DNA from: a virus
IMG/VR virus record: IMGVR_UViG_3300027823_000001
Span: 36,096-100,095 of that record
Direction: 5' to 3' (one strand)
Length of the DNA: 64,000 nt
Below the pieces are notes generated by a model. The model was not told where the DNA came from. It made no database searches and worked only from the letters and a program-made list of their open reading frames with translations. Positions 1 through 64,000 of this stretch are shown one piece after another. The number at the start of each line of letters is the position of its first letter. The first letter of the stretch is position 1. The position numbers and the translations under genes were made by a program.

Positions 1-68
1 GATCTCAGGCTGCCGCCCGAAGCAGGGGAGCCTCTCGACTGGCAGATCACCGCGCTCGGCTTGAGGAA

Positions 69-251
69 GTGACCACCACCACGCAGCAGAAGGCGGTGCA
101 CAGCAGGTTCTTTGCGATGCTGCCGCCCGTGGCAGCGCATCTACGCACGAAGCAGCTGCTTCGTGCTGACGTGACCCCGCAAGAGATCCGCGATGCCAGT
201 GATGAGGCACTCGCCGCGCGCATGCGAGAGAAGCGAGAGAAGCGTGGCTGA
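69..251 (+). CDS. hypothetical protein
   Basis: GTG start after GAGG; stop overlaps the start of the next gene. Confidence 0.5.
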   Translation: MTTTTQQKAVHSRFFAMLPPVAAHLRTKQLLRADVTPQEIRDASDEALAARMREKREKRG

Positions 252-1149
252 TCGATGGTGGCCTGAGACAATCAAGCGCGAGCCCGTCTATTCTGACGAT
301 GCTGTCGTCTTGTTCTACTGCGACGCGCGCGAGATCATGCAGGCGATGCCTGACCGATCAGTGGACCACACGATCACCGATCCTCCCTACGAGGAAGCCT
401 CACACACCTACGGCAAGCTGCGGGATGCGAAGGGGCGCATCACTCTGTCGAAGCTCTCCTTCGCGAGGATTGAAGAGACGCTCGGTCGCGAGTTCTCAGC
501 AAAGCATCTCGTGCGCACCACGCGCGAGTGGCTGCTTTCGTTCTGTGAGACGGAGGCTGTCGGCGAATGGAAGCGCGCGCTCGAAAAGTGGGGCGCAGGC
601 TGGTCACGCGCGCAGTGGTGGGAGAAGCCTGATGGCGCGCCGCAGATCACAGGCCACAAGCCGGGCGTCCCGGGCGAGGCCATTGCTACCGCGTGGTGCA
701 GCCCTGGTACCATGAGCACCTGGAACGGTGGCGGAATGCGAGGCTTTCACTCAGTGCCTGTGCGCGAGAGCGAGGGCCGCCTGCACGAAACGCAGAAGCC
801 CATCGCGCTCTACGTGAAGCTGCTCGAACTCTTCACTCGCCGAGGTCAGATCATCTTCGATCCGTTCGCAGGTGCGGCGACGATGGGCAAGGCCTGCAAG
901 CTGAGGGGCCGACGTGCGATCCTGGTCGAGCGCGGACCTCACTCAGGCATTGGTGCCGAAGCCAAGAACGACGAGTTCATACACAGGGTGATCAACCGAC
1001 TCTCGGTCACGAACGAGCAGCCATCGCTCTTCTCTGAGGCGACACTGATCTCGTCTCCGACCGAGCGCACTCCACGCGTCAAGACGGATGCCTTCGTTGT
1101 CGACGGCGTCCGTCTCACTCGCAAGCGCAAGCCTAGAGCGATGGTCTAA
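244..1149 (+). CDS. DNA N6-adenine/N4-cytosine methyltransferase (beta class)
   Basis: TDPPY catalytic motif, HETQKP, and IFDPFAGAAT SAM-binding motif; start moved to GTG 244, which overlaps the upstream stop. Confidence 0.9.
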   Translation: MADRWWPETIKREPVYSDDAVVLFYCDAREIMQAMPDRSVDHTITDPPYEEASHTYGKLRDAKGRITLSKLSFARIEETLGREFSAKHLVRTTREWLLSFCETEAVGEWKRALEKWGAGWSRAQWWEKPDGAPQITGHKPGVPGEAIATAWCSPGTMSTWNGGGMRGFHSVPVRESEGRLHETQKPIALYVKLLELFTRRGQIIFDPFAGAATMGKACKLRGRRAILVERGPHSGIGAEAKNDEFIHRVINRLSVTNEQPSLFSEATLISSPTERTPRVKTDAFVVDGVRLTRKRKPRAMV

Positions 1150-1159
1150 TCTGCGCGCC

Positions 1160-1630
1160 ATGCCTGACGACACCACACGCCGCTACGACTCCCGCACCAT
1201 GCCCTTCTCGCTCGGAGGCGCCGGAGATCACACCGCAGGCGCGCTCAAGCCTGAAGGCCCTGACGCGCTCTACCTCGTGCCGATCGAGGCGCCGGACATC
1301 AAGGGACTGCCATGGGATCGGCGCACCTACGACGCGTGGACCACGGTAGCGTTTCGGGTGCTCGCGCGCGCATGGATCGTGGATATGTTCATCGCGAACC
1401 CTTGGATGTACCTGTGGCGCATCCGCGAGCGCTCGACGCAAGCGCGTCTCTCGACGCTGCGACTCACCGAACCGATCCTGCTAGTCGTGGTGACTCGCCG
1501 CTCTGATGGTCGGGAGTTCGAGACCTCGATCTCTTGGACAGCGCGAGAGCGCGATGACGCTGCGCTCGCGCAGCGCAAGCTAGATGACGCGCGCACCGTG
1601 CTCGAAACGTTGCACGCCCAGAACCCATGA
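1160..1630 (+). CDS. hypothetical protein
   Basis: ORF fills the gap; ATG 1160 lies just downstream of TAATCT. Confidence 0.6.
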   Translation: MPDDTTRRYDSRTMPFSLGGAGDHTAGALKPEGPDALYLVPIEAPDIKGLPWDRRTYDAWTTVAFRVLARAWIVDMFIANPWMYLWRIRERSTQARLSTLRLTEPILLVVVTRRSDGREFETSISWTARERDDAALAQRKLDDARTVLETLHAQNP

Positions 1631-1640
1631 GAGGCTCCAC

Positions 1641-2144
1641 ATGAACATCTACATTGCAGGCCGTGGTGATACCCTAGGCATCAAGCGCTACCGCGCGCTG
1701 CAAGCACTCGTGCTTCAAGCTGGTCACTTCATCACACACGACTGGACCGTGGCCATCGAGCGTGCGGGCGAGAGCGACAGGGACCTCACGCTGGAGCAGC
1801 GACGCCCGTATGCGGACACAGATGCGGAGGGGGTGCTGCACGCCGACGTGCTCGTCTACCAAGCTCCGCACGAGAAGAGCGAAGGCGCTGCGTACGAGAT
1901 GGGAGCGCACCACATGAAGCGCGACTTGATCCTCTCGCTGGTTCCGAGCTTTCCCATTCTGCGCGCCTTGCTGCCTATCGCGTCCATCTGCGTGGGCGCT
2001 GCGGACTGTCTATTCGCCTCGCGCTGTGATCATCATGTCGAGACGAACGACGAAGTGATCGCGCTGCTCGTAGAGATCGCAAAGCAGGATCAGGCTGGCG
2101 CCGTGCTGACTGCACACGCGCTCGGCATGGTCTCGAAGCACTGA
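1641..2144 (+). CDS. nucleoside 2-deoxyribosyltransferase-like protein
   Basis: MNIYIAG N-terminus, HDWT, D..GV..ADVLV and SEGAAYEMG motifs; GAGAGG RBS. Confidence 0.7.
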   Translation: MNIYIAGRGDTLGIKRYRALQALVLQAGHFITHDWTVAIERAGESDRDLTLEQRRPYADTDAEGVLHADVLVYQAPHEKSEGAAYEMGAHHMKRDLILSLVPSFPILRALLPIASICVGAADCLFASRCDHHVETNDEVIALLVEIAKQDQAGAVLTAHALGMVSKH

Positions 2145-2147
2145 GGA

Positions 2148-2157
2148 CATCGGGTAT
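2148..2157 (+). promoter_or_regulatory. CATCGnGTA motif (putative phage promoter)
   Basis: CATCGGGTAT in a 21-bp intergenic gap; one of 8 copies near gene starts. Confidence 0.6.
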
Positions 2158-2165
2158 AGGGAAGG

Positions 2166-2402
2166 GTGACTGACTATCAATGCGTGCTCGCCGATGACGT
2201 GTGGCATGCGACTCAAGAGCAAGCCGTGGCGCCGCCTCTCAACAGGGGCGGTGCCTACACCATCTGCGCTGTGTGGACGCCGTTCAAGGCAGGCTACGAG
2301 CGACGCAGGCCTACGTGCCCCGAGTGCTTGCACGCCGTCGAGAAGGACGAGGCGCGGCGCGCCAAGCCGACCGCCGTACGCCGTCCCAGGGTGATGCCGT
2401 GA
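2166..2402 (+). CDS. hypothetical protein (His/Cys, possible Zn finger)
   Basis: WH...TIC...CPEC; GTG start directly after the motif. Confidence 0.6.
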   Translation: MTDYQCVLADDVWHATQEQAVAPPLNRGGAYTICAVWTPFKAGYERRRPTCPECLHAVEKDEARRAKPTAVRRPRVMP

Positions 2403-2701
2403 AACGACCTCCTGTCATAGGCGAGAGCGGCTACTCGAACGAGCACTACTGGTACGAGGAGGCACCGCGCTGCGGCCTCGGCGCTGTCAACGAACTCACA
2501 GGTCAGGGCGTAGGCTTGTGCAGGCATCCGAAAGAGCCCGGACTGCCGTGGTGCAACAGACACACCTTTCTCTTTGAGAAGCAGATGCGAGCATCGGGGT
2601 ACACAAGCGACAACGCGCGAGCGGCCCTTCCTGCGATGGGCTTCAACGCGAAAGCCATAGAGACGTTCGTGGCGCGCTACGAGCGCGAGGAGAAGACATG
2701 A
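2399..2701 (+). CDS. hypothetical protein
   Basis: GTGA overlap with the upstream gene; C..C..WCNRH pattern. Confidence 0.55.
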   Translation: MKRPPVIGESGYSNEHYWYEEAPRCGLGAVNELTGQGVGLCRHPKEPGLPWCNRHTFLFEKQMRASGYTSDNARAALPAMGFNAKAIETFVARYEREEKT

Positions 2702-3000
2702 AAAGCGGATCACCGAAGAAGCGCAAAGCCAACATGAAGCCCGGTGCAACGAAACCTCGGCGCGAGACGCAAGCGTACGCGCAGCGGATGCAGGCCAACG
2801 CTGCGCTGCTCTTGCGTGTGGTCGCGTACCTCGTGCAGCACTCTGCGGAAGTCGCAGAGCAGTTCGCTCGCAACGGCGATGCTCGCATCCCACTCGCCGC
2901 GTTCGACTCCGACGTGGACGTGGGTATGGTGGTCGAGAACGACGAGCTGATCATCGCGCCCGCGCCGTTGCCTCCTTCAACTGCGGAGACGACGCCATGA
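2698..3000 (+). CDS. hypothetical protein
   Basis: ATGA-coupled on both sides. Confidence 0.6.
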   Translation: MKSGSPKKRKANMKPGATKPRRETQAYAQRMQANAALLLRVVAYLVQHSAEVAEQFARNGDARIPLAAFDSDVDVGMVVENDELIIAPAPLPPSTAETTP

Positions 3001-3797
3001 TGACCGACGGCGAGATCGTGAGGGCACTCGAATCAGGCGAGATCAGCATCTCACCACTCGGCTCGCGCGCCGAGCAGATCCAGCCTTGCAGCGTGGACCT
3101 GCGCCTCTCGCGTGAGGTGATGCGCTACAGAGACGCATCGACCTATCTCACGAGCGTACCCAACATTCGACTTGGGAATGCGCAGCAGAATGAGATGGAA
3201 GAAGTGAACGTGGGGGCGCGCCCGTACTTCACGTTGGAGCCTGGTAGCTTCGCACTGGGTGTGACGATGGAAAGGGTCAAGCTACCGCCTCACATCCTCG
3301 GGCGCGTAGAAGGGCGCAGCTCGATCGGGCGCGTAGGTTTGTTCGTGCACATCACTGCCGGCTTCATCGATCCCGGCTTCGACGGGCGGATCACGCTGGA
3401 GTTCTACAACGGCGCTCGTAGGCCGATCGAGATCCCCTTCGGTTTCCGTGTGTGCCAGCTGGCGCTCCAGCGCCTCTCAGAGCCCTGCGAGCGCCCGTAC
3501 GGGCAGGAACGTGGGTCGAAGTACGTGGGGGCCTCCAGCGACGGCGTACAGCCCGCGCGCCGCGAAGCGCCGACGCCCGAGCCCCGCACGGTAGGCGAGG
3601 TCGCACGCGCGACGACGAATCCTCCCGAGCGGATTCCTGTGCAGTGCCACGCGTGCCCGTACATAGGCGCGACGTACCGCTACGACTTCAGTAGCGGCAA
3701 GGCTGGTTACGCCTGCGCGAGCTGCGATGCAGTCATCCCACCTGAGACCGAGTACATCCCCAAGCAAGTAGTGAAGAGGACACGATGGATACGATGA
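2997..3797 (+). CDS. dcd: dCTP deaminase with C-terminal zinc-ribbon extension
   Basis: IQPCSVDLRL, GRVEGRSSIGRVGL, TAGFIDPGFDGRITLEF, PYG...KY; tail has CHAC...CASC. Confidence 0.92.
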   Translation: MMTDGEIVRALESGEISISPLGSRAEQIQPCSVDLRLSREVMRYRDASTYLTSVPNIRLGNAQQNEMEEVNVGARPYFTLEPGSFALGVTMERVKLPPHILGRVEGRSSIGRVGLFVHITAGFIDPGFDGRITLEFYNGARRPIEIPFGFRVCQLALQRLSEPCERPYGQERGSKYVGASSDGVQPARREAPTPEPRTVGEVARATTNPPERIPVQCHACPYIGATYRYDFSSGKAGYACASCDAVIPPETEYIPKQVVKRTRWIR

Positions 3798-4102
3798 ACG
3801 ACGAGCAGTTGACCATGCGCCAGGTGAAAGCGGAGGCGGACAAGCGCATCCGCGACGCCTTTCAAGAGAAGCACCCTCACTACACACCGCCTCCCGATGC
3901 GAAGCCGTTGCAGTGGGCGCGCTGGGCGATCGCGAACTACAGGATGCACACCGAGATCGGCTTCAAGGCGCGCTTCCCTGCACAGGAGGCGGTGCTGACT
4001 GAAGAGCTGACCGTAGCAGAGCTGGCGCACAACGAGCGCAGGGTCTACGCGAAACTGCATCACATGACCTACCCGCACATTCCACGCGCGTGGGCAGCGT
4101 GA
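3794..4102 (+). CDS. hypothetical protein
   Basis: ATGA-coupled ORF. Confidence 0.6.
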   Translation: MNDEQLTMRQVKAEADKRIRDAFQEKHPHYTPPPDAKPLQWARWAIANYRMHTEIGFKARFPAQEAVLTEELTVAELAHNERRVYAKLHHMTYPHIPRAWAA

Positions 4103-4323
4103 AGTTGCCGTCGTACGCCTCGCTCTCGTTCTCAGCGAGCGCAGCGGAGCTTCCACACGTCACGCGAGATCCAGGGCTACGCACGCCGCGTGGAACGATG
4201 GTGCAACCCTCAAGCACTCAGTTCCGCATCGGACCTCTCGCGCTCACGCTCGTATGGGGGAACGATCACGCCGCACATCCGCTTCAGCACGAAACCGTCG
4301 CGGGCTACGACGAAGAAGTCTGA
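4099..4323 (+). CDS. hypothetical protein
   Basis: GTGA-coupled ORF. Confidence 0.5.
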   Translation: MKLPSYASLSFSASAAELPHVTRDPGLRTPRGTMVQPSSTQFRIGPLALTLVWGNDHAAHPLQHETVAGYDEEV

Positions 4324-4324
4324 A

Positions 4325-4750
4325 GTGATCGTCGGGTTCACAGGCACACGCGTAGGCATGACCGACGCGCAGAAGGGAGCGATCGAGAGCTTCCTTCGCG
4401 CGTGGTACGTCTTGGCGTTCGTCCACGGCGACTGCATCGGTAGTGACGATCAAGCAGACGAGATCGCTGTGAAGCTAGGTCTCGCTCGTGTGCTCCGGCC
4501 ATGCACGATCGAAGCGCTACGAGCACACGGCGAACGCCGAGGTGGGCACGTCCTGAAGGTTTACGCACCCGAGGCGCCGTTGCTGCGCAACGATCGAATC
4601 GTTCGAGACACGCACATCCTGATCGCCGCACCGAACGGACCCGAACAGCAGCGATCTGGGACGTGGTACACGATCCGCCGCGCACGCGATGCGAAGCGCC
4701 ACCTTGTGATCATCTTCCCGAGCGGGCAGGTGAGGCACGAGGGCAACTGA
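4325..4750 (+). CDS. SLOG-superfamily (YspA/DprA-like) nucleotide-binding protein
   Basis: VGFTGTR, HGDCIGSD, RNDRIV and SGTWYTIRRA motifs. Confidence 0.75.
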   Translation: MIVGFTGTRVGMTDAQKGAIESFLRAWYVLAFVHGDCIGSDDQADEIAVKLGLARVLRPCTIEALRAHGERRGGHVLKVYAPEAPLLRNDRIVRDTHILIAAPNGPEQQRSGTWYTIRRARDAKRHLVIIFPSGQVRHEGN

Positions 4751-4761
4751 GGAGGACTGAG

Positions 4762-5655
4762 ATGGAAGTCGTACTGCTAACTTTTGGGATGTACTACGCA
4801 CGCGTGCTCGCCGACTCGATCGCGCACGGCGTGCGACTCACGACGCTGGAGGTGTGCTTCCCGCGCTTCATTCTCGCTGAGTTCAACACGCATCGCGTGT
4901 TCTCTCGCAACAGCGCGTCGAGCCGAGCCATCCCGGTTGCCACACGCATCGCGCAGGTGCGGAACAACCCCTTCGTGCCCGAAGCGTTCGGCGTGAACAA
5001 GAGTGGGATGCAAGCGAGCACAACGCACGGCGGTTGTGTAGGCACCGTGACGCGCTGGCTATGGATCCTCGCCGCTCGCATCTGCTGCGTGATCGCGTGG
5101 TGCCTGATGAAGCTCGACATTCACAAGCAGCATGCCAACCGGGTGATCGAGCTGTGGGCTTGGCACACCGTGGTGGTGAGCGCGACCGAATGGGAGAACT
5201 TCCTCAACCTCCGCACGCACAAGGCCGCGCAGCCTGAGATCCAGATCGTCGCGAAGCTCATTCGCGATGCACTCGCAGCCTCGACGCCTCGCAAGCTGCA
5301 CGACGGCGACTGGCATCTGCCATACGCGACAAACGATGACCACGACGGCCGCTTGATAGCGGACAACATCCTCACGTCGGTCGTGCGCAGTGCTGCGGTC
5401 TCGTTCGAGAGGCAGAACGCACCGCGTAGCTCCGAGGCGGTCAAGAAGCGCCACGACGACATGATGCGTCTCGCGCACTGGTCACCGTTCGAGCACGCGG
5501 CATGCGTCGCGACCGATGCAGAGCTGCGCAAGTACGCACTCTACACGTACACGGGCGAGCCTGCGTTCATCGGCAACTTCCGCGCGCCATGGCTCCAGTA
5601 CCGCAAGACGTTCGAGAACGAGAGCGTTTGGCAGGGAGGAAAAGAAGATGTCTAA
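4762..5655 (+). CDS. thyX: FAD-dependent thymidylate synthase (phage-type ThyX)
   Basis: EFNTHRVFSRNSASSRAIP, NFLNLR...AQPEI, HWSPFEH; GGAGG RBS before ATG 4762. Confidence 0.85.
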   Translation: MEVVLLTFGMYYARVLADSIAHGVRLTTLEVCFPRFILAEFNTHRVFSRNSASSRAIPVATRIAQVRNNPFVPEAFGVNKSGMQASTTHGGCVGTVTRWLWILAARICCVIAWCLMKLDIHKQHANRVIELWAWHTVVVSATEWENFLNLRTHKAAQPEIQIVAKLIRDALAASTPRKLHDGDWHLPYATNDDHDGRLIADNILTSVVRSAAVSFERQNAPRSSEAVKKRHDDMMRLAHWSPFEHAACVATDAELRKYALYTYTGEPAFIGNFRAPWLQYRKTFENESVWQGGKEDV

Positions 5656-5890
5656 CAAGGTCGATCACCCCTCGCACTACGGCGGCGCCGCGAACCCCTA
5701 CGAGGCGATCAAGGTCATCCGCGTATGGCTCGGACCCACCGCCGCTCAAGGCTTCACGCTCGGCAACGCGATCAAGTACATCTCCCGCGCCGGCAAGAAG
5801 AGGGGGGAGAGCACGCTCGACGATCTCAAGAAGGCACGCTGGTACCTGGACAACGAGATCGCAGCCATCGAAGCACAGGAGAAGCCGTGA
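5648..5890 (+). CDS. DUF3310 / T7 gp1.7-like nucleotide kinase family protein
   Basis: VDHPSHY, GNAIKYISRAGKK, DLKKARWYL. Confidence 0.85.
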   Translation: MSNKVDHPSHYGGAANPYEAIKVIRVWLGPTAAQGFTLGNAIKYISRAGKKRGESTLDDLKKARWYLDNEIAAIEAQEKP

Positions 5891-5935
5891 TGCTGTGGTG
5901 GACATTCTTCGCAGGCTTGAAGCTCGCCTAACACA

Positions 5936-5945
5936 CATCGTGTAG
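5936..5945 (+). promoter_or_regulatory. CATCGnGTA motif (putative promoter, leaderless geometry)
   Basis: CATCGTGTAG; its TA lies 12 nt before ATG 5955. Confidence 0.6.
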
Positions 5946-5954
5946 AGAACGAGC

Positions 5955-7184
5955 ATGGTCAAAAACAAGCGCGGCTCGATGGCGTTCAGTGCCGAGTTCC
6001 TCAAGAGCACCGCCATCTCCGGCACCAGCGTCATGCACATAGTCACAGACGATCCCTACCAAGAGAAGCCCATGACCAACCCCAACACCACGAAGATCAA
6101 GAACTTGGTGGTGAAGACGATCATGAGGGATGACCTCCTACGACTCCTGAGAGGGCACAGCATCGAGCAGACCACGAGAGAAGGCATGGTGGACACAGAG
6201 GTACGCTTGGGCCTAGTGCCGCTGAGCGCGATGGAGCGCCGCACAATATGTGATGCACTTACTAGAGATGTACTAGGGGAGTACCAACACGGCTACTGCA
6301 TCTCAGGATGGAAGCCGAGCGAAGTCGTACCAGGCACGAGCGAGTGGTTGTCGCAGATCGCAGCCAACGCAGACCGCATCAGGATCCAGGTGACCGACGT
6401 AGGAGGGACCACGCGAACCGTGATGCTCGCGGACGCCAGCCCCGAGGACGCGCAAGCGAGTGTGTCGCACTGGCTCAAGGAAGGCATCACGCCTGCATGG
6501 GAGGCGTACCAGGACGCTGCGGCGATCATCGCGGACTACGAGCGCAGCCGCTCTCTACCAGGCGTGTCCGCGCGAGTGAGGCCGCCGAGCTACAGGACGG
6601 TCGACGTCGATCAGTGCTCGCCGTGTGAGCTGGACGAGGTGGGCGCCCACTTCGGCCTCCCGCGCCGCAACGTCGCGCTTGGCGGCTTGTTCGATCAACT
6701 CTCGTTGGAGAGCGACGATGCGTACCGTCGGCGGCTATCCGCATCACACCAGCGAGTGGACGACCACTTCGACCTCCCGTGTCGCACCGTCGCGCTGCCG
6801 GTCAACGACCCGCAAGCGGATGCAAAGCTCCACAGCAGCTCCGGCGTCGAGACTGAGATCGACGTGCGCGACTGCATAGGCTCCGACCTGGACCAGCCCG
6901 CTAAGATGGCGCCTGTGAGCGCGGCGATCCCCCTGAAGGTCAACACCACCACACCAGCGAAGAAGCTCGACTTCATCTTGTGGGTGATGCAGTGGTCGGA
7001 AAAGGCTGGCTCGGCTTGGTACGCAGGCCGCGATATCACGGCGATGGTGACGCGCTACCGAGAGGGCAAGCTCGGCGACTACGGGCGGACACCTGGTGAA
7101 AGCACAGCGTTGGACAAGATGGTCTCGTCTGCAAAGCAGAAGGCGAGTACGATCGCGCACCTGCTTCCGCCATACCCCGGATGA
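5955..7184 (+). CDS. hypothetical mosaic protein with a baseplate-like LD..G..G..R..ESD..YR motif
   Basis: 409-aa ORF with degenerate internal repeats. Confidence 0.6.
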   Translation: MVKNKRGSMAFSAEFLKSTAISGTSVMHIVTDDPYQEKPMTNPNTTKIKNLVVKTIMRDDLLRLLRGHSIEQTTREGMVDTEVRLGLVPLSAMERRTICDALTRDVLGEYQHGYCISGWKPSEVVPGTSEWLSQIAANADRIRIQVTDVGGTTRTVMLADASPEDAQASVSHWLKEGITPAWEAYQDAAAIIADYERSRSLPGVSARVRPPSYRTVDVDQCSPCELDEVGAHFGLPRRNVALGGLFDQLSLESDDAYRRRLSASHQRVDDHFDLPCRTVALPVNDPQADAKLHSSSGVETEIDVRDCIGSDLDQPAKMAPVSAAIPLKVNTTTPAKKLDFILWVMQWSEKAGSAWYAGRDITAMVTRYREGKLGDYGRTPGESTALDKMVSSAKQKASTIAHLLPPYPG

Positions 7185-7187
7185 ACA

Positions 7188-7562
7188 ATGCCCACGCACA
7201 CGATCGACCTCCTTCGCTGCGCCTCGCACATCTCCCGCACGACGTGGCTCACGCTCACGCACGGTGGTCGCGTGACCGAGGGTACGTGCACCATCGTCTC
7301 GACTGACGCCGCTCACGGGTCACTGCTCGTGCAAGTGGACCACGACGGCCAGCTATTCGTGTTCACGGCGCCGGCAGTTGCAGTCGAGCTGATCGACCCT
7401 CCGACGAGGCCGATCCCCAAGCCTGCGACCACGCGTCCCGCGCCTCCCGCGTGTGACACCTGCGGCGCTGCCCTCCCCGCATCGGGTAGCTGCATCAATG
7501 CGTCGTGCTCCACAGCCCCCGGGACGCCCGCAGCGCCCTCGGACGGGTACGACAACGACTGA
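7188..7562 (+). CDS. hypothetical protein (C-terminal CxxC)
   Basis: ORF in the co-oriented gene string. Confidence 0.5.
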   Translation: MPTHTIDLLRCASHISRTTWLTLTHGGRVTEGTCTIVSTDAAHGSLLVQVDHDGQLFVFTAPAVAVELIDPPTRPIPKPATTRPAPPACDTCGAALPASGSCINASCSTAPGTPAAPSDGYDND

Positions 7563-7601
7563 GACCCCCACGGCGCCACAGGGCGCGACTGAGAGCCCGC
7601 C

Positions 7602-8120
7602 ATGGACGACGACAGCAAGCCCGCGACCGAAGGCGCCAGCCCCGCGCACGGACCCGTACCGAACACGGTCTGCCACACCTGCGAGTTCTACGCAGGCGCG
7701 ATGGACGCGCTGGCCTACGACCCGCGCACGCAGTTCCGCAACGGCACCTGTCTCTGCATCGACGCGGAGGTCCTGGGCCCGCACTACGGCTTCTCGATCT
7801 GCGCGGACAAGCACGTCCACCTGAAGCTCGGGATGGAGGTAGAGATCGGCACCGTCTCTGCCATCACCGTCGCGGCGTACGCACTCGCGCTCTCCTACGA
7901 CCGCGAAGGATGGGTCGCAGGCTTCGTGCCTGGCACCGAGCAAGCCAAGAGCGCGCTGCGCGATTGCATCGCTGTGCTCCGCACACGCACGCCCAACACC
8001 GACTTTGCAGACTGGCTGGCGAAGCACTCGGCTCGCGACCTCTCGCGATGGATCAAAGAGATCTGCAAGGCCGTCGCACGCGTCGAGGATGGTAAGTTCG
8101 AGCTGTCCACCATCGAGTGA
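7602..8120 (+). CDS. hypothetical protein
   Basis: ORF with CHTC...C pattern. Confidence 0.55.
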   Translation: MDDDSKPATEGASPAHGPVPNTVCHTCEFYAGAMDALAYDPRTQFRNGTCLCIDAEVLGPHYGFSICADKHVHLKLGMEVEIGTVSAITVAAYALALSYDREGWVAGFVPGTEQAKSALRDCIAVLRTRTPNTDFADWLAKHSARDLSRWIKEICKAVARVEDGKFELSTIE

Positions 8121-8160
8121 TCCTCGGCACCACCGCGACTCCAGACCATAGAGGATCACC

Positions 8161-8610
8161 ATGACCACCACCATCACCGATCTGCTAGTCCGACTCCGGG
8201 ACGAGGACGACCTCGACGGGTGTAGTGACGCCATCGACTATCTGGTCGCGTACGACGGCACGCTCGGGCAGGCGTGGGAGGACTGCCCCCGCGGCGACTG
8301 GCTGCTCTGGCTCGCACTCCGGGTCGGTGTCCCCGACGCGGCCTACACAGCAGCGTCCGAGGTCTTCGCGCGCGTGGCCTACGCGGCCACCTACGAGGCC
8401 GAGGCCGAGGTCGAGGCTGAGGAGGAGATACTGGGCGCGACCGAATCCGAGACGCTGCGCGCGTTTCTGCGTGCGAGCGCCATCGCAGTGCGCCGGCACA
8501 TCACAGCCGAGATGGTCGTCGATGCGCTGGACGCTCACGCCGACACTGTGGCGGCCTTCGATGCCGTGGTGGGGTCGGTCGTCGCAGGGTGCAAGCGGTC
8601 TACTACCTGA
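8161..8610 (+). CDS. hypothetical protein (AWEDCPRGDWLLW motif)
   Basis: GAGG RBS; the motif resembles other phage hypothetical proteins. Confidence 0.65.
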   Translation: MTTTITDLLVRLRDEDDLDGCSDAIDYLVAYDGTLGQAWEDCPRGDWLLWLALRVGVPDAAYTAASEVFARVAYAATYEAEAEVEAEEEILGATESETLRAFLRASAIAVRRHITAEMVVDALDAHADTVAAFDAVVGSVVAGCKRSTT

Positions 8611-8673
8611 GCCTGTACAATCCTCCTTCGGCACAATGCCGCCTCGCCAACCATCACAAACAAACGGAGTCCA

Positions 8674-9723
8674 ATGCTAATGCGTCTCACGATCCTTTCT
8701 CTGCTGATCCTCGGCCTTCCTGCCTGCTCTCCTGCCGATGATCCTACTGCCAGTGCGGAGGGTGCTCTGAGCATCTCCAACGGCCTTGTCCGCCAAAGCA
8801 TCGACATGTGGACGACCGAGGGAGTGATCCACACTTCGGCTGTCTATGCTGTCGGCGCGCGCCTTCGCCCTACCCGGCGAGTGATCCTGTTGGTGCCCGG
8901 CACGCTGGCCAATGGCGGCGGATACTACGATATTGATCGCGGTGGTGGATTCAACGCCGCCGAGATCTTGGCGCGAAACGGGTTCATCGTGGGCATCGTG
9001 GATCTGCCCGGCAGTGGGCTGAGCTACCGCCCCGCCAACGGTGCGGACGCAACCGCTGAGCGCGGCGGCCGTGCCGTTGCTCGCGCGGCCCTGGCCTACC
9101 GGATTCGCTTCCGCGTGCCGACCGTGGACGTCTACGGCGAGACCGGCGTGGGGGGCAACATCGCGCTGCTGATGGCGCGAGAGGACTACGTGCGCGCGGT
9201 GGTGATCACCGCGCCGGCCTACGTGCAGTTCGGCCCGGCGACGGCGCCTACTCTGTTCGATCCAGGCTTCTACGGGTTCCTCGACTCCATCCCCGACGGC
9301 TATCTGCCGCAAGACCCAGCCTTCGTTGGGTTCTTCTTGAGCACAGCAGACCCGTCCATTGTCGCCGAGGCAGTCCCTGCCATCGTCGGCCCTGCGCCCA
9401 TGACCCTGGGTGTGGGGCCCTACTTCGATCTTCGTGACCATGGGGCCCTGGGCCCATCAGGAGCCATGCTGCGCCTGGAGACCCCCGTCGTCGACGCCGC
9501 ACCTGCGCGGGCTGACGCACTCATCATCGGGAGTGATCCCGATGTTGTGGGTGACCCCGCGGGCACCATCGAGATGGTAGACGCCTACGGCACTACCGGA
9601 GGCGGAGACGCGGATGCGCTGGTCATCCCCGGAGCATCACACATCATGCGCTTCGACACCCTGGCGGACGGGCCCACTAGCCTGTTCTGGTCAGCGGTGC
9701 TGAGCTACCTCGCCGCGCACTGA
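8674..9723 (+). CDS. alpha/beta-hydrolase-fold lipoprotein
   Basis: signal peptide plus LPAC lipobox; ILLVPG, VDLPGSGLS, elbow-like YGETGVGG, PGASH. Confidence 0.75.
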   Translation: MLMRLTILSLLILGLPACSPADDPTASAEGALSISNGLVRQSIDMWTTEGVIHTSAVYAVGARLRPTRRVILLVPGTLANGGGYYDIDRGGGFNAAEILARNGFIVGIVDLPGSGLSYRPANGADATAERGGRAVARAALAYRIRFRVPTVDVYGETGVGGNIALLMAREDYVRAVVITAPAYVQFGPATAPTLFDPGFYGFLDSIPDGYLPQDPAFVGFFLSTADPSIVAEAVPAIVGPAPMTLGVGPYFDLRDHGALGPSGAMLRLETPVVDAAPARADALIIGSDPDVVGDPAGTIEMVDAYGTTGGGDADALVIPGASHIMRFDTLADGPTSLFWSAVLSYLAAH

Positions 9724-9742
9724 TCAGATTCACCACTGGCCG

Positions 9743-9777
9743 AGAAAGACCGTTTCGCAAGAGACGGTCTTTCTTTT
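9743..9777 (+). terminator. intrinsic terminator
   Basis: AGAAAGACCGTTTC-GCAA-GAGACGGTCTTTCT stem with GNRA loop, followed by T run. Confidence 0.85.
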
Positions 9778-9800
9778 GCCCTCAAGTCACGCGAAGCACA

Positions 9801-9810
9801 CATCGGGTAT
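9801..9810 (+). promoter_or_regulatory. CATCGnGTA motif (putative promoter)
   Basis: CATCGGGTAT immediately after a terminator and upstream of RBS and ATG 9863. Confidence 0.65.
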
Positions 9811-9862
9811 GGCTTCAGCTGGAACCGTGAGACAAACAACAACCGACGACAGGAGATGCACA

Positions 9863-10171
9863 ATGGGTGACAAGAAAGCCGCGCACGCGCTTTTCATGCC
9901 GCGCGCCATGAAGGCTGGAGCGGTTCACCCGCTCGTAGCTACCAACGAGCTGCTCGTAGCTACCAACGAGCAGCTACGGAAGGACCTGTACGAGGCGCTC
10001 AACCAGCGCGACGTGTGGATGACGAAGGCCGTCGATGCGCAGAAGCAAAAGACCGTGCTGAACGACGCGCTGATACTCAAGGCACACACGTTGGAAATGC
10101 AGCGCGACGAAGCACGCGATGTGATCGTCAAGTTCGCAGCGGCGTCGCTCAACAAGGACTCGGTGCTCTGA
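9863..10171 (+). CDS. hypothetical coiled-coil protein
   Basis: AGGAG RBS; heptad pattern. Confidence 0.65.
   Translation: MGDKKAAHALFMPRAMKAGAVHPLVATNELLVATNEQLRKDLYEALNQRDVWMTKAVDAQKQKTVLNDALILKAHTLEMQRDEARDVIVKFAAASLNKDSVL
9931..9971 (+). repeat. 21-bp tandem duplication (LVATNE[L/Q] x2)
   Basis: GCTCGTAGCTACCAACGAGC occurs twice in tandem. Confidence 0.9.
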
Positions 10172-10599
10172 TGGTCCGCAAGCCCAGAGGTCACTCATCC
10201 ACTGCATCGAACTCTTTCAACGAAGCCGAGATCGGCGCGCTGAACTCACTCCTCAACGTGCTCACGCGCGGAGGCGATGGAAAGCTGATCCTACGCTCAC
10301 CGCCCATGGCTTCGCTACACCGCAAGTTCCGCCGCATGCATCACAACCTTCTCGTTACCAAGGCGATCGACGACAAGACCAGCAAGGAGCGGGCAGCGGG
10401 CAGCGCGTGCACTTGCCAAGACCAGATGGCAGCGCGCTTCGATTTTAACCCGACAGGGCACTACGTCTCGTGCTCGCACTGGGGCACGACGCTACCCAAT
10501 ACCGCATCGTTCCCTTTGGGCAGCGCCGAGCCGACGTGCATCACAGCTGGAGGCGAAGACCCCTCAGCAGCTCCGGCGCAAGAGAGCGGTGATGAATGA
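10171..10599 (+). CDS. hypothetical protein
   Basis: TGATG-coupled ORF. Confidence 0.6.
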   Translation: MVRKPRGHSSTASNSFNEAEIGALNSLLNVLTRGGDGKLILRSPPMASLHRKFRRMHHNLLVTKAIDDKTSKERAAGSACTCQDQMAARFDFNPTGHYVSCSHWGTTLPNTASFPLGSAEPTCITAGGEDPSAAPAQESGDE

Positions 10600-10970
10600 C
10601 CGAGCGAAAGCCTGGACCGGGCCAGCTAGGTCTGTTCGGACATCCGGCACCTCCCGATCCTGTCGAGCGTCGCAAGGTCGAGCACAAGAAGCGCGATGAG
10701 GTGCTCGATGCGTTGGGGCAGACTCGCGCGGCCCTCATACGCAAGGCGGGCGAGATCGCGCTTCGCATCGCACACAGGAAGGGCAACGTGACTAGCGTCG
10801 AGGTGTTCGACGAGCTGAAGCGCGAAGGCCTAGGCCCCATGCTCACGCTGTACGACCCTCGCTGGATCGGTGCGGTCTTCCGATCGGGTAACGGCTGGCG
10901 CAAGCAGGGCTACAGTACCGATGGCTCGCACGGGCGCCCTGTGTCCGTGTGGGAGCGAGGACAACGATGA
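10596..10970 (+). CDS. hypothetical protein (possible winged-helix DNA binder; QLGLF motif)
   Basis: ATGA-coupled; DPRWIGAVF...SHGRPVSVW. Confidence 0.6.
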   Translation: MTERKPGPGQLGLFGHPAPPDPVERRKVEHKKRDEVLDALGQTRAALIRKAGEIALRIAHRKGNVTSVEVFDELKREGLGPMLTLYDPRWIGAVFRSGNGWRKQGYSTDGSHGRPVSVWERGQR

Positions 10971-11722
10971 GACCGAAGGGCCCCACACCGCAGCCGTGCT
11001 GCCCGCGTTGCGAGGAGATCGCACGGGCGCACGGTTGGACACCTGCATCGGGTATTACTGTCGAAGCGTACATGCGTGCGCACGACTTGGAGGATCACGA
11101 GATGGACGACACGACAGACGAAGCGAAGGTCGCGCGAGCACAGCTGGTAGCGAAGCTCAACGAGCAGCGGCTGATGACCAGAGAGCAAGCGATGGACAAG
11201 GCGCTCGAACTCTTGGGCGGCGGTGATGGCGCACTCATGGTGGCCGTCCTCGACGCAGACGAAGGACACAGCGGCGAAGGTTGGTACGGCTGGCGCGAAG
11301 GCGGCGAGGGCGCCGTGCTGCTGGAGGAGATGACTGCCGAGGACAGACGGGCACTGATGGCGAAGCAAGCTCTCGACTCGATGGGGCTGACCTCTGAAGA
11401 AGTCGAGCTGAACGCCGAGTTCACCAGCGCGTCCGATCCGTCGGACGCGCGCTGGCAGATCATCACCATCCGCACGCCGCGCGTACACAACCTCAAGGAT
11501 CGTAAGCTGCACGGCGCCGATGCCCAGTGGATGGCGATGAGCTTCTTCGTCTCGTCTACGATCGGCGTGCTGGAGATGCTTCAGCTGTCACTGCCTCTTG
11601 CGGTGACCAGTGCGCTTCACACCGAGGCCGTGATCAGCGGCCTGAGCATGACCCAGATCACCGTGGCTGCGATCGACGAACGCCGTCGGGAGCAGGCCGC
11701 GAAGAAGAAAGAGCAGCACTGA
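10967..11722 (+). CDS. hypothetical protein
   Basis: ORF; alternative start at 11102 has a GGAGG RBS and follows the motif at 11046. Confidence 0.65.
   Translation: MRPKGPTPQPCCPRCEEIARAHGWTPASGITVEAYMRAHDLEDHEMDDTTDEAKVARAQLVAKLNEQRLMTREQAMDKALELLGGGDGALMVAVLDADEGHSGEGWYGWREGGEGAVLLEEMTAEDRRALMAKQALDSMGLTSEEVELNAEFTSASDPSDARWQIITIRTPRVHNLKDRKLHGADAQWMAMSFFVSSTIGVLEMLQLSLPLAVTSALHTEAVISGLSMTQITVAAIDERRREQAAKKKEQH
11046..11055 (+). promoter_or_regulatory. CATCGnGTA motif (putative promoter)
   Basis: CATCGGGTAT about 50 nt upstream of GGAGG and ATG 11102. Confidence 0.5.
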
Positions 11723-12066
11723 TGGGACACGCGAGAATCAACAACGAGTCGAAGGTCAAGCCTCTGGGGCGCAACGTCCTGCTGCGTGTCCACGCGCGCC
11801 CCGACAAGACCGCCAGCGGGATCATCCTCGCCGAGCGTCGTGGGCGCGCGGAGATGGGTGAAGTGCTCGCGGTGGGTGCGGAGGTGCAGTCAGTCACTCC
11901 GGGCGAGTTGGCGAACTTCGATCCCTACACCCTCAAGCTCGTCATCACGCCCGCAGGTCCTGATACGACGAATAGCGTGAGCGCGAGCGCAGGTGACCTC
12001 GCCATCGTGCACGAGGATTCGCTGCGCTACGTGATGACGACGTCCGTGGATCGGGGGTCGCGATGA
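11722..12066 (+). CDS. groES: GroES/Cpn10-like co-chaperonin
   Basis: VKPLGRNVLL...KTASGIIL...GEVLAVG...V.PG. Confidence 0.85.
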   Translation: MGHARINNESKVKPLGRNVLLRVHARPDKTASGIILAERRGRAEMGEVLAVGAEVQSVTPGELANFDPYTLKLVITPAGPDTTNSVSASAGDLAIVHEDSLRYVMTTSVDRGSR

Positions 12067-12155
12067 CGTTCTTCGACTTCGCCTGGCGCATGCTCGTGAT
12101 GGGCTCCGCCTTCCTGATCGCCGGTGTCGCGTTACTGTGGATCTGGCTCTCGTGA
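12063..12155 (+). CDS. 30-aa single-TM membrane peptide (not in ORF track)
   Basis: ATGA-coupled to groES; MTFFDFAWRMLVMGSAFLIAGVALLWIWLS. Confidence 0.55.
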   Translation: MTFFDFAWRMLVMGSAFLIAGVALLWIWLS

Positions 12156-12181
12156 AGAAGCCCGCGTGAGTGCCAGACAGG

Positions 12182-12224
12182 AAGCCCCCGAGGGTTCACG
12201 CTCTCGGGGGCTTTCATCTCTTTT
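12182..12224 (+). terminator. intrinsic terminator
   Basis: AAGCCCCCGAGGG...CTCTCGGGGGCTT stem followed by a T-rich tail. Confidence 0.8.
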
Positions 12225-12284
12225 GGGTCTTGACGGATGCAAAGCACCAACACATCCTCTCCGCTGTAAAAGGAGGATGTCATC

Positions 12285-12470
12285 ATGTCCACGACTCACG
12301 AACTCTCTGTGCTTGGTGCCGCTGTCCTGGTGACGGTGAGCGAACGCGACGAACTCTTCACCGCGAAGGTGAACGGCATGCCTGAGGTGCAGGCCGTCGC
12401 GACAACGCGAGAGGGCGTGCTGCGCAAGATCGCGCATCAGCTCACCTACGCGGTCGATCAAGCCGCCTGA
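12285..12470 (+). CDS. HicB-like (N-terminal domain only) small protein
   Basis: AGGAGG RBS; FTAKVNGMPEVQAVATTREGVL resembles the HicB A.VP.LPG...G.T.EEA pattern. Confidence 0.5.
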   Translation: MSTTHELSVLGAAVLVTVSERDELFTAKVNGMPEVQAVATTREGVLRKIAHQLTYAVDQAA

Positions 12471-12572
12471 AGAACCTGCACCGTGACGCCGTGGAGGCTT
12501 GCGACCCCCACAGCACGTGATGCACTAGAGAGCCCCGTCGCCGCGTTGTTACCGCGAGCTGACGGGCTCTCG

Positions 12573-12582
12573 CATCGGGTAT
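12573..12582 (+). promoter_or_regulatory. CATCGnGTA motif (putative promoter)
   Basis: CATCGGGTAT, intergenic; its TA lies 12 nt before ATG 12592. Confidence 0.6.
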
Positions 12583-12591
12583 GTACAGGGC

Positions 12592-12663
12592 ATGAAACTC
12601 AGCAGCGCGATCCAGGCCTTCGTGATCGAAGTGCACAACGTGAACGAGGTGCCTCGTGGCTGA
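12592..12663 (+). CDS. 23-aa leaderless mini-ORF
   Basis: MKLSSAIQAFVIEVHNVNEVPRG; stop overlaps the next gene start. Confidence 0.4.
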   Translation: MKLSSAIQAFVIEVHNVNEVPRG

Positions 12664-12862
12664 TGACTGGCACAGACTCTCGCCCGCAGACACGCGCACG
12701 ATGCTAGCGAACAAAGGCGTGCGTCGTATCCGCGACCACGACATGACTCGCCAGATCCTGAACTGGAGATGTTGCCGACACTGCGGACTGCTGGGTTTGA
12801 AGAACGAAGCAACGCGACAAGCGCTGCGCGCCAAGTGCATCACCTACGAGGATGCGAAATGA
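12656..12862 (+). CDS. hypothetical protein (CCRHC)
   Basis: GAGG RBS, GTG start. Confidence 0.55.
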   Translation: MADDWHRLSPADTRTMLANKGVRRIRDHDMTRQILNWRCCRHCGLLGLKNEATRQALRAKCITYEDAK

Positions 12863-13401
12863 AACGAGCCGAACGACTGCGCCTCGACACCGCGCGCCAC
12901 GCAAACATCACAGGTTGGTTCGCGCGCCACGCCCTCGTGCGCAAACTGGAAGTGGACGGCGTGGTGACGAGCGCGCGCTTCCAACGCATCCGAACGCAGC
13001 CGCCCGACTTCTTCGGACGGTGGGATAGCGCCTACTGGTTCGAGGTCGTGATGCTCCAGAATGGCAGGCTGCTCGTGCATGGGGACTTTGAGATGGTGAT
13101 GTTCGCGCAGCACCATTGCTCCAACCTCAACGGCGCCGTCAACTGGCTCGGGCAGTCCGGGCTCGGCGATCCCTACGTCTACGAGAAGGCGAACATGGGC
13201 ATGCACATGAGGATGCTCGCTCACGATCGCGTGGACGTGGCGCATGCGGCACTGCGCACTGCGCGCGCTCTCTTGTTCGCCAACCAGTGCCCAGTGCTGA
13301 ACCCTCTGCACATGGAGCCGTGCTGCTTCATGGCAGGGCACCCGGCCGATTGCGTCGTGCGCACAGACGATAGGCTCGGGACGCCTGGTCAGGGCGCCTG
13401 A
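12859..13401 (+). CDS. hypothetical protein
   Basis: ATGA-coupled; GAGG RBS. Confidence 0.65.
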   Translation: MKRAERLRLDTARHANITGWFARHALVRKLEVDGVVTSARFQRIRTQPPDFFGRWDSAYWFEVVMLQNGRLLVHGDFEMVMFAQHHCSNLNGAVNWLGQSGLGDPYVYEKANMGMHMRMLAHDRVDVAHAALRTARALLFANQCPVLNPLHMEPCCFMAGHPADCVVRTDDRLGTPGQGA

Positions 13402-13406
13402 CCACG

Positions 13407-13419
13407 CATCGTGTATAGT
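13407..13419 (+). promoter_or_regulatory. CATCGnGTA motif (putative promoter)
   Basis: CATCGTGTATAGT in the intergenic gap before the GGAGG RBS. Confidence 0.65.
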
Positions 13420-13437
13420 ATGGTGGAGGTTCCGACC

Positions 13438-13974
13438 ATGACTCGCATCGCACTCACCCTCGCACTTCTCACGCTGGCCTGCTGCGGCGAGCGCATCGTC
13501 TACGTCTACCCTGACACCAGCGCAGAGGACGCAGGCCCAACGGCGGACGCAGGCGCCCCTCAGCGCGACGCGGAGGTCGCGCCCGACGCCGAGGGTGTGG
13601 ATGCCCCTCGTGGCACCTGTGAGCCCGACAGGACGCCCGGCACGGTGAGCCACAGTGACTGCCGCTCGGTGAGCGGTCGCACGATCTGCGACGCGGTCAG
13701 CGAACAGTGCGTGTCAGAGCCCGTGGACTTCTGCGGCGCATGCGCGAGCAACGCGGACTGCGCCAACTTCGACTTGACCGCGCGCTGCACGTTCATCGAA
13801 GGCGGTGGGCGCTCCAACAACGACTCGGCGTGCCTCTCACCGTGCACCGTCGCAGCGGACTGCGACTTCTTGCGCCGCGACTGGATCAACGTCGCATGCA
13901 TGCCGCTCGGCGCAGGGTCGTTCTGCTTGCCGGACTTTGGCCACTGCCGCGACCATTCAGGCTCGCGCCGCTGA
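13438..13974 (+). CDS. cysteine-rich lipoprotein (myxobacterial style)
   Basis: signal peptide plus LAC lipobox, DAG-rich linker, repeated C-x4-DC units. Confidence 0.75.
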   Translation: MTRIALTLALLTLACCGERIVYVYPDTSAEDAGPTADAGAPQRDAEVAPDAEGVDAPRGTCEPDRTPGTVSHSDCRSVSGRTICDAVSEQCVSEPVDFCGACASNADCANFDLTARCTFIEGGGRSNNDSACLSPCTVAADCDFLRRDWINVACMPLGAGSFCLPDFGHCRDHSGSRR

Positions 13975-14813
13975 TGCTGAGTGATGAGGAGTTCGCCGTG
14001 CGCATGAGGGTGCTGCGCGGCGATGCACCACTCAAGCGCACGGCACCGTGGCAGCAGCTGATGGACATCTCGATCGCGAACGTGCGCGACATGATCTACA
14101 CGCCTGGCATCGCAGACAACGAAGGTAACGTCGAGCCCTTGCAATGCGTGAGCTTCGGCGAAGCAACGGCGGACACTGGTGCCGGCGCGCTGATCAGGCC
14201 TTTCGTGGTCAGCTCGACGCGCGCGGATTACGGTGCGAAGCGCTCGATGGTCGAGAAGACGGTGCGCTCTGATGGTGAAGAGCTGACGAGCTGGCTTGTG
14301 CAACAGCCAGGCGCCGATCAGTTCCTCTCGGTCGAGTTCTGCACATCACTCTACGAGAACACGGTGAGGCTGCTGCTCAAGAGCGTCTTGACACCACATC
14401 GTGCAATCCAATACTGGCAAGACGCCTTCGATGCAGGACTGCTGCGCCAAGGCATGCACCCGCGGTGGCGTCACCTGGCAGAGCCTCGCGCTTACGGCTG
14501 GCAGGTGACAACCATCGAGTGTCCAAAGGGTGAAGACCGCGCGGTCTTCACGCTGCGCAAAGAAGCCGTTTGGATCGATCACGATGGCAAGCTCGCAACA
14601 CCGTGGGGCGCGGTCGACAGTGCCTACACCGATCCGATGGTGATCTCAGGTAGCAGTCTCGAACGCCTGATCGAGAAGTACAGTGACGCCATGGAGATGG
14701 TGGACAGCAGGACGTGCATTGAAGGATTGCAGATGCCCTCTTACGATCGGGCCCGTGTTGCGAGTATCCTCGCGGCGCAGACCGTGCTCGTGGAGGTACC
14801 GCTTGCCCCGTGA
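13974..14813 (+). CDS. hypothetical protein
   Basis: TGATG-coupled ORF. Confidence 0.65.
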   Translation: MLSDEEFAVRMRVLRGDAPLKRTAPWQQLMDISIANVRDMIYTPGIADNEGNVEPLQCVSFGEATADTGAGALIRPFVVSSTRADYGAKRSMVEKTVRSDGEELTSWLVQQPGADQFLSVEFCTSLYENTVRLLLKSVLTPHRAIQYWQDAFDAGLLRQGMHPRWRHLAEPRAYGWQVTTIECPKGEDRAVFTLRKEAVWIDHDGKLATPWGAVDSAYTDPMVISGSSLERLIEKYSDAMEMVDSRTCIEGLQMPSYDRARVASILAAQTVLVEVPLAP

Positions 14814-15360
14814 ACGACCGAAGACCTACGGAGAGGAGCTACGCCGCTGGCCTCCTGAGATGCTCTCCAGCGGAGAGCTGAAGCAGCTCGCCGATGAACG
14901 TGCGTGGGAGCGCACGCACCCGCAAGAGGTCGCCGCGCTCGACGCGCTACTCGGCGAGCGCGTGGTGCTCGTTGCAAAGCAGGAGGGCCTCTATGCGACG
15001 TGGGCAGAGGAACTACCGCCACGCGAGCGCCGCATCCCCGGAGTGACTGGGATCCTCATCCCGACGCACCTACGCGCAGGGCTCGCGTTCGTGGTCCAGG
15101 CAAGGCTCGGCTCACGGCTGCTGGGAGTCGATGCAGTTGGAGAGCCGTGGCTCTTGCGTCGCGAGTGGCTGCGAGTCTCACATCGTGTAGAGAGTGCGCA
15201 TGGTACTGAAGAAGGGCCGAACAGTACGAGTAGGACCGCCGATCAGCAACGCGACGCGAGAGGCGCTAGCGCGAGCGACAGCTGCACAGCCCGAGCCCCC
15301 GAAGCAGCGCCGCGACATCCTGGTTTCGTCGAACGTCACCCCCGACCAATGCTCCGATGA
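14803..15360 (+). CDS. hypothetical protein
   Basis: TTG start 6 nt after GGAGG; 3' end overlaps the next gene. Confidence 0.45.
   Translation: MPRERPKTYGEELRRWPPEMLSSGELKQLADERAWERTHPQEVAALDALLGERVVLVAKQEGLYATWAEELPPRERRIPGVTGILIPTHLRAGLAFVVQARLGSRLLGVDAVGEPWLLRREWLRVSHRVESAHGTEEGPNSTSRTADQQRDARGASASDSCTARAPEAAPRHPGFVERHPRPMLR
15181..15190 (+). promoter_or_regulatory. CATCGnGTA motif (putative promoter, leaderless geometry)
   Basis: CATCGTGTAG; its TA lies 12 nt before ATG 15200. Confidence 0.6.
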
Positions 15361-16018
15361 CCAGCTCGCGCGCCGCCTACGCCTGAAGCGCGGTGAGCTG
15401 GTCGCAGCGGAAGGCAACGAGCACGACATCGCGTCGATCACTGCGACGATGCGCGAGATCAACGGGTTCCTGTGCGGACGCATGCGCACCGATCACCCGT
15501 GGCACAGGACTCCGAACGCATTACTGAACGCACTACACGGCATCACGCGTGGCGCAGGGCGCAGCGTGCAGGGCTTCTTTGGATCGCTCGCAAAGCCTCA
15601 GCAAATAGTGTCATCGGGGTGTATCCGGGTCGACGAGATCGGCTACACGACAGGCCCGATGGCGCTCTCGGAGCACGAGGTCGGTTGGTTCAACGGAGGC
15701 ACGTTGATCCTCGCGTGGGATGTGTTTGAGCACCGCAACGCGATCCGCCAACTGCGCGCGGTGGACGTTGATGGCTACGGCGTGCAAGGCCTCATACTCG
15801 ATCGAGTGCTTCGCGTCCCCATCACCTCGGACTACCGCTTTCAGACTGAGTACCCTACACGATCAGCAGTGGATGCAGAGCGCCATGCGCTGCGCATCTT
15901 CTCGCGAGTCAGCAACGCACCTCAAGATCAACACACCGTGTGGGGCCCTGCGGGCGGTGCAGCGATCGATCTGATCGCCGAGCTGAACGCAGTGCACGGC
16001 TTCACCGCGTACGTCTGA
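15200..16018 (+). CDS. hypothetical protein upstream of the terminase
   Basis: ORF position only; no motif supports a small-terminase call. Confidence 0.6.
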   Translation: MVLKKGRTVRVGPPISNATREALARATAAQPEPPKQRRDILVSSNVTPDQCSDDQLARRLRLKRGELVAAEGNEHDIASITATMREINGFLCGRMRTDHPWHRTPNALLNALHGITRGAGRSVQGFFGSLAKPQQIVSSGCIRVDEIGYTTGPMALSEHEVGWFNGGTLILAWDVFEHRNAIRQLRAVDVDGYGVQGLILDRVLRVPITSDYRFQTEYPTRSAVDAERHALRIFSRVSNAPQDQHTVWGPAGGAAIDLIAELNAVHGFTAYV

Positions 16019-16068
16019 AAGCAGAGCGCTGTTGCGCGTTCCGGCAAGTGCGCGCACTCTGATGGTGA

Positions 16069-17790
16069 ATGCACTCCTTCCCTGCGACGGCTTCTCGCAA
16101 GGGTACGACGCGATCGGTACCAGCTGCGAAAGCCACCGTCACCGCGTCGCACCTTGGTCATGATCCAACGTGGGGACCGCTGTACGCGAACATGCTCGCG
16201 CAGTCGCTGTGTCTGTTCGCGAGAGACATACTCGGACTGACCATCGCCGAGTTCATGCTGGAGTGGGAGGACATGGTCCACTCTCACGATCGGATCGCGA
16301 CGCTCGCTGCTCGTGACCACGGCAAGAGCACTTGGTGGACCTACGCCTACCCGATCTGGCGCGCCGTGTTCGAGCCAGGCGCTGAGGTTTACATCTTCGG
16401 CAAGACGCAGGAGAGCGCGCAGGAGTACATTGACATCATCCTCTATGGGAAGGGCAACCTCCGAGGCATGGTGGACATCGCGTCGCTCTCGGACTTGGTG
16501 CCGACGCGCGAGCAGACGATGCGAGACCCGCGTCTGCGCCTGAACAAGAGCGACGTGCGCTTTCACAATGGCTCGCGCATCCGCGCCGTGTCGTGGGGCA
16601 AGAGCACGCGTGGTCGCCACCCGAAGTACGTAGTGTGCGACGACGTACTCTCCGATGAGGACATGTGGTCGGAGACGACGCGCAAAAAGAACATCGAGTA
16701 CTTCAAGGGCGCGATCACGAACATGCCGCCGCCCAACGGTCAGCTGATCGTGGTGGGCACGCCCTTCCATGCAGCGGACCTATACAACTGGCTGCGTATC
16801 AACAAGCGCTACACGTTCAAGAAGTTCCCGGGCATCGTGCGAGAGGGGGGCACTGAGCGCGCTCTCTTCCCAGGGCGATGGTCTCTGAAGCTGCTCTACA
16901 TGAAGCGGGAGGAGATCGGCTCTGTCGCGTTCGCGCGAGAGATCCTGTGCGAGCCCATCACAGACGACCTCTCGATCTTCCCCTCGCACCTGTTCCCGCC
17001 GCTGCACGATGCAGGCATGCGACTGCGCCCCAAGCGCAGCGTGATCAAGCAACTGGGCTGGCAGGTCTACATGGGCGTGGACCTCGCGCTCTCTGCGAGC
17101 GTCGGCGCCGACTTCACCGTGATCTTCGTGATCGCCAAAGATCACGATGGTCAGCGCTACATTCTGGACATCGTACGCACCAAGGGGCTCGCGTTTCGCA
17201 AGCAGCTCGAACTGATCGAACGCGTCGCCAAGCGATACGACCCGAACCTGATCTTCATTGAGGCCAACCTCTTCCAACGCATCTACAGCGACGAGATGCG
17301 CCGCACGACCGACCTCCCGGTCAAGCCGTTCATCACGCACGCGCACAACAAGAACCCACTCGACAAGGGCATTCCCTCGCTGCGCATCCTGCTGGAGAAC
17401 GAGAAGTACACGATCCCGTACGACACCAAGGATGCTTACACCGTCGAGAACATCGTAACGTGGGAGAGCGAGGCGAGCCAGTTCGGCTTCGTCGATGGGA
17501 AGCTACAGGGGATCGGCGAACACGACGATACGGTGATGGCGTGGTGGCTCGCTGAAGAAGCCTGCAAGGCCGGCGGCTTCACGTTCGCGATGGGTGACGA
17601 CGAGGAGACGGGCGAGGGAGGCGACATCGTTGGTGACGACTCTCCTGGCGGCGCTGAGGAAGATGCACACTGGAAGCGCGAGATGGGGCTCACTGATGAG
17701 GGTGACGAGAAGGAGGACGCGGCTGAAGACGATCGCTTCGAGGACTACGACGATCCGTTCGGCATCGGACCACCGAAGCGCCCTTCGTGA
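16069..17790 (+). CDS. terL: terminase large subunit
   Basis: Walker A ARDHGKS, RGRHP..VVCDD, VGTP, nuclease MGVDLA and HDDTVMA; acidic C-terminal tail. Confidence 0.95.
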   Translation: MHSFPATASRKGTTRSVPAAKATVTASHLGHDPTWGPLYANMLAQSLCLFARDILGLTIAEFMLEWEDMVHSHDRIATLAARDHGKSTWWTYAYPIWRAVFEPGAEVYIFGKTQESAQEYIDIILYGKGNLRGMVDIASLSDLVPTREQTMRDPRLRLNKSDVRFHNGSRIRAVSWGKSTRGRHPKYVVCDDVLSDEDMWSETTRKKNIEYFKGAITNMPPPNGQLIVVGTPFHAADLYNWLRINKRYTFKKFPGIVREGGTERALFPGRWSLKLLYMKREEIGSVAFAREILCEPITDDLSIFPSHLFPPLHDAGMRLRPKRSVIKQLGWQVYMGVDLALSASVGADFTVIFVIAKDHDGQRYILDIVRTKGLAFRKQLELIERVAKRYDPNLIFIEANLFQRIYSDEMRRTTDLPVKPFITHAHNKNPLDKGIPSLRILLENEKYTIPYDTKDAYTVENIVTWESEASQFGFVDGKLQGIGEHDDTVMAWWLAEEACKAGGFTFAMGDDEETGEGGDIVGDDSPGGAEEDAHWKREMGLTDEGDEKEDAAEDDRFEDYDDPFGIGPPKRPS

Positions 17791-17868
17791 CGATGCCACA
17801 CGCGCACGCTACGCTGCGCGCACTACGCAGGTGGGGTCCACCTGCGCAACTGAAAGGAACGGACCATC

Positions 17869-18294
17869 ATGGGTATTCGCACTCTCTACTCGGACATCTA
17901 TCTCAACACGCAGAACGGCAAGACCGACGTACCGTACGCGAGCAAGCTCGAACTCGTGCGCGCGATCATGCTGCACGCGGCCGAGGCGTACTCGGGACGC
18001 TTCACCGGAACGGGCGCAGCGCTGGAGGTCGTGACCCCCTTCGCTCCGGGCTTCGTGATCCTCTTCAATCGCACGGCGCCATGCTTGGTGGTGAAGATGC
18101 CTGGCATGGCTGCGGCTGCGTCGATGAAGCTCAACGGCACGCCCGCGCTGACGTACACGGGCACCAACATGGTCACACTCGGCGTGGTGGCTGGTCCGCT
18201 GGGCTTCACGGTCGGCACGGATGCCGACCTCAACACGGCCGCCGAAGTGGTCGAGTGGGTGGCGCTCGGCTTCCGTGATCAGGCCTCTCTCTGA
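17869..18294 (+). CDS. putative virion structural protein
   Basis: AAGGA RBS; beta-rich T/G/A composition; lies in the head module. Confidence 0.6.
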   Translation: MGIRTLYSDIYLNTQNGKTDVPYASKLELVRAIMLHAAEAYSGRFTGTGAALEVVTPFAPGFVILFNRTAPCLVVKMPGMAAAASMKLNGTPALTYTGTNMVTLGVVAGPLGFTVGTDADLNTAAEVVEWVALGFRDQASL

Positions 18295-18323
18295 TCGCGT
18301 GAACAGGCTCTGACGCGCGACAC

Positions 18324-18333
18324 CATCGCGTAG
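18324..18333 (+). promoter_or_regulatory. CATCGnGTA motif variant
   Basis: CATCGCGTAG, intergenic. Confidence 0.45.
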
Positions 18334-18344
18334 AGGAGCGGGAT

Positions 18345-18373
18345 ACCCTGGCAGGTGGAGCCCCTGCCAGGGT
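18345..18373 (+). other. intergenic stem-loop
   Basis: ACCCTGGCAGG/CCTGCCAGGGT perfect 11-bp stem, no U tract. Confidence 0.7.
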
Positions 18374-18422
18374 CGCATCCTCGTGTGGGCGGGACGCGGA
18401 TGCACTACTCTTGAGGTGAACG

Positions 18423-21179
18423 ATGCCTGAACGCGCGAACCCGTCTCTGCAACTCCCTGGCTACAGTGCTGGGGGCGACATCCCTGGCCAGGCGAAGCAC
18501 GCAGCTACGCGAGCCGCACAGGGACGCGGCGAGATGGGCGCCGAGCAAGCCGAGGCGAACCGTCTCTTTCGCACGCACGAAGCAGACGAGTACACCGCGC
18601 CGCTCGCGCGCCGAGCACGCACCCCGGAAGATGTGACCGCAGGGCTTGGACTCGATCTAGTGACCGAGCGACGCGTTCAGCAGATCGTGACCGAGCAGCG
18701 CGCCGACTTCAGCAAGAAGGGCGCGACTCAGCGATCGTTCCTCGCAGCGAATGGGCTGGTCGAGACGCTACGCCGCATTGACGTGCCTGCTGATACGCGG
18801 ATGGAGATCACCAAGCGAGCGCGCGCGTTCTGGCAGAACACGCAGCCCACGGACTACTCGAAGGAGCCGACAGTGCGCGCACGACAAGGGACGCAGATGC
18901 GAAGTAACGCGAAGGTACACAAGAGCGGTGTGCGCTACGTGCGCCCGTTGTCGAAGGCCCTGCCCAACAAGAAGCCCGCCTTCGCGCCACCCGCCCCCGT
19001 GCCAGGCGGCGGTGCTGCGAAGCCTCCGCCGTTGCCCTCACCCGCTCCTGCGATGGCCGCACCCGCCTCCGCTGCGAACGTGCGACAGCCTCCCTCTGGC
19101 TATGCGCCGATCCCGAACAGCAAGATCGGCGGCTACAGGATGAAGGCCGCGAAGGGCTGGACGTACTGGTACCCAGGGGCAGGCCTCACGAGCACGCCGC
19201 ATCCGGCCGACGCCGGCAAGGCTCGCGCACAGCGTGCCGCAGGTGAGTCAGCTGCCCCTGTGAAGGCAGGCAAGGGCGCCAAGCCGCCGAAGCCAGCCGC
19301 TGGGCCTCCTGGCGCGCCCGCTGCACCTACGCAGGCTGGTGCCGGGCCTCCGGCCCCCGCAGGACCTCCCGCAGCTCCTGGGGGCGCCCCGAAGCCTCCT
19401 GCTGCACCGCCACACCCCGCAGGCGCCGCACCTCCGCAGGCTGGTGCAGCTCCTCCGCAGGCTGGTGCAGCTCCTGGACCTTCGGGCGGAGCGCCGCAGG
19501 CAGCAGGGGCGCCGCAGGCAACAGGTCCGTCGAAGGCGAACGCGCAAGCGCAGGTCACCAAGGATCACACGGGCGAGAAGCGGCAGTTCCATCCGGAGGT
19601 GCAGGCGCACACGCCTGCTGGCAAAGAGAACGATCAACAGCATCACGCTGACGAGTTCCAGCGCCATCGCGCCGAGAGGGCGGCGGCGATGCGCGGCGGC
19701 GATCAAGAGAAGGCGAAGGCGCACACGTTTGCGATGAACTTCCACGCGGACAAGCACAACCGCTTGCGAGCTGCATCGCAAGGCAAAGACTACAAGCCGA
19801 AGGGCACCTACCCAGGGGCGGACGCTGGCGAGGACGGCATGGGTGGTGGTGCCGATACCGTCGCTGCGTCGTACGACCGCGCAGGCAAGCCGGGCAAGGA
19901 CGGCAAGTCGAGCAGCGCAGCCGATCCTCGTGAGCGCTTCGTGCCCGAGAGCAAGAGCGTCAGTCAGATGCGCGAGACGTTGGGCAAGGCAGTCAACATC
20001 ATGGCGGACCTCTCGCAGGCACACGATCACCTGTCGGCACTCAAGGCGAAGCGCTTGGAGGCGAAGCGCAGCGGGCATCCGCTCGCGCGACGCATGATCT
20101 CGCAGATCGATGCAGAGGTGGCTGCGACCAAACACGACATCGTGCAGCTAGAAGACGCACACGGGCACGCCATGAAGGAAGTGCTCGCGCATCAGTCGCT
20201 GCTGCGCAACGAGCGCATCCGTGCAAACCCGATCTTCCGGGCGTTCATGAATGCGATGCAGTCGCTCTCAGGACTCTCGGACAAGATCGGCGCGAAGCTC
20301 GGCGAGAAGGCAGGGCAAGCGCTGGAAGGCGCAAAGGGTGCCGTCGAAGACTTCAAGAACCGAGGCGCCAAGGCAGAGCAAGACGCAGCGCGCGGTCAGC
20401 TCGATTCGTCGCTCGCGGCTGCCGGCGAAGGGGACGATCCCGAGAACGGTGAGGTGAAGCCGCTCGGCGTGACCAAGGACGACATCGCGGCGCAGTACGG
20501 CGACCCCGAAGCAGAAGAGCAAGGGCAGGCACGCACCGCGGAAGCGATGGACGTGCTGAAGAAGCTCGGACAGGCGCAGGGCGATGAGCCGCAAGATGCA
20601 AGCGCAGATGACGTGGAATCGATACCCGACGACGAAGCTGCCGCGGCTGGTGGAGACGACGCAGGCGGCGAGAGCGAAGCCGACGGTGCGATCAAAGACA
20701 TCTTCGGCATGCGGGACCAGCGCGAGCAGCAAGGCGCCGCGAACAAGCAGCGCGCCGAGGAGAGTGCGGGCTTCGATCGCGAACTCGCATCGGCGCGCAA
20801 CAAGCGTGACGCGATCGAGCAGAAGGCCGCGGCGCAGGCTGACCATTTCGAGCAGCGCAACAAGGGTCGCAGCGAGAAGAGCGTGATGCGTGAGTCGCTC
20901 GGCGGCGGCGACGAAGACACGCAGGTCGCATCGGGCGTGCGCAAGAAGCAGGCGCCTTCAACGCGAGAGCAGAGCACCGTCTCCGTCACAGGTGCGAAGC
21001 GCAAGCAAGCCGTCGCCGTCGAGAAGAGCATGCGACTCGTGAAGAGCGCGCAGTGGCAAGCGGTGATGCGTCTCGCGCCCAAGCTTGATAACACGCTGCG
21101 CAAGAGCACGCGCTACGTCGCACCGCTCGCCCACGTCGCGCGTGCACCCATGACGTTCCTCGATCTCTACGGAGGCTGA
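18423..21179 (+). CDS. large low-complexity putative internal head protein
   Basis: 918 aa; Pro/Ala-rich, coiled-coil and acidic segments; several hydrophobic-x-K(S/A) sites; GGY..GWxYWYP module. Confidence 0.75.
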   Translation: MPERANPSLQLPGYSAGGDIPGQAKHAATRAAQGRGEMGAEQAEANRLFRTHEADEYTAPLARRARTPEDVTAGLGLDLVTERRVQQIVTEQRADFSKKGATQRSFLAANGLVETLRRIDVPADTRMEITKRARAFWQNTQPTDYSKEPTVRARQGTQMRSNAKVHKSGVRYVRPLSKALPNKKPAFAPPAPVPGGGAAKPPPLPSPAPAMAAPASAANVRQPPSGYAPIPNSKIGGYRMKAAKGWTYWYPGAGLTSTPHPADAGKARAQRAAGESAAPVKAGKGAKPPKPAAGPPGAPAAPTQAGAGPPAPAGPPAAPGGAPKPPAAPPHPAGAAPPQAGAAPPQAGAAPGPSGGAPQAAGAPQATGPSKANAQAQVTKDHTGEKRQFHPEVQAHTPAGKENDQQHHADEFQRHRAERAAAMRGGDQEKAKAHTFAMNFHADKHNRLRAASQGKDYKPKGTYPGADAGEDGMGGGADTVAASYDRAGKPGKDGKSSSAADPRERFVPESKSVSQMRETLGKAVNIMADLSQAHDHLSALKAKRLEAKRSGHPLARRMISQIDAEVAATKHDIVQLEDAHGHAMKEVLAHQSLLRNERIRANPIFRAFMNAMQSLSGLSDKIGAKLGEKAGQALEGAKGAVEDFKNRGAKAEQDAARGQLDSSLAAAGEGDDPENGEVKPLGVTKDDIAAQYGDPEAEEQGQARTAEAMDVLKKLGQAQGDEPQDASADDVESIPDDEAAAAGGDDAGGESEADGAIKDIFGMRDQREQQGAANKQRAEESAGFDRELASARNKRDAIEQKAAAQADHFEQRNKGRSEKSVMRESLGGGDEDTQVASGVRKKQAPSTREQSTVSVTGAKRKQAVAVEKSMRLVKSAQWQAVMRLAPKLDNTLRKSTRYVAPLAHVARAPMTFLDLYGG
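19431..19475 (+). repeat. 21-bp tandem repeat (PPQAGAA x2)
   Basis: CCTCCGCAGGCTGGTGCAGCT occurs twice in tandem. Confidence 0.9.
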
Positions 21180-21184
21180 TCGCG

Positions 21185-21619
21185 ATGGCTCGCAAGCACA
21201 CGCTCAAGCTCGCAGCTCACGTCGAGATCGAACGTGGGCTTCGCAGCATCTACGGCAAGAGCAAAGCCTTCGGCGGCAGCGGTGCAGGTGCTACTCCGGC
21301 ACCCTACGATCCGATCCCCGACTACCAGGACATCTGGTATCAGCCCGACGGCGATCCTCGCAAAGAAGATGAGACAGCGGCGCGCCTGAATCGGCGCAAG
21401 GCAGTGAGCGTCGCGAACAAGGGCAAGTACGGCTTCCATGGCACTGCCGACGCGAACGACACTCCCATCCTCCGCTACGATGCAGAGGACTATCCGCAGA
21501 ACGAGATCCAGCGCGCGCCGAGCCCCAACCGACGGCGTGAAGTCATCGTGACGCCGAACAAGTACCCTCAGACGCTCAAGACAGGCCCGATCAAGCACTC
21601 GATCCCCAAGGGGAAGTGA
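21185..21619 (+). CDS. hypothetical head-module protein
   Basis: GGAGG RBS. Confidence 0.7.
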   Translation: MARKHTLKLAAHVEIERGLRSIYGKSKAFGGSGAGATPAPYDPIPDYQDIWYQPDGDPRKEDETAARLNRRKAVSVANKGKYGFHGTADANDTPILRYDAEDYPQNEIQRAPSPNRRREVIVTPNKYPQTLKTGPIKHSIPKGK

Positions 21620-21645
21620 CATGCCCGTGGTAGGATGGTGACCGC

Positions 21646-23733
21646 ATGGATCTCAACGACATCCCGACGCTCGAACTCGACGTAGAAGAGCCCCTCGACA
21701 AGGGCGATGCGCGTGGTGGGAAATACTACCGTCGCATCCCCAAGGCAGGGGGAGGCTACCGCTACTTCTACACGAAGGCAGCGTACGAGAAAGAGCACGG
21801 GCCCAGCGCACATCTGCATGGGCCCGAGGTGCAACAGCACCGCTTCGATGCTCACGTCGCCACGCCGCACTGGCCCGAGGGCGGAACAAGTCAGCTCGAC
21901 GGCGCTCGGTTCCTCTCCGAGGCCACGCACGCGATGAAAATCAAGGACTACAAGAAGACGAACGAACTCGCCGCGCGCGTGACGCAGCTGCTCGCGCACG
22001 GGGCGCCTGATGGTGTGGTGGACGACGAGAAGTCGTTGCGCAGTGCGTGGCGCAAGCTCAATCCCGGTAGCACGAAGGACGATCTGAACGAGGCCATCGA
22101 TCTCGCCCGCGGCATCCACAAGGGGCAGCGCTTCGTCGTCAGCTCCGATCTGTTCTTCAAGGCCGCAGGTCACAAGTACATCTCGCGCAAGCCGGACGGC
22201 AAGGGCGGCTGGGTCTACAGCTACGCGGACGATGGCGAGCAGATCAAGATCGCAAGCAAGAGGGCGCCATTCGACATCAAGACCCGCGACGGCACCGAGA
22301 GCCGCGAGGGCGTGCACGCTGGCGACTACGCACTGCATCGCGAGAAGGGCTACGGTGGGATGCGGTATCACGTGACTCACAAGCCTTCTGGGATGTCCGT
22401 GGACAGCTCGTTCCATCGCGGTGAGGGTGAAGCCCTACTGCACCATTTCGCGGACCACGGTGGGGGGATCGGCGCAGACATCTCGAACGAAGACCAGCGC
22501 AAGATCACTGCGGCGAAGGTCAGCTTCAAGCACGACTTCGACCACAGGGATGCAAGCAAGCATCGGCGCGCGCCCAAGCTGGAAGCGGGCGAGGCTGTGA
22601 AGTCGATGAGAGGAGAGCGCATGACGAACCTGTCGAAGGGCGCAGGCCACAAGTACACGTCGAAGAAGGCCGATGGACGCGGAGGCTACACGTACATCTA
22701 CGCGCACCCCGAGAGCGGTGAGCAAGTACGGGTGAACACCCACGACGCGCGCGTCAGCAACGACGGGCCTACCACCTTCGCGCATCACCACGTCGATCAG
22801 AAGATCGGGACTGCCGGCGCGCAGATCACCGGGTCAGAGGCGGAGCCTCGACTCCGCGTGGGAGGTGCCGCCGGCACGAGCGATCCACACATTCACTCGA
22901 TGCTCATCGACGCTGCGAAGGACCATCACAAGAGGGCCCTCGCGCAGAGCGCGAAGCGAGCAGCCAAGCAGGGCATGTTCACAACGAAGAAGTCGATGCA
23001 ACACGAAGGAGAGACTGAGATGATGGAGAGCACCCCCCACCTGCGAGCGCAGGTGAAGATGGTCATCGAGCAGATGGATCCGCTGGCGAAGGGCATCTAC
23101 GCCTTCGAGGGCGGCATGAACCAAGCGCCCAAGATCCCCGACGAGTATCTGCTCGCCTACCTCGATGCGTTCATCGAGGAGGCGTTTGAGCACGAGCGCC
23201 GCGAGAAGGGTCACGACGAGAACGCTGTAGTGGTCGGCATCTCGCAGCCTGAGGTCGGCAGTGCAAACGGTGGCATCGGCGGAGACTCCGCCGACTACTG
23301 GGCGCAGTGGGTGTTAAACGAACTCATCACGTACTGCGGCAAGAACGCGAACCTCATGCGCGCCGTCGAGAAGGCGCACGCGAACAAGGACTTCGTGGCG
23401 TCACGGCTGCGCGCGATGGGCCTCGTGAAGCCGTCGATGAACGGTGGCGAGGTCAACGGCGACTTCATGGAGGGCTACCAGTACAGCGAGCAGCAGACCG
23501 CCGCGGGGATCGGCAAGTCGGTCGGCTACGATCGCGGTGCGTTCTCGACCAGCGATGAGTTGCACAAGGCGCTCGAACGCACGCAGAGCATCCGCGCCGA
23601 GGAAGAGGCGACGGTCAAGCTGGAAGACGACGGGATCAACCCGATCGAGATGCTAGCCAACGTCCACCGCGCGCGCTTCAACCTCATGGAGGATGTCTTC
23701 GGGATCGATCTCGGCATGAAGGCGAAGCGCTGA
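21646..23733 (+). CDS. putative internal head polyprotein with three KY...GG.Y.Y modules
   Basis: modules at 21721, 22171 and 22648, each just after LDKG, FFKA or LSKG. Confidence 0.75.
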   Translation: MDLNDIPTLELDVEEPLDKGDARGGKYYRRIPKAGGGYRYFYTKAAYEKEHGPSAHLHGPEVQQHRFDAHVATPHWPEGGTSQLDGARFLSEATHAMKIKDYKKTNELAARVTQLLAHGAPDGVVDDEKSLRSAWRKLNPGSTKDDLNEAIDLARGIHKGQRFVVSSDLFFKAAGHKYISRKPDGKGGWVYSYADDGEQIKIASKRAPFDIKTRDGTESREGVHAGDYALHREKGYGGMRYHVTHKPSGMSVDSSFHRGEGEALLHHFADHGGGIGADISNEDQRKITAAKVSFKHDFDHRDASKHRRAPKLEAGEAVKSMRGERMTNLSKGAGHKYTSKKADGRGGYTYIYAHPESGEQVRVNTHDARVSNDGPTTFAHHHVDQKIGTAGAQITGSEAEPRLRVGGAAGTSDPHIHSMLIDAAKDHHKRALAQSAKRAAKQGMFTTKKSMQHEGETEMMESTPHLRAQVKMVIEQMDPLAKGIYAFEGGMNQAPKIPDEYLLAYLDAFIEEAFEHERREKGHDENAVVVGISQPEVGSANGGIGGDSADYWAQWVLNELITYCGKNANLMRAVEKAHANKDFVASRLRAMGLVKPSMNGGEVNGDFMEGYQYSEQQTAAGIGKSVGYDRGAFSTSDELHKALERTQSIRAEEEATVKLEDDGINPIEMLANVHRARFNLMEDVFGIDLGMKAKR

Positions 23734-23759
23734 AGCGCGAGAGGCTGTAGGCTCCGCAC

Positions 23760-25547
23760 ATGGGATTCTTCGACGACATCCGTTCCGGCATCGGTGGCGC
23801 CTTCCGCAACCTCGGCGACTCGCTGGGAGGCGGAGGCTCTGACGTGTCTGCCGAGGACATGCAGAAGGCCATGGCAGGCGCAGGGCTCGCCGCAGACGGA
23901 TCTGGCGGCATGCCCGAGCCGACTGACGAGAAGCCACGCGCTCTCTTCCACGACCCTTACAGCGTCGTCGACTGGGGCGGATGGCGCGAGCGTCCATCGT
24001 CTCTGACGTACGAGACGCTGCGTCAGATGACGCTGAAGAACACCGTGATCGCTGCGCTGATCACGCTGCGCTGCAATCAGGTCGCGCAGTTCGCACGCCC
24101 GCAGCAAGGGAAGTACGATCGCGGCTATCGCGTGATCAAGCGAGACAGGCGCGACCGCTGGAAGAGCATGACGCCCGTCGAGCAGAAGCGGGCGAACGCG
24201 ATCGAGCGGATGATCGAGACCACTGGCATTCTCGGCGACGACGAGCGCGCAGCGGACCGCGACAGCTTCGCGCTTTTCTGCAAGAAGGCCGTGCGCGACA
24301 TCCTCACTTACGACCAGTGGTGCTTCGAGAAGCAGCGCGACCGTCGTGGGATGGTCTCACGCTTCATCGCACTGCCGAGTGAGACGCTGCGCCCCGCAGT
24401 GGCGGATACCGAGCACCTCAGCGCGGAAGACCTGCACTCACGCGTGGCCTACGTGCAGGTCTACGAAGACTCTGTGATCGCCGAGTTCTCTCCCGAGGAT
24501 CTTGCGTGGTGCATCATGAACCCGCGCAGCGATCTGCGCGTGAACGGCTTCGGCTTCTCGCCTGTCGAACAGCTAATGCATCTGGTGACCGCGTGGTTGT
24601 TCGGGTTCGAATACAACCAGCGCTTCTTCTCGCAGGGCTCGGCGATCAAAGGCATCCTGAACATCAAGGGCGCCATTCCCGATCGGCAGCTCCGCGCGTT
24701 CCGACGCATGTGGTACTCCCAGGTGACCGGCGTCACGAACGCGTGGCGCACTCCCATCTTGAACTCCGAAGACATCCAGTGGCAGTCGCTGCATTCGACG
24801 AACCGTGAGATGGAGTTCAGCTCGTGGATGGACTGGCTGACCAAGCTCACATGCGCGGTGTACGGAGCCGATCCCGTCGAGATCAACTTCCAGTTCGGCA
24901 ACACGGGGCAGTCGCATTCCATGAACGAGGGTAAGCAGGAATCGAAGCTCACCGAGTCGAAGGACAAGGGACTGCGCCCGCTGATGGACCACATCACGGA
25001 GAACCTGAATCGTCATCTCGTGTGGGAGATCGAGGAAGACTTCGAGTTCGCGTACGTGGGCCTCGACTCCGGCGATGAGGAGAAGGAGCGTGAAGCGCGT
25101 ATCAAGGAAGTGGGCGCCTACCGCATGGTCGATGAGGTGCGCGCGGATGACGAGCTACCTCCGCTCGCGGACGGCATGGGCCAGTGCGTGAACAATCCGA
25201 CGTGGCTCCAGTTCTCGCAGGCGAAGCAGCAAGAGAAGCAGGCGGCTGATCAGCAGGCCGCTGCCGCCGCAGGTATGGATCCTGGGGCAGCCGCGCCACC
25301 TGGAGGGTCTGCCGGCGGACCGGACGGGTTCGAGGGCACAGACGACGACGATGGCGCGCCAGAGCCGCCTGATGAGGAAGAGCTGCAAGCGGGTGACGTG
25401 GACGACGAGATGCCCCCTGAGGCACAGCTCGAACGTGCCATGCGCAACGTGCGCGATGTGGATCGCCTGCTGAAGAGCGTGTCTCGCCGCAAGTCGCGAG
25501 GTAGGATGCTGATCGAAGTCGATCTGGACGAAGGAGACCTGCGATGA
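23760..25547 (+). CDS. portal protein
   Basis: NPRSD...GFGFSPVE, YNQRFFSQG..KGIL, REMEFSSW, CAVYGADPVEINF, SKDKGLRPL (Herelleviridae-like portal). Confidence 0.93.
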   Translation: MGFFDDIRSGIGGAFRNLGDSLGGGGSDVSAEDMQKAMAGAGLAADGSGGMPEPTDEKPRALFHDPYSVVDWGGWRERPSSLTYETLRQMTLKNTVIAALITLRCNQVAQFARPQQGKYDRGYRVIKRDRRDRWKSMTPVEQKRANAIERMIETTGILGDDERAADRDSFALFCKKAVRDILTYDQWCFEKQRDRRGMVSRFIALPSETLRPAVADTEHLSAEDLHSRVAYVQVYEDSVIAEFSPEDLAWCIMNPRSDLRVNGFGFSPVEQLMHLVTAWLFGFEYNQRFFSQGSAIKGILNIKGAIPDRQLRAFRRMWYSQVTGVTNAWRTPILNSEDIQWQSLHSTNREMEFSSWMDWLTKLTCAVYGADPVEINFQFGNTGQSHSMNEGKQESKLTESKDKGLRPLMDHITENLNRHLVWEIEEDFEFAYVGLDSGDEEKEREARIKEVGAYRMVDEVRADDELPPLADGMGQCVNNPTWLQFSQAKQQEKQAADQQAAAAAGMDPGAAAPPGGSAGGPDGFEGTDDDDGAPEPPDEEELQAGDVDDEMPPEAQLERAMRNVRDVDRLLKSVSRRKSRGRMLIEVDLDEGDLR

Positions 25548-25957
25548 GCTTGCGTACGAAGGTAGACATTCAGGTCGCCGTCGGGTTCGACAACGACCTG
25601 GACGACACGGGGTTCGAGCGCGCACTCACCGAACTGCTCGACACCACCGAGCGCTTGGTGACGCAGACGATCTCGCTGGCCGCAGCCGAGACCGACTACG
25701 AGGTCAGCTTCGCCGACGTGGCCGAAGCGCGACTGATCTACATCGAGGCCGACGGTGCGTTGACGTACCGCATCGGCTTCAACGGATCGGAGCGCGCACT
25801 GGTGCCGATGGCCCCTACCGCGAGTACGCAGCTCTCGACGCTCAAGGCGTACTCGCTTGCGACCGAGGTCGCCGCGCCGCCCCTCTACCTCACCAACCCG
25901 AGCAGTACCGACGCCCGCAAGGTGAAGGTATGTATCGTCGGCGACCTCACGACGTGA
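25544..25957 (+). CDS. putative virion protein
   Basis: ATGA-coupled to the portal gene; AAGGAG RBS. Confidence 0.65.
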   Translation: MSLRTKVDIQVAVGFDNDLDDTGFERALTELLDTTERLVTQTISLAAAETDYEVSFADVAEARLIYIEADGALTYRIGFNGSERALVPMAPTASTQLSTLKAYSLATEVAAPPLYLTNPSSTDARKVKVCIVGDLTT

Positions 25958-25960
25958 TCG

Positions 25961-27775
25961 GTGAACGAACCCAACGAGCACAAGCCTGGATGTGAGCCAG
26001 GGTGCGAGCACGATCACTCAGCGGGTCGTGCGCGGGTACGCATCGACGCGCCTGAAGGCACTGACCCGCTGTTGCTCGCGCAGGTCGTGCTTGGTCGGCA
26101 GTGGTTGGTGAAGGCGGAGCGCCGAGAGAGCGACAACCCGTTCGAGGTGCACAAGCCGCTTGGTGAGATGTACGATCTCGCCGTTGGTGAGTACCGCGCG
26201 CAGTACACGCGCATGCTCGCGCGCATCGATCGTTACGTCGCGCGGCACACGACGTTGACCAAGGCGACGCGCCAGCGCGCGCTGTTCACGGTGACACAGC
26301 TTCAGGAGCTGGCGCAGATCATCCGCGACCACCACACGGCGATCGCAATCGGCTTCTTCGGTGAGACGAGCGTGCCTCCCGCTGAAGTGCAGCGACTCGT
26401 TGCGATGAACATTCTCCCCAAGGCTGCGCTTGGGATCATCGACGACGCGTTCGCGTACGGGCAGCTGCTCGCAGCTATCAACGCGCAAGTGGAGCGCGGC
26501 GTCACGCGCATCCCCGAGATGACTCTGACCAACATCAAGAAACGCTTGAAGTCACGCCCGCTGCCACTCACCACAGGTGAGGAGATGGCGCGTGAGTGGG
26601 CACGTCAGAGCGCAGCCACGCACGTTCGCGGGCTCGGCAACCGCGTCGCTCACGACTTCGAGACAACGGCGATCGAAGCAGACCGCGCGTTGCAGCAACG
26701 GATGCAGAACGCAATACGAGAGACGCTCGACGCGAACATCGAGCGCGCCGAGACGTGGCGCAAGCTCAAGAGCGACCTCGGACACAAGACCGACGACTGG
26801 GCTCGCGACTTCGGGCGGATCGCCGCGACTGAGAAGACGCGAGCGATGCAGGAGGGGCAGGTGCAAGCGCTGGTCAAGCGCGAAGGCGACCCGAAGCACG
26901 TGCTCGTCGCGAAGATCCCGACGCCCGCTGCGTGTGACCACTGCGTGCGCCTGCATCTCACATCAGGCGTAGGCTCACGCCCCCGCGTCTTCCGGCTCGC
27001 TGACTTGCAGTCGAACGGCTCGAACGTAGGGCGCAAAGCGCGTGAGTGGAAAGCCGTTGTCGGGCCCACGCATCCGTGGTGCGAGTGCGCGTTGGTGCAT
27101 GTACCGGAGGGCTGGGGCTTCGACTCGACAGGCAACCTCGTACCCAAGCGCGCGCGCAAGTCGTGGACGCTGGACCACGATCTGAGCAAGGCGCTCTCCT
27201 ACGGTGACTCGGTGCCCGAAGCGCTCACGGTGCGCGTCGGCGATCCTGAACGCCTCGCGGTGATCGATGATGTGATCGCGCGGACACCGAAGACACTGTT
27301 CACGCGCAAGACGGGCGTCACGCTCATCACCACCGATCACCCGACGCAGAACTCACACCTCGACGATCACGACTTCGCGTACTGGACAGGTAACGAGATC
27401 CGCTTGATGCAAAACCTCCCGCTGGAGAAGCTGAGGGCAGTGCTCGAACACGAGATCGGGCACACGCCGAACGTCTATCTGTTCCACAGGTTCGGCAGCA
27501 TCGCGAAGGTGCGCGCGTGGCACGAGCATCTCTTCAAGATCGGCAACGAAGAGGGTCACGTCAGCGACTATGCATCGAAGCTCGCGATCGAGTGCGCTGC
27601 TGAGGTCACGAGGATGTACCTCTACGACCGCGCAAACCTCATGTTGAACTTCCCGCGGCAGTTCACGTGGGTCCATCGCTACTACAAGCCGCTCATCCGA
27701 CGCGTCTCGCAGCGCACGATGCCGAACCCCGCAGCGACGCAGCTACTACCCAAGCAAGCGAGGCTCGACCAATGA
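25961..27775 (+). CDS. MuF-like head morphogenesis protein fused to a zincin metallopeptidase
   Basis: RIAATE, ACDHC and HPWCEC (MuF); then LSKA; then HEIGH...SDYA...E.AAE. Confidence 0.8.
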   Translation: MNEPNEHKPGCEPGCEHDHSAGRARVRIDAPEGTDPLLLAQVVLGRQWLVKAERRESDNPFEVHKPLGEMYDLAVGEYRAQYTRMLARIDRYVARHTTLTKATRQRALFTVTQLQELAQIIRDHHTAIAIGFFGETSVPPAEVQRLVAMNILPKAALGIIDDAFAYGQLLAAINAQVERGVTRIPEMTLTNIKKRLKSRPLPLTTGEEMAREWARQSAATHVRGLGNRVAHDFETTAIEADRALQQRMQNAIRETLDANIERAETWRKLKSDLGHKTDDWARDFGRIAATEKTRAMQEGQVQALVKREGDPKHVLVAKIPTPAACDHCVRLHLTSGVGSRPRVFRLADLQSNGSNVGRKAREWKAVVGPTHPWCECALVHVPEGWGFDSTGNLVPKRARKSWTLDHDLSKALSYGDSVPEALTVRVGDPERLAVIDDVIARTPKTLFTRKTGVTLITTDHPTQNSHLDDHDFAYWTGNEIRLMQNLPLEKLRAVLEHEIGHTPNVYLFHRFGSIAKVRAWHEHLFKIGNEEGHVSDYASKLAIECAAEVTRMYLYDRANLMLNFPRQFTWVHRYYKPLIRRVSQRTMPNPAATQLLPKQARLDQ

Positions 27776-30700
27776 GGTACATCATTCCTGAGCTGGCCAA
27801 AGCAGCTCGCAAGCTGCACGGGCGCTGCGAAGTGCACGGCATGCAGATCAGCATCGAGAACGCGAAGGGCTCGACGCGACACTGGTACGACGAGCACGAC
27901 AACGAGACGGGCTCGACGCTCATGTCCAACGACTACGGCTACATCCGCGGCACGCTCGGCATCGATGCCAATCACGTCGATGCCTACGTCGGTCCGTACC
28001 CTGAGAGTACGACCGTCTTCATCGTGACTCAGATGCGGAAGCCCGACTTCTCGGAGGTCGATGAACAGAAAGTCATGCTCGGCTTCCACAGCGCGAAGAA
28101 GGCGAAGGCCGCATACCTCGCGCACTACGACGACGCGCGCTTCTTCGGCAGCATGAAGGCGATGAACGTTCAAGCGTTCAAGCGGAAGGTGTTCGACAGG
28201 AACAACCACGGCGGCCTCGTGAAGGCCGTCTCCCACAAGTACACCTCCAAGAAGGCTGACGGTAAGGGAGGCTGGACCTACGAGTACGCTCCAGGCTCGC
28301 GCGAGCACGTGAGCGCTGCAATGGACGCGATCGAGGCGAAGCACGGCGTGTCGTTGAGCGTGGGCCATCATCAAGGCGATGTGCTGACGCTCTCCAAGGT
28401 CGTCGTTCCGAAAGAGCTGCGCAGTACAGGCATCGGATCGAAGGTCATGCAGGAGCTGCACGAGTACGCCGACAAGCACGGCAAGACTGTCGCGCTCACA
28501 CCATCGTCAGACTTCGGAGGCAGCAAGGCGCGCCTTCGCGAGTTCTACAAGAGGCACGGTTACGTGGACAACAAGGGACGCAACAAAGACTTCGCGATCA
28601 GCGACGCGATGTATCGACCTCTCGCGAAAGCACGCATGACCATCGGCGCGCTCGCGTTGTTCTCCAAAGCCAACATGCCTCCCGGTAGTGGCTGGACCGC
28701 GATCCCCGGAGGCAAACGCGGCGGCTACCGCAAGCGCAAAGGTGCAGGCTGGGACTACTGGTATCCCGATGGCCACACCCACGAGGCCTCGCCGCCGAAG
28801 TACAGCGATGCCGACTTCAGCAACGGCGCGTTCGACAAGGATGCGACGCACTGGAAGTGGAAGCAGACCAACGGCGAGCTGAAGGCGTGGACCGCAGGGG
28901 GCATCGACCCTCAGTCACACGCCCCCGTGAAGACAGGCGGGCGCTTCGCGAAGCTCTACCAGATCCACGTTGCAGAAGACCCGAAGCACCCTGGCTTCGC
29001 GGTGCTTAAGGACGTGACGACGGGCGAGCTGACCATGATGCAGCACAACCGCATCTACCCCGTCGAGTATGGTCTGCCGAGCAAGCGGGTCCAGGCGCCT
29101 CCAGAGGGCCCCAAGGCGCCGTGGGTGCCTGGTACGTCAGGCGCAACCGTGAGGCCGTCCAGCGGGCGCGCAGCGGCCGGCAAGAGGGCTCCTGTGTTCG
29201 AGGGCTCGCGGGCGAACGAAGGAACTGGCCTGCACGCGATCGAGACCGGCGTCTATCCGATGGCATCGATCGAGCGCTGGGAGATGCAGGAGGACGGCAC
29301 CAAGAAGAAGATCAAGCTGGAAGCGATCGGCGTGCCCGACCACGGCAAGAACCTGCTGGTGAAAGAGTTCGAGCCGTTGATCGCAGGCACGGCCAAAACC
29401 ATCGCGAAGAAGTACGCACTTCAGATGCAGTACGAACGTGGCACCCGCGGGCAACACTCGACGAACGTCACGCTCGCAGAGCTTCAGCGCGCAGGTATCG
29501 AAGGCATGCTGGACGCGATCGAGCGCTACGACGCGAAGGGACCGTTCGCTTCGCACGCGAGGCAGTTCGTGACCGATCACATCAGACTCGCAGCTGCGCG
29601 CGAACGACTCGGCGGTGTGACTCTGCCTATGCGGCACCAGCGCAACCTCGGGCGGTACATCGCAGCACGCGCACAAGCGTCGAAGGACCTCGGTGTGGAT
29701 GACCCGTCACCCGATCAGGTGGCGCCGTACTTCAGGCTGCTCAAGAGGCACCTGCATCCTCAGCTCTCAGGCGCGCAGGCCAACGAAGCGGTGCCTGCGT
29801 CCGCCTACAAGATCGCAGCCGCGCACGAGGGTACGCCTGGAGCCGTGAAGCGCTCGACGGGTGAGCGCACTGGCGATCAGCCCGCACACGTTCAGCGGGA
29901 CACGATCACGCATCCCGGCAAGCTCGAATGGACCCACCTCTACGACTCGTTCCTCAAGGGGCAGTCGAGCGCGAGCGAGCTGTTCGATGAGGACAAGTTC
30001 GCGCTGCCTGGTCTCGGCATGGGTCTCGGTTACTCACCAGAGGAGCGCGTCGCGATCCGTCAGTCCGTGCAGGTCGCGCTCGACTCGCTCGCGGACTTCT
30101 CGTTCGCCTCGCCGGGTCGAACGAAGGTCACCTACAAGGGCGATGCGGGAGAGATGCTGACGCTGCGTCTCGGGCTGCGCGGCGACGACGAGATGAGCGT
30201 CGCGCAGATCGCGAGCCAAGTGCCCATCTTCGCGAACGGTAAGCAGCTCGGGCAGCGTGCGGCCGAAGGCGCCGTTGCTGAGATGCTTGAACACGCAGTG
30301 GAGCACGCGCGCGAAGCAACCATCGGTCGCGACGCGAAGGTGTTGATGGAGCGCGCAGAAGAGCGCCTCGTTGCGCCTGTCGAGGTTCCCCACGGACCGA
30401 CGTGGCACGAAGTCGTGCGCAAGCGCGCCGATGCGGTGACGCCTCAGCAGGTCGCGGAGTACCGCGGCGCAGAGAAGGCACGCCTCGGTGACTTGCTCTC
30501 GCGTTCGCAAGAGCGCGCAGACCAAGCGCGCGAGAGCGACAAGGCCATGCACGCGCTGTCACTGCGTGGCGCGCAGGAAGCCATGCGCCGCATCGAGCGC
30601 ATGGGCGAGGACGAGATCCGACTCAAGATCGCGCAGCGCCCTTCGCCCGAGACGGCGGAGATGCGGCGGCTCATGACGCAGAGCGTGGCAGTGGACATGC

Positions 30701-31002
30701 CCGCGCCGCGAGGTCGCGAGTACGGACACGCGATGATGACCATGACCGACCTCGGCACGGGCGCGCAGCGCAACGTCAGAGTGCGAACGCTGCGCGACCT
30801 CCGGCACGCAGAGGACCGCGAGTTGGAGAAGTCGGAGCGCGCGAAGTCAGATGCTACGCTCACCACCGGCATGCTCCACGAAGCTATCAACTTCCCCCGC
30901 ACCATGAGGCTGCTCGTAGCCCCTGATGCACAGCTTGCGTCCGCGCCCACGATCGCGCGCCGCACCGTGGAACTTCTCTCAGGGCTCGGAGACGTGCGAT
31001 GA
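27772..31002 (+). CDS. polyvalent protein: InPase-like + GNAT acetyltransferase + sigma70-like domain
   Basis: ISIEN.KGS.R, YGYIRGT and DEQKVMLGF (InPase); VPKELRSTGIGS...LREFYKRHGY (GNAT); IAKKY...ELQRAGIEGMLDAIERYD...F and LRLGL...MSVAQIA (sigma regions 2 and 4); start moved to ATG 27772. Confidence 0.85.
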   Translation: MRYIIPELAKAARKLHGRCEVHGMQISIENAKGSTRHWYDEHDNETGSTLMSNDYGYIRGTLGIDANHVDAYVGPYPESTTVFIVTQMRKPDFSEVDEQKVMLGFHSAKKAKAAYLAHYDDARFFGSMKAMNVQAFKRKVFDRNNHGGLVKAVSHKYTSKKADGKGGWTYEYAPGSREHVSAAMDAIEAKHGVSLSVGHHQGDVLTLSKVVVPKELRSTGIGSKVMQELHEYADKHGKTVALTPSSDFGGSKARLREFYKRHGYVDNKGRNKDFAISDAMYRPLAKARMTIGALALFSKANMPPGSGWTAIPGGKRGGYRKRKGAGWDYWYPDGHTHEASPPKYSDADFSNGAFDKDATHWKWKQTNGELKAWTAGGIDPQSHAPVKTGGRFAKLYQIHVAEDPKHPGFAVLKDVTTGELTMMQHNRIYPVEYGLPSKRVQAPPEGPKAPWVPGTSGATVRPSSGRAAAGKRAPVFEGSRANEGTGLHAIETGVYPMASIERWEMQEDGTKKKIKLEAIGVPDHGKNLLVKEFEPLIAGTAKTIAKKYALQMQYERGTRGQHSTNVTLAELQRAGIEGMLDAIERYDAKGPFASHARQFVTDHIRLAAARERLGGVTLPMRHQRNLGRYIAARAQASKDLGVDDPSPDQVAPYFRLLKRHLHPQLSGAQANEAVPASAYKIAAAHEGTPGAVKRSTGERTGDQPAHVQRDTITHPGKLEWTHLYDSFLKGQSSASELFDEDKFALPGLGMGLGYSPEERVAIRQSVQVALDSLADFSFASPGRTKVTYKGDAGEMLTLRLGLRGDDEMSVAQIASQVPIFANGKQLGQRAAEGAVAEMLEHAVEHAREATIGRDAKVLMERAEERLVAPVEVPHGPTWHEVVRKRADAVTPQQVAEYRGAEKARLGDLLSRSQERADQARESDKAMHALSLRGAQEAMRRIERMGEDEIRLKIAQRPSPETAEMRRLMTQSVAVDMPAPRGREYGHAMMTMTDLGTGAQRNVRVRTLRDLRHAEDRELEKSERAKSDATLTTGMLHEAINFPRTMRLLVAPDAQLASAPTIARRTVELLSGLGDVR

Positions 31003-31319
31003 ACGCAGCAGACGCAGCGAAGCGCATCTATCATGTGGCGCGGCTCGACGATGAGGGTGACGCTACGTTCGCGTTCAACCTCCGCCGTCGCGACGGCGGA
31101 GGCATCGGCCTCTCGAACATCAAGACGCCGTTGAGCGACACGGAGCGCACCGCGCTCTTCTCGCACTTCGGCGTGAAGCTCAAAGTGCGCACGGGCGGCA
31201 CCTCGGGTGATCTCACTTGGGAAGGCGTTGTCGATCGCGAGCCTGGCACCGACGCTCACTTTCTGGCGGCAGCGCACTCGCTGCCCGATCCCTTCTGCCT
31301 CGTCTCCTCGGAGGACTGA
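30999..31319 (+). CDS. hypothetical protein
   Basis: ATGA-coupled; GGAG RBS. Confidence 0.65.
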   Translation: MNAADAAKRIYHVARLDDEGDATFAFNLRRRDGGGIGLSNIKTPLSDTERTALFSHFGVKLKVRTGGTSGDLTWEGVVDREPGTDAHFLAAAHSLPDPFCLVSSED

Positions 31320-31324
31320 CCGCG

Positions 31325-34300
31325 ATGAAGTACGTGATTCCCACTCGGCGACTCGGCGTCACCGAAGACGTGCTTGAGAAGGCCCACGCTCAGGGCTTCA
31401 ATCGGGCCACGGGCGGCAGCTCCGGCGCGCACAAGTACATCAAGAGGGAGTTCCTTGGCTTCCTCAACGGTCGGGTGCGCTACCGCTACTGGTACGCGGA
31501 CGACGTGCAGCGCGAGCGAGGGTCGAAGGCGGTCGAAGGCACCGCCGAGAGCGTCACGACTTCGCATCACGAGCATGAACTGCTCGGCAACATCCACAAG
31601 CTCTTCAAGAACCTCGCGAAGAATCGAGTGAAGGCGAGCGAGGTTACGGAGGAGTCTCTCTCTCGTGCGCTCGGTTGGGATGGCGCGAAGGTGCATCTGC
31701 ATCCTGACTTCCTGCGCAAGTACCACGCGCCGTTCGTGGCGAAAGAAAAAGAAGACGCGGACGCGGAGCCTGATCGCTTCGCGCTCGCGCGTGTCTACCG
31801 CGCGTTCCAGATGATCCCCGAGCCGATGCGCGCGCTGATCGGGGACGATCAGCTCATGAACCTCGTGATCACGACGCGCAGTGATCCTGATGAGGTCGAG
31901 CTGGCTCGCGATCGAGGATGGGACGAACCTCCCGCAGGCTGGTCGAGCGGCACGAAGGGTGAAGTGCATCTGCTCGGCGATGGCGAGCCTGGCTTCGGTG
32001 AAGGCCGTGGCTTCACTGCCGCACCCGTCGGCCGCCCACGCTTCGGTTCACGCTTCACCTGGACCGAAGAAGTGGTGTGGCATGAACTCGGGCATCAGCT
32101 ACACGACAAGCTGATCGGCGAGAAGAGCCCCATCTGGGACGAGTGGAAGGCCCTCTCGCTCAAAGACCCTCAGCGCATCTCCGACTACGCGTTCACCAAC
32201 GAGAAGGAGGACTGGGCCGAATCCGTTGCGTGCATGATCTCGCGACCGAAGCAGATGGCGAGGCAGTGCCCCGCTCGCTACGAGTTCTTCCGCAAGCACG
32301 GCCTCATTCCCGGACCAGCACTCAATCGGATGCTCAAGGTGCCCGAAGAGGAGGGGCGCTGGTGGGACCTGAAGGACACGCCGAAGGCTGCGAAGATCAT
32401 CGGCGAGCAACGCGAGGCAGATGGTCAGCCGAGCTACGTCGGCGCGTACCGCAGCGAGAAGGATCAGTTCTACACCGTGCACTACAAGGGGCGCGCGGTG
32501 TTCTTCCGCCTCGGACCTCCCGACAAGGAAACGGAGATGCAGGGCTGGGATGAGATCCCGCCGACGATCGATCCTGAGACGCAGCTGCCTGTCTACGACA
32601 CGCAGGTCGCAAACCGCTTCCGCGCGCAGGACATCTACAAAGAGATCTACGACGATCGCGGGAACGCGCTGACGCCGCAGCAAGCGCTGCTTTTCCTTCG
32701 CCAAGACGACGAAGACTTCAACGCGAAGATCCCCGACGACCACATGTCGTGGGAGCCGTCCGAGATGGACACGCATCTCGGACGTGTGCTCTTCTCCAAG
32801 CTCGGTGAGAATCGAGGCGAGCAGTCGAAGGAGCGCGAGCGCGTCGCCAAGCTGCGCGCCAAGGGCTCCGATCCCGGAGAGGAGCGCCACGCTTGGGCAC
32901 CGCTGGCGATGTCGCAGTCGGAGTTCGAGGCACTCACTCCCACGTTCAAGTTCAACGAGATCCGCAAGGCCGCAGAGCAGCCGCTGCTCAAGCGTGCGTA
33001 CGACCGCAAACTCAAGCGCCCCGTCACGGTCACTGCGCACAACCCCATCACAGGCAAGGTGGAGCCTGTTCGTTCGGCGACGATCTACGAGACGCAGAAT
33101 CCCGATGGAACCAAGACCAAGATCACGGTGAACGAGTCAGAGCCCTTCGTGCCCAGCGGCACGATGCTCGTGCCCGTGACTGCTACGCGCCGCGAGACCT
33201 CCGGTGTGGAGACGGTGGAGCAGCACTGGGTGAAGTACCGTATCCAGCCCGACGGCAAGCTCACGCCCGAAGAGAAGCCGTGGGAGTGGCAGCCCAAGAA
33301 GAACGGGCGCGGCATGAAGAAGGTCGCGACGGGTACGTGGCCAGAGATGCGATGGGATCGCTTGGAGCCCGCAAAGCTCGCGCGCGATCTCGGGACCACG
33401 GCGGAGATGCTGCTGCATCGCAATGGCAAGGTGGAGTCGGGACAGATACTCGATCCCATGCTCGCGAAGCTGATCAATCCGCTCGGTGAGCGCATCCGAT
33501 CCGAAGGCGATCTCGTGCGCCTCATGCGCGAGGCTGCGAAGGGGCAGGCCAGCACTTGGGTCACCGTGCAGACGGGCACGGATAAGCATCCGAGCTACGC
33601 GCACATGAAGCTCACGTTCGACGGCGGTGGTAACCCACTACTCGCGGGTGAGTATTGGAATCGCATCCTCGGCGTCGAGCAAGCGCGCGTCGATTCGCTG
33701 CTCGATGCGAAGAACCTCTTGAGCGTCGAAGGTGTGCAAGAGGTCATGCCGTTCTTCCACAGCTTCGTACCGAGCGCGCTCGTGAAGTACAAAGATCCGA
33801 CGGCCGAGCGCTGGGTCTACGGTGAGATCGTCGAGGTGAAGGACGCGGGCCGCGATGAGCCTGCGACGTACCGCGTGCAGCCGCTGAAGGGTCAAGGTAC
33901 TGGCCTCACCAAGATGGCTCGTGTGACCACGAAGGACATGGAATCCGCATCGAGCGCTGTCGATCGTGATGACGTGTCTCGCATTCGTCGCGACGTGCAG
34001 CCGATGAAGAACCATCTGCTGCTCTACGGAGACAACCTGCGCTTCGACCAGGACGGCTCGCTGCGCGGCGGCACGGTGCGTCTCAAGCTGCCCAGTGACG
34101 GCACCATCACACCTGATGAGATCCGCCGCTTCCCTGCGGTGCGCTCCGACGAAAACGGTATCTACGTCGATCTGCGGGACATCAACTCTCTACGTGAAGA
34201 GTTCGGCGGCTTCGTGATGGACACGCACGTCCAGACACTGCTCGACGATCTGATGAAGACCGAGAAGCGCAACGCAGAGCGCGCCATGACGAAGGACGTG

Positions 34301-37300
34301 GTGACCACATCACAGATCACGTCGGCTGACGGCGGCGTGAACACTGACGGTCTTCTGAAAGGCCTTCGGCACACGCTCTCGAACGGCGCGCGCTTCAAGC
34401 TCGGCTCGCATCAAGAGGAGTTCCTCAGGGTGTGTGCTCGTGCTGAGGGGCGCACGATGGCTGCTCACTTCATGGGCACAGGCAAGACGATCGCCTCGCT
34501 TGCCGCCATCAAGATGATGAAGAACGCGAAGAAGCCCGACGGCACACCCATCGCAGGCTCTCCGCGCAAGCGCGTCGCGATCGTGGTGCCGCTCAATACA
34601 GCGGTGCAGTGGCAGGTGCAGACTCAGCAGTTCACCGAGAGCGGAGCCACGCTCATCGGCTCCGGCACGCTCGCAGGGGCTGTGCAGGCCTTCTCGCCGA
34701 AGAACTGGCCGCCGCGCAAAGCGGGTGAGGCTGAGGATGTCTACATGGGCCGCGTGAAGCACGCGCGCGACGTGTGGGCAGCCAAGACCGCGGGAGCGTG
34801 GATCCCGGAGAACACGCCGTCTGACGATGTGGTGATCATCCCCTTCGAGTATTTCCGAGACAACGAAGCGGACCTGCGCGCGCACGGTGGCTTCGACGGC
34901 ATCATCATCGACGAAGCGCACGCGATCGCTCGGACCAACGAGCTGTCTCGCGCGGTCGAGCGCTGGAACCCGGGCATGAACATGCTGCTCATGCTCACGG
35001 GCACGCCGATCACGAATCGCCTGAACACCATCCCTCGCTACTTCGACATCCTCACGAACGGCAAGAGCCCTTTCGGTACAGAGGCGGAGTTCTCGCAGCG
35101 CTACCTTCAGCCTAGCGCTGTCATGCTAGCGAACGGCTCGAAGAACCCTCCGAGGACGGATCTCAATCCGCAGCGCGCCGCCGAGCTGGCTTCCTACCTC
35201 TCGACGCGCATGCACATCGCGCTCACTGAGGATGTGAAGGGCAAAACGATGCCCGCGGTGCTGCTCGATGAAAATCAGCCCGCGCACATGGTGGGGATGC
35301 AGGAGAAGGTCTACCGCCTCGCGATGGCGGCCATGAGCGAGACTGAGATGCTTGCCTTGGAAGAGGCTGGCGCACTCGGTACGGATGAGGCTGCCGCGTT
35401 CTCAGGTGGCACGCGCCGCAAGGTGAACGTCGCGCGCTCCTTTGCCAACTCGCCGGGCTACAAGCCTCCTGACCAGCGTGAGTTCGTGACCTTCGTCGAG
35501 AAGGTGGCGAAGAAGAAGGGCAAGACAGGTAAGACCGAGGTCGAGGAGACAGAACGCGTCTTCATGTTGCCGGACTACAAGCGCTGCGTAGGGAAGCCCC
35601 CTCACGGCTTCGGCGGCAAGTGGCCGAGCATGCGTGATGTGGAGAAGGGGCGCATCTCCGACGGTGAATACGAGGTGCTCTCGTTCTACGCGACCACCAT
35701 CCTCGGTGTGGACTACGAGAAGACCCTTGCAGGATCCGAGATCAGCAAAGAGCTGCTCAAAGACATCAAGAAGGGTACGGTGCACGGCGCATCGTGGGGA
35801 AAGATCTCGAACCCCGACTACGGTCCCGAGGGCGCCATCTCGCGTGGCTACCTCGACCTCGACGGCAACCTGAAGCCGATGATCGCGGAGTGGGGAGACG
35901 AGAAGTTCGCGGTGCCCATCGGCACCAAGTTCATCCGCGACCCGTCCAAGAAGGCGTCGGGCCTCTACTACCATCAGGACGACTGGGACTTCACGGGGGC
36001 GTTCTCGGACACAGTGGAGGGCACTGACGACGCTGACGACGATGAGAGCGTCGAGGAAGCGGACGGCGAGAAAAAGAAGAAGGGGCTTCAACAGCAGAAG
36101 GCGAAGAACTCCTCGCTGTCCATTCAGCTCTCTCCGCTTCGGCGCCGCGAGCGCGCTGCGTTCGATGTCTCAATGACGGCGAACAGCGCGAAGGCGGACG
36201 AGCTTGAACGCTACATGACCGAGCGCATGAACCCTGTGACGGGCGGCGACCCCGACTCGCAGTTCATCTTGTTCGGCAACAGGATCGGATCCTCGTGCCG
36301 CGCGATGGAATCGAAGCTGCGCACGCTCGGCATGATGGACATCAACGAAGCGCTCGGACACGAGAAGACCGGCTACTCGTCTGCGGACGACAAGAAGCGA
36401 CATCCGAAGTCGGGCTACTTCGTCACCTACTTCGGCAAGGGTGCGACGCTCGGTGATCGCGACATCAACTCTGAGATCTTCCGCAAGCAAAAGGACGACA
36501 CGGGTCGCGACACGGACACGAGCATGTTCGTGCATCGCACCATGACCGGATCGATCGGACGCCCTCCCGCAGTCGGTACCTTCAGCGAGGGCTGGTCACG
36601 CGCGGAGCGCTCGCGCATCTCCAAGCTGTTCGCAGGTCCGAACGGCGACGGCGGGATCGAAGTCCCGCTGAGGGTGACCGCCCGCATCGTCGGAGACGAG
36701 ACGCGCCCTGCGTTCGTCTACGAAAGCGATCTGAGCGCTGCGGATCGCAAAGCAGTGCAGGAGCTGGAAGCGAAGCGCAATCAAGCACGGTTCGAGGACA
36801 AGACTGCGTTCGAGACGCAGCTCAATGCCATCTTCAGCAAGTACCTGACTGACCGCGCGCCGCTGTCGGATCACCAGATGTGTGTGTTCAACAGCTGCAA
36901 GGTGATGGTCGCCAGCGACGCAGCGCAGGTCGGCCTTAACTGGGGCAATGCGGGCGAGGTCGTCATGTACGACTCGCTGCACTCTCCGATGCAGGAGTGG
37001 CAGCGCATCACGCGCGCAGCCCGGATGCTGGACGCCATCATCCCGGACAACGCGCGCGCCGTGTTCGACAAGCTCGGAGAGCACATCCGCACGTTGGAGC
37101 AGGCGGGCTCGTTCGCGGAGTACGCGAACATGGAGAGCGCTCTCCTAGTTACGCACGAGGCGTGGAACATGCTCGATGAATCCGAGCGTGCACAGGCGCA
37201 AGCCGCGGGCTTCAAGTTCGATCAGGCGACTGAGATGTACTTCGCACAGCGCGCGTTCGCCAAGATCGCGGAGATGCGACCGAAGGTGCGCGACCAGCTG

Positions 37301-38086
37301 CGGCAGCTCGGCCGCGAACTCGAACCCGTCGAGCGCTTGAACCCAGTCACGGAAGAAGTGGAAGTGATCCAGCGCCGCATCAAGGCGGCAGAGATCACGA
37401 GCGCTGACGTGATGAACGAGATCCTTGAGAAGCATCTCACGCCGTTCGAGAAAGAGATCCTCAAGAGCCGCAAGTACCTCGTGAACGTCAAGCGGCTCAC
37501 GACCTCCGTGAACATGCCTGCGTTCAAGACGATCAAGGTACCTGATGGTGAAGGCTTCAAGAAGATCCGAGTGCCCACGGGTGAGATCGTCACTGAGGTG
37601 CCGTGCAAGGCAGAGCTGTCGCCGCTGACGCAGGGCCGCGCCAAGCAGGTGCCCTACGAGTTCTTCATGAAGACGGTGCAGGACGGGGTACCCGCCCAAA
37701 CGGCGTACGACTTCCTTCCCGTCCTACCGCACTCGCTCGCATCGTTCTCGCAGCTGCCGACCGCTCCGCCGCGAGAGCGCAAGCCTGCCGCACAGTCGCC
37801 AGCAGCCCCCGTCGTTCCGCCCAAGCCCGGCAAGATCGTCGAGGCATCGGCGCCGAGCGCTTGGAAGCTCAAGCAGGCAGCGATGGGCGCGCGTTACGAA
37901 GACCAGCGCGCCAAGCGCGCCGCCAAGCTCGCAGTGCAGAAGGTGAAGAACGACGAGCTGTATCAGCAGCGTCTCGCCAAGCAGCGCAAGGAAGCATCGA
38001 AAAAGGCTGCTGCGACGCGTGCCGCAAAGAAGGGGGTCGCGAAGAGCTTCGTGATGCCTCGCGCGCTTTACTTCGGAGGTCGCTGA
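31325..38086 (+). CDS. giant polyvalent protein: zincin metallopeptidase + SNF2-family helicase/translocase
   Basis: HELGH (32081)...SDYA...EDWAE; MGTGKT (34472), IIDEAH (34910), LTGTP, QVGLN, QRITRAAR; GGAGG RBS before ATG 31325. Confidence 0.88.
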   Translation: MKYVIPTRRLGVTEDVLEKAHAQGFNRATGGSSGAHKYIKREFLGFLNGRVRYRYWYADDVQRERGSKAVEGTAESVTTSHHEHELLGNIHKLFKNLAKNRVKASEVTEESLSRALGWDGAKVHLHPDFLRKYHAPFVAKEKEDADAEPDRFALARVYRAFQMIPEPMRALIGDDQLMNLVITTRSDPDEVELARDRGWDEPPAGWSSGTKGEVHLLGDGEPGFGEGRGFTAAPVGRPRFGSRFTWTEEVVWHELGHQLHDKLIGEKSPIWDEWKALSLKDPQRISDYAFTNEKEDWAESVACMISRPKQMARQCPARYEFFRKHGLIPGPALNRMLKVPEEEGRWWDLKDTPKAAKIIGEQREADGQPSYVGAYRSEKDQFYTVHYKGRAVFFRLGPPDKETEMQGWDEIPPTIDPETQLPVYDTQVANRFRAQDIYKEIYDDRGNALTPQQALLFLRQDDEDFNAKIPDDHMSWEPSEMDTHLGRVLFSKLGENRGEQSKERERVAKLRAKGSDPGEERHAWAPLAMSQSEFEALTPTFKFNEIRKAAEQPLLKRAYDRKLKRPVTVTAHNPITGKVEPVRSATIYETQNPDGTKTKITVNESEPFVPSGTMLVPVTATRRETSGVETVEQHWVKYRIQPDGKLTPEEKPWEWQPKKNGRGMKKVATGTWPEMRWDRLEPAKLARDLGTTAEMLLHRNGKVESGQILDPMLAKLINPLGERIRSEGDLVRLMREAAKGQASTWVTVQTGTDKHPSYAHMKLTFDGGGNPLLAGEYWNRILGVEQARVDSLLDAKNLLSVEGVQEVMPFFHSFVPSALVKYKDPTAERWVYGEIVEVKDAGRDEPATYRVQPLKGQGTGLTKMARVTTKDMESASSAVDRDDVSRIRRDVQPMKNHLLLYGDNLRFDQDGSLRGGTVRLKLPSDGTITPDEIRRFPAVRSDENGIYVDLRDINSLREEFGGFVMDTHVQTLLDDLMKTEKRNAERAMTKDVVTTSQITSADGGVNTDGLLKGLRHTLSNGARFKLGSHQEEFLRVCARAEGRTMAAHFMGTGKTIASLAAIKMMKNAKKPDGTPIAGSPRKRVAIVVPLNTAVQWQVQTQQFTESGATLIGSGTLAGAVQAFSPKNWPPRKAGEAEDVYMGRVKHARDVWAAKTAGAWIPENTPSDDVVIIPFEYFRDNEADLRAHGGFDGIIIDEAHAIARTNELSRAVERWNPGMNMLLMLTGTPITNRLNTIPRYFDILTNGKSPFGTEAEFSQRYLQPSAVMLANGSKNPPRTDLNPQRAAELASYLSTRMHIALTEDVKGKTMPAVLLDENQPAHMVGMQEKVYRLAMAAMSETEMLALEEAGALGTDEAAAFSGGTRRKVNVARSFANSPGYKPPDQREFVTFVEKVAKKKGKTGKTEVEETERVFMLPDYKRCVGKPPHGFGGKWPSMRDVEKGRISDGEYEVLSFYATTILGVDYEKTLAGSEISKELLKDIKKGTVHGASWGKISNPDYGPEGAISRGYLDLDGNLKPMIAEWGDEKFAVPIGTKFIRDPSKKASGLYYHQDDWDFTGAFSDTVEGTDDADDDESVEEADGEKKKKGLQQQKAKNSSLSIQLSPLRRRERAAFDVSMTANSAKADELERYMTERMNPVTGGDPDSQFILFGNRIGSSCRAMESKLRTLGMMDINEALGHEKTGYSSADDKKRHPKSGYFVTYFGKGATLGDRDINSEIFRKQKDDTGRDTDTSMFVHRTMTGSIGRPPAVGTFSEGWSRAERSRISKLFAGPNGDGGIEVPLRVTARIVGDETRPAFVYESDLSAADRKAVQELEAKRNQARFEDKTAFETQLNAIFSKYLTDRAPLSDHQMCVFNSCKVMVASDAAQVGLNWGNAGEVVMYDSLHSPMQEWQRITRAARMLDAIIPDNARAVFDKLGEHIRTLEQAGSFAEYANMESALLVTHEAWNMLDESERAQAQAAGFKFDQATEMYFAQRAFAKIAEMRPKVRDQLRQLGRELEPVERLNPVTEEVEVIQRRIKAAEITSADVMNEILEKHLTPFEKEILKSRKYLVNVKRLTTSVNMPAFKTIKVPDGEGFKKIRVPTGEIVTEVPCKAELSPLTQGRAKQVPYEFFMKTVQDGVPAQTAYDFLPVLPHSLASFSQLPTAPPRERKPAAQSPAAPVVPPKPGKIVEASAPSAWKLKQAAMGARYEDQRAKRAAKLAVQKVKNDELYQQRLAKQRKEASKKAAATRAAKKGVAKSFVMPRALYFGGR

Positions 38087-38379
38087 TGGGTAACCGCTAC
38101 ACGGATGTCTTTCGCGCAACAGGGCTCGACGAAGAGGTGATCGCCAACGGCGTGAAGCTCGACTACTTCATGAACCTGCCCAACGCGAGCGCGGCGATTG
38201 AAGCGCTTGATATCGTCACGAACCCTGCGGCTGTGATCCTGCTGGGCAAGCGACACACTGAGTCGGAGATCAACAAGCTCAAGAAAGCGACGTACCGTGC
38301 GTGCATCGCACACGGCGTCGCGATGCCCACGCGAGCGCTCATCGAAGCTCGCATGCTTGGGATCGTGTTACCGCAGTGA
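38086..38379 (+). CDS. hypothetical protein
   Basis: TGATG-coupled; GGAGG RBS. Confidence 0.65.
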   Translation: MGNRYTDVFRATGLDEEVIANGVKLDYFMNLPNASAAIEALDIVTNPAAVILLGKRHTESEINKLKKATYRACIAHGVAMPTRALIEARMLGIVLPQ

Positions 38380-38618
38380 GCACATCGGATCTCGCCTGCC
38401 CGCACTGCGCGGTGCCGCTCTTCCGTGCGACGCAGGATGGCTCTCGCGTCAAAGCGCGAACGAGCATCTTGGTGCTGCACAAGAGCGGAGGCGTCGAGAT
38501 CAACTGTCCATCGTGCTCACAGGGAGTGCTGGTACCCCTTGTCCCATCACCTGGTCCTGCGATGTTGAAGAAGGCCTCGCCGCAGTTCACGCCGAAGCTG
38601 GTGGTGCGGCGTACTTGA
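38376..38618 (+). CDS. Com-like zinc-ribbon protein
   Basis: LACPHC..PLF...VEINCPSC matches the Mu Com pattern; GTGA-coupled. Confidence 0.65.
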   Translation: MSTSDLACPHCAVPLFRATQDGSRVKARTSILVLHKSGGVEINCPSCSQGVLVPLVPSPGPAMLKKASPQFTPKLVVRRT

Positions 38619-38678
38619 CGGTGCGGATGATCATCAGTCATAACTCCGACGTGGCCTAGCTCACTCGGTGAGCAGCAG

Positions 38679-38711
38679 AGGCGCGGACCTGAAAGGGCTC
38701 CGCGCCTTTTT
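38679..38711 (+). terminator. terminator-like hairpin before the protease gene
   Basis: AGGCGCGGA...TCCGCGCCT stem, GAAA loop, TTTTT. Confidence 0.7.
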
Positions 38712-38733
38712 CGTTTCGGAGCAGCAAAAAACG

Positions 38734-39582
38734 ATGGACGGTCTGATCGAAGTGTTCCCTACGCCTCTCTCGCCCACCGGGCGCGGGAACGCGTGGCGCT
38801 TCGAGTTCGACGTAGAGGTCTTCGCCAAGAGCGAAGCGAACGTCCCGACCGAACGGCGCATCGGTGGCATCTGTTCGACTGACCATCTGGATCGCCAAGA
38901 CGAGACCATCATGCAGGAAGGGATGGACTTCAAGCCGTTCCTGCATGACGGGTGGTTCAACGACAACCACGACTCTGCGACCGATGCAATCGTCGGCTAC
39001 CCGATCTCAGCAGAGTACCTCTCGCTCGGCATGCGCAAGGGCTGGCGCGTCGAGGGCTACATGCTCGACGGTCATCCGCGCGCTGACTCGCTCTGGATGC
39101 TCGCGAAGGCGCTTCAGCAAACGAACCGCAAGCTGGGCTTCAGCGTCGAGGGCGGTGTCACCGCTCGCGATCCGAAGAACCCGAAGATCATCCGCAAGGC
39201 AATCGTGCGCGAGGTCGCGATCACGCGGTGCCCCGTCAACACGAGCACGGCGCTGCACATCCTCGCGAAGTCGCTCTCTGCGGGCAGCGCAATGCCTGTA
39301 CCGACCTCGCCTGTGACTGGTGATGGCGCAGGTCGGGTGATCACGCGCCGCAGCGTCGAGGCGAACGCCAACGGCTCAACGAGCCCCGCGATCGAGCGCA
39401 TCAAGCGCCGCAAGAAGCGCCTCTCGGAGATCGAGCAGCATGTGCTCGACAAGGCGCTGCACAACGAGCCCATCAACAGGCTCGAAACGGCAACGCTGCT
39501 TCAGCTGATGGCCCCTGGTCTGACGCTGAGGCAAGCAGAAGGCATCGCCGACTTCCACTTCAAGGGCGTCGCGAGGAAATGA
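38734..39582 (+). CDS. prohead (maturation) protease
   Basis: ST..LDRQDE, WFNDNH, IVGYP, LGFSVEG, VAIT..PVN. Confidence 0.9.
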   Translation: MDGLIEVFPTPLSPTGRGNAWRFEFDVEVFAKSEANVPTERRIGGICSTDHLDRQDETIMQEGMDFKPFLHDGWFNDNHDSATDAIVGYPISAEYLSLGMRKGWRVEGYMLDGHPRADSLWMLAKALQQTNRKLGFSVEGGVTARDPKNPKIIRKAIVREVAITRCPVNTSTALHILAKSLSAGSAMPVPTSPVTGDGAGRVITRRSVEANANGSTSPAIERIKRRKKRLSEIEQHVLDKALHNEPINRLETATLLQLMAPGLTLRQAEGIADFHFKGVARK

Positions 39583-39601
39583 CTGTGAAGGAGATCAAGC
39601 G

Positions 39602-40615
39602 ATGAACGACAACGAGCAGACCACCACGATCGATGCCCTCGATGCGAGTCTCGACGACCTGTTGAAGGCGGCGCGGCACATCACGGGCGAGGCTCTCAAC
39701 AAGGGCGATGGCGTGCAGATCGACAACTCGGGAACCTTCGGATCCGACGGCAAGCAGGGAGGCGGGCAGGGCTCGACTTCGGACGCGGGCAAGGTCGAAG
39801 ACCTCATGATCGGCAAGCTCTCGGCGGGCGGCTTCAACGCCGCGCAGATCGGGCAGATCGTTGGCATGATGAAGGACGCGAGCGGCGGCGGATCGTTCTT
39901 CTCGCACACGCGCCCCTCGCCCAGCGGCAAGGGCGACGAGATGTCCGGCAAGGCGCGCAAGCCCAAGATGCCTCCCTTCGCAGCCTCGGCCGACGACGAC
40001 TTCGAGGAAGAGGAAGAGGAAGAGGACGACGATGCGGGCGGGCCTGCGTTCGGCAAGTCCGACTCCTTCCGAGACCAGTTCCGCGCCGATCCCGACATCG
40101 GCGATGTCGTGGACGTGTCGCCGTTCATGGAGACGCTCACCGCCCGCACCACCGATGCCCTCGACTCTCTGGCGAAGTCGCTTCGCAAGAGCAACCGTCA
40201 GCGCGATGGTCAGTTCGCCAAGCTCGCCGAGACCACCGTAGGCCTCGGACGGTTGGTGAAGAGCCAGCAGTCGGTGATCAAGGAGCTGGGCGCGCGTCTC
40301 GGCATCGTCGAGCGTCAGCCCGCGGCGCCGACGCGTGGCGCCACCACCGAAGCGCAGGCGCAGGCGCTCAACAAGTCGATGCCCAACGAGGTCGGTGGTG
40401 CAGGCACCTCGCTCCGCAAGAGCGAGGTCGCGTCCGTGCTGACCTACATGAACTGCGAGAAGAGCATGAAGTCGATCGCCGGCCGCAACATCGCGACCGA
40501 GATCGTCCCCCTCGTCGAGAGCAGCGCGGAAGTGCCTGCCGCCATCCTGGCGGAGGTGCACAGCTTCCTTCGTCGCAACCCCGGTGAGGCGACCGCCGCC
40601 AAGACCTACGCCTGA
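39602..40615 (+). CDS. putative scaffold/core protein
   Basis: lies between protease and MCP; acidic run, coiled coil, many LxK(S/A/G) sites. Confidence 0.7.
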   Translation: MNDNEQTTTIDALDASLDDLLKAARHITGEALNKGDGVQIDNSGTFGSDGKQGGGQGSTSDAGKVEDLMIGKLSAGGFNAAQIGQIVGMMKDASGGGSFFSHTRPSPSGKGDEMSGKARKPKMPPFAASADDDFEEEEEEEDDDAGGPAFGKSDSFRDQFRADPDIGDVVDVSPFMETLTARTTDALDSLAKSLRKSNRQRDGQFAKLAETTVGLGRLVKSQQSVIKELGARLGIVERQPAAPTRGATTEAQAQALNKSMPNEVGGAGTSLRKSEVASVLTYMNCEKSMKSIAGRNIATEIVPLVESSAEVPAAILAEVHSFLRRNPGEATAAKTYA

Positions 40616-40668
40616 TCGCCCACGCGTTCTGGTAACTGACTGAAACAGAAGAAGAGGAGATACAGACC

Positions 40669-42075
40669 ATGAACTCTTTCGTAGGCGCGCGGGACTACCG
40701 CGATTTCAACGGCCACGGCATCGCCAACCCGGAGGAGATCGCAAACCTCCGCAAGGCGCTGTTCGCAGGCGCGGATGTGAGCGATCCAGGCGTGAGCGCT
40801 GGGCAAGGATTCCCTCTCCGTACGGAGAGCTTGGAAGCCACGCTCAAGAACCTCACGTTCGAGATGGACGAGATCAAGATGTTCAAGAGCATCCCCAAGG
40901 TGCCTGCGAGCAACACCGTCGAGGAGTTCAACCGACTTCTCGCCTACTCGCGCGGTGGCGCGCGGCAGTTCGACCTCGGCTGGATGAGCGAGGGTGATCT
41001 ACCTGAGGAGGAGGACTCGACCTACCAGCGCGTGACGGTGCTGATCAAGTTCCTCGGCATCGTCGGTCGCGTGACTCACGTCGCGACCGTCATCCGTCCC
41101 GCGCATGGCAACGTGGTCGCCATGGAGACGATGAACAAGACCATGATGCTACTCCAGCAGCTGGAGAACGCGGTCTTCTTCGGCGACAGCAGCATGCTGC
41201 CCGAGCAGTTCGATGGGCTCTACAAGCTCATCGGCGACGGCGCTCCCGACAACGTGATCGACCTTCGTGGTGGCGCGCTGTCCGAGGATCTCCTGAACGA
41301 CATGTTGCTGCGCATCCGCGACAACTTCGGTGTCGCGACCGACGCGTACTTCAATACGGGGCCGTTCGCCGACGTAGCGAAGCAGGTCTACGACCGCCAA
41401 CGCTTCTCCGTGTCGCCGGAGCCCGGCGTGCTCGGCGCGACTGTCAAGGCCTTCCAGGGTCAGCACGGACGCGTGAACTTGCACGACTCCGTGTTCATCA
41501 CCCCTGGCGGCGCCAGCGTCGCGGCAGGCCTCGGCGTTGCGTCGAAGCGGCCTCTCGCGCCGTCCATCAGCTCGGGTCCGACCGCGGGCGCCGACGTGCT
41601 CTCTGAGTTCGCCACTGCGGACGCGGGCACCTACATCTACCAGATCGTCGCAGGCGGACGGTACGGGCGCAGCACGCCCGTCACCTCGTCGGGCGTCGCG
41701 GTGGTCGCGGGTGACGGCGTGTCCATCACCGTCGCGGACGGCGGGCAGGGGACCTCGTACTACGAGGTCTACCGCACGCGCCCCGGTCAGCCGGTCTCCG
41801 ATGCGAAGCTCGCGTTCCGCGTGCCTCGCACGGGCGCCACTCAGGTCATCGTCGACCGCAACGGCGACCTGCCCGGCACCTCGAAGGGCTTCGTTCTGAT
41901 GCAGAATCAGCGGAGCTTCGCGTGGTCGCAGCTGCTGCCCATGACCCGCATCCCCCTCGCGGTGATCGACACCTCGATCCGCTGGGCGCAGGTCATCTAC
42001 GGAGCGATCAAAATGTATACGCCCGCAAAGAACGTGGTCGTGAAGAACATCGGTCGCCTGCCTGGCTCGGTCTGA
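40669..42075 (+). CDS. major capsid protein (Herelleviridae-like)
   Basis: LRK|ALFAG propeptide, LRTESLEATLK.LT, NTVEEFN, E..VFFGD...QFDGL, NVIDLRG; strong codon bias. Confidence 0.93.
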   Translation: MNSFVGARDYRDFNGHGIANPEEIANLRKALFAGADVSDPGVSAGQGFPLRTESLEATLKNLTFEMDEIKMFKSIPKVPASNTVEEFNRLLAYSRGGARQFDLGWMSEGDLPEEEDSTYQRVTVLIKFLGIVGRVTHVATVIRPAHGNVVAMETMNKTMMLLQQLENAVFFGDSSMLPEQFDGLYKLIGDGAPDNVIDLRGGALSEDLLNDMLLRIRDNFGVATDAYFNTGPFADVAKQVYDRQRFSVSPEPGVLGATVKAFQGQHGRVNLHDSVFITPGGASVAAGLGVASKRPLAPSISSGPTAGADVLSEFATADAGTYIYQIVAGGRYGRSTPVTSSGVAVVAGDGVSITVADGGQGTSYYEVYRTRPGQPVSDAKLAFRVPRTGATQVIVDRNGDLPGTSKGFVLMQNQRSFAWSQLLPMTRIPLAVIDTSIRWAQVIYGAIKMYTPAKNVVVKNIGRLPGSV

Positions 42076-42078
42076 TCT

Positions 42079-42127
42079 CTGCGAGCGTGCGTAGGTAGCT
42101 AACCCCACTACTCGCGCACGCTCGCAG
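42079..42127 (+). other. stem-loop after MCP (mRNA stabiliser or partial terminator)
   Basis: CTGCGAGCGTGCG/CGCACGCTCGCAG 13-bp stem, no U tract. Confidence 0.7.
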
Positions 42128-42157
42128 GGGTCTTCCCTTCACCTCGGAGAAGAAGAG

Positions 42158-42484
42158 ATGGTAACGATTGCGAACACGAAGAACAGGCAGCGGGCTCGGC
42201 TTCGGCCTGGTCGGCGCGTCTCGTACCTGCCCACCGCGGGACAGGCGACCACCTACGGTGCAGGGCCCTACGCGGGCACCATCGCGGAGGTCAACGACAC
42301 CGGCACGGTGAATCTCACCGTCATGTTCCCCGCGCCTGCGGCGGGCTACGGCACGCTGGACGCCACGTTCGGCGCACCCGAACTCGCAGCTCTGGTCGAT
42401 GGTTCCTCATCGCGCCGCCTTCAGGGTGTCGTGATCGGCGGACTCGCGGGCCAGTGCGTGCTGATCGGACCCGCGGCGGCCTGA
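42158..42484 (+). CDS. putative head decoration protein
   Basis: small gene directly after MCP. Confidence 0.55.
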   Translation: MVTIANTKNRQRARLRPGRRVSYLPTAGQATTYGAGPYAGTIAEVNDTGTVNLTVMFPAPAAGYGTLDATFGAPELAALVDGSSSRRLQGVVIGGLAGQCVLIGPAAA

Positions 42485-42505
42485 CCGCAGCGGATGACGT
42501 ACGCT

Positions 42506-42540
42506 GACGGGCGGGCGGATGATCCGCTCGCCCGTTTGTG
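42506..42540 (+). terminator. intrinsic terminator
   Basis: GACGGGCGGGCGGA-TGA-TCCGCTCGCCCGTT stem followed by TGTG. Confidence 0.65.
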
Positions 42541-42561
42541 TATCTGGTTCATGAGGAGACG

Positions 42562-43014
42562 ATGATGCGACTGACACACGATCAACTGAGGAACATGGAT
42601 CTCAACCTACGCAGCGGCGCGAAGGTGAGGATCGATGCCGATGGCTGCATCGACGCCGAGAGCGAGATCGATCAGCAGTTCTGTCTCGCGACGGGATGGA
42701 AGGAGACGAGCGCTCCGCGTGCGCCGCGCGCCATGCGCGGCCTCGACACTGCGGCGCCGAACGGTCCACTCTGGCCGGGCGGACCGAGCAAGGAGGACGT
42801 GCTCGACCTGCGGCGCTACGCGACCGAGACCGCGGGCAAGCTCGCCGAGGCAGATCAGGTGATCGCGGATTTGCGCGCCGACAACGAGCTGCTCAGGGAG
42901 AGCATCGACGCGCAGACCACCGAGACGGCCGCCAGCGAGCCCAAGGGCGCCGCGGAAGGCGAAGGTGAGACGGGGAAGCCCTCGCGCAAGCCGAAGGCTC
43001 CCAAGCCCGCCTGA
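42562..43014 (+). CDS. hypothetical protein
   Basis: GAGGAG RBS. Confidence 0.7.
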   Translation: MMRLTHDQLRNMDLNLRSGAKVRIDADGCIDAESEIDQQFCLATGWKETSAPRAPRAMRGLDTAAPNGPLWPGGPSKEDVLDLRRYATETAGKLAEADQVIADLRADNELLRESIDAQTTETAASEPKGAAEGEGETGKPSRKPKAPKPA

Positions 43015-43063
43015 GCCCTGCTGATGACGAACTGGGCGCAGTGCCGCCTGTGGAGAGACAACC

Positions 43064-43462
43064 ATGAGTGCATTCGGTGACGATCAACTGGACTACTTCG
43101 GCGCGGACCTCGGAGTCACGCGCGCGCTGTCAGCTGTGGCAGCGAACATGGTCTCCACGGGCGGCGCCTCCGACGCAGGCGGCGCCCTGCCTCCGGGCAA
43201 GTACCTGATTCAGATCACGCCTCCGGGAGGAACGGATCAGGTGTTCCTTGCCGCCATCCCGTTCGCGAAGGGAGATGTGTCGTGGGCTGCCTTGACGGCA
43301 GCGGCGCCGCGCATGCCTCTCGTGCGTGGCTGGATCGAGCTGCACGTTCGCAAAGCTCACAACGATCGCATCATCGCGCGCTGCACAGGATCGGCGACTG
43401 CGACGGTCTACGTGACGCTCATCTCCCGAGTGCCGCAGAAGCTGCCCCCCGCAACTCCCTGA
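43064..43462 (+). CDS. putative virion protein
   Basis: GGAG RBS; beta-rich. Confidence 0.65.
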   Translation: MSAFGDDQLDYFGADLGVTRALSAVAANMVSTGGASDAGGALPPGKYLIQITPPGGTDQVFLAAIPFAKGDVSWAALTAAAPRMPLVRGWIELHVRKAHNDRIIARCTGSATATVYVTLISRVPQKLPPATP

Positions 43463-43523
43463 TCTACACTCTGGAGACCGCATGATCAGCGCAACCTTTC
43501 CTACTCATGGAGAAGTACGAACG

Positions 43524-44114
43524 ATGGAGAACAGCAGCATCGCAGTATGGGTATCGGGGGCGATAGGGCTGCTGCTCGCGGTCGTCTTGGGCATTCGAGA
43601 GGTCTTCAAGCAGCGCCATGATCGCGCGCTCGAAAAGCAGAAGACCGACGCCGTGCAAGGCACGAAGCAGTTCGACGCAACGAGCGACTTCGCGCAGCGC
43701 ATGCTCGGCCGCATCTCCAAGTTGGAGGAGCGTGAGCTGGAAGACCGACGCGAGCACATGCTCCGCGAGGACACGCTGCGCTCGCGCCTCGATGCAGTCG
43801 AGCGCGAGGCTGAAGGTTGCCAGCGCCAGTACGCCGTGCTCAGCGAACAGCATCGCGCACTGCTCGGCGAAGTTGGCGAGCTGAGCACCGAGAACGACGC
43901 GCTGCGCAACGAGCTTCGCATCCTACGTGGCCACAACCTCGCGCTGAACCAAGAGCTTCAGCTCATCTACAAACAGCTGGGCTTGAAACGTTCGTCACCA
44001 TCGCTGCCCGCTATCGGCTCAACCGTCGTGCATCACGACAAGCGCCCGACACTTCAGATGCCTGCGGTGGTCGAGGAAGTCTCGATCGCGGTCAGCAGGA
44101 AGCGGGGGGAGTGA
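43524..44114 (+). CDS. membrane-anchored coiled-coil protein (possible lysis component)
   Basis: N-terminal TM segment (IAVWVSGAIGLLLAVVLG) plus long coiled coil. Confidence 0.6.
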   Translation: MENSSIAVWVSGAIGLLLAVVLGIREVFKQRHDRALEKQKTDAVQGTKQFDATSDFAQRMLGRISKLEERELEDRREHMLREDTLRSRLDAVEREAEGCQRQYAVLSEQHRALLGEVGELSTENDALRNELRILRGHNLALNQELQLIYKQLGLKRSSPSLPAIGSTVVHHDKRPTLQMPAVVEEVSIAVSRKRGE

Positions 44115-45190
44115 TGCCCGCGATCGACGTAGGCTCCAAGGCACTTGGGCGCGTGATTCGGATCAACGTGACCGACGACGACATCGACTCTGTGATCGAG
44201 ATGGGCTTTGACCGTCTCGTGATCGAGCGCTCGACGAACCTCGGAGTCTCCTACACAGAGATCACGATCCCCGCGGACAGGCCTGTGCTCGCGCTTGGTA
44301 AGATCACCTACTCATGGGTCGACCGCGCAGGCGCTCCGGCATACCTCTACCGGACGAGGTACCTGGACACGCGCAGGCTCGCGAACGGCGAGACGTTCGA
44401 CGAAGCGTCGAGTGACCCGAGCGATCCGATCGAAGGCCTCGGGCTCGCCACGCAGTGTTTGTTGACCGTGGAGCAGCTGAAGAGCCGCTACATGTTCGGC
44501 GTGGACCTCCGCGACGACCAAGGGAACGTGCTCGATGACCGTACGTTCCAGTTCTACATCATGAGTGCAGTCGAGTGGTTCGAGCACCAGCTGGACATCA
44601 AGCTCTTGGAGACGACGTTCATCGAGAAGCAGGACTACTCGGTCAACGACTACCAGGCCTACAACTACCTCCAGCTCGACAACTACCCTGTGATCTCCAT
44701 CGAGGAGTTCAACGTCCAGTACCCATCGGGGCAGACGGTGATCAGCTATCCCGAGGAGTGGCTGCGCCTCGACAGAGAGCATGGCCACCTGCGCGTGTTG
44801 CCGACCGCAGGCACGCTCTCAGAGATGCTGATCGGACAGGGAGGCTCATACCTGCCTGCGATCTACAACGGGCTGCAAAACCTGCCCCACCTGTTCGAGA
44901 TCCGCTACACCGCAGGATTCGAGGACTGCCGTGTACCTGCGAACATCCTCGACTTGATCGGCATGTTCGCAGCGCTCGGTCCATTCAACATCTTCGGTGA
45001 CTTGATCGCAGGCGCGGGCATCGCGAACGTGTCGCTTTCGATCGATGGACTCTCGCAGTCCGTTGGTACTACAAGCAGCGCGACCAACGCAGGCTATGGC
45101 TCGCGCATCATCCAGTACCAGAAGCAGATCAAGGAGCAGATCCCGCTCCTGCGCCACTACTATAAGGGGATTCGGATGGCTGTTGTGTAG
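44114..45190 (+). CDS. head-tail adaptor/neck protein
   Basis: LTVEQLKSRYMFGVDL.D, AV...EH.LDI, YTAG, SLSIDGLSQS...SA..AGYG. Confidence 0.8.
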   Translation: MPAIDVGSKALGRVIRINVTDDDIDSVIEMGFDRLVIERSTNLGVSYTEITIPADRPVLALGKITYSWVDRAGAPAYLYRTRYLDTRRLANGETFDEASSDPSDPIEGLGLATQCLLTVEQLKSRYMFGVDLRDDQGNVLDDRTFQFYIMSAVEWFEHQLDIKLLETTFIEKQDYSVNDYQAYNYLQLDNYPVISIEEFNVQYPSGQTVISYPEEWLRLDREHGHLRVLPTAGTLSEMLIGQGGSYLPAIYNGLQNLPHLFEIRYTAGFEDCRVPANILDLIGMFAALGPFNIFGDLIAGAGIANVSLSIDGLSQSVGTTSSATNAGYGSRIIQYQKQIKEQIPLLRHYYKGIRMAVV

Positions 45191-45217
45191 TCTTCTTGTG
45201 CTACGCTGCTCGTCGTC

Positions 45218-45301
45218 ATGGACATCGCCGAGAAGTACGGCATCTCGATCGCAACCGTCTCGCAGATCATCCGACGCGTGACGTGGAAGCACGTCGCATG
45301 A
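45218..45301 (+). pseudogene. C-terminal HTH remnant of an HNH homing endonuclease
   Basis: MDIAEKYGISIATVSQIIRRVTWKHVA; no HNH core is present. Confidence 0.65.
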
Positions 45302-46221
45302 GCACGCCGAAGCCGAAAGGACCGACTCCGATTGTCGTGAAGAGCGACGGCGCTTTCGCGCGCGCGCTCAACCTCCCAGCAACGAGCGTCTCTCCCGATC
45401 CGTACGCGCCCAACGCCGCAGGCGTCTCGCAGCGCCAAGGCGGCGATGTCAACACGCGCAAGACGCGCGCGCAGTTCCGGCAGATCGAGTTTCAGCGCGC
45501 CATTCTCCAGCACGGCTACTACCTGATCTGGACCAAGGCGATGATCTGCCCGTGTATCAACCCCGTTACAGGGCAGGCCGCGATCAACTGCCTCGACTGC
45601 GACAGCTCAGGTTTCTACTACAGCGATCCGATCGAGACTCGTGGCATCATGTCCAACATGGAGCGCAACGCGAAGCAGTTCGAGAAGTTCGGCGCGTGGG
45701 TCGAAGGCACCTCGAACCTCACGGTAGAGCCGCAGTACCGCATGGGTCACCGTGACCGCGTGGAGATGCGCGACTCGGTGATGGTGCACTCAGAACTCAT
45801 GTCGAAGGGAGAGCGCCGCGGGCTCCGGGCCAAGCTGCCTGACAACTGCGACTCGCTGCGGTACCGCATCGCGCGCATGACGGCGCTGCTCTGGAAGCCT
45901 GAGGGTGGCAGCGCGACGAAGCTGACAGAGGGCTTCCACTACACGGTCAACGCTGACGGCTGGATCGAGTGGACGGCGACGGGAAACGAACTCGTTGAAG
46001 ACGACGAGACCCTCACCACCATCTACGAGTACCATCCCATCTACCTTGTGGTGTCACATCCCCACGCAACGCGTGAAGGCACGATCGAAACGAAGGTCCG
46101 GCAGCAAGAGGTCTTCGCGCTACCTGTGCAGATGTTGGTGAAGCTCGACTACCTCTCTGATGTGAACACCCCGCTTCCGAGCATGTGCGAAGCGACGATG
46201 CGCAGCCGCGTGGGCAACTGA
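45298..46221 (+). CDS. neck/head-completion protein
   Basis: W.KA.ICPC......C..C...G pattern of Herelleviridae-like neck genes. Confidence 0.75.
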   Translation: MSTPKPKGPTPIVVKSDGAFARALNLPATSVSPDPYAPNAAGVSQRQGGDVNTRKTRAQFRQIEFQRAILQHGYYLIWTKAMICPCINPVTGQAAINCLDCDSSGFYYSDPIETRGIMSNMERNAKQFEKFGAWVEGTSNLTVEPQYRMGHRDRVEMRDSVMVHSELMSKGERRGLRAKLPDNCDSLRYRIARMTALLWKPEGGSATKLTEGFHYTVNADGWIEWTATGNELVEDDETLTTIYEYHPIYLVVSHPHATREGTIETKVRQQEVFALPVQMLVKLDYLSDVNTPLPSMCEATMRSRVGN

Positions 46222-47006
46222 TGGGCGTCGTGCGCATCGACTTGACGAAGCTGAAGGAAGCGGTGCTGGCCATCGCTCCGCAGCCAGGCGACACCAATCG
46301 TCTGCTGCATGGCATCGGCGCCGTAGTACAACAGCGCTGGATCTCGATCGCGCAGCAGTCGCTGCGCACGACAGCACGCGACTACGTGGCTGGCATCCAG
46401 CCTGTAGAGGTGAAGAACCGCGTCGCCACCATCGCGCTTGTCGGGACCGTTCCGAACATGGTCGAGCACGGTGTGAGCGCGTTCGATCTTCGCACCACGC
46501 TGCTCGGTACGGGCGCCAAGAATGCCAAGACGGCCAAGGACGGCAGTCGCTACAACACCGTCCCTTTCGGGCACGGGACCCCTGGCAGCAGCGGGCGCAA
46601 CGTCGGTCGGCCGATGCCTCAGTCCATCCACACCATCGCGCGCAAGCTCTCTCCTACGCTCACGCGTCCTGAGGGAGGTGCAACGCGATGGGGAGATCGG
46701 CTGCGCCTCGGAATGCCGATGTCGAGCGCGGCACGCGCCATCCTTCAGACGAAGGAAAAATCCTGGCACTGGGGCTCGACGTACCTCGGAATGGTGCGTC
46801 AGCAGAAGACCTACGCGAAGGCCACGCAGAGCAGCTACACGACGTTCCGCCGCATCTCTTCCAAGGTGTCGAGCGGAGAGAACCACTGGATGCATCCTGG
46901 TATTCGAGCGCGCGAGCTGGCCCCGAGAGTGCAGCGTGAGATAGGCCCCATCGTCAAGTCGCTACTTGGAGCGACGACAGCACCGAGAGGATCGCGAGCC
47001 CGATGA
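46221..47006 (+). CDS. neck/tail-completion protein
   Basis: NMVE.G...FDL, Y.TVPF, YTTFRRIS...WMHPG. Confidence 0.7.
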   Translation: MGVVRIDLTKLKEAVLAIAPQPGDTNRLLHGIGAVVQQRWISIAQQSLRTTARDYVAGIQPVEVKNRVATIALVGTVPNMVEHGVSAFDLRTTLLGTGAKNAKTAKDGSRYNTVPFGHGTPGSSGRNVGRPMPQSIHTIARKLSPTLTRPEGGATRWGDRLRLGMPMSSAARAILQTKEKSWHWGSTYLGMVRQQKTYAKATQSSYTTFRRISSKVSSGENHWMHPGIRARELAPRVQREIGPIVKSLLGATTAPRGSRAR

Positions 47007-47785
47007 GCGACCTGACGAAGAAGAAGCGAGCGGCGAAGAACCTCGGCGGCGAGATCGGGATCGACATGACGGTCCCCACGTTGGGGGCCGCGCGCGCCAA
47101 CGTCATCAACATCGAGCGCTTGATCGTCGAGCTGCTGCGCACGGAAGTCGAGCGCTTTCGAGCAGACCCCGAGATGCTGCGCATGTTCTTCAGGCACATG
47201 TTCGATCCGCTGATCGGGGAAGTCGAGCGTGAAGAGTTCGTCACCAACTTCGGCCGGATCCCGCCCGAGGTCGTGCTCGGCTATCCGCGCACGAGCACCA
47301 CGATGCCGTGCTTCGCAGTGATCCTTCAGGAGGACTCCGAAGCAGATGGCTTCATCGGAGACTTCGGCGGCGAGACCGAAGACGAGGAGTCGATCGGGAC
47401 CGACGACTACAAGGAGTACAGCGCCGTGCTGTGCAACAACACGTTCGGCATCTACGTCTACGCGAATCATCCTGACGTGTGCCTCTACCTCTACTACTTC
47501 GTCAAGATGGTAGTGTTCGGCGCGAAGCCGCTGTTCGTCTCGAACGGGATGCTCGATGTCTCCATCTCGGGCGGCGAAGTCTCTCCCGACGAGTCGTACA
47601 TGCCCGATAACATGTTCATGCGGACGTTGACCGTGAGCGGACAGTCGATGTTCACTGTCCCATCGTTCGCTCGCACCAACAGGCGCCAGCTCCGGCTCCT
47701 TGGGCTGTACCGAGACGACGTGGTAGTAGATGGGGTGCAGGGCGGCATCACGCCTGAGAGGTTCGACGATGAAGACGAAGCGTGA
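47003..47785 (+). CDS. tail terminator-like protein
   Basis: position before the sheath gene; V.LGYPR....P. Confidence 0.65.
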   Translation: MSDLTKKKRAAKNLGGEIGIDMTVPTLGAARANVINIERLIVELLRTEVERFRADPEMLRMFFRHMFDPLIGEVEREEFVTNFGRIPPEVVLGYPRTSTTMPCFAVILQEDSEADGFIGDFGGETEDEESIGTDDYKEYSAVLCNNTFGIYVYANHPDVCLYLYYFVKMVVFGAKPLFVSNGMLDVSISGGEVSPDESYMPDNMFMRTLTVSGQSMFTVPSFARTNRRQLRLLGLYRDDVVVDGVQGGITPERFDDEDEA

Positions 47786-48041
47786 AGACGAGAAGAGCGA
47801 AGCGGAACCGACCCGCGAGCCTACCCGTACCATCATGACTCCCGCAGTCGTGCCACCCAGCGCTCCCGCCGAACCGGCAGAGCCGCAGATCACCGTCGGC
47901 AAGTTCGTGCGCGCGCTACGAGAAAAGGATCTCGCAGGCGCGTATGTGCATGTCGAAAAGCTCCGCAAGCCCATCCGCAAGATGGGCGCTTCGGAGTGGA
48001 AAAAGGACTACGACGCGTGGCTGCTTGAGCCACGCGGTTGA
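47769..48041 (+). CDS. small hypothetical protein before the sheath gene
   Basis: GAGG RBS; position. Confidence 0.6.
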   Translation: MKTKREDEKSEAEPTREPTRTIMTPAVVPPSAPAEPAEPQITVGKFVRALREKDLAGAYVHVEKLRKPIRKMGASEWKKDYDAWLLEPRG

Positions 48042-48058
48042 TGGAGGACTGACGCACC

Positions 48059-50335
48059 ATGGCATCTGCGATCTTTTTTGGCGGGCGTCGGATCAACATC
48101 CCCGGCGTCTATTCCAAGCTGGACACCAGCGGGCTCTCGACGGTCTCACCGTCCGCAGTCGGCATCGTCGCACTGATCGGCGAAGCCGAAGGCGGCAAGC
48201 CGCTCTCGGCGGCTCCCGAGGATAGCGATCACACTCGCAGCGACTCGTTGCTCGAACGCTACCGCGCAGGCTCACCGCTCCGCACTGCGGGGAAGTTCGC
48301 GTTCGAGCCTGCGAACGACGACGCGGTCCCTGGCGGCGCACAGCGCCTGGTTTGCGTGAAAGTGAACCCTGCGGTTCAGAGCACCGTCACGCTGCAAGAT
48401 GCACTCGGTGACGATGCGGTCGTGATCACGTCGAAGGATTACGGTCTGTTCACGGCGCAGATCAACATCGACCTGGAAGCCGGCACCACGCTCGGGCAGA
48501 AGCTCACGGTCACGTTCGAGGATACGGTCGAGACGTTCGATGACGTGGGGGGCGATGAGAAGCTCTCGCTGCTCTACACGCCAGGCTCTGGCGGCTACAC
48601 CGGAACCACGGCGGGCTTCGGAACCGCGAGCTTCGCCGCGAACGGCGTCAAGACCAACATCGGGCTCACGACCGAGCGCACGGCAGAGATGAGCGCGACG
48701 CTCGCGCTGACCTACGTGTCGAGCAACGCAGGCGACACGACGCAGGAGATCACGGTGTACGGCCGCGATGGTGCAGGCCTCGCGGTGAAGGAGACCGTGG
48801 CGCTCACCGGCACGACACCTGTCGCAGGGACGCAGCTCTTCTCGTCTGCGTTCGGAGCGCGCAAGAGCGCTGCCACGCTGGGCACCGTCACGATCGCCGA
48901 CACGGCGCCCACGACCGTCTTCACGCTGACCAGCGCGCAGTCCACGCGCGGGCTGCTCGTGCTCACGAACGCGTCCATCGTGCCCGCGTCGAGTTCGATC
49001 GCGATCGACACGGGAGCGGCGACCACCTACGGCATGATCGTCACGACCGATGCGGCGGGCGCCGAGGTGCTGCAAGCGCTCGACTTCACGGTCGCCACGC
49101 CGATCACGATCACGGGCGCAGGCAAGCGGGTCACGTACATCGCGCTCGGTGACGTGGCTGCGGCGCGCACCGTGACGCTCACCGCGCGCCTCACCACGCT
49201 CGCCTACGCGTCGTTCTCTACGATCCAAAGGATCACCGATGCGCTGAACGCGCTCGATGGCCTGACGGCAACCGCGGCCGTGTCGAACCCGACGACGTTC
49301 CTCGCCGCAGACATGGACCGCGCAGCCGTCGTCAGCATCCAAGCCGTCGATGGCGACTTCTTCGCGAACCTCGCGGACATCATCAGCGTGCTCGACCAAG
49401 GCTCGCAGCTCGTGAGCGCCGCGCGTCCCGCGTTCCCCGACGGCAACCTGACGCCCGCGAACCTTGTGTCGCCGGTGTATCTCGAAGGCGGTGACGAGGG
49501 CACGACCACGATCACGCAGTGGCAGGAGGCCTTCCGCCTCCTGCGCGAGCGACGCGTCACCACGATCGTCCCGCTCACTCGCGATTCGGCCGTCCATGCG
49601 CTGCTCAACCAACACCTGCGCTTGCGCGCAGGTGCGCTGCGCTCCGAGGCCAACGGCATCATCGGCCTCGCGAAGGCGGACGGTACGGGTGAGACCCGCG
49701 CGAACATCAAGTCTCAGATCATCGCGGTGCAGACGCGATCGATCTCGGCAGTCGCGCAGGAAGTGAAGCGCAACGATCCCGACACGGGTGAAGCGACGTG
49801 GTTCTCGCCCATCTACCACGCGGCCATCGTGGCAGGCGCACAGGCGGGCTCGCCCGTCGCCGAGCCGCTCACGCACAAGCGGCCCTTCGTGCTCGACATC
49901 CGCAACGATACGTCGTGGTCCGTGACCGACGACTCAGAGGAGATGATCGAGGCAGGTCTCATGTTCGCCGAGAAGCGCGAGAACGAGGGTATCCGCTGGG
50001 TGCGCTCGGTCACCACGCACATCGCCGACGACAACCCGATCTTCTCCGAACTCAGCAGCAACGAATCGGCGGATCAGTTCGCCTTTCAGTTCCGCGCCGC
50101 GCTGGAGCCTCGCATCGGTCGCCGCGGGCTCGGGTCTTCGGCGGGCGCGATCAAGGGCATGGCGAGCGACGCTGCGGCGCGCTTGGTGGACGACGAGATT
50201 ATCGTCGCGTGGCGCGCTCTCTCGGTCGAACAGATCGGCGACACGTTCCCTGTCAGCATCGAGGTGGCTCCTGTCGAGCCTACCAACTTTATCCCCGTAA
50301 CGATTCATCTGACTCGCTTCCGCGCCACGGCGTGA
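48059..50335 (+). CDS. contractile tail sheath protein
   Basis: IPGVYS, ALIGEAEGGKP, SKDYG, L.GG.EG...W, EPLTHK; Thr-rich central insertion. Confidence 0.92.
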   Translation: MASAIFFGGRRINIPGVYSKLDTSGLSTVSPSAVGIVALIGEAEGGKPLSAAPEDSDHTRSDSLLERYRAGSPLRTAGKFAFEPANDDAVPGGAQRLVCVKVNPAVQSTVTLQDALGDDAVVITSKDYGLFTAQINIDLEAGTTLGQKLTVTFEDTVETFDDVGGDEKLSLLYTPGSGGYTGTTAGFGTASFAANGVKTNIGLTTERTAEMSATLALTYVSSNAGDTTQEITVYGRDGAGLAVKETVALTGTTPVAGTQLFSSAFGARKSAATLGTVTIADTAPTTVFTLTSAQSTRGLLVLTNASIVPASSSIAIDTGAATTYGMIVTTDAAGAEVLQALDFTVATPITITGAGKRVTYIALGDVAAARTVTLTARLTTLAYASFSTIQRITDALNALDGLTATAAVSNPTTFLAADMDRAAVVSIQAVDGDFFANLADIISVLDQGSQLVSAARPAFPDGNLTPANLVSPVYLEGGDEGTTTITQWQEAFRLLRERRVTTIVPLTRDSAVHALLNQHLRLRAGALRSEANGIIGLAKADGTGETRANIKSQIIAVQTRSISAVAQEVKRNDPDTGEATWFSPIYHAAIVAGAQAGSPVAEPLTHKRPFVLDIRNDTSWSVTDDSEEMIEAGLMFAEKRENEGIRWVRSVTTHIADDNPIFSELSSNESADQFAFQFRAALEPRIGRRGLGSSAGAIKGMASDAAARLVDDEIIVAWRALSVEQIGDTFPVSIEVAPVEPTNFIPVTIHLTRFRATA

Positions 50336-50357
50336 GCGCAGGACGTAGGAGGCACCG

Positions 50358-50792
50358 ATGGCTGGTAGAGGCTTGGTTCTGAGTGGCGCGCGTGCGGTCT
50401 TCTTGATCAACGGCGTCAAGGTGATGTACGCGACGAACGTGTCGCTGTCCGAGGAGATCCAGCAGGATCCCGTGGACGTGCTCGACCAGTTCGAAACGGC
50501 GGAGTTCGTACCCACGGGCTACCGCTGCACACTCTCCGCGCAGATGGTCCGGGTGATCACCAACCCGATCAAGCTGCGCGACGGCGTTCGGCTCTTCCCC
50601 CGCGTCGAGGACATCCTCTCAGCACAGGAGATGACCGCGACGCTCATGGACCGCGTGACTGACACCGTGCTCGCCAACGTCGAGCGCGTGAAGGCGCAGC
50701 GCTACTCGCTCGCCGTGCCCGCACGAGGCATTGTCATGTCCGATGTGGACTTCGTCTGCATCCGCATCCGCGATGAGAGCGAGATCACCTGA
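50358..50792 (+). CDS. tail tube protein
   Basis: 144 aa directly after the sheath; SGARA...ING...EFVP. Confidence 0.85.
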   Translation: MAGRGLVLSGARAVFLINGVKVMYATNVSLSEEIQQDPVDVLDQFETAEFVPTGYRCTLSAQMVRVITNPIKLRDGVRLFPRVEDILSAQEMTATLMDRVTDTVLANVERVKAQRYSLAVPARGIVMSDVDFVCIRIRDESEIT

Positions 50793-50813
50793 TACCACTA
50801 CGGGCAGTGATGG

Positions 50814-50850
50814 AAGGCTCGATGCTGAGAGGTGTCGAGCCTTTTGTTTT
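50814..50850 (+). terminator. intrinsic terminator
   Basis: AAGGCTCGATGCT-GAGA-GGTGTCGAGCCTT followed by TTGTTTT. Confidence 0.85.
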
Positions 50851-50876
50851 CAGGCTATGCTCGCCGCGGAGGTTCC

Positions 50877-51452
50877 ATGACGACGAAGAAGCAGAACACC
50901 GCAGCGATCCCCAAGGCCGATGACGACGAAGCGGACGCGCAGCTGCCGCCCGTGACGACGATCAAGCTCGACTGCACCGATGGTCGCGGCATCCACTACG
51001 AGGGCTGGTTCACCTTCAAGGTGCCGAACATGAAAGACACGATGGAGATCGGTCGGCGCAAGTCGCTGCTACTCCCCATCTCCATCGTGAACGACGTGAA
51101 CGCCGCCATGCTCGCGGAGATGATCGCGTACCTGGACGTGACGCTTCAGAAAGGCGACGACGGCGCGCGCATCCCGAAGTGGTGGAAGCCTCTCGACTTC
51201 TACGACGAGACGCCCATCGTGGCCCTCTACGCGGAGGCAACGGCTTACGCCAAGACCTTTCGCGGCGAGGCGCGTCCCAACGATCGAGCAGATGAGGAAG
51301 CTCCTGCGGAGCGACACGAAGACGCTGGTGGAAGCGATGTGGATGGAGACATTCAACCTCCCATCGAACGACGAACGATTCACCGAACTGACTCTGCACG
51401 AAGCACTTCGGCAGGTAGTGCTGGTCGAGGCATTCAAAGCGGAGAGGGCTGA
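50877..51452 (+). CDS. tail assembly chaperone (G-like)
   Basis: between tube and tape-measure genes; G.F.FK.P..., A.L.V...P.WW. Confidence 0.75.
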   Translation: MTTKKQNTAAIPKADDDEADAQLPPVTTIKLDCTDGRGIHYEGWFTFKVPNMKDTMEIGRRKSLLLPISIVNDVNAAMLAEMIAYLDVTLQKGDDGARIPKWWKPLDFYDETPIVALYAEATAYAKTFRGEARPNDRADEEAPAERHEDAGGSDVDGDIQPPIERRTIHRTDSARSTSAGSAGRGIQSGEG

Positions 51453-51648
51453 TCGCATCAAGCGCGCACGCGAAGATGCAGCAGGTCTCGATCGCGCGCC
51501 CGAGGTGACTCAGGTGCGGGGCGAGGACGCTGAAGCGGTGGGCGGTCCGCGGCTCACTGGCGACGCCGAGTTCGATTCGATCGAGCTGATGGAGACAGAT
51601 CCACTTCGTGATCTGCCTCGCGTCAGAGTGACAGTGAAGCGAGGCTGA
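51259..51648 (+). CDS. tail assembly chaperone C-terminal part (T-like), probably reached by +1 frameshift
   Basis: overlaps the upstream ORF in the +1 frame; W...FNLP.ND.RF..LT motif. Confidence 0.65.
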   Translation, partial: FAARRVPTIEQMRKLLRSDTKTLVEAMWMETFNLPSNDERFTELTLHEALRQVVLVEAFKAERADRIKRAREDAAGLDRAPEVTQVRGEDAEAVGGPRLTGDAEFDSIELMETDPLRDLPRVRVTVKRG

Positions 51649-51650
51649 CG

Positions 51651-53552
51651 ATGCCTGAGACACGCCACCGCACAGTTCTTGAGGTCGGAGTAGACGATCG
51701 CAATCTTCGGCAGCTCGCGCCGACGATGGAGCGAGCGCTCAACCCGAAGGTCGCGGAGGCGTTCGAGAAGAGCATGGAGCGCACGACTGCTGCGCTCGGT
51801 AAGATGATCGAGCAGCAGACGAGGTTTGGTCGGCTGCTCGAAGATCAAGCGAAGCGCTCATCGCAGCGCAGCCGCGATGACGAACGAAGGCTGCGCAGTG
51901 CCGTCCGCTCCGGCACTGCGCAGGGGACGCTCGGCGCACACGCGCTGATGCGAGGAAACCAGATCGCAGGACAGATGCCCTACCAAGAGGGCTTTTTGAC
52001 TCAGATGCTGTCGGGCATCCCGATCCTGGGTCCTGCGTTCGGCGGTGCGGTCGGCGGCGCGCAGAGCTTCTACCAGAGCTTTGCGGCGCAGCAGATCGGC
52101 AGGGCCCGCGCCTTCGGCGCTACGGGCCTTGGCGGGCGCGCCTACGGCGCAGGAGGCCACGGACTAACCAGCGCAGGGATCGGGCTCGGCTACGGCCCCT
52201 CGGAGCTTCCAGGGCTCCTGGGAGGCTTCGCGCAGTCCAGCGGCATGCGCGGCTACGGACTTGGGAGCGCGGCCACGCGCGCGCTTCAGATGCAGGCGCT
52301 CGGCGGTATCGACATGGGTGCATCGGGAGCGCTCGGCAACGCGATGCTAACTGGTACCACGGGCAGCGGTACCAGCACTGCCGAGGATGGCGTCGGAGAC
52401 ATGCTCACAGAGGCCGTAGCCGCTGGGATCTCTGGCGGGATCCGCGAAGGTCGCATCGGCGAGATGCTTCAACAGATCAGCTCGGGTGTGACGCAGCTAC
52501 GCACACGCGGTGTCATGGTCAACGTTGGCGAGACCATCGCGCTCATGCGCGGGCTCAGCAACATGGGCGGCGCATTCGGTGGAGAGGCTGGCGTGGCAGC
52601 CGCTTCGTCGATCACACAAGGCTTCTCAGGCGCTCCCGATCGCGAAGGTGTGCTCTCCGCGCTCGCGATCCGGAACAGGATGTCGTCGAGCGGAGAGGAC
52701 TACGAGACGGCCTCGCGTTCCATCGAGTCGAATCCTGTCGAAGCCTTTCGATCCGTCATGGGCTCGCTCTCTCGCTTCCGAGGCACGCGTGGGTTCGAGA
52801 CGATGCTGCGCTCCAGTATGAGCGCTATGGGTGTCTCGCTCTCCCGCGAGCAAGCGCACCAGCTCGCCGGCATGAATGACTCCGACCTCGCAGGTATGAG
52901 CGGTGGGACATCCGATGCTGGCGGTATCGTAGAGGGCTATCTGGCGAGCAACCGCGAGGCCTCGGCTGGCGTGATGGGCACGGCGAGCACCGAAGCAGGC
53001 TACGAGGCGCGGCGTGCTGGGATCGGCGCGGGCATGGGCGGCACCGTCACGGCGTACCGCGATCTCGAACTGAGCATGATCACCGCGATGCAGCCGATGG
53101 TGCAGAGCTTCGCGTCAGGCGTGCTGCGGGAGGTGAGTGGCCTCTTCAGCGCGTTCCAAGAGGGTGGCGTTGGAGGGCTGTTCGAGGCTGCCATGACGCG
53201 AGTCATCGAGGGCTTGCGCACGCTGGGCGAAGATGTGCTCCCCGAGCTGGTCGCGATACCTGGGCTACCTGACGACACTAGCGGGACCGACATGGCCCTC
53301 GATGCAGCCGATGCTGTCGGCTGGGCTCTCAACGAAGGCGCGGCTTCCGTGCTCGACGCCGTAGGCGCCGAGGGCTCTGTCTCGCGCAGCATGCACAGCA
53401 TGGGAGAAGCCCACCTGCGGAGCGGAGCTACGCGCCGAGGCGGCGCAGCGTCCACTGACTCTGCAACCATCGACACGCCTGGCGGCGCCGTGCGCGTTGA
53501 GACGACAACCACAGTCACTCCGGTTGTGGATGACTTCGAGTCAGCACGGTGA
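51651..53552 (+). CDS. tape measure protein
   Basis: Gly/Ala/Met-rich helical protein after the chaperones. Confidence 0.8.
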   Translation: MPETRHRTVLEVGVDDRNLRQLAPTMERALNPKVAEAFEKSMERTTAALGKMIEQQTRFGRLLEDQAKRSSQRSRDDERRLRSAVRSGTAQGTLGAHALMRGNQIAGQMPYQEGFLTQMLSGIPILGPAFGGAVGGAQSFYQSFAAQQIGRARAFGATGLGGRAYGAGGHGLTSAGIGLGYGPSELPGLLGGFAQSSGMRGYGLGSAATRALQMQALGGIDMGASGALGNAMLTGTTGSGTSTAEDGVGDMLTEAVAAGISGGIREGRIGEMLQQISSGVTQLRTRGVMVNVGETIALMRGLSNMGGAFGGEAGVAAASSITQGFSGAPDREGVLSALAIRNRMSSSGEDYETASRSIESNPVEAFRSVMGSLSRFRGTRGFETMLRSSMSAMGVSLSREQAHQLAGMNDSDLAGMSGGTSDAGGIVEGYLASNREASAGVMGTASTEAGYEARRAGIGAGMGGTVTAYRDLELSMITAMQPMVQSFASGVLREVSGLFSAFQEGGVGGLFEAAMTRVIEGLRTLGEDVLPELVAIPGLPDDTSGTDMALDAADAVGWALNEGAASVLDAVGAEGSVSRSMHSMGEAHLRSGATRRGGAASTDSATIDTPGGAVRVETTTTVTPVVDDFESAR

Positions 53553-53555
53553 AGC

Positions 53556-55487
53556 ATGGCGATGAGACCTCTCAACGGCGCAGGACCTTTCAACGAGCAG
53601 ACGCGAATCCTCGCATCGTTTCATTCCGACGAAGGCTTCGATGGTGTGGTCGGCGAAGGTCTCCGTGGCTTCGGGTACGTTGTCGGCGCTAGCACGAGCA
53701 AGCACTTCGGCAGGGCCTCAGGCAACTGGACGCTGAACATCAAGACGGCGCCTGGACAGCCACCGCTTCTGTCCCAGTACCCGGACCCGGAAGACGTGTG
53801 GGTGCGAGTCCAGATGAGGGTCAACGGGCAGGTGTACGACCTGATGATCGGGCTGATTGACTCGATCGTCGAAGACACCGTGCGCAATCCCGACGGCTCG
53901 CAGCCACACACCTACACCGTCTCAGGCAGCGACTTCGGTAAGTGCTTTGAGAAGCTCGAACTCTTCACCAACTTCTGGGCTACTGGAGGTCCGCCGATTC
54001 CGCAGTTCGTAGGATACTCAGCCATCGCCGCAGATCTCGCACTGCCGATCGGCTCGCCGCACGAAGTGGTGCGTGGGCTCATCGAGATGTGGCTTGGTAA
54101 CGCAGGCGCCGCCGAGAAGCAGTGGATGCTCCCTTCGTCGCTGCGCGGCGGACCGACAGGTGCGCGCTACATCTTCGACTGGCTCCACATGGGCAACATC
54201 TCGGACGCGCTGCGAGGCAACTTAGCGAACGATCCGACGCTGCTCTCTCCCGATCCGTTGATGGGTCGCACGCTGTGGGATGTACTTCAAGAGTACAGCC
54301 ACAACCTGCTCAACGAACTGTGGCTCGACCTCGGCACGGACCCCGATCTCAATCACAGCGACGAACGTCTCGATGCGCTCCGCCCGACAGTCTACATGCG
54401 CGAGCGCCCGTTCCCCACGATCAAGAGCACGCGCCGATGGGACTCGCTGCACACGATCGAGCTGGGCCCGAGCGACGTGAAGCGGCGACGCATCGTCTCT
54501 GGTGATGGCGGTGCATCGCGGTTCAACTGGTGGGAGCTGATCCCGAGTGGTGCGAGCGCGAACGCGAACGACTTGCAGGCATTTATGCACAACGGTAACG
54601 GTGAACCCGGAGGCATGCCGATCTACAACCTGGACTCGATGCGCAAGCATGGCGTGCGTCGGTACGCGCAGCAGTCGAAGTACCTCGTGCTGCCCTCCGC
54701 TGAGGAGGGTCCGAGCTTCATCCAGTACGCGATCCGCTGGGTGCGCATCGTGCACGACTGGTACTCCGTTGCGCCGTACCAGTACACAGGGACCATCGTC
54801 ACGGCGCGCGCTCGCCCCGATGCGCGGCTTGGGATGAAGCTCCGCGAGACGCGCGCCGACGGATCGATCTGGGTCTATTACATCGAAGGCGTGGATCAGC
54901 ACTACTCGTACCCTGGCGATGGCGAGACCACGCTGACCGTCACTCGCGGGCAGCTGGAGAGCGCGCGCTTTCTCGATCGGGTCTACGCGTACTACCGAGG
55001 TGCGGACCTCTCGACGCTCTCAGGCGCCGAGGTGGCCGCTTCGGTACCAGCCACGGAGCCCGTTGCTGGCGGTACGACGCCCGACACGGCTCCCGCGCCG
55101 TCCGTAGACCCCGACGTAGCCATCCCTCCCGAGGATGCCCTCACAGCGCCGTCTGAGACGGCTCCAGGGGTTGAGGCGGTCGTGCTGGACGAAGACACGC
55201 CCGCGGCGCGCGCTGGTGTGCATGCGGTGCGAGCTGAGACCGGCACGGCGGACGCCTCGATGGTCACCGCTCCTGAGACGGTCGAGGACACGGACCTCAC
55301 CATGGCTGAACTCCACAACGGAGACGAGATCGCCGTGGACACGCTGCTGATCGATCCGCGCGACAGACTCACATCGCCAGGCCGTTCGACGGGCGACAAC
55401 CCCGCAGTGGATCCTGCCTCGCTGATAGGCTCTGGACCAGTAGAGCCCTCGGTGCCGACGACGCGCGGCGGAGCGAGGCGCGCATGA
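53556..55487 (+). CDS. baseplate hub protein
   Basis: GLID.I......YTVSGSDFGK, NELW.D, YMRERPF, YYIEGV.Q; acidic low-complexity tail. Confidence 0.7.
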   Translation: MAMRPLNGAGPFNEQTRILASFHSDEGFDGVVGEGLRGFGYVVGASTSKHFGRASGNWTLNIKTAPGQPPLLSQYPDPEDVWVRVQMRVNGQVYDLMIGLIDSIVEDTVRNPDGSQPHTYTVSGSDFGKCFEKLELFTNFWATGGPPIPQFVGYSAIAADLALPIGSPHEVVRGLIEMWLGNAGAAEKQWMLPSSLRGGPTGARYIFDWLHMGNISDALRGNLANDPTLLSPDPLMGRTLWDVLQEYSHNLLNELWLDLGTDPDLNHSDERLDALRPTVYMRERPFPTIKSTRRWDSLHTIELGPSDVKRRRIVSGDGGASRFNWWELIPSGASANANDLQAFMHNGNGEPGGMPIYNLDSMRKHGVRRYAQQSKYLVLPSAEEGPSFIQYAIRWVRIVHDWYSVAPYQYTGTIVTARARPDARLGMKLRETRADGSIWVYYIEGVDQHYSYPGDGETTLTVTRGQLESARFLDRVYAYYRGADLSTLSGAEVAASVPATEPVAGGTTPDTAPAPSVDPDVAIPPEDALTAPSETAPGVEAVVLDEDTPAARAGVHAVRAETGTADASMVTAPETVEDTDLTMAELHNGDEIAVDTLLIDPRDRLTSPGRSTGDNPAVDPASLIGSGPVEPSVPTTRGGARRA

Positions 55488-56491
55488 GCCGCAACCGCGC
55501 CATGACCACGCGCACAGGCGCAGTGATCCAGTCAGGGCTCGACGCGCGCCCGAAGGGCACCGTGCCCCTCATGCGGATGCCTACGATGGTTCCGTACCGC
55601 GCGATCGTGCTCAACACGTACACGACCGACGACGACGAGAACCGAGGCGGTGTAGCAGTCGAGTGCGATGTGTTTCTCGTACGCGCGTGCTTCAGGCTCG
55701 CACGCGTTCCGGTGAAGCAGATCAACCACGGGCGCAACAACTCGTGGCTGCCGTGGGTCCCGAGGCCCAGCACGAGGGTCATCTCCACTGGTGACGGTGT
55801 GAACTTCACCACGCGTTCAGCACGTGGCACGCCGCAAGGGGACGCGTCGGTACCGTCGGACCTCGATGGTGATCTCGTCATCGTTGAGTTCATGGAGGCG
55901 GATCCCGATCGCCCGCTCATCACTGGCGCGCTCTCTCACGATCAGAACCTGCGTCGTGTGATCGGCTCGGCTTCAGATGCGGACGCGTCGCTGGGCTGGA
56001 AGGACGGCGACTACCGCGCGGGCTCACCTCGCCGCAACGAGCTGTACATCGGCCACTATGGCAGCGAGCTGCGCATCAACGGGCGCGGCGACGTGCTGCT
56101 CTCGACGGTCGATGCGTTCGAGGATCCGATCGAGGAAGACCCCTCACCCGCAGTTGGAGAGATCAGGGTGCGAGTGAAAGACTCGCGCCGCTGCACGATC
56201 GAGATGGACGGTACCGACGTGTTCGAGATCTTCAAGGACGGCGCGCAGGTACGGGTCGATCTCGGTGAGGGCGCAGCGCAGCGGCTGGTTCTCGGTGATG
56301 ACTTCAGAACATTTCTGAACGCTGAACTGGTGGCGAAGCTGAACAACCTGATCACGCTCTTCAACGCGCATCTTCACTCGGGTGGCACCATCTCTGGCAA
56401 CACGGGTGTGCCATCAGCGACCGATCCAGACAGCGTGTCGCAGATGAGTACGGATCTGCTCTCCGACCTCGCCAAGACGAAGAAGTCCTGA
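55484..56491 (+). CDS. baseplate spike (gpV/gp5-like)
   Basis: GDLVIVEF...RPLITG OB-fold end; C-terminal HLH metal-binding tip. Confidence 0.75.
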   Translation: MSRNRAMTTRTGAVIQSGLDARPKGTVPLMRMPTMVPYRAIVLNTYTTDDDENRGGVAVECDVFLVRACFRLARVPVKQINHGRNNSWLPWVPRPSTRVISTGDGVNFTTRSARGTPQGDASVPSDLDGDLVIVEFMEADPDRPLITGALSHDQNLRRVIGSASDADASLGWKDGDYRAGSPRRNELYIGHYGSELRINGRGDVLLSTVDAFEDPIEEDPSPAVGEIRVRVKDSRRCTIEMDGTDVFEIFKDGAQVRVDLGEGAAQRLVLGDDFRTFLNAELVAKLNNLITLFNAHLHSGGTISGNTGVPSATDPDSVSQMSTDLLSDLAKTKKS

Positions 56492-56533
56492 TCTTGGGCG
56501 CAAGGGTGCGGTGCGGGTATATACTCGGCGACG

Positions 56534-58324
56534 ATGCCTCCCGGCGATAACTCGTTCACGGTAGGGCGCGCAGATCCAGCTGCGACGCCTACTGCGCTGT
56601 CCGATATCGAGTTCGGCTTCCGGCAGGGTTACGTGTTCGAGGTGATCGATCTGTCCGAGCCTCAGCGCGCGGTCTCCACGTTCGTCTTGCCCATCGCGCC
56701 TCGCGTGTACCGCATCTCGGAACCGAACGCCGCCACGCTCACGCCGACGCAAGGCAACACGGTCATCGCCGAAGAGTACGGCGCGATCATCCGCGAGATC
56801 GAACTAGAAGGCACGTTCGGTATCAGGGACAAGCGCGCGACTGGGTTCGATGGCGTGCAAGCAGGCGGACGCGCAGTCTCCGGCAACGAGCACTTTCGCC
56901 TCTTCCGCAATCTGTTCCGCGGCTACTACGAAGCGAAGCAAGATCCCGTGCGCGGGCCCATCACGCAGATGCGCTTCCACTCGCTGCGCGAGGACGATCA
57001 CTGGATCGTAGTGCCTCGCACCTTCGACACGCCGCGCGATGCAAAAAACCTGCGTGTGCACTACGACTACCGCACCACACTCGCTGCGATCGGTGTGGTG
57101 GACGACGTGCTCGCTCCGCGCACGGTCTCGGACGATACCAACGCGTTCACCGATGCGCTGCGCGACATCTCGCAGGGGCTCAACGACGCGCGCGGCTTCT
57201 TCGCGGACGCGAACGCGTTCTTGACGCGCGATGTGCAGCGCGGCGTGTTCGGCAACCTGCAAGCCGTCTTACTCAACGCAGGCTCGGTGATCAACGCAGT
57301 CTCGAACTTCCTGCGCACGGGTGTTGGCTTCATCAACATCCCTTTTCAGTTCGCCGTGAACGTGTGCACACAAATCGAACAGCTCGCGGATGACCTCGAC
57401 GAGACGGTGCAGTCTCCGCTCGACGCGACGGCGCAAGCGGCGCGCAACATGCGCAAGATGGAGTCGAGTTTCAACCGCATCCTCGCGTGGCCCGATCGCT
57501 TCGAGTCGAACTGGAACAACCGAGTGCGCGCGATCGAGAACGCATTCGCAGGCGAGCGACGCCTCACGCAGCGCGATGTGCTCGACGGTACAGCAGGGGC
57601 CACGGGCGGCACGCGGACTCGCGTTGCCTACGGCTCCGAGGGGCAGGCAGGGCTCGACTTCGGGCGCTACACGGCGGTCATCAGCGTGCCTGTCGGGCGA
57701 ACAGATACCATCTCGGGTTTCGCAGGGCGCTACGGCGTGCCTCCCGAACTGATCATCGTGATCAACGATCTCGCTGCGCCGTACATCACAGAGGCTGGCG
57801 GCGCAGGTACGCTCGGCCCTGGTGACGAGATCCTCATCCCCGTTGCAGATGCAGGTACGAATCCGAGCGGTGCAGTCGTAGGCTCCGGCTACTTGCCGGC
57901 AGATGTGATCCTCTACGGCCGCGACCTCGCGATCGACATGGAAGTCTTCAACGCAGAGGGCATCTTCGATCTCGCGGTGGACTCTTCGCACGGAGGCACG
58001 GATGCCTCGCTGGTGGCGGGCATCCCGTCAGTGGTGCAAGGCACGTTGATCACCGTGGAGACCGAGCGCGGCACGACGGTCTACATGCCTGACATCGGCG
58101 TTCGTCGATCGGTCGGCAAGAAGGGGACGTTGAGCAACGTCGTGCTCGCTGCGCTCAACTTCCGCGAGGCCATCCTCGCCGATCCCCGCATCGAGGGCAT
58201 CGACGCCTCCGAAGTGGTACTGGATGGTGACGTGCTCTCTCAGGACATCACCGCGCGCCTTCGATCGAGACGAACTTCCGTGTCTCTCGTGCGTCCCATT
58301 GGCCGCGCCGCTGGAGGATCCTGA
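56534..58324 (+). CDS. baseplate protein: tube-initiator-like + LysM-like + gp25/W-like fusion
   Basis: I.LEGTFG; DTI...A.RYG.....I...N.L..PYI...GDEILIP; TERG....PDIG...LADPRI. Confidence 0.7.
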   Translation: MPPGDNSFTVGRADPAATPTALSDIEFGFRQGYVFEVIDLSEPQRAVSTFVLPIAPRVYRISEPNAATLTPTQGNTVIAEEYGAIIREIELEGTFGIRDKRATGFDGVQAGGRAVSGNEHFRLFRNLFRGYYEAKQDPVRGPITQMRFHSLREDDHWIVVPRTFDTPRDAKNLRVHYDYRTTLAAIGVVDDVLAPRTVSDDTNAFTDALRDISQGLNDARGFFADANAFLTRDVQRGVFGNLQAVLLNAGSVINAVSNFLRTGVGFINIPFQFAVNVCTQIEQLADDLDETVQSPLDATAQAARNMRKMESSFNRILAWPDRFESNWNNRVRAIENAFAGERRLTQRDVLDGTAGATGGTRTRVAYGSEGQAGLDFGRYTAVISVPVGRTDTISGFAGRYGVPPELIIVINDLAAPYITEAGGAGTLGPGDEILIPVADAGTNPSGAVVGSGYLPADVILYGRDLAIDMEVFNAEGIFDLAVDSSHGGTDASLVAGIPSVVQGTLITVETERGTTVYMPDIGVRRSVGKKGTLSNVVLAALNFREAILADPRIEGIDASEVVLDGDVLSQDITARLRSRRTSVSLVRPIGRAAGGS

Positions 58325-59724
58325 TGCCTATCTTTCGCGCTCGTAACCGCATCGAGGTGCTGCGCGACATGGTGGGTCGTGTCGTCGCGCGCTCGACGCT
58401 GACCGGGCTGACACGCAACAGCGCCGTGTACCATGTGCTCGCGTCGGCGGCAGACGAGATCGCGGAGGCGTACTTTCAGATCGCGCGGATGCGCGAGCTG
58501 TTCTCTATCGATCGGGCCACAGGCTCGGACCTCGACGAGCGCGCGCGCGAGATCCAACCGGGCACCGTGACGCGCCGTTCAGCGGGCTACGCCACGACCA
58601 CGGTCGTCTACTCGCGACCTGGCATCGTCGGCGCCATCTCGATCCCCGCGGGCTCCATCGTAGGCGCTGCTGACGCGTCGGGCGTGATCCGCTACCGCGC
58701 CACGGCGGCAGGATCGATCCTGAATGGCGCCAGCACGAGCGCGCCCATCCCCGTCACAGCAGCAGAGGCAGGCACGCGCGGCAACGTGGACGCGGGATCG
58801 ATCCTCCGACTGCTGACGCGCATTCAAGGCGTCACAGCGGTCACGAATCCGTCGGCCGTCGGCAACGGGACCGACCGCGAGAGCGATGCCGACTTCCGCG
58901 CGCGGCTCAAGGTCTTCGTGCGTTCGCTCGCGCGTGGCACCGTCGCTGCGCTGCAAGCGAATGCGAAGGTCGCGCGCCTCACCGATGGCTCGCGCGTCAT
59001 CTTCGCGAGTGTCTACGAAGACCCACTCACCAACGGCTACGTGCAGCTCTACATCGACGATGGGACTGGTGGTACGGACACCTACGACTCCAGCTTCGTC
59101 AGCTCTTACGATGTGCTGCTCGCAGCTGCGCTTGGTGGTGAGCGCCGAGTCTTCACCGCAGCCAAGCCCATCCGCGACGACGGTTCGTTCACACTGGAAG
59201 TGAACACCGTGCTTCAGGTGCGCGGCACGGACTACGTGCTCAATCCTGCGACAGGGCAGGTGACCTTCACGACAGGTAGTTACCCGGCAGGGCTCACGAT
59301 CAGTGACAACGTTCGCGCGCACTACCGATCGTACACACGACTCGTGCGCGAGACGCAGCGCATCATGGATGGTGATCCGCTCTCCCCACTCACCTATCCC
59401 GGCATCCGGGCGGCGGGAGTGCTGGTGCGCGTGCTGCCGCCTCAGACACTGCCTCAGACCCTGGCCGCAGGCATCGCGGTAGATGACGGCTTCGACGTGC
59501 TCACGGTCGCGCAGCAGGTCGTCACGGCGATCCAGAACTACATCAACGGCCTCAACATCGGCGAGGATGTGATCGTCGCGCAGATCATCGAAGTGAGCAT
59601 GGCTGTGCAAGGCATGCACGACTTCTACATCACGTCTCTCTCTGGTTCTTCGCCGCCCGTCAACCAAGTGCTGCTTGAGAGTCAGGTCGCGCGCATCGCA
59701 GCTGGCGACATTTCGCTCATCTGA
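58324..59724 (+). CDS. baseplate J-like wedge protein
   Basis: ATGSDLD, GTRGNV, NGTDRESDADFRAR, SLARGT, YIDDG, YINGLNIG. Confidence 0.9.
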   Translation: MPIFRARNRIEVLRDMVGRVVARSTLTGLTRNSAVYHVLASAADEIAEAYFQIARMRELFSIDRATGSDLDERAREIQPGTVTRRSAGYATTTVVYSRPGIVGAISIPAGSIVGAADASGVIRYRATAAGSILNGASTSAPIPVTAAEAGTRGNVDAGSILRLLTRIQGVTAVTNPSAVGNGTDRESDADFRARLKVFVRSLARGTVAALQANAKVARLTDGSRVIFASVYEDPLTNGYVQLYIDDGTGGTDTYDSSFVSSYDVLLAAALGGERRVFTAAKPIRDDGSFTLEVNTVLQVRGTDYVLNPATGQVTFTTGSYPAGLTISDNVRAHYRSYTRLVRETQRIMDGDPLSPLTYPGIRAAGVLVRVLPPQTLPQTLAAGIAVDDGFDVLTVAQQVVTAIQNYINGLNIGEDVIVAQIIEVSMAVQGMHDFYITSLSGSSPPVNQVLLESQVARIAAGDISLI

Positions 59725-59738
59725 AGGTAGGTCTGGTC

Positions 59739-61757
59739 ATGAGTGCTTCGATCCGCTTCAACAGCTCTTCTGGCCCGCTTCAGATTGCGGCGGGCGCAGT
59801 CGCGCTCGCGAACTTCAACGACACGGCGGTCTTGGGCTGGCACTGGGAGCTGCTCGACAAGCCGACCAGCAGCGCCTCGGTGATCTCGTCTGCGTTTGCG
59901 TCAGCTCCGAGTTTCACTGCCGACACACCGGGAAGCTACCGCGTGCGGCTGCGCACCTACGTCGATGCGGCTCGCACCGTGCTCGACGCGACCGATATCC
60001 AGATCACATTCATCAGATTTCCATCGCCGTTCGTGTGGCGTAAGCCCGCCGCTGGTGAGACCACGGAAGCGGACCCCTCGCGAGGCTGGGCAACTGCGCG
60101 AGACGAGTTTACGAACGATGTACAGACTTACCTGCAAGGCGGTCTGCAAACGGCGTTCGATCAAATAGGCACCATCGAGCTTGGCGGCGGGAGTCTCGTA
60201 GTCACGCAGGCCGCCTCTCCTGTCTTCACCTTCGATGGCGCAACGGGTCGCGCGCGCATTCCGAACGGCACGCTGGCGGCGCCCGCACTCTCGTTCTCCG
60301 GCGATGGGAGCAGCGGCATCTACTCCGCGGGTGGACTCGGCAAGTGGAGTCTTGTTGCGAACAACGTGACGATGATCGACTTCGGCTCTGGAGCCATCAG
60401 CTTCGGCGCACGCACGTATCAGCACGACGGCGCCGTAGGCACGCCAGGTATCTCGTTCACTGCCGATCCGGATACCGGCATCTACCGGATCACGGCTGAC
60501 TCGCTCGGCATCTCAACTGGTGGAGTGCTGCGGCTCGGAGTGTCCACGACAGGGTTCGACTCGACGGTGTTCATTCGAGGCGTGGATGGTACCGCAGCAA
60601 GCCCTGGCTTCACCTTCGTCGCGGAGCAAACCACAGGCATGTTCCGCGCAGGCACCGCGCTAGGCCTTGCGACTGCGGGCGCCGAGCGCGTTCGCTTCGT
60701 CGCAGGCACGAGCACGCTGGTCGGTCACTGGGTGCCTTCGGCGGATCTGACGTGGGACCTCGGCACCGCAGCCTCGTTCCGCTGGAACAACCTCTACGTC
60801 GGCGCAATCACGGCGACGACAGTCACGGCGACGACGTACGTCGGTCTGCCCGCCGCCCCCGGCGGAGTGCCCACGTCCCGCACGATCACCGCAGGGACCG
60901 GGCTCACCGGAGGCGGCGATCTCACCGCAGACCGCACCTTGACTGTAGATATCGCGGGGACAAGCCCACTGCCGATCGGGACCGCAGATCCAGGCGCGTC
61001 AGGCAAGGTCTCTGATCGAGACCACGTGCACGCGCACGGCTCGCAGACGGGACCGACGAATCACGCGCTCGCGACGAAGTCAGCGCACGGTTTCCTCGAC
61101 TCCGCCGATTACGACCGCGTGATCGGCCGGGCGCAGAACCAAGAGATTGTTTTCCGCGAAGAGTTCGAGGCCGGTGTGCCTGTCGGTTGGACTGGCACAG
61201 TCACGGGCGCGGGGGCTACCGTCGCGCTCGTAGTGGGTGGATCCACCTACGGATCGTTACTGCGCCTCTATGTCGGGACTACAGCGACCGGTACCGCGCA
61301 GCTCGACCGGTCGCTGAATCACTTCTACACGAACCGGTTCTCCCGGTTCGCGTGGGAGGTCAAGGGCTTTGTTTCGGGGCTCTCTACCGGCGCCGAGGAG
61401 TACGATCTGTTCATGTGCTACTCCGGCATCAACGGTGTGTCACTCAGTTACGACCGCAATACCTCGCTCTACTGGCAGACTACGAGGTGGGCGGCAGGGG
61501 TGCCGACGCACACGGTGACCACCGTACTGGCTGACACTGCGATGCACTCATTTGGGTGGGTGTGGACCTCGGCGGCCGGAGGGACCGTGACTCTATCGAT
61601 CGACGGCGTGGCGGTCGGAGTGGCGTACACAGGAGTCACCTTCGCCGCCGTCGCCCTAACGGCGGCGCGTATGGTGAAGAGCGCCGGCAGCGTGCCGCCG
61701 TTTGCCTACCTGGACTTCACTGAGGCGGTTGGCACGCTCGCGACCCCGAGGAGCTGA
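59739..61757 (+). CDS. tail fibre protein
   Basis: PKD-like N-terminus; three GT.A.P..SF..D..TG.Y repeats; AGTGLTGGGDL; lectin-like C-terminus. Confidence 0.8.
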   Translation: MSASIRFNSSSGPLQIAAGAVALANFNDTAVLGWHWELLDKPTSSASVISSAFASAPSFTADTPGSYRVRLRTYVDAARTVLDATDIQITFIRFPSPFVWRKPAAGETTEADPSRGWATARDEFTNDVQTYLQGGLQTAFDQIGTIELGGGSLVVTQAASPVFTFDGATGRARIPNGTLAAPALSFSGDGSSGIYSAGGLGKWSLVANNVTMIDFGSGAISFGARTYQHDGAVGTPGISFTADPDTGIYRITADSLGISTGGVLRLGVSTTGFDSTVFIRGVDGTAASPGFTFVAEQTTGMFRAGTALGLATAGAERVRFVAGTSTLVGHWVPSADLTWDLGTAASFRWNNLYVGAITATTVTATTYVGLPAAPGGVPTSRTITAGTGLTGGGDLTADRTLTVDIAGTSPLPIGTADPGASGKVSDRDHVHAHGSQTGPTNHALATKSAHGFLDSADYDRVIGRAQNQEIVFREEFEAGVPVGWTGTVTGAGATVALVVGGSTYGSLLRLYVGTTATGTAQLDRSLNHFYTNRFSRFAWEVKGFVSGLSTGAEEYDLFMCYSGINGVSLSYDRNTSLYWQTTRWAAGVPTHTVTTVLADTAMHSFGWVWTSAAGGTVTLSIDGVAVGVAYTGVTFAAVALTAARMVKSAGSVPPFAYLDFTEAVGTLATPRS

Positions 61758-61758
61758 T

Positions 61759-62019
61759 ATGGAGTACCAGATCGTGATCGACGAGATCGTGGGCAGCAAA
61801 ATGCAGGTGAGCGTGATCGAGCACTCAGCAGCGAGCGTCCGATGCATTGAAACCTTTATGATGTCGTTCACCAAGGGCGATCCCAAGGCGGACCTGCTCG
61901 CCGCGGTGAAGGTCCTCGCGCTCGCGTCGATAGCCGCGGACACCGGCGAGGTCAGACCAGGCGACCACGGTGACGAGCGAGACCTTGTGGGAGGGGTATT
62001 CACGCTCAAGGTGGGGTGA
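61759..62019 (+). CDS. hypothetical protein (fibre-associated)
   Basis: GAGGAG RBS. Confidence 0.6.
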   Translation: MEYQIVIDEIVGSKMQVSVIEHSAASVRCIETFMMSFTKGDPKADLLAAVKVLALASIAADTGEVRPGDHGDERDLVGGVFTLKVG

Positions 62020-62091
62020 CACCGTGCCCGCTACTCAACTGGTGCGCGACCATCCGTTACGGTAGAGTCCACCGCTAACACGGAGACGACG

Positions 62092-62367
62092 ATGAAGAGA
62101 CTCAAGACCGCAGCCAAGCCCAAGAGCGAGACCGAAGAGATCGACCTCGATCCAAACATCGCAACGCAGATTGCGCTCAGCGCAACCCGTCTCGAAAGCG
62201 CGCAGAACGCCGTCCAAGCGCGCAGCAGTGAGCTGAACCATCTACTGCTCCAAGCGCAGAACCACTATGCGGAGAACGGCAAGTACGAGGTGACCGCGAT
62301 CGATCCCAACAAGGGTAAGGTGCAGCGCAAACCCCGCACGACCGGAGGCGATCAGCCCACCGGCTGA
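62092..62367 (+). CDS. small coiled-coil protein
   Basis: GGAG RBS. Confidence 0.6.
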   Translation: MKRLKTAAKPKSETEEIDLDPNIATQIALSATRLESAQNAVQARSSELNHLLLQAQNHYAENGKYEVTAIDPNKGKVQRKPRTTGGDQPTG

Positions 62368-62377
62368 TCGGTGATCA

Positions 62378-62866
62378 ATGCCCGTGTTCGGTTGGGGTGT
62401 AGGCGACTGGGGCGGCATCGACAGCAACCCGTGGGGAGGTGTCGGCGATGCCGCCGTTGTACCGCCCGCGATCGATGCTGTGATCTCGCCGCAGGGCACA
62501 TCACCGAACGGCGGGCAACTCCTCGACGTGCTTGGCGGCGACGTGATCCAGATCATCGGGATCGGCTACGAAGACCCGATCCTGATCGAGGTACTCAGCG
62601 GCGCATCTGGCGGTCCGTACACAGTCGAAGGCACCTGCTTCACGTTCGATGCGCGCTACGACATCACCACCACGCGAGTCTTCACGGGCACGCCCGCTTT
62701 GCCCGCAGGCAAGTACCACCTACGCATCACCAACACCACGAGTGTCGTCGTGCTGGAAGATGCGATCGACTACCAGCCGTTCTCTGACGAGCTGAAGGTC
62801 CTTCGCGTGCGCGGCGGGCTTGCGCGTCCGTGGGCCAGCGGGCGTCGCGTCTTGGGAGGTGCCTGA
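62378..62866 (+). CDS. virion protein with IPT/TIG-like domain
   Basis: GWG..WG N-terminus; ISP.G...GG..I.IIG..., TPALPAG.Y. Confidence 0.65.
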   Translation: MPVFGWGVGDWGGIDSNPWGGVGDAAVVPPAIDAVISPQGTSPNGGQLLDVLGGDVIQIIGIGYEDPILIEVLSGASGGPYTVEGTCFTFDARYDITTTRVFTGTPALPAGKYHLRITNTTSVVVLEDAIDYQPFSDELKVLRVRGGLARPWASGRRVLGGA

Positions 62867-63870
62867 TGGCCCGCAGCGGACTGTGGAAGGCGCTGATCGA
62901 CGCCATCGAGGGTCAGGCTGATGCTCTCAGCGGACAGTCCGTGACCGAGCTGACGACGCTTCTCGCGGAAGATGAGACAGCGTTGATCAACGTTTCGAGC
63001 ACGGTGCGCTTCGGCGCGAACACCGACGACGCAACGATCAGCATCTTGCTCATCGGCGGCGAGATCGTGCTCGCGACAGGTCGCACGCTCACCACGTTCA
63101 CCACGCTCTCTCGCGGGCAGCAGACGACGACCGTCCGCACGCATCCGGCCGGCACGCTAGTCTACGACCTCTCGCGGAACCGCACCGCGCTCGACCTACT
63201 GCGCCGAGGCTTCTTCGTCGGCACGGCGCGCCTGGAAGACCTCGACGTGATCGGGCGCAACCTTGGGCTGCACAAGTGCCCTGGACTCGACGAAGAGACT
63301 TGGCGCGCGCTGATCCAGGTGATGGCGTATCTGCCGAACCAACCGATCGATGCGTTCCGTCGAGTGCTCGATGTCTTTCCTGGGATCGGGAACTACGAGA
63401 TCGTAGAAGAGTTGATTACCGATCCTTCGGTGGTCCTCATCAACGTGTCGATCCCCACCGCGTCCGATCTGAAGGGTAAGTTCTTTCTGAACGGCGGAGA
63501 GCCTCAGCTCGCCAACGGCGGAGGGACCGAGGTGACCACGGACTATCCGATCAACCAAGTGCTCGGCGTCTACGACGATGACGACGACACGCGGCGCGGC
63601 AACCGTGAGGGGCGCACGAACTACGCGACGACGAACACCTTCGGAGGCTCCACCATCACGCTGGACACGACTGTCGGCGCAGCCGATCCTCTCATCGTGG
63701 ACTACGGCGCGTTCACGGCGCACTACCTCGCAGCAGACGAGACAGAGCGCTACGCTGCCGATGGTGAGTTCTACCCGTACCTCTCGGACCCTTCCGCCAT
63801 CGTGCGCTGCTTGCTCGATCAAGTGCGCGCTGCTGGTGTCCGCGTGGTCGTGACCGCTACTCTCGTCTAG
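62866..63870 (+). CDS. baseplate wedge (I-like) protein
   Basis: TA...DLDVIGRNLG...GLD...WR; LDQVRAAGV. Confidence 0.7.
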   Translation: MARSGLWKALIDAIEGQADALSGQSVTELTTLLAEDETALINVSSTVRFGANTDDATISILLIGGEIVLATGRTLTTFTTLSRGQQTTTVRTHPAGTLVYDLSRNRTALDLLRRGFFVGTARLEDLDVIGRNLGLHKCPGLDEETWRALIQVMAYLPNQPIDAFRRVLDVFPGIGNYEIVEELITDPSVVLINVSIPTASDLKGKFFLNGGEPQLANGGGTEVTTDYPINQVLGVYDDDDDTRRGNREGRTNYATTNTFGGSTITLDTTVGAADPLIVDYGAFTAHYLAADETERYAADGEFYPYLSDPSAIVRCLLDQVRAAGVRVVVTATLV

Positions 63871-63879
63871 GAGAACAAG

Positions 63880-64000
63880 ATGCGCATCGTTCGTTGGGCC
63901 TCAAGTGAGCGCGTTGATCTTCCCGATCTCACCGCGATGTCGTTTCTCGCTCTTGGTGAGTTCCGCCGTTCGATACGTGCGCTGGTGACTGGCGAAGCGG
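63880..64000 (+). CDS. baseplate/fibre-attachment protein, truncated by the window edge
   Basis: AGGAG RBS; MRIVRW..SERVDLPD. Confidence 0.6.
   Translation, partial: MRIVRWASSERVDLPDLTAMSFLALGEFRRSIRALVTGEA

Follow-up and report, generated by a model that had tools for sequence, protein, structure and literature searches.

A hydrophobic-x-lysine motif as the very probable cutting site of a Herelle/SPO1-type capsid-maturation protease, and its probable use on giant multi-enzyme proteins of an uncultured phage

The T4 cleavage rule is Leu/Ile-x-Glu|, and that of herpesvirus assemblin is V/L-x-A|S. The T4 prohead core comprises the gp21 protease, the scaffold gp22 and the internal proteins IPI-III and Alt, together with a capsid targeting sequence (PMC3012670, PMC9026906). 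In phiKZ, 201phi2-1 and SPN3US the protease (gp175/gp245) cuts after A/S/G-x-E (PMC10052503), while phage P1, whose capsid protein is cleaved after Glu120, has a Dar system that includes the 250 kDa DarB, DarA, DdrB and Hdf (PMC9024508). Iyer, Burroughs, Anand, de Souza and Aravind described polyvalent proteins in phages and conjugative elements in 2017; they credit embedded MPTase domains with processing, and the passages searched mention no junction motif (PMC5512222). The kind of system reported here is already known from T4, phiKZ/SPN3US, P1 Dar and the polyvalent proteins.

We analysed a window of 64,000 nucleotides, the whole stretch introduced above, from an uncultured phage known solely as a 100-kb assembly. 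Judged by its sequence, the head module is of Herelle/SPO1 type, with 13 kb of cargo genes between portal and protease. We consider it likely that hydrophobic-x-Lys|(Ser/Ala/Gly) is the substrate rule of an assemblin-fold prohead serine protease, and that cargo is loaded, trimmed and cut at its joints. The motif is very probably the cutting site of the capsid-maturation protease, and the giant multi-enzyme proteins are probably taken up by the capsid and divided inside it; the computed support consists of the enrichment and conservation of the motif, its position in disordered segments and at cassette boundaries, and its co-variation with protease type. The features of the locus are as follows.

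18423..21179, + strand: 918-aa protein (g918), family without assignment, with a Pro/Ala-rich low-complexity region
21646..23733, + strand: 695-aa protein (g695), family without assignment, nine motif sites
23760..25547, + strand: portal protein (Pfam Phage_portal, E 3.9e-19)
25961..27775, + strand: MuF-like head protein with a zincin-motif C-terminal domain (MuF604)
27772..31002, + strand: 1076-aa polyvalent protein, InPase-GNAT-sigma-like (Pfam InPase, E 8.5e-35, and GNAT)
31325..38086, + strand: 2253-aa zincin-motif and SNF2 helicase protein (Pfam SNF2-rel_dom, ResIII, Helicase_C)
38668..39582, + strand: prohead serine protease of SPO1 gp3.2 / Herelle type (phrog_1028, head maturation protease, E 1.7e-41)
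39602..40615, + strand: scaffold protein, 337 aa, eight motif sites
40669..42075, + strand: major capsid protein (MCP), 468 aa (phrog_752, E 3e-82)

Two of these starts are corrected: the InPase protein begins at ATG 27772, which overlaps the MuF stop as ATGA and has GAGG upstream (1076 aa), and the SNF2 protein at ATG 31325, with GGAGGA upstream (2253 aa). The likely protease start, ATG 38734, lies inside the ORF listed.

The original prediction had the motif running through the whole head module as a processing code. Every lysine codon named for the large ORFs was confirmed (27188, 28222, 28627, 28666, 30829, 31379 and 38042). The same goes for the sites named in the protease (FAK|S, LAK|S), the portal (MQK|A, LLK|S) and the MCP (LRK|A), and for all eight of the scaffold. 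We counted a broad motif, [LFVIM]xK[ASG], and a strict motif, [LF]xK[ASG], which like the core sites has only L/F at P3, against expectations from 200-500 shuffles, global or in 40-aa blocks. Broad sites number 8 in the scaffold (1.5 expected), 6 in the protease (1.1 expected) and 16 in protease, scaffold and MCP pooled (3.9 expected, P 4e-6), where the reversed control motif occurs 6 times; the 695-aa ORF holds 9 against 3.2 expected, and the remaining genes of the 100-kb genome are at chance (47 against 41). Strict sites exceed expectation in g918 (4 against 1.3), g695 (5 against 1.4), MuF604 (4 against 0.7) and g1111, the 1111-aa InPase ORF before start correction (6 against 1.9), giving 19 against 5.3 for the four together (P 3e-6) and 21 against 18.3 for the rest of the genome. 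Neither motif is enriched over shuffles in the SNF2 giant (broad 8 against 8.3, strict 3 against 3.9); enrichment covers the core and four cargo ORFs. The rarity of the motif in tail genes, which had been read as a signal, is compositional: 9 sites are observed and 9.0 expected, the count being low because tail proteins are low in lysine (0.6-2.8%, against 6-7% in head-module ORFs). Head against tail, the core and the four cargo ORFs are enriched and the tail stands at chance. A site lies in the first 60 aa of 8/8 large proteins encoded from 21646 to 42075, against 13/81 other genes (Fisher 3e-6, lysine content equal), and this N-terminal site of all eight resembles the T4 capsid-targeting propeptides.

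Among the core proteins, the protease has a folded core (residues 62-200, 304-aa numbering) flanked by FAK54|S (38827-38829) and LAK201|S (39268-39270), both kept in L007, L008 and L009; the AF2 model gives the core a pLDDT above 90 and places both sites in segments below 50. K124, K147 and K177, inside the core, are probably not cut. Across an alignment of 28 sequences a His and a Ser never vary (H79/S137 of A3, equal to H101/S159 in the 304-aa numbering), and the top PDB matches in Foldseek are all herpesvirus assemblins (best E 7e-4, TM about 0.3-0.4). Scaffold sites lie at K22, K34, K152, K192, K196, K220, K258 and K273 (lysine codons 39665-40420), and 5-6 of the 8 keep their position in L007/L008, proteins of 40-45% identity. 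The portal carries N-terminal MQK36|A (23865-23867) and C-terminal LLK572|S (25473-25475), both kept in 3/4 relatives. In the MCP, LRK29|A (40753-40755) ends a predicted 29-aa propeptide, and alignment to SPO1 gp6.1 (9vel, E 9e-54) sets SPO1 LNK|AL against LRK|AL. The phage 812 capsid protein reads VVK24|S25, and its deposited mature chain (9row) has 439 aa, that is, the full-length 463 (5lii) minus 24, so that a mature N-terminus at K24|S25 is an experimental anchor from a deposited structure. Both comparisons agree with the earlier matching of LRK|AL to the maturation cut of A511/K-type capsid proteins.

Herelle/SPO1-type head modules follow this motif rule throughout the clade. In a survey of 44 loci, sites number 284 against 43 expected in the scaffolds (same-position ORFs) of 33 relatives, 244 against 57 in the proteases (44 loci), 74 against 41 in the portals, 176 against 87 in ORFs between portal and protease, and 207 against 178 in ORFs downstream of the capsid gene; a site lies within the first 60 aa in 19/20 portals and 37/37 capsid proteins. 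The rule also holds in SPO1, where gp3.3 has 11 sites (1.4 expected) and gp3.1 carries LSK9|A and LEK33|S, in phage 812, whose scaffold-equivalent ORF has 7 (1.4 expected), and in Bordetella phage PHB04. The latter carries two giants, a methylase and a helicase, at the cargo position of the window, cargo ORFs that start MKPILFLK|A, MIILLTK|A, VIVFLK|A and VGAVVLLK|A, and a stand-alone InPase with sites at both ends; its two giants are not enriched in the motif when counts are set against expectation.

Within the cargo, the 1076-aa protein opens with a 10-aa peptide ending LAK10|A (27799), followed by the InPase domain, LVK151|A (28222), a Tyr/Gly hairpin with GNAT, LAK286|A (28627), a 13-aa peptide, FSK299|A (28666), a hairpin with a large sigma-like domain, LEK1020|S (30829) and a 56-aa tail. 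Among 27 homologues the motif is kept at K299 in 95%, at K10 in 85% and at K151 in 55% (more when shifts by one residue or an R at P1 are counted), with a nearby site at K1020 in 45-70%. It occurs near site lysines in 53% of distant homologues, against 6% for other lysines, and homologues carry 10-18-aa N-terminal peptides ending K|A. Of the six sites, five fall where the AF2 pLDDT is below 50 (P 0.002); the other one, K729, lies in a helix, is not conserved and is probably not cut. The GNAT cassette is absent from the close homologues P0002-P0008, in which its flanking sites are separated by about 10 residues. A capsid location is plausible because InPase is fused to the portal in Pseudomonas phage Pa193 (9b41, E 4e-32; PMC11042391) and PHROG gives the InPase region names such as minor head protein and virion structural protein.

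MuF604, assigned through a weak phrog_2468 match and 3/12 aligned homologues that match Pfam Phage_Mu_F, carries LVK51|A (26111), LTK101|A (26261) and LSK410|A (27188), all conserved 4/4. Stand-alone MuF homologues terminate near residue 400, and the MuF protein of L007 has a ParB-like insertion of about 170 aa precisely at the K410 joint, with a site on each side. The motif flanks domains inserted or missing in relatives, and homologues of as little as about 30% identity still keep cargo sites. The proposal that sites mark domain boundaries is upheld by the conserved, disordered joints of these two proteins, but much of the signal consists of N-terminal propeptides of 10-50 aa and bracketed peptides of ~10-13 aa, not of simple polyprotein joints.

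In the SNF2 protein, LEK19|A (31379) ends a 19-aa N-terminal peptide, VAK2240|S (38042) is C-terminal, and LLK1012|G (34358), just ahead of the helicase domain, is a candidate internal site. Comparison with the L045, L046 and L048 homologues shows K19 conserved 4/4, LLK1012|G 4/4 with variable flanks and K548 3/4, and a C-terminal K|S/G 4/4 at a shifted position. The remaining sites sit within conserved helicase blocks, and K1441, K1483, K1705 and K2047, in folded cores, are probably not cut. The sites foreseen at both ends are thus present and conserved 4/4, but overall enrichment is lacking; beyond end-trimming, at most one or two internal cuts (LLK1012|G) are plausible. The 695-aa protein, which has no family match in Pfam, PHROG, NCBIfam or Atlas, carries LDK19|G, FFK172|A and LSK331|G, each ahead of a Tyr/Gly/Lys hairpin module that starts 6 aa or less after the site, and its K19, K482 (LAK482|G) and K641 (LHK641|A) are kept in L045/L006. 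In the 918-aa protein an 11-aa peptide lies between VHK167|S (18921) and LSK178|A (18954), and VEK868|S, LVK874|S and LRK894|S form a C-terminal cluster; the L045 homologue retains K178, K868, K874 and K894.

The giants of this window and of PHB04, which lack internal enrichment, would suit a protease that removes only N-terminal and some C-terminal targeting peptides, leaving multi-domain proteins intact and internal copies uncut. Moreover, 13/14 mapped cuts in SPN3US take off N-terminal propeptides (PMC10052503), and P1 DarB is packaged as a 250-kDa protein via an N-terminal signal (PMC9024508). We nevertheless think terminal trimming alone rather unlikely: K151, K286, K299 and K1020 of the 1076-aa protein and K410 of MuF604 are conserved, disordered and bracket swappable domains, K299 persists in nearly all homologues though its flanks vary, and the motif after the InPase domain follows protease type. 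This last site is present in 34/46 loci with this head module and in 1/21 without it (Fisher 8e-8), a co-variation confounded with descent because the loci lacking a K-type protease are phylogenetically distinct (jumbo phages). The protease is absent from 7/7 complete genomes of the second class and present in 3/3 positive controls.

Two of the cargo proteins carry zincin motifs, HEIGH at residue 497 of MuF604 (HExxH at 27449) and HELGH at residue 253 in the N-terminal region of the SNF2 protein (HExxH at 32081), and these could do part of the processing. MPTase autoprocessing of polyvalent proteins was proposed by Iyer et al. 2017 (PMC5512222), and on this model the embedded metallopeptidases, not the prohead protease, would cut the joints. 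That seems highly improbable, since the joint motif is the same as in capsid protein, scaffold, portal and protease and follows the serine protease, the same sites occur in SPO1 and phage 812, with no such zincin domain in the head-module stretches examined, and both zincin regions fall under all Pfam thresholds. Host trypsin-like proteases would cut after Lys too.

Composition or structure might also generate the cargo motif as a by-product of Lys-rich, Leu/Ala-rich helices and conserved modules, only scaffold, protease and MCP being substrates. Lysine makes up 6-7% of head ORFs against 1-3% elsewhere, some copies lie within folded blocks, and a position weight matrix from relatives' scaffolds ranks cargo sites no higher than other genes. 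A conserved L-x-K-A beside a conserved module could belong to the module fold, as with K|ARKLH at the InPase N-terminus or K|A/G before the hairpin, and not all copies in folded, conserved blocks can be cut. As a full account this is highly improbable: composition is controlled by the local 40-aa shuffles and the reversed motif, sites favour disordered linkers and are conserved where flanks vary, pairs 8-16 aa apart cluster only in upstream ORFs (98 against 18 expected; downstream 5 against 3.6), and sites are absent from InPase homologues of phages without the protease.

Under the preferred reading, cutting by the prohead serine protease, a prohead would assemble from portal, scaffold, capsid protein and protease and take in the cargo encoded from 18.4 to 38.1 kb, namely g918, g695 and the MuF-zincin, InPase-GNAT-sigma-like and zincin-SNF2 proteins. 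Each would bear a short hydrophobic N-terminal peptide ending in a cut site, such as M-R-Y-I-I-P-E-L-A-K|A or M-K-Y-V-I-P...L-E-K|A, acting as a T4-like capsid-targeting propeptide. The activated protease would release itself at K54 and K201, chop the scaffold at about eight sites, trim the MCP (K29) and portal (K36, K572), strip the cargo propeptides and cut multi-domain cargo at disordered joints. The 1076-aa protein would yield separate InPase, hairpin-GNAT and hairpin-sigma-like domains, MuF would part from the zincin domain of MuF604, and the SNF2 giant would mostly be end-trimmed, with one plausible internal cut ahead of the helicase. Mature products would remain in the head and presumably be ejected along with the DNA; cargo packaging, cargo cuts and injection are the steps that we infer.

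As in T4, one short motif is predicted to serve scaffold, capsid protein and packaged anti-host proteins, all cut by a prohead serine protease, and the cargo has an N-terminal targeting propeptide, here of 10-19 aa, ending in the cut site. Unlike T4, with its Leu/Ile-x-Glu| specificity and small single-domain cargo, the window has a hydrophobic-x-Lys|Ser/Ala/Gly specificity, a Herelle/SPO1-type head module and giant multi-domain cargo with internal joints. PhiKZ, 201phi2-1 and SPN3US likewise process their portal, their protease and many other head and ejection proteins at a single motif, with propeptides cut several times and a protease that sheds its C-terminal part, features that are predicted here as well; they differ in motif and protease lineage and are jumbo phages, whereas this genome is 100 kb, and their cuts were mapped by mass spectrometry, whereas ours are predicted. 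P1 Dar also places a giant helicase-containing anti-host protein beside portal and protease, DarB being packaged via its N-terminal signal (PMC9024508); removal of that signal at a Lys site is not known, and the only link to DarB by homology is a PHROG family that shares the InPase region. Like the polyvalent proteins, the window joins MuF, InPase, GNAT, SNF2 and zincin domains in single polypeptides of a late region, with predicted host delivery and processing; unlike that model, it has at its joints the site of the prohead protease itself, along with a Tyr/Gly hairpin and a peptide of ~10-13 aa bracketed by sites. Herpesvirus assemblin (UL26 family), the best predicted-fold match, shares a hydrophobic P3, any P2, a defined P1 and Ser at P1', but here P1 is Lys, not Ala, sequence similarity is absent and Foldseek scores are marginal. 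The Herelleviridae (SPO1 gp3.1/3.2/3.3/6.1, Staphylococcus phage 812/K, Listeria A511) have homologous portal, protease and capsid protein at 27-38% identity, the K|S/A rule at the capsid propeptide and a scaffold saturated with sites, but in the stretches examined their protease directly follows the portal, and no gene for polyvalent cargo lies in between.

The window covers the right-hand 64 kb of one phage contig, which is 100,095 bp long, has 63% G+C and carries nearly all its genes on the plus strand. The head module spans 16–42 kb of the window, with the gene order portal (23760), cargo genes, protease (38668), scaffold (39602) and capsid protein (40669). The portal and capsid protein share 27–38% identity with their counterparts in Herelleviridae of the SPO1-like and Twort-like kinds; among the portal and capsid matches listed, no cultured phage was closer.

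Features of the head module (window coordinates)
16069–17790, terminase
Between terminase and portal, g918, g144 and g695, three ORFs of unknown family
23760–25547, portal (Pfam Phage_portal)
25544–25957, g137, a small conserved ORF after the portal, 137 aa
25961–27775, MuF-like protein fused to a zincin-motif domain (MuF604)
27772–31002, InPase-GNAT protein, 1076 aa, followed by a small ORF
31325 (start ATG), zincin-SNF2 giant, 2253 aa
38668–39582, prohead protease (phrog_1028, E 1.7e-41)
39602–40615, ORF in the scaffold position
40669–42075, major capsid protein (phrog_752)

Two of these starts are corrected: the InPase protein begins at ATG 27772, in an ATGA overlap with the MuF stop codon and with GAGG upstream, giving 1076 aa, and the SNF2 protein begins at ATG 31325, preceded by GGAGGA, giving 2253 aa. 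No Pfam, PHROG or NCBIfam family was matched by g918, g695 or the scaffold, nor did the ESM Atlas offer a useful lead on g695. The position of g137 is conserved in four related loci (L007, L045, L048 and L122; 132–251 aa) and, unlike its neighbours, it has no cut site in any copy read.

The order protease, scaffold, capsid protein recurs in at least 40 related loci. The protease matches head maturation protease profiles (phrog_1028, E 1.7e-41; phrog_38466, E 1.3e-13) and has no match in Pfam, NCBIfam or PDB sequence searches. His101 and Ser159 (304-aa numbering; H79 and S137 in the alignment), which from knowledge of the family we take to be the catalytic pair, are invariant in 28 sequences of 23–51% identity. 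Its AlphaFold2 model has a core of pLDDT >90, for which the top ~48 Foldseek matches in the PDB are all herpesvirus proteases; with a best E of 7e-4 and TM of 0.30–0.42 these are consistent, if weakly, with an assemblin-like fold.

The phage 812 capsid N-terminus, together with motif statistics, predicts that hydrophobic-x-Lys↓(Ser/Ala/Gly), or [LFVIM]xK[ASG] with the arrow marking the cut, is the site of this clade's protease. In the Staphylococcus phage 812 capsid protein the first 24 residues end V-V-K and Ser25 comes next; chains of 463 and 439 residues are deposited for it in the Protein Data Bank, and in alignments the shorter begins at residue 25. The L-N-K↓A-L of SPO1 gp6.1 aligned exactly to L-R-K↓A-L in the window capsid protein, and a site falls within the first 60 residues of 37/37 capsid proteins from related loci. 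The scaffold, encoded between protease and capsid protein, is packed with sites in all the relatives examined: 7–8 against ~1 expected in three IMG/VR contigs (35–52% G+C), 8 against 1.5 in Bordetella phage PHB04, 7 against 1.4 in phage 812 and 11 against 1.4 in SPO1 gp3.3. Across 44 clade loci, observed and expected sites number 284 and 43 in the scaffold, 244 and 57 in the protease, and 74 and 41 in the portal. In the window protease, K54 and K201 are conserved and both lie in disordered segments flanking the modelled core; three further copies inside the fold are probably left uncut.

Just past its C-terminal cut site the protease copies the mature N-terminus of the capsid protein (39271–39340, K↓SLSAGSA..., and 40756–40830, K↓ALFAGAD...). 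The likeness, noted too at L005:4041–4814, extends for ~25 residues, through GFPLRTESL, in L007 (6285–7025 and 7966–9375), and is also seen in phage 812, L001 and L002. This segment may dock the enzyme where the capsid N-arm binds.

The original prediction had this code running through the whole head module and rare in tail genes. Every motif copy that it named was found at its lysine codon, and we compared counts with shuffles of each protein (global and in 40-aa blocks) and with the reversed motif.

Occurrence of [LFVIM]xK[ASG] in window proteins
Scaffold: 8 observed, 1.5 expected
Protease: 6 observed, 1.1 expected
Protease, scaffold and capsid protein: 16 observed, 3.9 expected
g695: 9 observed, 3.2 expected
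Other 81 genes: 47 observed, 41 expected
Tail and later genes: 9 observed, 9.0 expected

In bona fide sites P3 is Leu or Phe almost without exception. With this strict form, [LF]xK[ASG], observed and expected counts are 4 and 1.3 in g918, 5 and 1.4 in g695, 4 and 0.7 in MuF604, and 6 and 1.9 in the InPase protein; pooled, these four cargo ORFs have 19 against 5.3 (P 3e-6), or 16 against 5.3 when three paralogous hairpin-linked sites are removed. The head-versus-tail count thus bears out enrichment in the core proteins (protease, scaffold and capsid protein) and four cargo ORFs, but the SNF2 giant is at chance (3 versus 3.9) and the code is therefore unevenly spread over the head module. The supposed depletion in tail genes is absent; since observed and expected numbers there agree, the apparent rarity is an effect of lysine content, which is 0.6–2.8% in tail genes versus 6–7% in head ORFs. 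The tail and baseplate proteins of window 42100–64000 are strikingly lysine-poor compared with head-module ORFs, several having <1.2%.

Refinements of the motif added little. A position weight matrix over P5–P5', trained on 101 relatives' scaffold sites, separated cargo from the rest of the genome no better than the P3/P1/P1' rule, and its flank preferences mostly reflect scaffold composition. One strong matrix match, DLTK↓SLSAG from a 1035-aa ORF that precedes the window, falls in a Rad50/SbcCD-like replication protein and was taken as chance. Arg at P1 is not used in the window phage, given that [LF]xR[AS] is not enriched in its core proteins (0 versus 1.4); LVR↓S is found in some relatives.

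At least two unrelated effector-type domains, the mark of polyvalent proteins, occur in both the 1076-aa and the 2253-aa protein. The former combines InPase and GNAT in one polypeptide with a sigma-region-2-like segment (profile versus RpoS, E 5e-5), and the latter joins an SNF2 helicase to an N-terminal HExxH region; the polyvalent signature domains are InPase (PF18823, E 8.5e-35) and SNF2-rel_dom (E 7.5e-16). For MPTase, another signature domain of the class, there are only HExxH motifs, at 27449 and 32081, where Pfam zincin matches are below cut-off, and Pfam scans of SNF2 sub-regions returned sub-threshold zincin matches only. The MuF assignment comes through homologues only, 3/12 of which match PF04233. 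Positions 479–573 of the InPase-family profile match region 2 of RpoS/SigA/FliA sigma factors (best E 5e-5; window ~29200–30300), for which Pfam finds nothing with the single window sequence; a virion-carried sigma-like domain is possible, on weak support. For the SNF2 protein the PHROG matches are limited to generic helicases, and we do not place it in the P1 DarB-like family; the sole link to DarB is a match of the InPase region to the DarB-like phrog_10089 (E 2.6e-19). The SNF2 protein may nevertheless work like DarB. One MuF homologue, of the L040/L032 set, matches Pfam intein, HINT and LAGLIDADG families, pointing to a likely intein in the head module of a phage related to this one.

Six independent lines converge in partial support of the cargo ORFs as protease substrates, as judged from sequence and models. 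The first concerns N-termini: at equal lysine content, a site occurs within the first 60 residues of 8/8 large proteins from 21646 to 42075, compared with 13/81 other genes (Fisher 3e-6). Once the starts are corrected, a 10-residue peptide, MRYIIPELAK↓A, heads the InPase protein and one of 19 residues, MKYVIP...LEK↓A, the SNF2 protein, both opening M-[RK]-Y-[VI]-I-P. Such a short N-terminal peptide ending in a cut site, as in T4-type propeptides, is conserved in homologues. In PHB04 each counterpart has an ORF of its own (RelA/SpoT, InPase, a 2097-aa methylase, a 1518-aa helicase), and four of the ORFs start with 6–8 hydrophobic residues ending L-x-K↓A; these peptides read MKPILFLK, MIILLTK, VIVFLK and VGAVVLLK.

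Sites are also conserved. Among 27 homologues of the InPase protein (32–73% identity), 95% of the distant ones retain hydrophobic-x-K↓A/S at K299 despite variable flanks, and 85% retain K10; most have K, R or a one-residue shift at K151, K286 is kept wherever a domain is inserted at that place, K1020 is retained as a nearby site, and K729 is not conserved. The motif is found nearby for 53% of site lysines versus 6% of other lysines. Conservation extends to MuF K51, K101 and K410 (4/4 relatives), the portal sites (3/4), and the N-terminal site, the C-terminal K↓S/G and L-L-K1012↓G of the SNF2 protein (4/4). In the AlphaFold2 model of the 1076-aa protein (mean pLDDT 72.5), 21% of the chain lies in segments of pLDDT <50, and five of the six sites fall there (P 0.002); K729, the remaining one, is at the end of a confident helix.

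The sites also flank domains that come and go among relatives. The GNAT domain is missing from close homologues, where its flanking sites are only ~10 residues apart, and other homologues have different inserts at this place, each ending in a site. In L007 the MuF-zincin protein (3690–5936) has a ParB-like domain (motif N-G-N-H-R) exactly at the K410 MuF/zincin joint, with a site on each side. InPase itself is found alone, fused to MuF or inside larger proteins, and when internal is preceded by a peptide of ~11–13 residues bracketed by two sites. Across clade loci, the 256 ORFs that precede the protease contain 98 pairs of sites 8–16 residues apart against 18 expected, and the ORFs downstream contain 5 against 3.6.

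Of 67 distinct InPase homologues drawn from IMG/VR, 46 come from loci with this portal, protease and capsid type and 21 from loci without. The motif follows InPase in 34/46 of the first class and 1/21 of the second (Fisher 8e-8), whose homologues read N-H-G-x-K-x-A at the joint. Seven complete genomes of that class gave no protease-profile match, while three positive controls matched at E 1e-59 or better. This co-variation is confounded with phylogeny, yet it is the pattern expected if the protease reads the joint. The zincin motifs at 27449 and 32081 could contribute to processing, in line with the proposal of Iyer et al. for polyvalent proteins (PMC5512222); however, the cargo joints bear the same signal as capsid, scaffold and portal sites.

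Several features make a capsid location plausible for the cargo: its genes sit within the head module, it includes a MuF relative, the InPase region matches PHROGs named as minor head or virion structural proteins, and an InPase domain is fused to the portal of Pseudomonas phage Pa193 (PMC11042391). The prediction that these genes encode polyproteins holds in part: conserved sites stand at domain joints, but putative propeptides and bracketed peptides are present too, and SNF2 has little internal signal. For the SNF2 giant, the most fitting reading is trimming at its two ends plus a single plausible internal cut, which would lie before the helicase.

Two short elements accompany the sites. A basic Tyr/Gly hairpin recurs at least six times in the cargo ORFs and also in relatives. 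It lies no more than 6 residues after a cut site in 18/21 distinct cases, and would therefore become the new N-terminus; a Pfam search relaxed to E 10 gives no family for the hairpin segments. The second element, [RK]-[YF]-[VI]-x-P, is a candidate excised targeting handle; homologue N-termini carry M-[KR]-[YLF]-V-[IV]-P.

Copies of the two elements (window coordinates)
19128–19180, 22162–22230, 22639–22710, 28225–28290, 28720–28790 and 31430–31500, hairpin
27772–27801, [RK]-[YF]-[VI]-x-P peptide, InPase protein N-terminus
31325–31345, same peptide, SNF2 protein N-terminus
18924–18956, same peptide, between two g918 sites
21105–21130, same peptide, after the last g918 site
38045–38086, same peptide, after the last SNF2 site

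We offer tentatively, and think rather unlikely, a portable cargo grammar of excised handle peptides, hairpin N-termini, interchangeable enzymes and protease co-evolution. A hydrophobic handle of ~10–13 aa, consensus [RK]-[YF]-[VI]-x-P ... L-x-K↓, with internal copies bracketed by two sites, would target the downstream part to the prohead and then be excised; the fresh N-terminus would usually be the basic Tyr/Gly hairpin (HKYxx[RK]..GGWxYxY or, in relatives, GPYIGPRGGxW), a possible common handle that could bind DNA or portal in ejection. On this reading, recombination at the cassettes could plug any enzyme, a sigma-like factor included, into the virion, and from one phage lineage to another site motif and protease would co-evolve (K-type here, E-type in T4-like phages).

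The idea of polyvalent-protein processing becomes a predicted residue-level, testable cleavage map for this head-module clade, whose members range from SPO1 and phage K to uncultured phages of high GC. In it the prohead protease takes the place of embedded metallopeptidases as the likely processing enzyme, and the enzymes predicted to ride separately in the capsid are a pyrophosphatase, an acetyltransferase, a sigma-like factor, zincins and an SNF2 helicase. The motif has a bearing on proteomics, since a tryptic digest cannot reveal a cut after Lys, and on defence systems that sense prohead protease activity (PMC12991175). PHB04 (L004; MF663786, 1411–19886), a published 94-kb phage, has the same layout as the window, its portal-to-protease genes encoding RelA/SpoT, a phosphatase, InPase, the 2097-aa methylase and the 1518-aa helicase, and offers a cultivable system for testing the cut-site rule.

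Our literature searches found no published K↓S/A/G rule or Herelleviridae scaffold or cargo processing, and one may still exist. Related systems are well described: T4 internal proteins with a capsid-targeting sequence are packaged and then processed by the prohead protease (PMC3012670), gp245 of SPN3US cuts nine head proteins after A-x-E, mainly removing N-terminal propeptides (PMC10052503), and P1 packages the 250-kDa DarB by means of the first 30 residues of that protein (PMC9024508). Foreign proteins are already loaded with the T4 capsid-targeting sequence and with the DarB signal of P1, a use suggested here for the short peptides in Herelle-type capsids. Unlike T4, SPN3US and P1, the window phage is predicted to follow the Lys-specific rule of a Herelle-type protease, a rule that would extend to polyvalent multi-enzyme proteins with conserved joints, and these joints have two accessory elements, the bracketed handle peptide and the Tyr/Gly hairpin.

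What the first reader, a model, noticed from the sequence alone, without database searches (positions are those of the whole stretch)
19098..31498. Shared Tyr/Gly/Lys module at the new N-termini of predicted cleavage products
Seven copies occur in four ORFs. Type A: KYYRRIPKAGGGYRYFY (21721), HKYISRKPDGKGGWVYSY (22171), HKYTSKKADGRGGYTYIY (22648), HKYTSKKADGKGGWTYEY (28234), HKYIKREFLGFLNGRVRYRYWY (31430). Type B: GYAPIPNSKIGGYRMKAAKGWTYWYP (19098), GWTAIPGGKRGGYRKRKGAGWDYWYP (28690). Five start within about 7 residues after a K|(A/G) site, and the other two within about 16 and 47. They precede unrelated cargo (GNAT, sigma, peptidase/SNF2, unknown domains). A basic, aromatic beta-hairpin reused this way suggests a modular tag for DNA tethering or ejection through the portal. 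I cannot assign it to a named family.
Basis: partly seen in the sequence, partly recalled or inferred. Interest (0 to 1): 0.8.

Follow-up and report, generated by a model that had tools for sequence, protein, structure and literature searches.

The report
Cut-site plus hairpin tag on phage cargo
A short basic, tyrosine-rich beta-hairpin that almost always follows a likely head-protease cut site marks the start of cargo units in large proteins packed into the heads of a big group of uncultured phages; it has no family name, and it could explain how injected phage proteins are cut apart and handled.

Summary
All seven copies sit at the stated coordinates, in four head-module ORFs of a complete 100-kb phage genome, and nowhere else in it. 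The same module (H-K-Y-x-x-R/K-x-P-x-x-x-G-G-W/Y-x-Y-x-Y, plus variants) occurs in at least 119 IMG/VR stretches against about 1 expected by chance. It also occurs in 912 protein clusters of a 1.84-billion-protein library. Pfam, NCBIfam and PDB sequences have no match.

AlphaFold2 predicts a two-stranded hairpin (pLDDT about 90) for both type A and type B.

In other genomes, 241 of 251 internal copies have [LIVMF]-x-K-[AGS] within 16 residues upstream. [quoted passage not shown] In the homologous Listeria phage A511 it matches the annotated maturation cut (DALK|S).

Carriers are polyvalent cargo proteins (InPase, GNAT, ddrB-ParB, SNF2, methylases, Zeta toxin, ART, SAM lyase). Portal, MuF, protease and capsid proteins never carry it.

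My reading: a cut-and-tag cassette marks unit starts in head-packaged polyproteins, and the retained basic hairpin is a DNA or capsid docking handle. The anatomy is solid. Cleavage and tag function are inferred. The same scan noted related features, but only on this same genome.

The parts
19098..19175 (+). Type B hairpin module in the 918-aa Pro/Ala-rich protein
   Evidence: Located. The equivalent type B copy at 28690 is modelled as a hairpin. Homologues of this protein carry a type A hairpin at the same relative position.
21721..21771 (+). Type A hairpin (GKYYRR subtype) near the N-terminus of the 695-aa protein
   Evidence: E 6e-7 with an external profile. The same subtype heads Leptospira phage LE1 gp26.
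22171..22224 (+). Type A hairpin, copy 2 of the 695-aa protein
   Evidence: E 7e-16. AlphaFold2 hairpin with strands 27-32 and 38-42 and pLDDT about 92.
22648..22701 (+). Type A hairpin, copy 3 of the 695-aa protein
   Evidence: E 2e-11.
28234..28287 (+). Type A hairpin between the InPase and GNAT domains of the 1076-aa polyvalent protein
   Evidence: E 4e-11. It lies in the low-confidence linker between two folded domains.
28690..28767 (+). Type B hairpin after the GNAT domain
   Evidence: AlphaFold2 strands 319-323 and 326-330 with pLDDT 88-94. 17 type B instances in other proteins.
31430..31495 (+). Long-loop type A hairpin near the N-terminus of the 2253-aa HExxH + SNF2 protein
   Evidence: Weak with the fixed-loop profile, but 22-residue long-loop variants of the same shape occur elsewhere.
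18948..18959 (+). LSK|A tetrad, 47 residues before the type B copy
21694..21705 (+). LDK|G tetrad ending a 19-residue N-terminal leader
   Evidence: A homologous leader is seen in P0010.
22153..22164 (+). FFK|A tetrad, 3 residues before hairpin copy 2
22630..22641 (+). LSK|G tetrad, 3 residues before hairpin copy 3
28216..28227 (+). LVK|A tetrad between InPase and the hairpin
   Evidence: It lies in a low-pLDDT linker.
28660..28671 (+). FSK|A tetrad, 7 residues before the type B hairpin
   Evidence: It lies in a low-pLDDT linker.
31373..31384 (+). LEK|A tetrad ending the MKYVIP... leader
18423..21179 (+). Carrier 1: 918-aa protein between terminase and portal
   Evidence: no Pfam hit. Its N-terminal domain is conserved in other hairpin carriers.
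21646..23733 (+). Carrier 2: 695-aa protein with three hairpins
27772..31002 (+). Carrier 3: polyvalent protein with InPase, GNAT and a long unknown region
   Evidence: PF18823 E 8.5e-35 and GNAT. PHROG matches include a DarB-like family.
31325..38086 (+). Carrier 4: 2253-aa protein with an HELGH motif and an SNF2 helicase
   Evidence: SNF2-rel_dom E 7.5e-16, ResIII and Helicase_C. phrog_62.
38668..39582 (+). Head maturation protease, the candidate enzyme for the K| cuts
   Evidence: phrog_1028 E 1.7e-41. 33% identity and E 5e-26 to the A511 protease. Homologue present in 33 of 40 carrier genomes.
39602..40615 (+). Probable scaffold, densest in hydrophobic-x-K-[AGS] tetrads
   Evidence: 8 tetrads, 2.37 per 100 aa, against 0-0.3 in most tail-region ORFs (two small ones reach about 1.0 and 1.5). 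The scaffold role is inferred from gene position only.
40669..42075 (+). Major capsid protein, with the LRK|A tetrad at 40747-40758
   Evidence: phrog_752 E 3e-82. The tetrad is conserved at the N-terminus in almost all aligned full-length homologues. A511 Cps homologue with an annotated mature end.
23760..25547 (+). Portal protein (no hairpin)
   Evidence: PF04860. 0 of 28 portal homologues carry a hairpin.
25961..27775 (+). MuF/head-morphogenesis-like protein with an HEIGH motif (no hairpin)
   Evidence: Weak phrog_2468 match. 0 of 31 homologues carry a hairpin.

Best explanation
The module is the start signal of a cargo unit in head-packaged polyvalent polyproteins. Each unit begins with three parts: a short leader or spacer ending in hydrophobic-x-Lys; a small residue (A/G/S) where the head maturation protease cuts; and, 2-10 residues later, a basic, tyrosine/tryptophan-rich two-stranded beta-hairpin of 18-26 residues.

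After the polyprotein is built into the prohead, the protease cuts at these sites. Each freed cargo domain then keeps the hairpin close to its new N-terminus. The hairpin carries a net charge of about +3 and one aromatic face. It most likely acts as a docking handle for a polyanionic partner inside the head, with packaged DNA first and the acidic inner capsid or scaffold surface second. That would keep the fragments in the head so that they leave with the DNA.

Shown here: the module, its spread, its tight link to the tetrad, the hairpin prediction, and its restriction to cargo proteins of one capsid/protease lineage. Inferred: that the tetrad is cut here, that the hairpin is retained, and what it binds.
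For: - Module and spread.
- Hairpin fold.
- Link to the tetrad in other genomes: 65 of 73 against a background of 6.8+-2.5. 241 of 251 internal copies have it, against 6 of 12 copies that sit at a native N-terminus. This fits a tag that needs a nearby free end, made either by translation start or by cutting.
- The tetrad as a protease site. It sits at a conserved capsid-protein N-terminal position in almost all aligned full-length homologues. The A511 cps mat_peptide starts after DALK|S, and the A511 capsid protein and protease are homologous to the window's (E 8e-36 and 5e-26). The tetrads are densest in the scaffold and the protease itself. InPase units are bounded by the same site, and leaderless homologues start at or next to the predicted first residue after the cut. 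In the model the sites fall in low-confidence interdomain linkers.
- Cargo nature: polyvalent-protein domains. 0 of 131 ORFs homologous to portal, MuF, protease, capsid or terminase carry a hairpin.
- Head context: 68 of 119 loci have a head gene nearby. A capsid homologue is in 35 of 40 carrier genomes and a protease homologue in 33 of 40, against 782 of 50,697 deposited phages with this capsid type.
- Basic character: +3.17+-1.8, against +0.27 for the background.
- Selection on the protein: synonymous differences between copies.
Against: - No experiment on any carrier. Among 50,697 deposited phages only Leptospira phage LE1 has the module.
- The cut is transferred from A511 by homology and position, not by a residue-level alignment of the propeptides. 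The BLAST alignment starts about 20 residues after the site.
- LE1 has the module but no detectable phrog_1028 protease.
- Many units, for example InPase, follow the same site without any hairpin. The tag is therefore optional, and its role cannot be packaging in general.
- Nothing here separates DNA binding from protein docking.
- Type B copies often have K-P-P directly upstream, which is a poor cut site.
Confidence: 0.45

Rival explanations
1. The hairpin is an encapsidation signal. It binds the scaffold, portal or inner capsid surface and brings the uncut polyprotein into the prohead. Several copies per protein would add avidity, in the way encapsulin cargo-loading peptides bind an HK97-fold shell.
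For: Strict co-occurrence with one capsid/protease lineage. Restricted to cargo proteins. Precedents for N-terminal capsid-targeting signals exist in T4 and in P1 DarB (PMC9024508).
Against: Targeting has to happen before the protease acts, so it does not explain why internal copies almost always sit just after a cut site. InPase units with the same leader and site lack the hairpin, so the discarded leader is the better candidate for targeting.
Confidence: 0.25
2. The hairpin is a substrate-presentation element on the primed side of the cut. It docks on the protease or next to it, so that the upstream linker of a folded multidomain protein is cut efficiently. Site and hairpin would be one processing cassette with no later role.
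For: 96% coupling of site and hairpin, with preferred spacings of 4 and 9-10 residues.
Against: The capsid-protein, protease and scaffold sites and the InPase unit sites have no hairpin. Hairpins also occur at native N-termini with no cut site upstream (6 of 12).
Confidence: 0.15
3. The tetrads are cut by the zincin-like peptidases encoded in the same module (HEIGH at 25961-27775, HELGH at 31325-38086). This is the processing route proposed for polyvalent proteins in general. Or they are not cut at all, and the conserved K-[AGS] is simply part of the folded motif.
For: Iyer et al. 2017 propose MPTase processing of polyvalent proteins (PMC5512222). Two HExxH proteins lie in the module.
Against: The same tetrad marks the capsid-protein maturation site, which in A511 is annotated as cut. 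Neither HExxH protein matches a peptidase family at significant E-values. The variable K-to-H spacing and the leaderless homologues argue for a boundary and against a structural residue.
Confidence: 0.1

Closest known systems
Polyvalent proteins of phages (Iyer, Burroughs, Anand, de Souza, Aravind 2017, PMC5512222)
   Same: The carriers are polyvalent proteins. InPase (PF18823), GNAT, ddrB-ParB, LPD1, ART-PolyVal and SNF2 occur in one polypeptide, encoded among head genes and predicted to be packaged and injected.
   Different: The paper's main text, searched by keyword and not read in full, describes no such short interdomain module in the passages returned, and it proposes zincin MPTases as the processing enzymes. 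Here the unit boundaries carry the capsid maturation protease tetrad plus a hairpin that is in no Pfam or NCBIfam model.
T4 capsid targeting sequence of the internal proteins (Mullaney and Black 1996, as cited in PMC9024508)
   Same: A short N-terminal signal on non-structural proteins that are packed in the head and injected, followed by a prohead-protease consensus cut. The internal proteins are basic.
   Different: The T4 signal is removed by the cut (L/I-x-E|). Here the conserved hairpin lies after the cut and is predicted to stay on the cargo. It is also repeated inside polyproteins. The discarded leader (M-R/K-Y-V/I-I-P...hydrophobic-x-K|) is the closer analogue of the T4 signal.
P1 DarB N-terminal packaging signal (Gonzales et al. 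2022, PMC9024508)
   Same: A roughly 2250-residue helicase-type polyvalent anti-restriction protein is directed to the capsid by its first 30 residues. The window's 2253-aa SNF2 protein has leader, site and hairpin within its first 60 residues.
   Different: That paper reports no consensus among Dar protein N-termini. No hairpin module was detected in deposited phages other than LE1, so it was not detected in P1 either.
Maturation cut of the SPO1/A511-type major capsid protein
   Same: Homologous capsid protein and protease. The A511 record annotates the mature Cps as starting after DALK|S. The window's capsid protein has NLRK|A at the matching N-terminal position.
   Different: A511 and the other Herelleviridae hits show no hairpin module. 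Using the same cut rule to process cargo polyproteins is inferred here and is not known for A511.
Choline-binding / cell-wall-binding aromatic hairpin repeats (PF01473)
   Same: Hairpins of about 20 residues with G-x-W/Y-Y-Y type aromatic faces. This family appeared among the nearest structural look-alikes.
   Different: No Pfam match even at E of 10 or below. The context is different, and the resemblance is shape only.

Membership tests
Phage polyvalent proteins (Iyer et al. 2017) | Two or more domains of disparate biochemical activity in one polypeptide, including domains typical of the class | tested here: met
   InPase PF18823 (E 8.5e-35) plus GNAT in 27772-31002, and an HExxH region plus SNF2 in 31325-38086. 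Carriers elsewhere hold ddrB-ParB, LPD1, ART-PolyVal, Zeta_toxin, methylases and SAM lyase.
Phage polyvalent proteins (Iyer et al. 2017) | Encoded among virion/late genes in phages | tested here: met
   Gene order is terminase, carriers, portal, MuF-like, carriers, protease, scaffold, capsid. 68 of 119 foreign loci hold a head gene.
Phage polyvalent proteins (Iyer et al. 2017) | Delivered into the host with the DNA | not testable with these tools
   Needs virion proteomics and injection assays.
T4-type capsid targeting sequence | Signal lies before the protease cut and is removed | tested here: not met
   The hairpin lies 2-10 residues after the tetrad in 241 of 251 internal copies. Only the leader before the site fits this feature.
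T4-type capsid targeting sequence | Sufficient to load a foreign protein into the head | not testable with these tools
   Experimental.
Substrates of the SPO1/A511-type head maturation protease | Cut site of the form hydrophobic-(x)-Lys | small residue, as at the capsid-protein propeptide | tested here: inconclusive
   The sequence rule is met and agrees with the A511 mat_peptide. Cleavage itself is not shown for this phage.
Any curated protein family (Pfam-A, NCBIfam) or solved structure | Significant profile match of the module | tested here: not met
   No Pfam hit at E of 10 or below for 8 module segments. No NCBIfam hit. In PDB sequences only chance-level lamin matches at E of about 0.6-0.9.
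Choline-binding repeat (PF01473) | Match to the family profile | tested here: not met
   No hit. Only a shape resemblance.

The most novel reading that the evidence does not exclude
A whole, largely uncultured phage clade builds its injected arsenal as polyproteins made of standard units: leader, head-protease cut site, basic aromatic hairpin tag, cargo. The hairpin, together with a sister G-P-Y-I-G-P-R-G-G-K-W tag, would be a general portable signal that keeps each freed enzyme on the packaged DNA or at the exit channel, so that it is co-injected. That would make it a natural, transferable address label for delivering proteins through a phage.
Probability: 0.3. Interest if true: 0.8.

Novelty: new variant of a known kind. 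Interest (0 to 1): 0.66.

Why it matters
How phages choose, process and eject the non-structural proteins they inject (anti-restriction enzymes, toxins, transcription factors) is known for only a few model phages. In P1, no shared sequence rule was found.

Here a simple and very widespread sequence rule marks unit boundaries and unit starts in such proteins. It gives three things:
- A way to predict mature injected products from sequence alone in hundreds of uncultured phages.
- A concrete alternative to the proposed zincin processing of polyvalent proteins.
- A short candidate tag that can be tested with peptides, and in the culturable carrier phage LE1, for DNA binding, packaging and delivery of foreign proteins.

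Tried and rejected
Genomic context came instead from an IMG/VR pattern scan and from record-wide searches.
- The A511 paper of Loessner and Scherer 1995 is not held. I used the mat_peptide annotation in the A511 record instead.
- Literature searches for a stated cut rule in Herelleviridae or phi812 found none.
- A search for the motif strings in 8.4 million papers gave only an unrelated plant paper.
- The protein atlas gave no feature hit and only generic hairpin look-alikes.
- The LE1 protease was not detected, either by BLAST of gp22 or by phrog_1028.

Ideas rejected:
- A compositional or chance repeat.
- Recent DNA duplication or a recombination linker acting at DNA level, because of the synonymous differences.
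- The N-terminal strand of one fixed larger domain, because the downstream domains are unrelated.
- A module of conjugative-element polyvalent proteins. No domains specific to conjugative elements were seen, and there were only 12 stretches in 185,579 cellular genomes, about 5 of them expected by chance.
Full report
**What the window is.** The window is 64 kb of a complete 100,095-bp viral genome with direct terminal repeats. It has 63% G+C and almost all genes are on the + strand. The head module reads as follows:
- terminase large subunit, 16069-17790
- a 918-aa Pro/Ala-rich protein, 18423-21179
- a 695-aa protein, 21646-23733
- portal, 23760-25547
- a MuF-like protein with HEIGH, 25961-27775
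- a 1076-aa protein with InPase (PF18823, E 8.5e-35) and GNAT, 27772-31002
- a 2253-aa protein with HELGH and an SNF2 helicase, 31325-38086
- head maturation protease, 38668-39582 (phrog_1028, E 1.7e-41)
- a probable scaffold, 39602-40615
- major capsid protein, 40669-42075 (phrog_752, E 3e-82; about 34% identity to SPO1-like capsid proteins)

InPase is a signature domain of the phage 'polyvalent proteins' of Iyer et al. 2017 (PMC5512222).

**The observation.** All seven peptides are at the stated coordinates, with the stated distances to an upstream K|(A/G). The pentad [WYF]xYxY occurs eight times in all six frames, and seven of those are the copies. The genome has no further copy.

A profile built only from foreign copies recovers the four canonical type A copies at E 6e-7 to 7e-16. 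The long-loop copy at 31430 and the two type B copies are weak under that fixed-loop profile. Each has same-shape relatives elsewhere. Copies differ at many synonymous sites, so the protein is what is conserved.

**Type A and type B are one kind of module.**
- AlphaFold2 on a 78-sequence module alignment gives a two-stranded hairpin. Its strands are K-Y-I-S-R-K and W-V-Y-S-Y, with pLDDT about 92 and disordered flanks.
- In a 345-residue model of the InPase-GNAT protein, the type B copy forms the same hairpin (Y-R-K-R-K / G-W-D-Y-W, pLDDT 88-94). It has a tighter turn and an N-terminal G-W-x-x-I-P extension.
- Homologues of the 918-aa protein carry a type A hairpin where this genome has type B.

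**Spread.**
- A profile search of 5.8 billion proteins found 54 carriers with about 100 copies.
My own estimate of the chance expectation is about 1. These stretches hold 162 copies in 144 ORFs.
- An exhaustive profile search of 1.84 billion cluster representatives gave 912 proteins at E of 1e-3 or below and 148 at 1e-10 or below. They are up to 3,135 aa long and often hold 2-5 copies.
- The same DNA pattern hit only 12 stretches in one genome each of 185,579 prokaryote species, about 5 of them expected by chance, and all are in MAGs.
- Among 50,697 deposited phages, only Leptospira phage LE1 has the module, at the N-terminus of its ParB-domain protein gp26.
- Pfam, NCBIfam and PDB sequences have no match. 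Motif strings are absent from the searchable literature.

**Who carries it.** Carriers hold ddrB-ParB (9 of 37), SNF2 helicases, LPD1, DUF5661, InPase, NUDIX, PAPS reductase, C5 and Eco57I-type methylases, Zeta toxin, ART-PolyVal and SAM lyase. RelA/SpoT and AAA_33 also appear. These are the polyvalent, anti-defence type of cargo.

Among the ORFs in the fetched loci that are homologous to the window's portal (28), MuF-like protein (31), protease (38), capsid protein (29) and terminase (5), none carries a hairpin. 68 of 119 loci have a recognisable head gene within a few kb. Of 40 carrier genomes of about 37 kb or more, 35 have a homologue of this capsid protein, including 12 of the 13 that are at least 90% complete. 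33 have a homologue of this protease. For comparison, 782 of 50,697 deposited phages have this capsid type.

**The link to K|(A/G/S).**
- In 73 unique IMG/VR instances, picked by a pattern that does not include upstream residues, 65 have [LIVMF]-x-K-[AGS] within 14 residues upstream. The background is 6.8+-2.5.
- In 167 representative proteins, 241 of 251 internal copies have it within 16 residues. Preferred K-to-H spacings are 4 and 9-10 residues. Most of the ten exceptions are near-variants.
- Only 6 of 12 copies at a native N-terminus have it. So the hairpin sits near a free N-terminus, one made either by translation start or by a predicted cut.
- In a subset, a second K-[AGS] lies 13 residues further upstream (32 of 202; odds ratio 2.7 for the 10-16 residue window). 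That would bracket a short excised peptide.

**Is the tetrad a real cut site?** Four independent lines point that way.
1. In almost all aligned full-length capsid-protein homologues from carrier genomes, the tetrad sits at one aligned position 25-45 residues from the start. LE1 has it too.
2. The Listeria phage A511 record annotates the mature capsid protein as starting at residue 24, after D-A-L-K|S. The A511 capsid protein and protease are homologous to the window's, at E 8e-36 and 5e-26. The window's N-L-R-K|A lies 20 residues before the first aligned block, and the A511 site lies 18 residues before it.
3. Tetrads are densest in the probable scaffold (2.37 per 100 aa) and in the protease (1.97). 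They are nearly absent from most tail proteins.
4. InPase units in 118 related polyvalent proteins are bounded by the same site, directly before A-R-K-L-H-G-R. This holds whether the unit is internal or follows a 10-22 residue N-terminal leader (M-R/K-Y-V/I-I-P...). Several leaderless homologues start at or next to the predicted first residue after the cut.

In the model, the sites at K151 and at K286/K299 lie in low-confidence linkers between confidently folded domains. None of this is a direct demonstration for this phage.

**Mechanism.** The best-supported reading is a 'cut-and-tag' unit start. Polyvalent polyproteins are built from units made of a leader or spacer, a protease site, an optional N-terminal mini-module, and the cargo domain. 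The head maturation protease separates the units inside the prohead, and the hairpin stays on the cargo.

The hairpin is consistently basic (+3.17+-1.8 against +0.27 for the background; 85% of copies at +2 or above). The 13 residues before the cut are mildly acidic, at -0.8. In my own reading of the hairpin register, W, Y and Y on one strand and Y on the other share one face. I therefore favour a docking handle for packaged DNA or for an acidic inner head surface, acting after the cut. The basic, DNA-associated internal proteins of T4 are the analogy. This last step is inference.

The rivals are these:
- **Encapsidation signal.** This is weakened because targeting must come before cutting, and because tag-less InPase units share the leader and site.
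- **Protease exosite.** This is weakened because capsid, scaffold and InPase sites lack hairpins, and because some hairpins have no site upstream.
- **Processing by the two HExxH proteins of the module.** Neither matches a peptidase family at significant E-values, and the capsid-protein site argues for the head protease.

**Comparison with what is known.** The carriers meet the definition of phage polyvalent proteins. The hairpin is not a T4-type targeting sequence, because it lies after the cut. The discarded leader is the closer analogue. I found no described family for the hairpin.

I class it as a new variant of a known kind: signals and protease processing of head-internal proteins. The features not described before, as far as my searches reach, are a retained and iterated tag, a conserved unit-boundary rule in polyvalent proteins, and at least one sister tag.

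**Limits.**
- There is no experiment on any carrier.
- The 'sigma' cargo label is weak.
- LE1 lacks a detectable protease of this family.
- The lineage association has no matched control.
- The same scan had already noted the processing rule, the triple hairpin and the leader peptide, but only on this same genome and unchecked. I tested the first two against other genomes and the third in part.

Noticed in passing
Related proteins P0004, P0013, P0047, P0191, P0192, P0195, P0197, P0220, P0240 and others; not in the window: A second, very conserved mini-module, G-P-Y/F-I-G-P-R/K-G-G-K-W-A-D-P/A-x-H-T-I-P-W, occurs 41 times in related polyvalent proteins. In most copies it follows a K-[A/G/S] dipeptide directly or within a residue or two, usually with a hydrophobic residue two or three places before the Lys. 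It often shares a protein with HKY hairpins. It looks like a sister unit-start tag.
   Followed up: partly
window 27772-27804 and 31325-31384; P0184-P0230: N-terminal leaders of the form M-R/K-Y-V/I-I-P...hydrophobic-x-K|A precede InPase and other units. Some homologues lack the leader and start at the predicted first residue after the cut. The leader is a candidate removable targeting peptide.
   Followed up: partly
window 39259-39380 (protease residues about 198-238) compared with 40747-40870 (capsid protein residues about 27-67); A511 locus L152 13443-14237 and 15293-15502: After its own hydrophobic-x-K|S site, the protease carries a C-terminal segment that resembles the capsid-protein N-arm just after the capsid cut. 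This is very clear in A511 (K|SWTTGHGTTPDTQ against K|SFTTGYGITPDTQ) and weaker here. It may be how the protease co-assembles with the capsid protein.
   Followed up: partly
window 25961-27775 and 31325-38086: Two HExxH motifs (LEHEIGH and WHELGH) sit in head-module proteins. They are possible zincin peptidases of the polyvalent-protein type, but neither has a significant Pfam or NCBIfam peptidase match.
   Followed up: partly
window 39602-40615: The probable scaffold has 8 hydrophobic-x-K-[AGS] tetrads in 337 residues, the highest density in the window. This fits a scaffold that the protease degrades.
   Followed up: partly
L125 (G036:C1:63328-64734): The capsid-protein homologue in one 147-kb carrier genome has a single in-frame TAG. 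This could be recoding, a sequencing error or a split gene.
   Followed up: no
L164 and L163 (Acidimicrobiia MAG contig CAWAEN010000015.1), L156 (Ignavibacteriota MAG): A few cellular MAG contigs carry multi-copy hairpin genes (5 matches within 3.2 kb in L164). They are likely prophages or binned viral contigs and could point to hosts of this phage group.
   Followed up: no
window 28669-30831: The region after the type B hairpin is conserved as one block of about 600 residues in another carrier (L072, E 2.7e-105). It shows only a weak FliA/WhiG region-2 match (E 0.02), so the sigma-factor reading stays open.
   Followed up: partly

What the first reader, a model, noticed from the sequence alone, without database searches (positions are those of the whole stretch)
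28669..30831. Complete sigma70-like factor hidden in a head polyprotein: probable virion-delivered transcription takeover
The segment 29344-30320 follows RpoD motifs in order. Region 2: IAKKY (RpoD IAKKY), ELQRAGIEGMLDAIERYD (DLIQEGNIGLMKAVDKFE), FASHARQFVTDHI (FSTYATWWIRQAI), VTLP (IRIP). Region 3: LGVDDPSPDQVA (MGREPTPEELA). Region 4: EMLTLRLGL...MSVAQIA (VLRMRFGI...TLEEVG). The WW dyad is replaced by QF, implying changed -10 recognition. The domain lies between FSK|A and LEK|S sites, begins with the shared tag, and is encoded between MuF and the protease gene. Phage sigmas are normally standalone middle or late genes; a pre-made, protease-released, injected sigma paired with the CATCGnGTA motif would be an unusual way to start early transcription.
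Basis: partly seen in the sequence, partly recalled or inferred. Interest (0 to 1): 0.92.

Follow-up and report, generated by a model that had tools for sequence, protein, structure and literature searches.

The report
Sigma-factor module inside a phage head polyprotein
A 100-kb freshwater phage carries, inside a large multi-domain protein encoded among its head-assembly genes, a real but very divergent copy of a bacterial sigma factor, which suggests (but does not prove) that the phage ships a ready-made promoter-recognition subunit in its capsid to start its own transcription on arrival.

Summary
ORF 27772-31002 (+, 1076 aa) reads InPase, GNAT, a tag plus a beta-rich domain, a sigma70-like module, a helical region and a C-terminal peptide.

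**Sigma homology**
- A family profile hits RpoS in the PDB at E 9e-6 over regions 2.2-3.1, with a weak collinear region-4 hit.
- The AlphaFold2 model (pLDDT 87) matches sigma domain 2 (Z 9-9.7) and sigma domain 4 (Z about 6).
- Nearly all top Foldseek hits are sigma factors.
- Pfam Sigma70_r2 does not reach threshold on this protein.

**Context**
- The gene order is portal, weak MuF-like gene, this gene, giant SNF2 helicase, prohead protease, capsid protein. Relatives at 43% and 31% identity keep the order portal, unidentified gene, this gene, SNF2 helicase, protease.
- Hydrophobic-x-K|(A/S/G) motifs flank the 721-aa piece. They are conserved across the family and sit in low-confidence linkers, which fits protease processing.
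- The family has 76 clusters, all metagenomic. None of 50,697 GenBank phages has it, and the 2017 polyvalent-protein survey never mentions sigma.

**Not shown**
- Packaging, ejection, core-RNAP binding and use of the strand-specific, -35-less CATCGKGTA promoters are all inferred.
- The phage also encodes a separate ECF-like sigma.

**Verdict:** a new variant of a known kind, of high interest.

The parts
27772..31002 (+). Polyvalent head-module protein gene (1076 aa from ATG 27772). ATGA overlaps join it to the upstream and downstream ORFs.
   Evidence: (database protein P0002 starts at MRYIIP)
27817..28188 (+). InPase domain (polyvalent-protein type inorganic pyrophosphatase)
   Evidence: Pfam PF18823 E 8.5e-35. 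The same domain is the C-terminus of a solved phage portal, 9b41_L, E 1.6e-26.
28354..28572 (+). GNAT acetyltransferase domain. It is an insertion that the 7 closest homologues lack.
   Evidence: Pfam Acetyltransf_7 E 1.8e-6; alignment A1
28660..28671 (+). FSK|A: predicted prohead-protease site that opens the 721-aa product
   Evidence: A hydrophobic-x-K-(A/S/G) motif is conserved in 34 of 36 family members at this column. It lies in the low-pLDDT linker 269-300 of the full model.
28690..28767 (+). Gly/Trp/Tyr/Lys tag (GW..IPGG..GG.RKRKG.GW.YWYP), a beta-hairpin. A second copy is in the 918-aa ORF.
28789..29079 (+). Beta-rich middle domain of unknown fold, followed by a disordered linker (29083-29175)
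   Evidence: AF2 full-length model; no family hit
29209..29613 (+). Sigma domain 2 (regions 2.1-2.4). A beta-hairpin insert precedes region 2.1 and a loop insert follows IAKKY.
   Evidence: VIA Z 9.0-9.7, e.g. 4x8k_A with 89 aligned at rmsd 2.5; profile vs RpoS E 9.1e-6
29629..29763 (+). Sigma domain 3-like helices (region 3.0 with conserved R-H-x-R-N; region 3.1 DPSPDQVA)
   Evidence: HMMER alignment to RpoS; family conservation; model helices 146-187
29764..30036 (+). Long linker in the place of region 3.2. It is partly beta, has lower confidence, and carries a conserved acidic stretch (LFDEDKF).
30040..30342 (+). Sigma domain 4 (regions 4.1-4.2) with a beta-hairpin insert and an enlarged turn. 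The recognition helix is not basic.
   Evidence: VIA 6ono_B Z 6.2 (67 of 69 residues, rmsd 2.3) and 2h27_D Z 6.1 (69 of 69, rmsd 2.8); weak collinear HMMER stretch
30343..30822 (+). Helical / coiled-coil C-terminal region plus a small beta unit; function unknown
30823..30834 (+). LEK|S: predicted protease site that closes the 721-aa product
   Evidence: An x-K-(S/A) motif is conserved in most family members. It lies in the low-pLDDT segment 1017-1027.
30832..30999 (+). Conserved 56-aa C-terminal peptide, possibly a targeting or scaffold-binding piece
   Evidence: alignment A1
23760..25547 (+). Portal protein gene (context)
   Evidence: Pfam Phage_portal E 3.9e-19; PHROG 12 E 1.5e-47
25961..27775 (+). 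604-aa ORF, weakly MuF / head-morphogenesis-like (context)
   Evidence: PHROG 2468 E 1.9e-4; no Pfam hit
31217..38086 (+). Giant SNF2/ResIII helicase ORF (up to 2289 aa; true start uncertain). It is the conserved downstream neighbour.
38668..39582 (+). Head maturation protease gene (context)
   Evidence: PHROG 1028 E 1.7e-41
40669..42075 (+). Major capsid protein gene, distantly Herelleviridae-like (context)
   Evidence: PHROG 752 E 3e-82; tblastn 31-34% identity to SPO1/SP-10-type capsid proteins

Best explanation
ORF 27772-31002 encodes a phage 'polyvalent' head protein. Its conserved core is a divergent sigma70-family module (domains 2, 3 and 4, closest to group 2/3 sigmas such as RpoS and FliA).

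Shown: the sigma homology and fold; the multi-domain build (InPase, GNAT, sigma-like module); the conserved place between the portal and the prohead protease genes; and conserved hydrophobic-x-K|(A/S/G) motifs in flexible linkers on both sides of a 721-aa piece.

Inferred: the protein is co-assembled into the prohead. The prohead protease cuts it at those motifs. The pieces leave the capsid with the DNA. The sigma piece binds host core RNA polymerase and opens the phage's -35-less CATCGKGTA(K)AG promoters, many of which sit 9-10 nt before an ATG (leaderless). The early and replication genes would then be transcribed before any phage protein is made. The InPase and GNAT pieces would be accessory parts of the same takeover kit. 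The phage's separate ECF-like sigma, itself encoded inside the motif-driven arm, would then serve a later gene class.
For: Sigma homology:
- Family profile vs PDB: RpoS E 9.1e-6 over regions 2.2-3.1, plus a collinear region-4 stretch.
- AF2 model pLDDT 86.9.
- Foldseek top hits are nearly all sigma factors.
- VIA Z 9-9.7 for sigma-2 and about 6 for sigma-4, covering whole target domains.
- Pfam Sigma70_r2 hits the same region in homologous ORFs at E 5e-4 and 8e-4 and in 1 of 33 members.
- Language-model neighbours include Sigma70_r2 clusters.

Virion link:
- The gene sits in the order terminase, portal, weak MuF-like gene, this gene, SNF2 giant, protease, capsid.
- Relatives at 43% and 31% identity keep the order portal, unidentified gene, this gene, SNF2 giant, protease.
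- The InPase type marks packaged polyvalent proteins (PMC5512222) and is part of a solved portal (9b41_L).
- N-terminal domains vary across the family: InPase 20/33, SAM lyase 5, DUF3293 5, Zeta toxin 1.

Processing:
- The K|(A/S/G) site is conserved in 34/36 members, and the C-terminal K|S/A site in most.
- Both lie in low-pLDDT linkers.

Promoter logic:
- The motif occurs 17 times on + and 0 on -, all in the non-structural arm; 10 copies against 1.3 expected in the window.
- It is shared with the nearest relative.
- It has no conserved -35 and no conserved T at -7, and 6 of 16 sites have an ATG 9-10 nt downstream.
- Only one sigma70-consensus promoter lies on the + strand in about 55 kb.
- No phage RNA polymerase was found among the large ORFs.
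- The canonical sigma is ECF-like, lacks domain 3, and its gene lies downstream of motif sites.
- The module keeps a conserved basic R-H-x-R-N stretch in region 3.0 but has a non-basic sigma-4 recognition helix, which fits an extended -10 type, -35-less promoter.
Against: - No direct evidence exists for packaging, cleavage, ejection or RNA polymerase binding.
- Pfam gathering thresholds are not met, and this protein gets no Pfam sigma hit at all.
- The -10 reading residues differ from sigma70 (Y430 to H, W433/W434 to Q/F). Several region-2.2 core-contact positions also differ, by my own alignment to the output.
- Sigma-4 carries insertions.
- The module is embedded in a 721-aa product with extra domains of unknown role.
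- The phage has its own ECF-like sigma that could serve the motif.
- More distant family-bearing contigs (25-41 kb fragments) show no CATCGNGTA copies, so module and motif are not shown to travel together.
- The host is unknown (freshwater metagenome), so 'no host-type promoters' rests on an E. coli-type consensus.
Confidence: 0.42

Rival explanations
1. The sigma-like piece is packaged and ejected but acts as a decoy or shut-off factor. It occupies the sigma-binding surface of host core RNA polymerase, or displaces the host sigma, without directing promoter-specific initiation. Alternatively it tethers the incoming DNA end to the polymerase. The CATCGKGTA promoters are served by another factor.
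For: The fold and the virion context are as in the main explanation. The -10 reading residues are altered and the sigma-4 helix is non-basic. Distant relatives lack the motif in the fragments available. Polyvalent proteins are mostly anti-host effectors (PMC5512222).
Against: Regions 2.3-2.4 and 3.0, the DNA-facing parts, are among the best conserved stretches of the family, including an invariant Arg and a near-invariant His, Arg and Asn in region 3.0. A pure core-binding decoy would not need them. No other early promoter class is visible.
Confidence: 0.2
2. The protein is not delivered to the next host. The sigma-like module works in the producing cell, for example as a late-gene or assembly-coupled transcription factor. 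Alternatively it has been exapted as a DNA-binding internal head or packaging protein with no role in transcription.
For: The gene lies in the late structural block, which has no CATCGNGTA copies. No late promoter class or late sigma has been assigned. Helical sigma domains are generic DNA and protein binders. The extra beta-domain and coiled coil have no assigned role.
Against: The InPase clade and the variable effector N-termini (SAM lyase, Zeta toxin, GNAT) are typical of ejected polyvalent proteins. Conserved protease-type sites flank the module. A late sigma has no need to be fused to such domains. The phage already has a standalone sigma.
Confidence: 0.2
3. The motif promoters are read by the host holoenzyme or by the phage's ECF-like sigma. 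The sigma-like module is a decayed relic that keeps only the fold.
For: Pfam cut-offs are not met. The W-dyad is lost. Sigma-4 has insertions. The canonical sigma gene is present.
Against: The module is the most conserved part of a family of 76 clusters (77-79% identity among near relatives against 67-73% for the whole protein), which argues for purifying selection on a function. ECF sigmas normally need a -35 element, and the motif has none (established knowledge of ECF promoters). The motif lacks the T at -7 that sigma70 needs.
Confidence: 0.13
4. The likeness to sigma is chance or a generic helical arrangement.
For: Foldseek E-values are modest (8e-4 to 3e-2) and TM-scores are low. VIA Z of 9 is within the range that helical models can reach by chance (note).
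Against: Sequence profile, fold, domain order (2, 3, 4), motif-level matches and Pfam hits on homologues all agree. The rows listed at Z 8 or above are sigma or sigma-derived chains, apart from one epitope scaffold (3les_A).
Confidence: 0.03

Closest known systems
Bacterial and phage sigma70-family factors of groups 2/3 (RpoS, FliA/WhiG, SigB/F; standalone phage sigmas)
   Same: Collinear domains 2, 3 and 4. The region 2.1 IAKKY, the region 2.2 helix (L-x-x-G-x-x-G-x-L-x-A-I-E-R-Y-D), the 2.3/2.4 helix, the L-P turn plus 3.0 helix, the 3.1 'DPSPEQVA' and the 4.1/4.2 'LGL...IA' are all recognisable.
   Different: The module is not a standalone gene. It sits inside a 1076-aa head-module protein. 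It has a beta-hairpin before 2.1, a loop after IAKKY, a roughly 95-aa segment in place of region 3.2, and a hairpin and an enlarged turn in domain 4. The W-dyad is Q-F. It falls below Pfam thresholds. It has no similarity to the phage's own ECF-like sigma.
Polyvalent proteins of phages (Iyer et al. 2017, PMC5512222), including InPase-bearing minor head proteins and P1 DarB-type giants
   Same: Several unrelated effector domains sit in one polypeptide. The gene lies in a head-module neighbourhood. It has InPase and GNAT domains, variable N-terminal cassettes across relatives, and predicted processing.
   Different: That survey lists N4-type RNA polymerase and protein-modifying enzymes as the means to jump-start transcription. 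The word 'sigma' does not occur in it. No LPD or other Pfam family covers this module. Processing here seems to use the prohead protease's K|(A/S/G) sites rather than an in-built zincin peptidase.
Virion-delivered transcription machinery: phage N4 vRNAP, phiKZ virion RNAP, T4 Alt
   Same: The proposed logic is the same: a pre-made protein carried in the capsid makes early transcription independent of new protein synthesis (PMC4496689, PMC4666361 and PMC5512222, seen).
   Different: There is no polymerase catalytic domain and no ADP-ribosyltransferase. This system would supply only the specificity subunit and borrow the host core enzyme. I found no described precedent in five literature searches. 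Standalone sigma factors detected in Twort-like virion preparations were judged carry-over by the authors (PMC5618024).

Membership tests
sigma70 family | Domain 2 fold with regions 2.1-2.4 | tested here: met
   VIA Z 9.0-9.7 to sigma-2 structures with 89-105 residues aligned. Profile vs RpoS E 9.1e-6.
sigma70 family | Domain 3 (regions 3.0/3.1) following domain 2 | tested here: met
   The HMMER alignment runs through the L-P turn, the 3.0 helix and 'PSPE..A' of 3.1. The model has three helices at 146-187. No separate structural search of this domain was done.
sigma70 family | Domain 4 helix-turn-helix (regions 4.1/4.2) at the C-terminal end, collinear | tested here: met
   VIA gives 6ono_B Z 6.2 (67/69 residues) and 2h27_D Z 6.1 (69/69) at model residues 283-383. 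The sequence signal is weak (i-Evalue 2e+02). The recognition helix is not basic.
sigma70 family | Scores above Pfam/NCBIfam curated cut-offs (Sigma70_r2, r3, r4) | tested here: not met
   No Pfam hit on this protein even at E 10. NCBIfam FliA_WhiG scores 16 bits against a cut-off of 189.6. Homologues score 15 bits against a cut-off of 24.
sigma70 family | Conserved -10 reading residues (Tyr430, Trp433/Trp434 of E. coli sigma70) | tested here: not met
   His, Gln and Phe stand at these positions. Group 3 and 4 sigmas also lack the W-dyad (FliA alignment).
sigma70 family | Binds core RNA polymerase (beta-prime clamp helices, beta flap) and directs promoter-specific initiation | not testable with these tools
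This needs biochemistry.
Phage polyvalent proteins (Iyer 2017) | Several unrelated effector or enzymatic domains in one polypeptide, with cassette-like variation among relatives | tested here: met
   This protein has InPase, GNAT and the sigma-like module. Relatives carry InPase, SAM lyase, DUF3293 or Zeta toxin before the same module.
Phage polyvalent proteins (Iyer 2017) | Encoded in the virion (head) gene neighbourhood | tested here: met
   The gene lies between the portal and the protease/capsid genes. The same order holds in L004 and L006.
Phage polyvalent proteins (Iyer 2017) | Physically packaged in the capsid and transferred with the DNA | not testable with these tools
   This needs virion proteomics and infection assays. 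There is only indirect support: the InPase domain is part of a solved portal and conserved protease-type sites are present.
Virion RNA polymerases (N4 vRNAP type) | RNA polymerase catalytic domain in the packaged protein | tested here: not met
   There are no polymerase families in Pfam or PHROGs for this ORF or for the other large ORFs scanned. The proposed logic is similar, but this is not a member.

The most novel reading that the evidence does not exclude
This would be a virion-delivered sigma factor. The phage packs a protease-released sigma70-like protein in its head and ejects it with the DNA. That protein reprograms host core RNA polymerase onto phage-specific, -35-less, often leaderless promoters. 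Early transcription would then need neither host sigma nor new protein synthesis. This would be a third strategy beside injected polymerases (N4, phiKZ) and injected polymerase-modifying enzymes (T4 Alt), and it is present in a whole uncultured phage lineage (76 protein clusters).
Probability: 0.33. Interest if true: 0.9.

Novelty: new variant of a known kind. Interest (0 to 1): 0.8.

Why it matters
Phage sigma factors are known only as standalone middle or late genes made after infection. Capsid-borne transcription tools are known only as whole polymerases or as modifying enzymes. A sigma module built into a processed head polyprotein would show a new way for a virus to seize host transcription from the first second of infection.

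It would also add a new domain class to the polyvalent-protein repertoire. It would give a compact, testable pair for orthogonal transcription: a specificity subunit and a short -10-only promoter. Finally, it offers a clear test case for how far a sigma can diverge (no W-dyad, a non-basic domain 4) and still work, or for what else the sigma fold can be used.

Tried and rejected
- Single-sequence Pfam on four sub-segments gave no family even at E 10. Only profiles and structure show the homology.
- hhalign of the family profile against the phage's own ECF-like sigma gave no relation (probability 0.2), so the module is not a copy of that gene.
- tblastn of the whole ORF against GenBank phages matched only the InPase/GNAT part. 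tblastn of the sigma-like segment gave no match.
- A scan of 185,579 species genomes found only InPase relatives and gave no host clue. The search for related loci with A2 failed for lack of conserved words.
- There are no tRNA genes in the window.
- Cluster look-up gave no names.
- Complex prediction (sigma-2/3 part with E. coli beta-prime 220-350) was busy twice and then closed, so no verdict on core binding.
- Sequencing runs: one freshwater metagenome holds the stretch and is the likely source. No RNA holder is listed.
- A k-mer search and inspection of late-region gaps found no late promoter motif.
- A VIA search with the 1076-aa model gave only generic helical-hairpin matches for residues 884-958 and nothing for the beta-rich middle domain. 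Those parts remain unassigned rather than shown to be new folds.
- FLKG inside the sigma region was rejected as a processing site because its Lys is not conserved.
Full report
**The record and the gene**

The window is bases 36096-100095 of a 100,095-bp IMG/VR virus record. It was assembled from a freshwater metagenome. All long ORFs lie on the + strand. The 127-bp terminal repeat contains the start of an ORF. I therefore read it as the overlap of a circular assembly, and the physical genome ends are unknown.

The finding lies in one long frame, 27667-31002. The database gene product starts at ATG 27772 and has 1076 aa. That ATG overlaps the stop of the upstream ORF as ATGA. The stop at 31000-31002 overlaps the next ATG in the same way. 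Residue numbers below count from the GTG at 27667.

**Observation**

The given ends, 28669 and 30831, are exactly the residue after FSK (A335) and the Lys of LEK (K1055).

**Is it a sigma factor by descent and fold?**

Single-sequence searches are nearly blind:
- Pfam finds nothing even at E 10.
- NCBIfam gives FliA/WhiG at E 0.0075.
- phmmer against PDB sequences gives FliA at E 0.42.

Relatives settle it. An exhaustive HMMER search of 1.84 billion representative proteins found 76 clusters (58 at E below 1e-10). Most are large multi-domain proteins.

A profile of 33 of them hits RpoS chains at E 9.1e-6. The alignment covers 87 positions from region 2.2 through 2.3/2.4, the L-P turn, the 3.0 helix and the 'PSPE..A' of region 3.1. 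A second, weak stretch falls in region 4.1/4.2 in the right order. SigA and FliA follow down the list.

An AlphaFold2 model of aa 510-928 built on that alignment is confident (pLDDT 86.9, pTM 0.73):
- Foldseek against the PDB returns sigma factors in almost all of the top 50 rows, with alignments of 320-400 columns. TM-scores are low, as expected when a free multi-domain model is laid on the extended holoenzyme-bound form.
- An aligner that does not depend on Foldseek, run over 48,161 representative chains, puts sigma or sigma-derived chains in the listed rows at Z 8 or above, apart from one epitope scaffold. Domain 2 scores Z 9.0-9.7 (for example 4x8k_A, 89 residues at 2.5 A). Domain 4 matches separately at model residues 283-383 (6ono_B Z 6.2, 67 of 69 residues; 2h27_D Z 6.1, 69 of 69).

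Independent hints agree:
- Pfam Sigma70_r2 hits the equivalent place inside the homologous ORFs of two related contigs (E 5e-4 and 8e-4).
- It hits one of 33 members directly.
- Phage sigma factors are the best viral structure matches.
- Language-model neighbours include Sigma70_r2 clusters.

I conclude that the module is a true sigma70-family member by descent, closest to groups 2/3. It is far diverged and does not meet Pfam cut-offs.

**How it differs from ordinary sigmas**

From the model and the family alignment:
- A beta-hairpin precedes region 2.1.
- A loop of about 19 residues follows IAKKY.
- About 95 residues, partly beta and of lower confidence, stand where region 3.2 should be. They include a conserved acidic stretch.
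- Domain 4 has a hairpin between its first helix and 4.1, and an enlarged turn in the helix-turn-helix.
- Tyr430, Trp433 and Trp434 of E. coli sigma70 are His, Gln and Phe here. FliA also has Gln at the first Trp position.
- Region 3.0 carries an invariant Arg and a near-invariant His, Arg and Asn (R-H-x-R-N).
- The domain-4 recognition helix is acidic to neutral.

By inference, promoter reading would rest on domains 2 and 3 rather than on a -35 contact.

**Context**

The neighbourhood is a head module:

| Window position | Gene |
|---|---|
| 16069 | terminase large subunit |
| 23760 | portal |
| 25961 | 604-aa ORF with weak head-morphogenesis/MuF hits |
| 27772 | this gene |
| 30999 | 106-aa ORF |
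| 31217 | SNF2/ResIII helicase giant (up to 2289 aa) |
| 38668 | head maturation protease |
| 40669 | major capsid protein, 31-34% identical to SPO1/SP-10-type capsids |
| 48059 | tail sheath |

The N-terminal InPase (E 8.5e-35) is the type that Iyer et al. tie to packaged polyvalent proteins and find fused to portals (PMC5512222). Consistent with that, the family profile hits the C-terminus of a solved portal chain, 9b41_L, at E 1.6e-26.

Across relatives the sigma-like core is constant while the N-terminal cassette varies: InPase 20 of 33, SAM lyase 5, DUF3293 5, Zeta toxin 1. The GNAT is an insertion that the closest homologues lack.

The order portal, unknown gene, this gene, SNF2 giant, protease is kept in contigs whose homologues are 43% and 31% identical.

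**Processing**

At the column of FSK|A, 34 of 36 family members have hydrophobic-x-K followed by A, S or G. The Pro-Pro-Gly...Gly-Trp tag always follows. At LEK|S most members again have x-K-(S/A) in an otherwise variable stretch. The FLKG inside the sigma region is not conserved.

In the full-length model (pLDDT 76) the low-confidence segments 150-155, 269-300 and 1017-1027 (numbered from ATG 27772) coincide with LVK|A, FSK|A and LEK|S. The same short motif precedes the capsid protein's mature part (LRK|A) and is frequent in the scaffold and the protease.

Cleavage after Lys is known for capsid maturation in A511-type and HK97-type phages. This is my own knowledge and was not checked here. 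Processing into a 721-aa product is therefore a reasonable inference, not a result.

**Promoter logic**

- CATCGNGTA occurs 17 times on the + strand and never on the - strand of the genome. All copies lie between 4.6 and 54.4 kb, the non-structural arm. In the window there are 10 copies against 1.3 expected.
- The nearest relative shares the motif on its gene strand.
- Aligned sites show no conserved -35 and no conserved T at -7. In 6 of 16 sites an ATG lies 9-10 nt after the TA with no Shine-Dalgarno sequence. That is the geometry of a -10 element on a leaderless transcript.
- Only one sigma70-consensus site lies on the + strand in about 55 kb, fewer than in shuffles.
- No phage RNA polymerase was found among the large ORFs.
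- The phage's ordinary sigma (Sigma70_r2 E 1.8e-8) is short and ECF-like at its N-terminus, fused to a long Lys/Pro/Ala-rich tail. Its gene lies downstream of motif sites, and one motif copy lies inside it.

A -35-less promoter with an upstream extension of the -10 suits a sigma with region 3.0 better than an ECF sigma. A sigma encoded behind such promoters cannot start them. This favours either a host factor or a pre-made phage factor. It is an argument, not a test.

More distant family-bearing fragments show no copies of the motif. That result is uninformative because those fragments may hold only structural genes.

**Prior knowledge**

- The polyvalent-protein survey names N4-type polymerase and modifying enzymes as ways to jump-start transcription and never uses the word sigma.
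- Five full-text searches found no report of a sigma domain in a head or polyvalent protein.
- Standalone sigma factors seen by mass spectrometry in Twort-like virion preparations were regarded as carry-over (PMC5618024).
- No GenBank phage among 50,697 has the module.

**Verdict**

The head-polyprotein reading is well supported by context and by conserved linker motifs. Delivery and function as an initiating sigma remain inferred. I put them at about one in three to two in five, with decoy, non-delivered and relic readings as rivals.

Two tools that could have helped were closed: complex prediction and contig look-up by protein.

Noticed in passing
genome 20443-22362 (outside the window, 13.7-15.7 kb before its start; locus L001): The phage's ordinary sigma is a short ECF-like N-terminal part (Sigma70_r2 E 1.8e-8). 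It is fused in frame to a Cys-containing segment, a long Lys/Pro/Ala-rich repeat region and a C-terminal domain. A CATCGTGTA copy followed by GGAGGA and an ATG lies inside the frame at 21028. A 731-aa counterpart exists in the nearest relative.
   Followed up: partly
window 31217-38086: Giant ORF (up to 2289 aa) with an SNF2/ResIII/Helicase_C core. It always lies directly downstream of the sigma-like polyvalent gene in relatives (2512 and 2177 aa). It is probably a second packaged polyvalent protein of the DarB kind. Its real start is uncertain because it overlaps a 106-aa ORF (30999-31319) that starts in an ATGA overlap.
   Followed up: partly
window 2148-18332 and genome 4606-35857: CATCG(G/T)GTA(T/G)AG motif: 17 copies on + and 0 on -, none in the structural arm. 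There is no conserved -35. Six of 16 sites have an ATG 9-10 nt downstream and no Shine-Dalgarno sequence, suggesting leaderless transcripts.
   Followed up: partly
window 21721, 22171, 22648, 28234, 31430 (and 19098, 28690): Short repeated modules, HKY..K..G.GG(W/Y).Y.Y and GW..IP....GG.R....GW.YWYP, recur in four head-module ORFs, mostly a few residues after a K|(A/G) motif. In the model they form beta-hairpins. Their role (targeting, DNA binding) is unknown.
   Followed up: partly
genome ends (1-127 and 99969-100095; window 63874-64000): The 127-bp direct terminal repeat contains the start of an ORF that continues into genome position 7-2616. It therefore looks like an assembler overlap of a circular contig rather than a physical terminal repeat.
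   Followed up: partly
genome 19064-19163 (outside the window): The 10-mer GACACCGAAG recurs seven times at a 15-bp spacing inside the 682-aa ORF just upstream of the ECF-like sigma gene.
   Followed up: no
window 40774-40926 (-): Weak Sigma70_r2 match (E 0.003, 14 bits) on the strand opposite the capsid gene, in a 130-aa frame. It is most likely chance.
   Followed up: no
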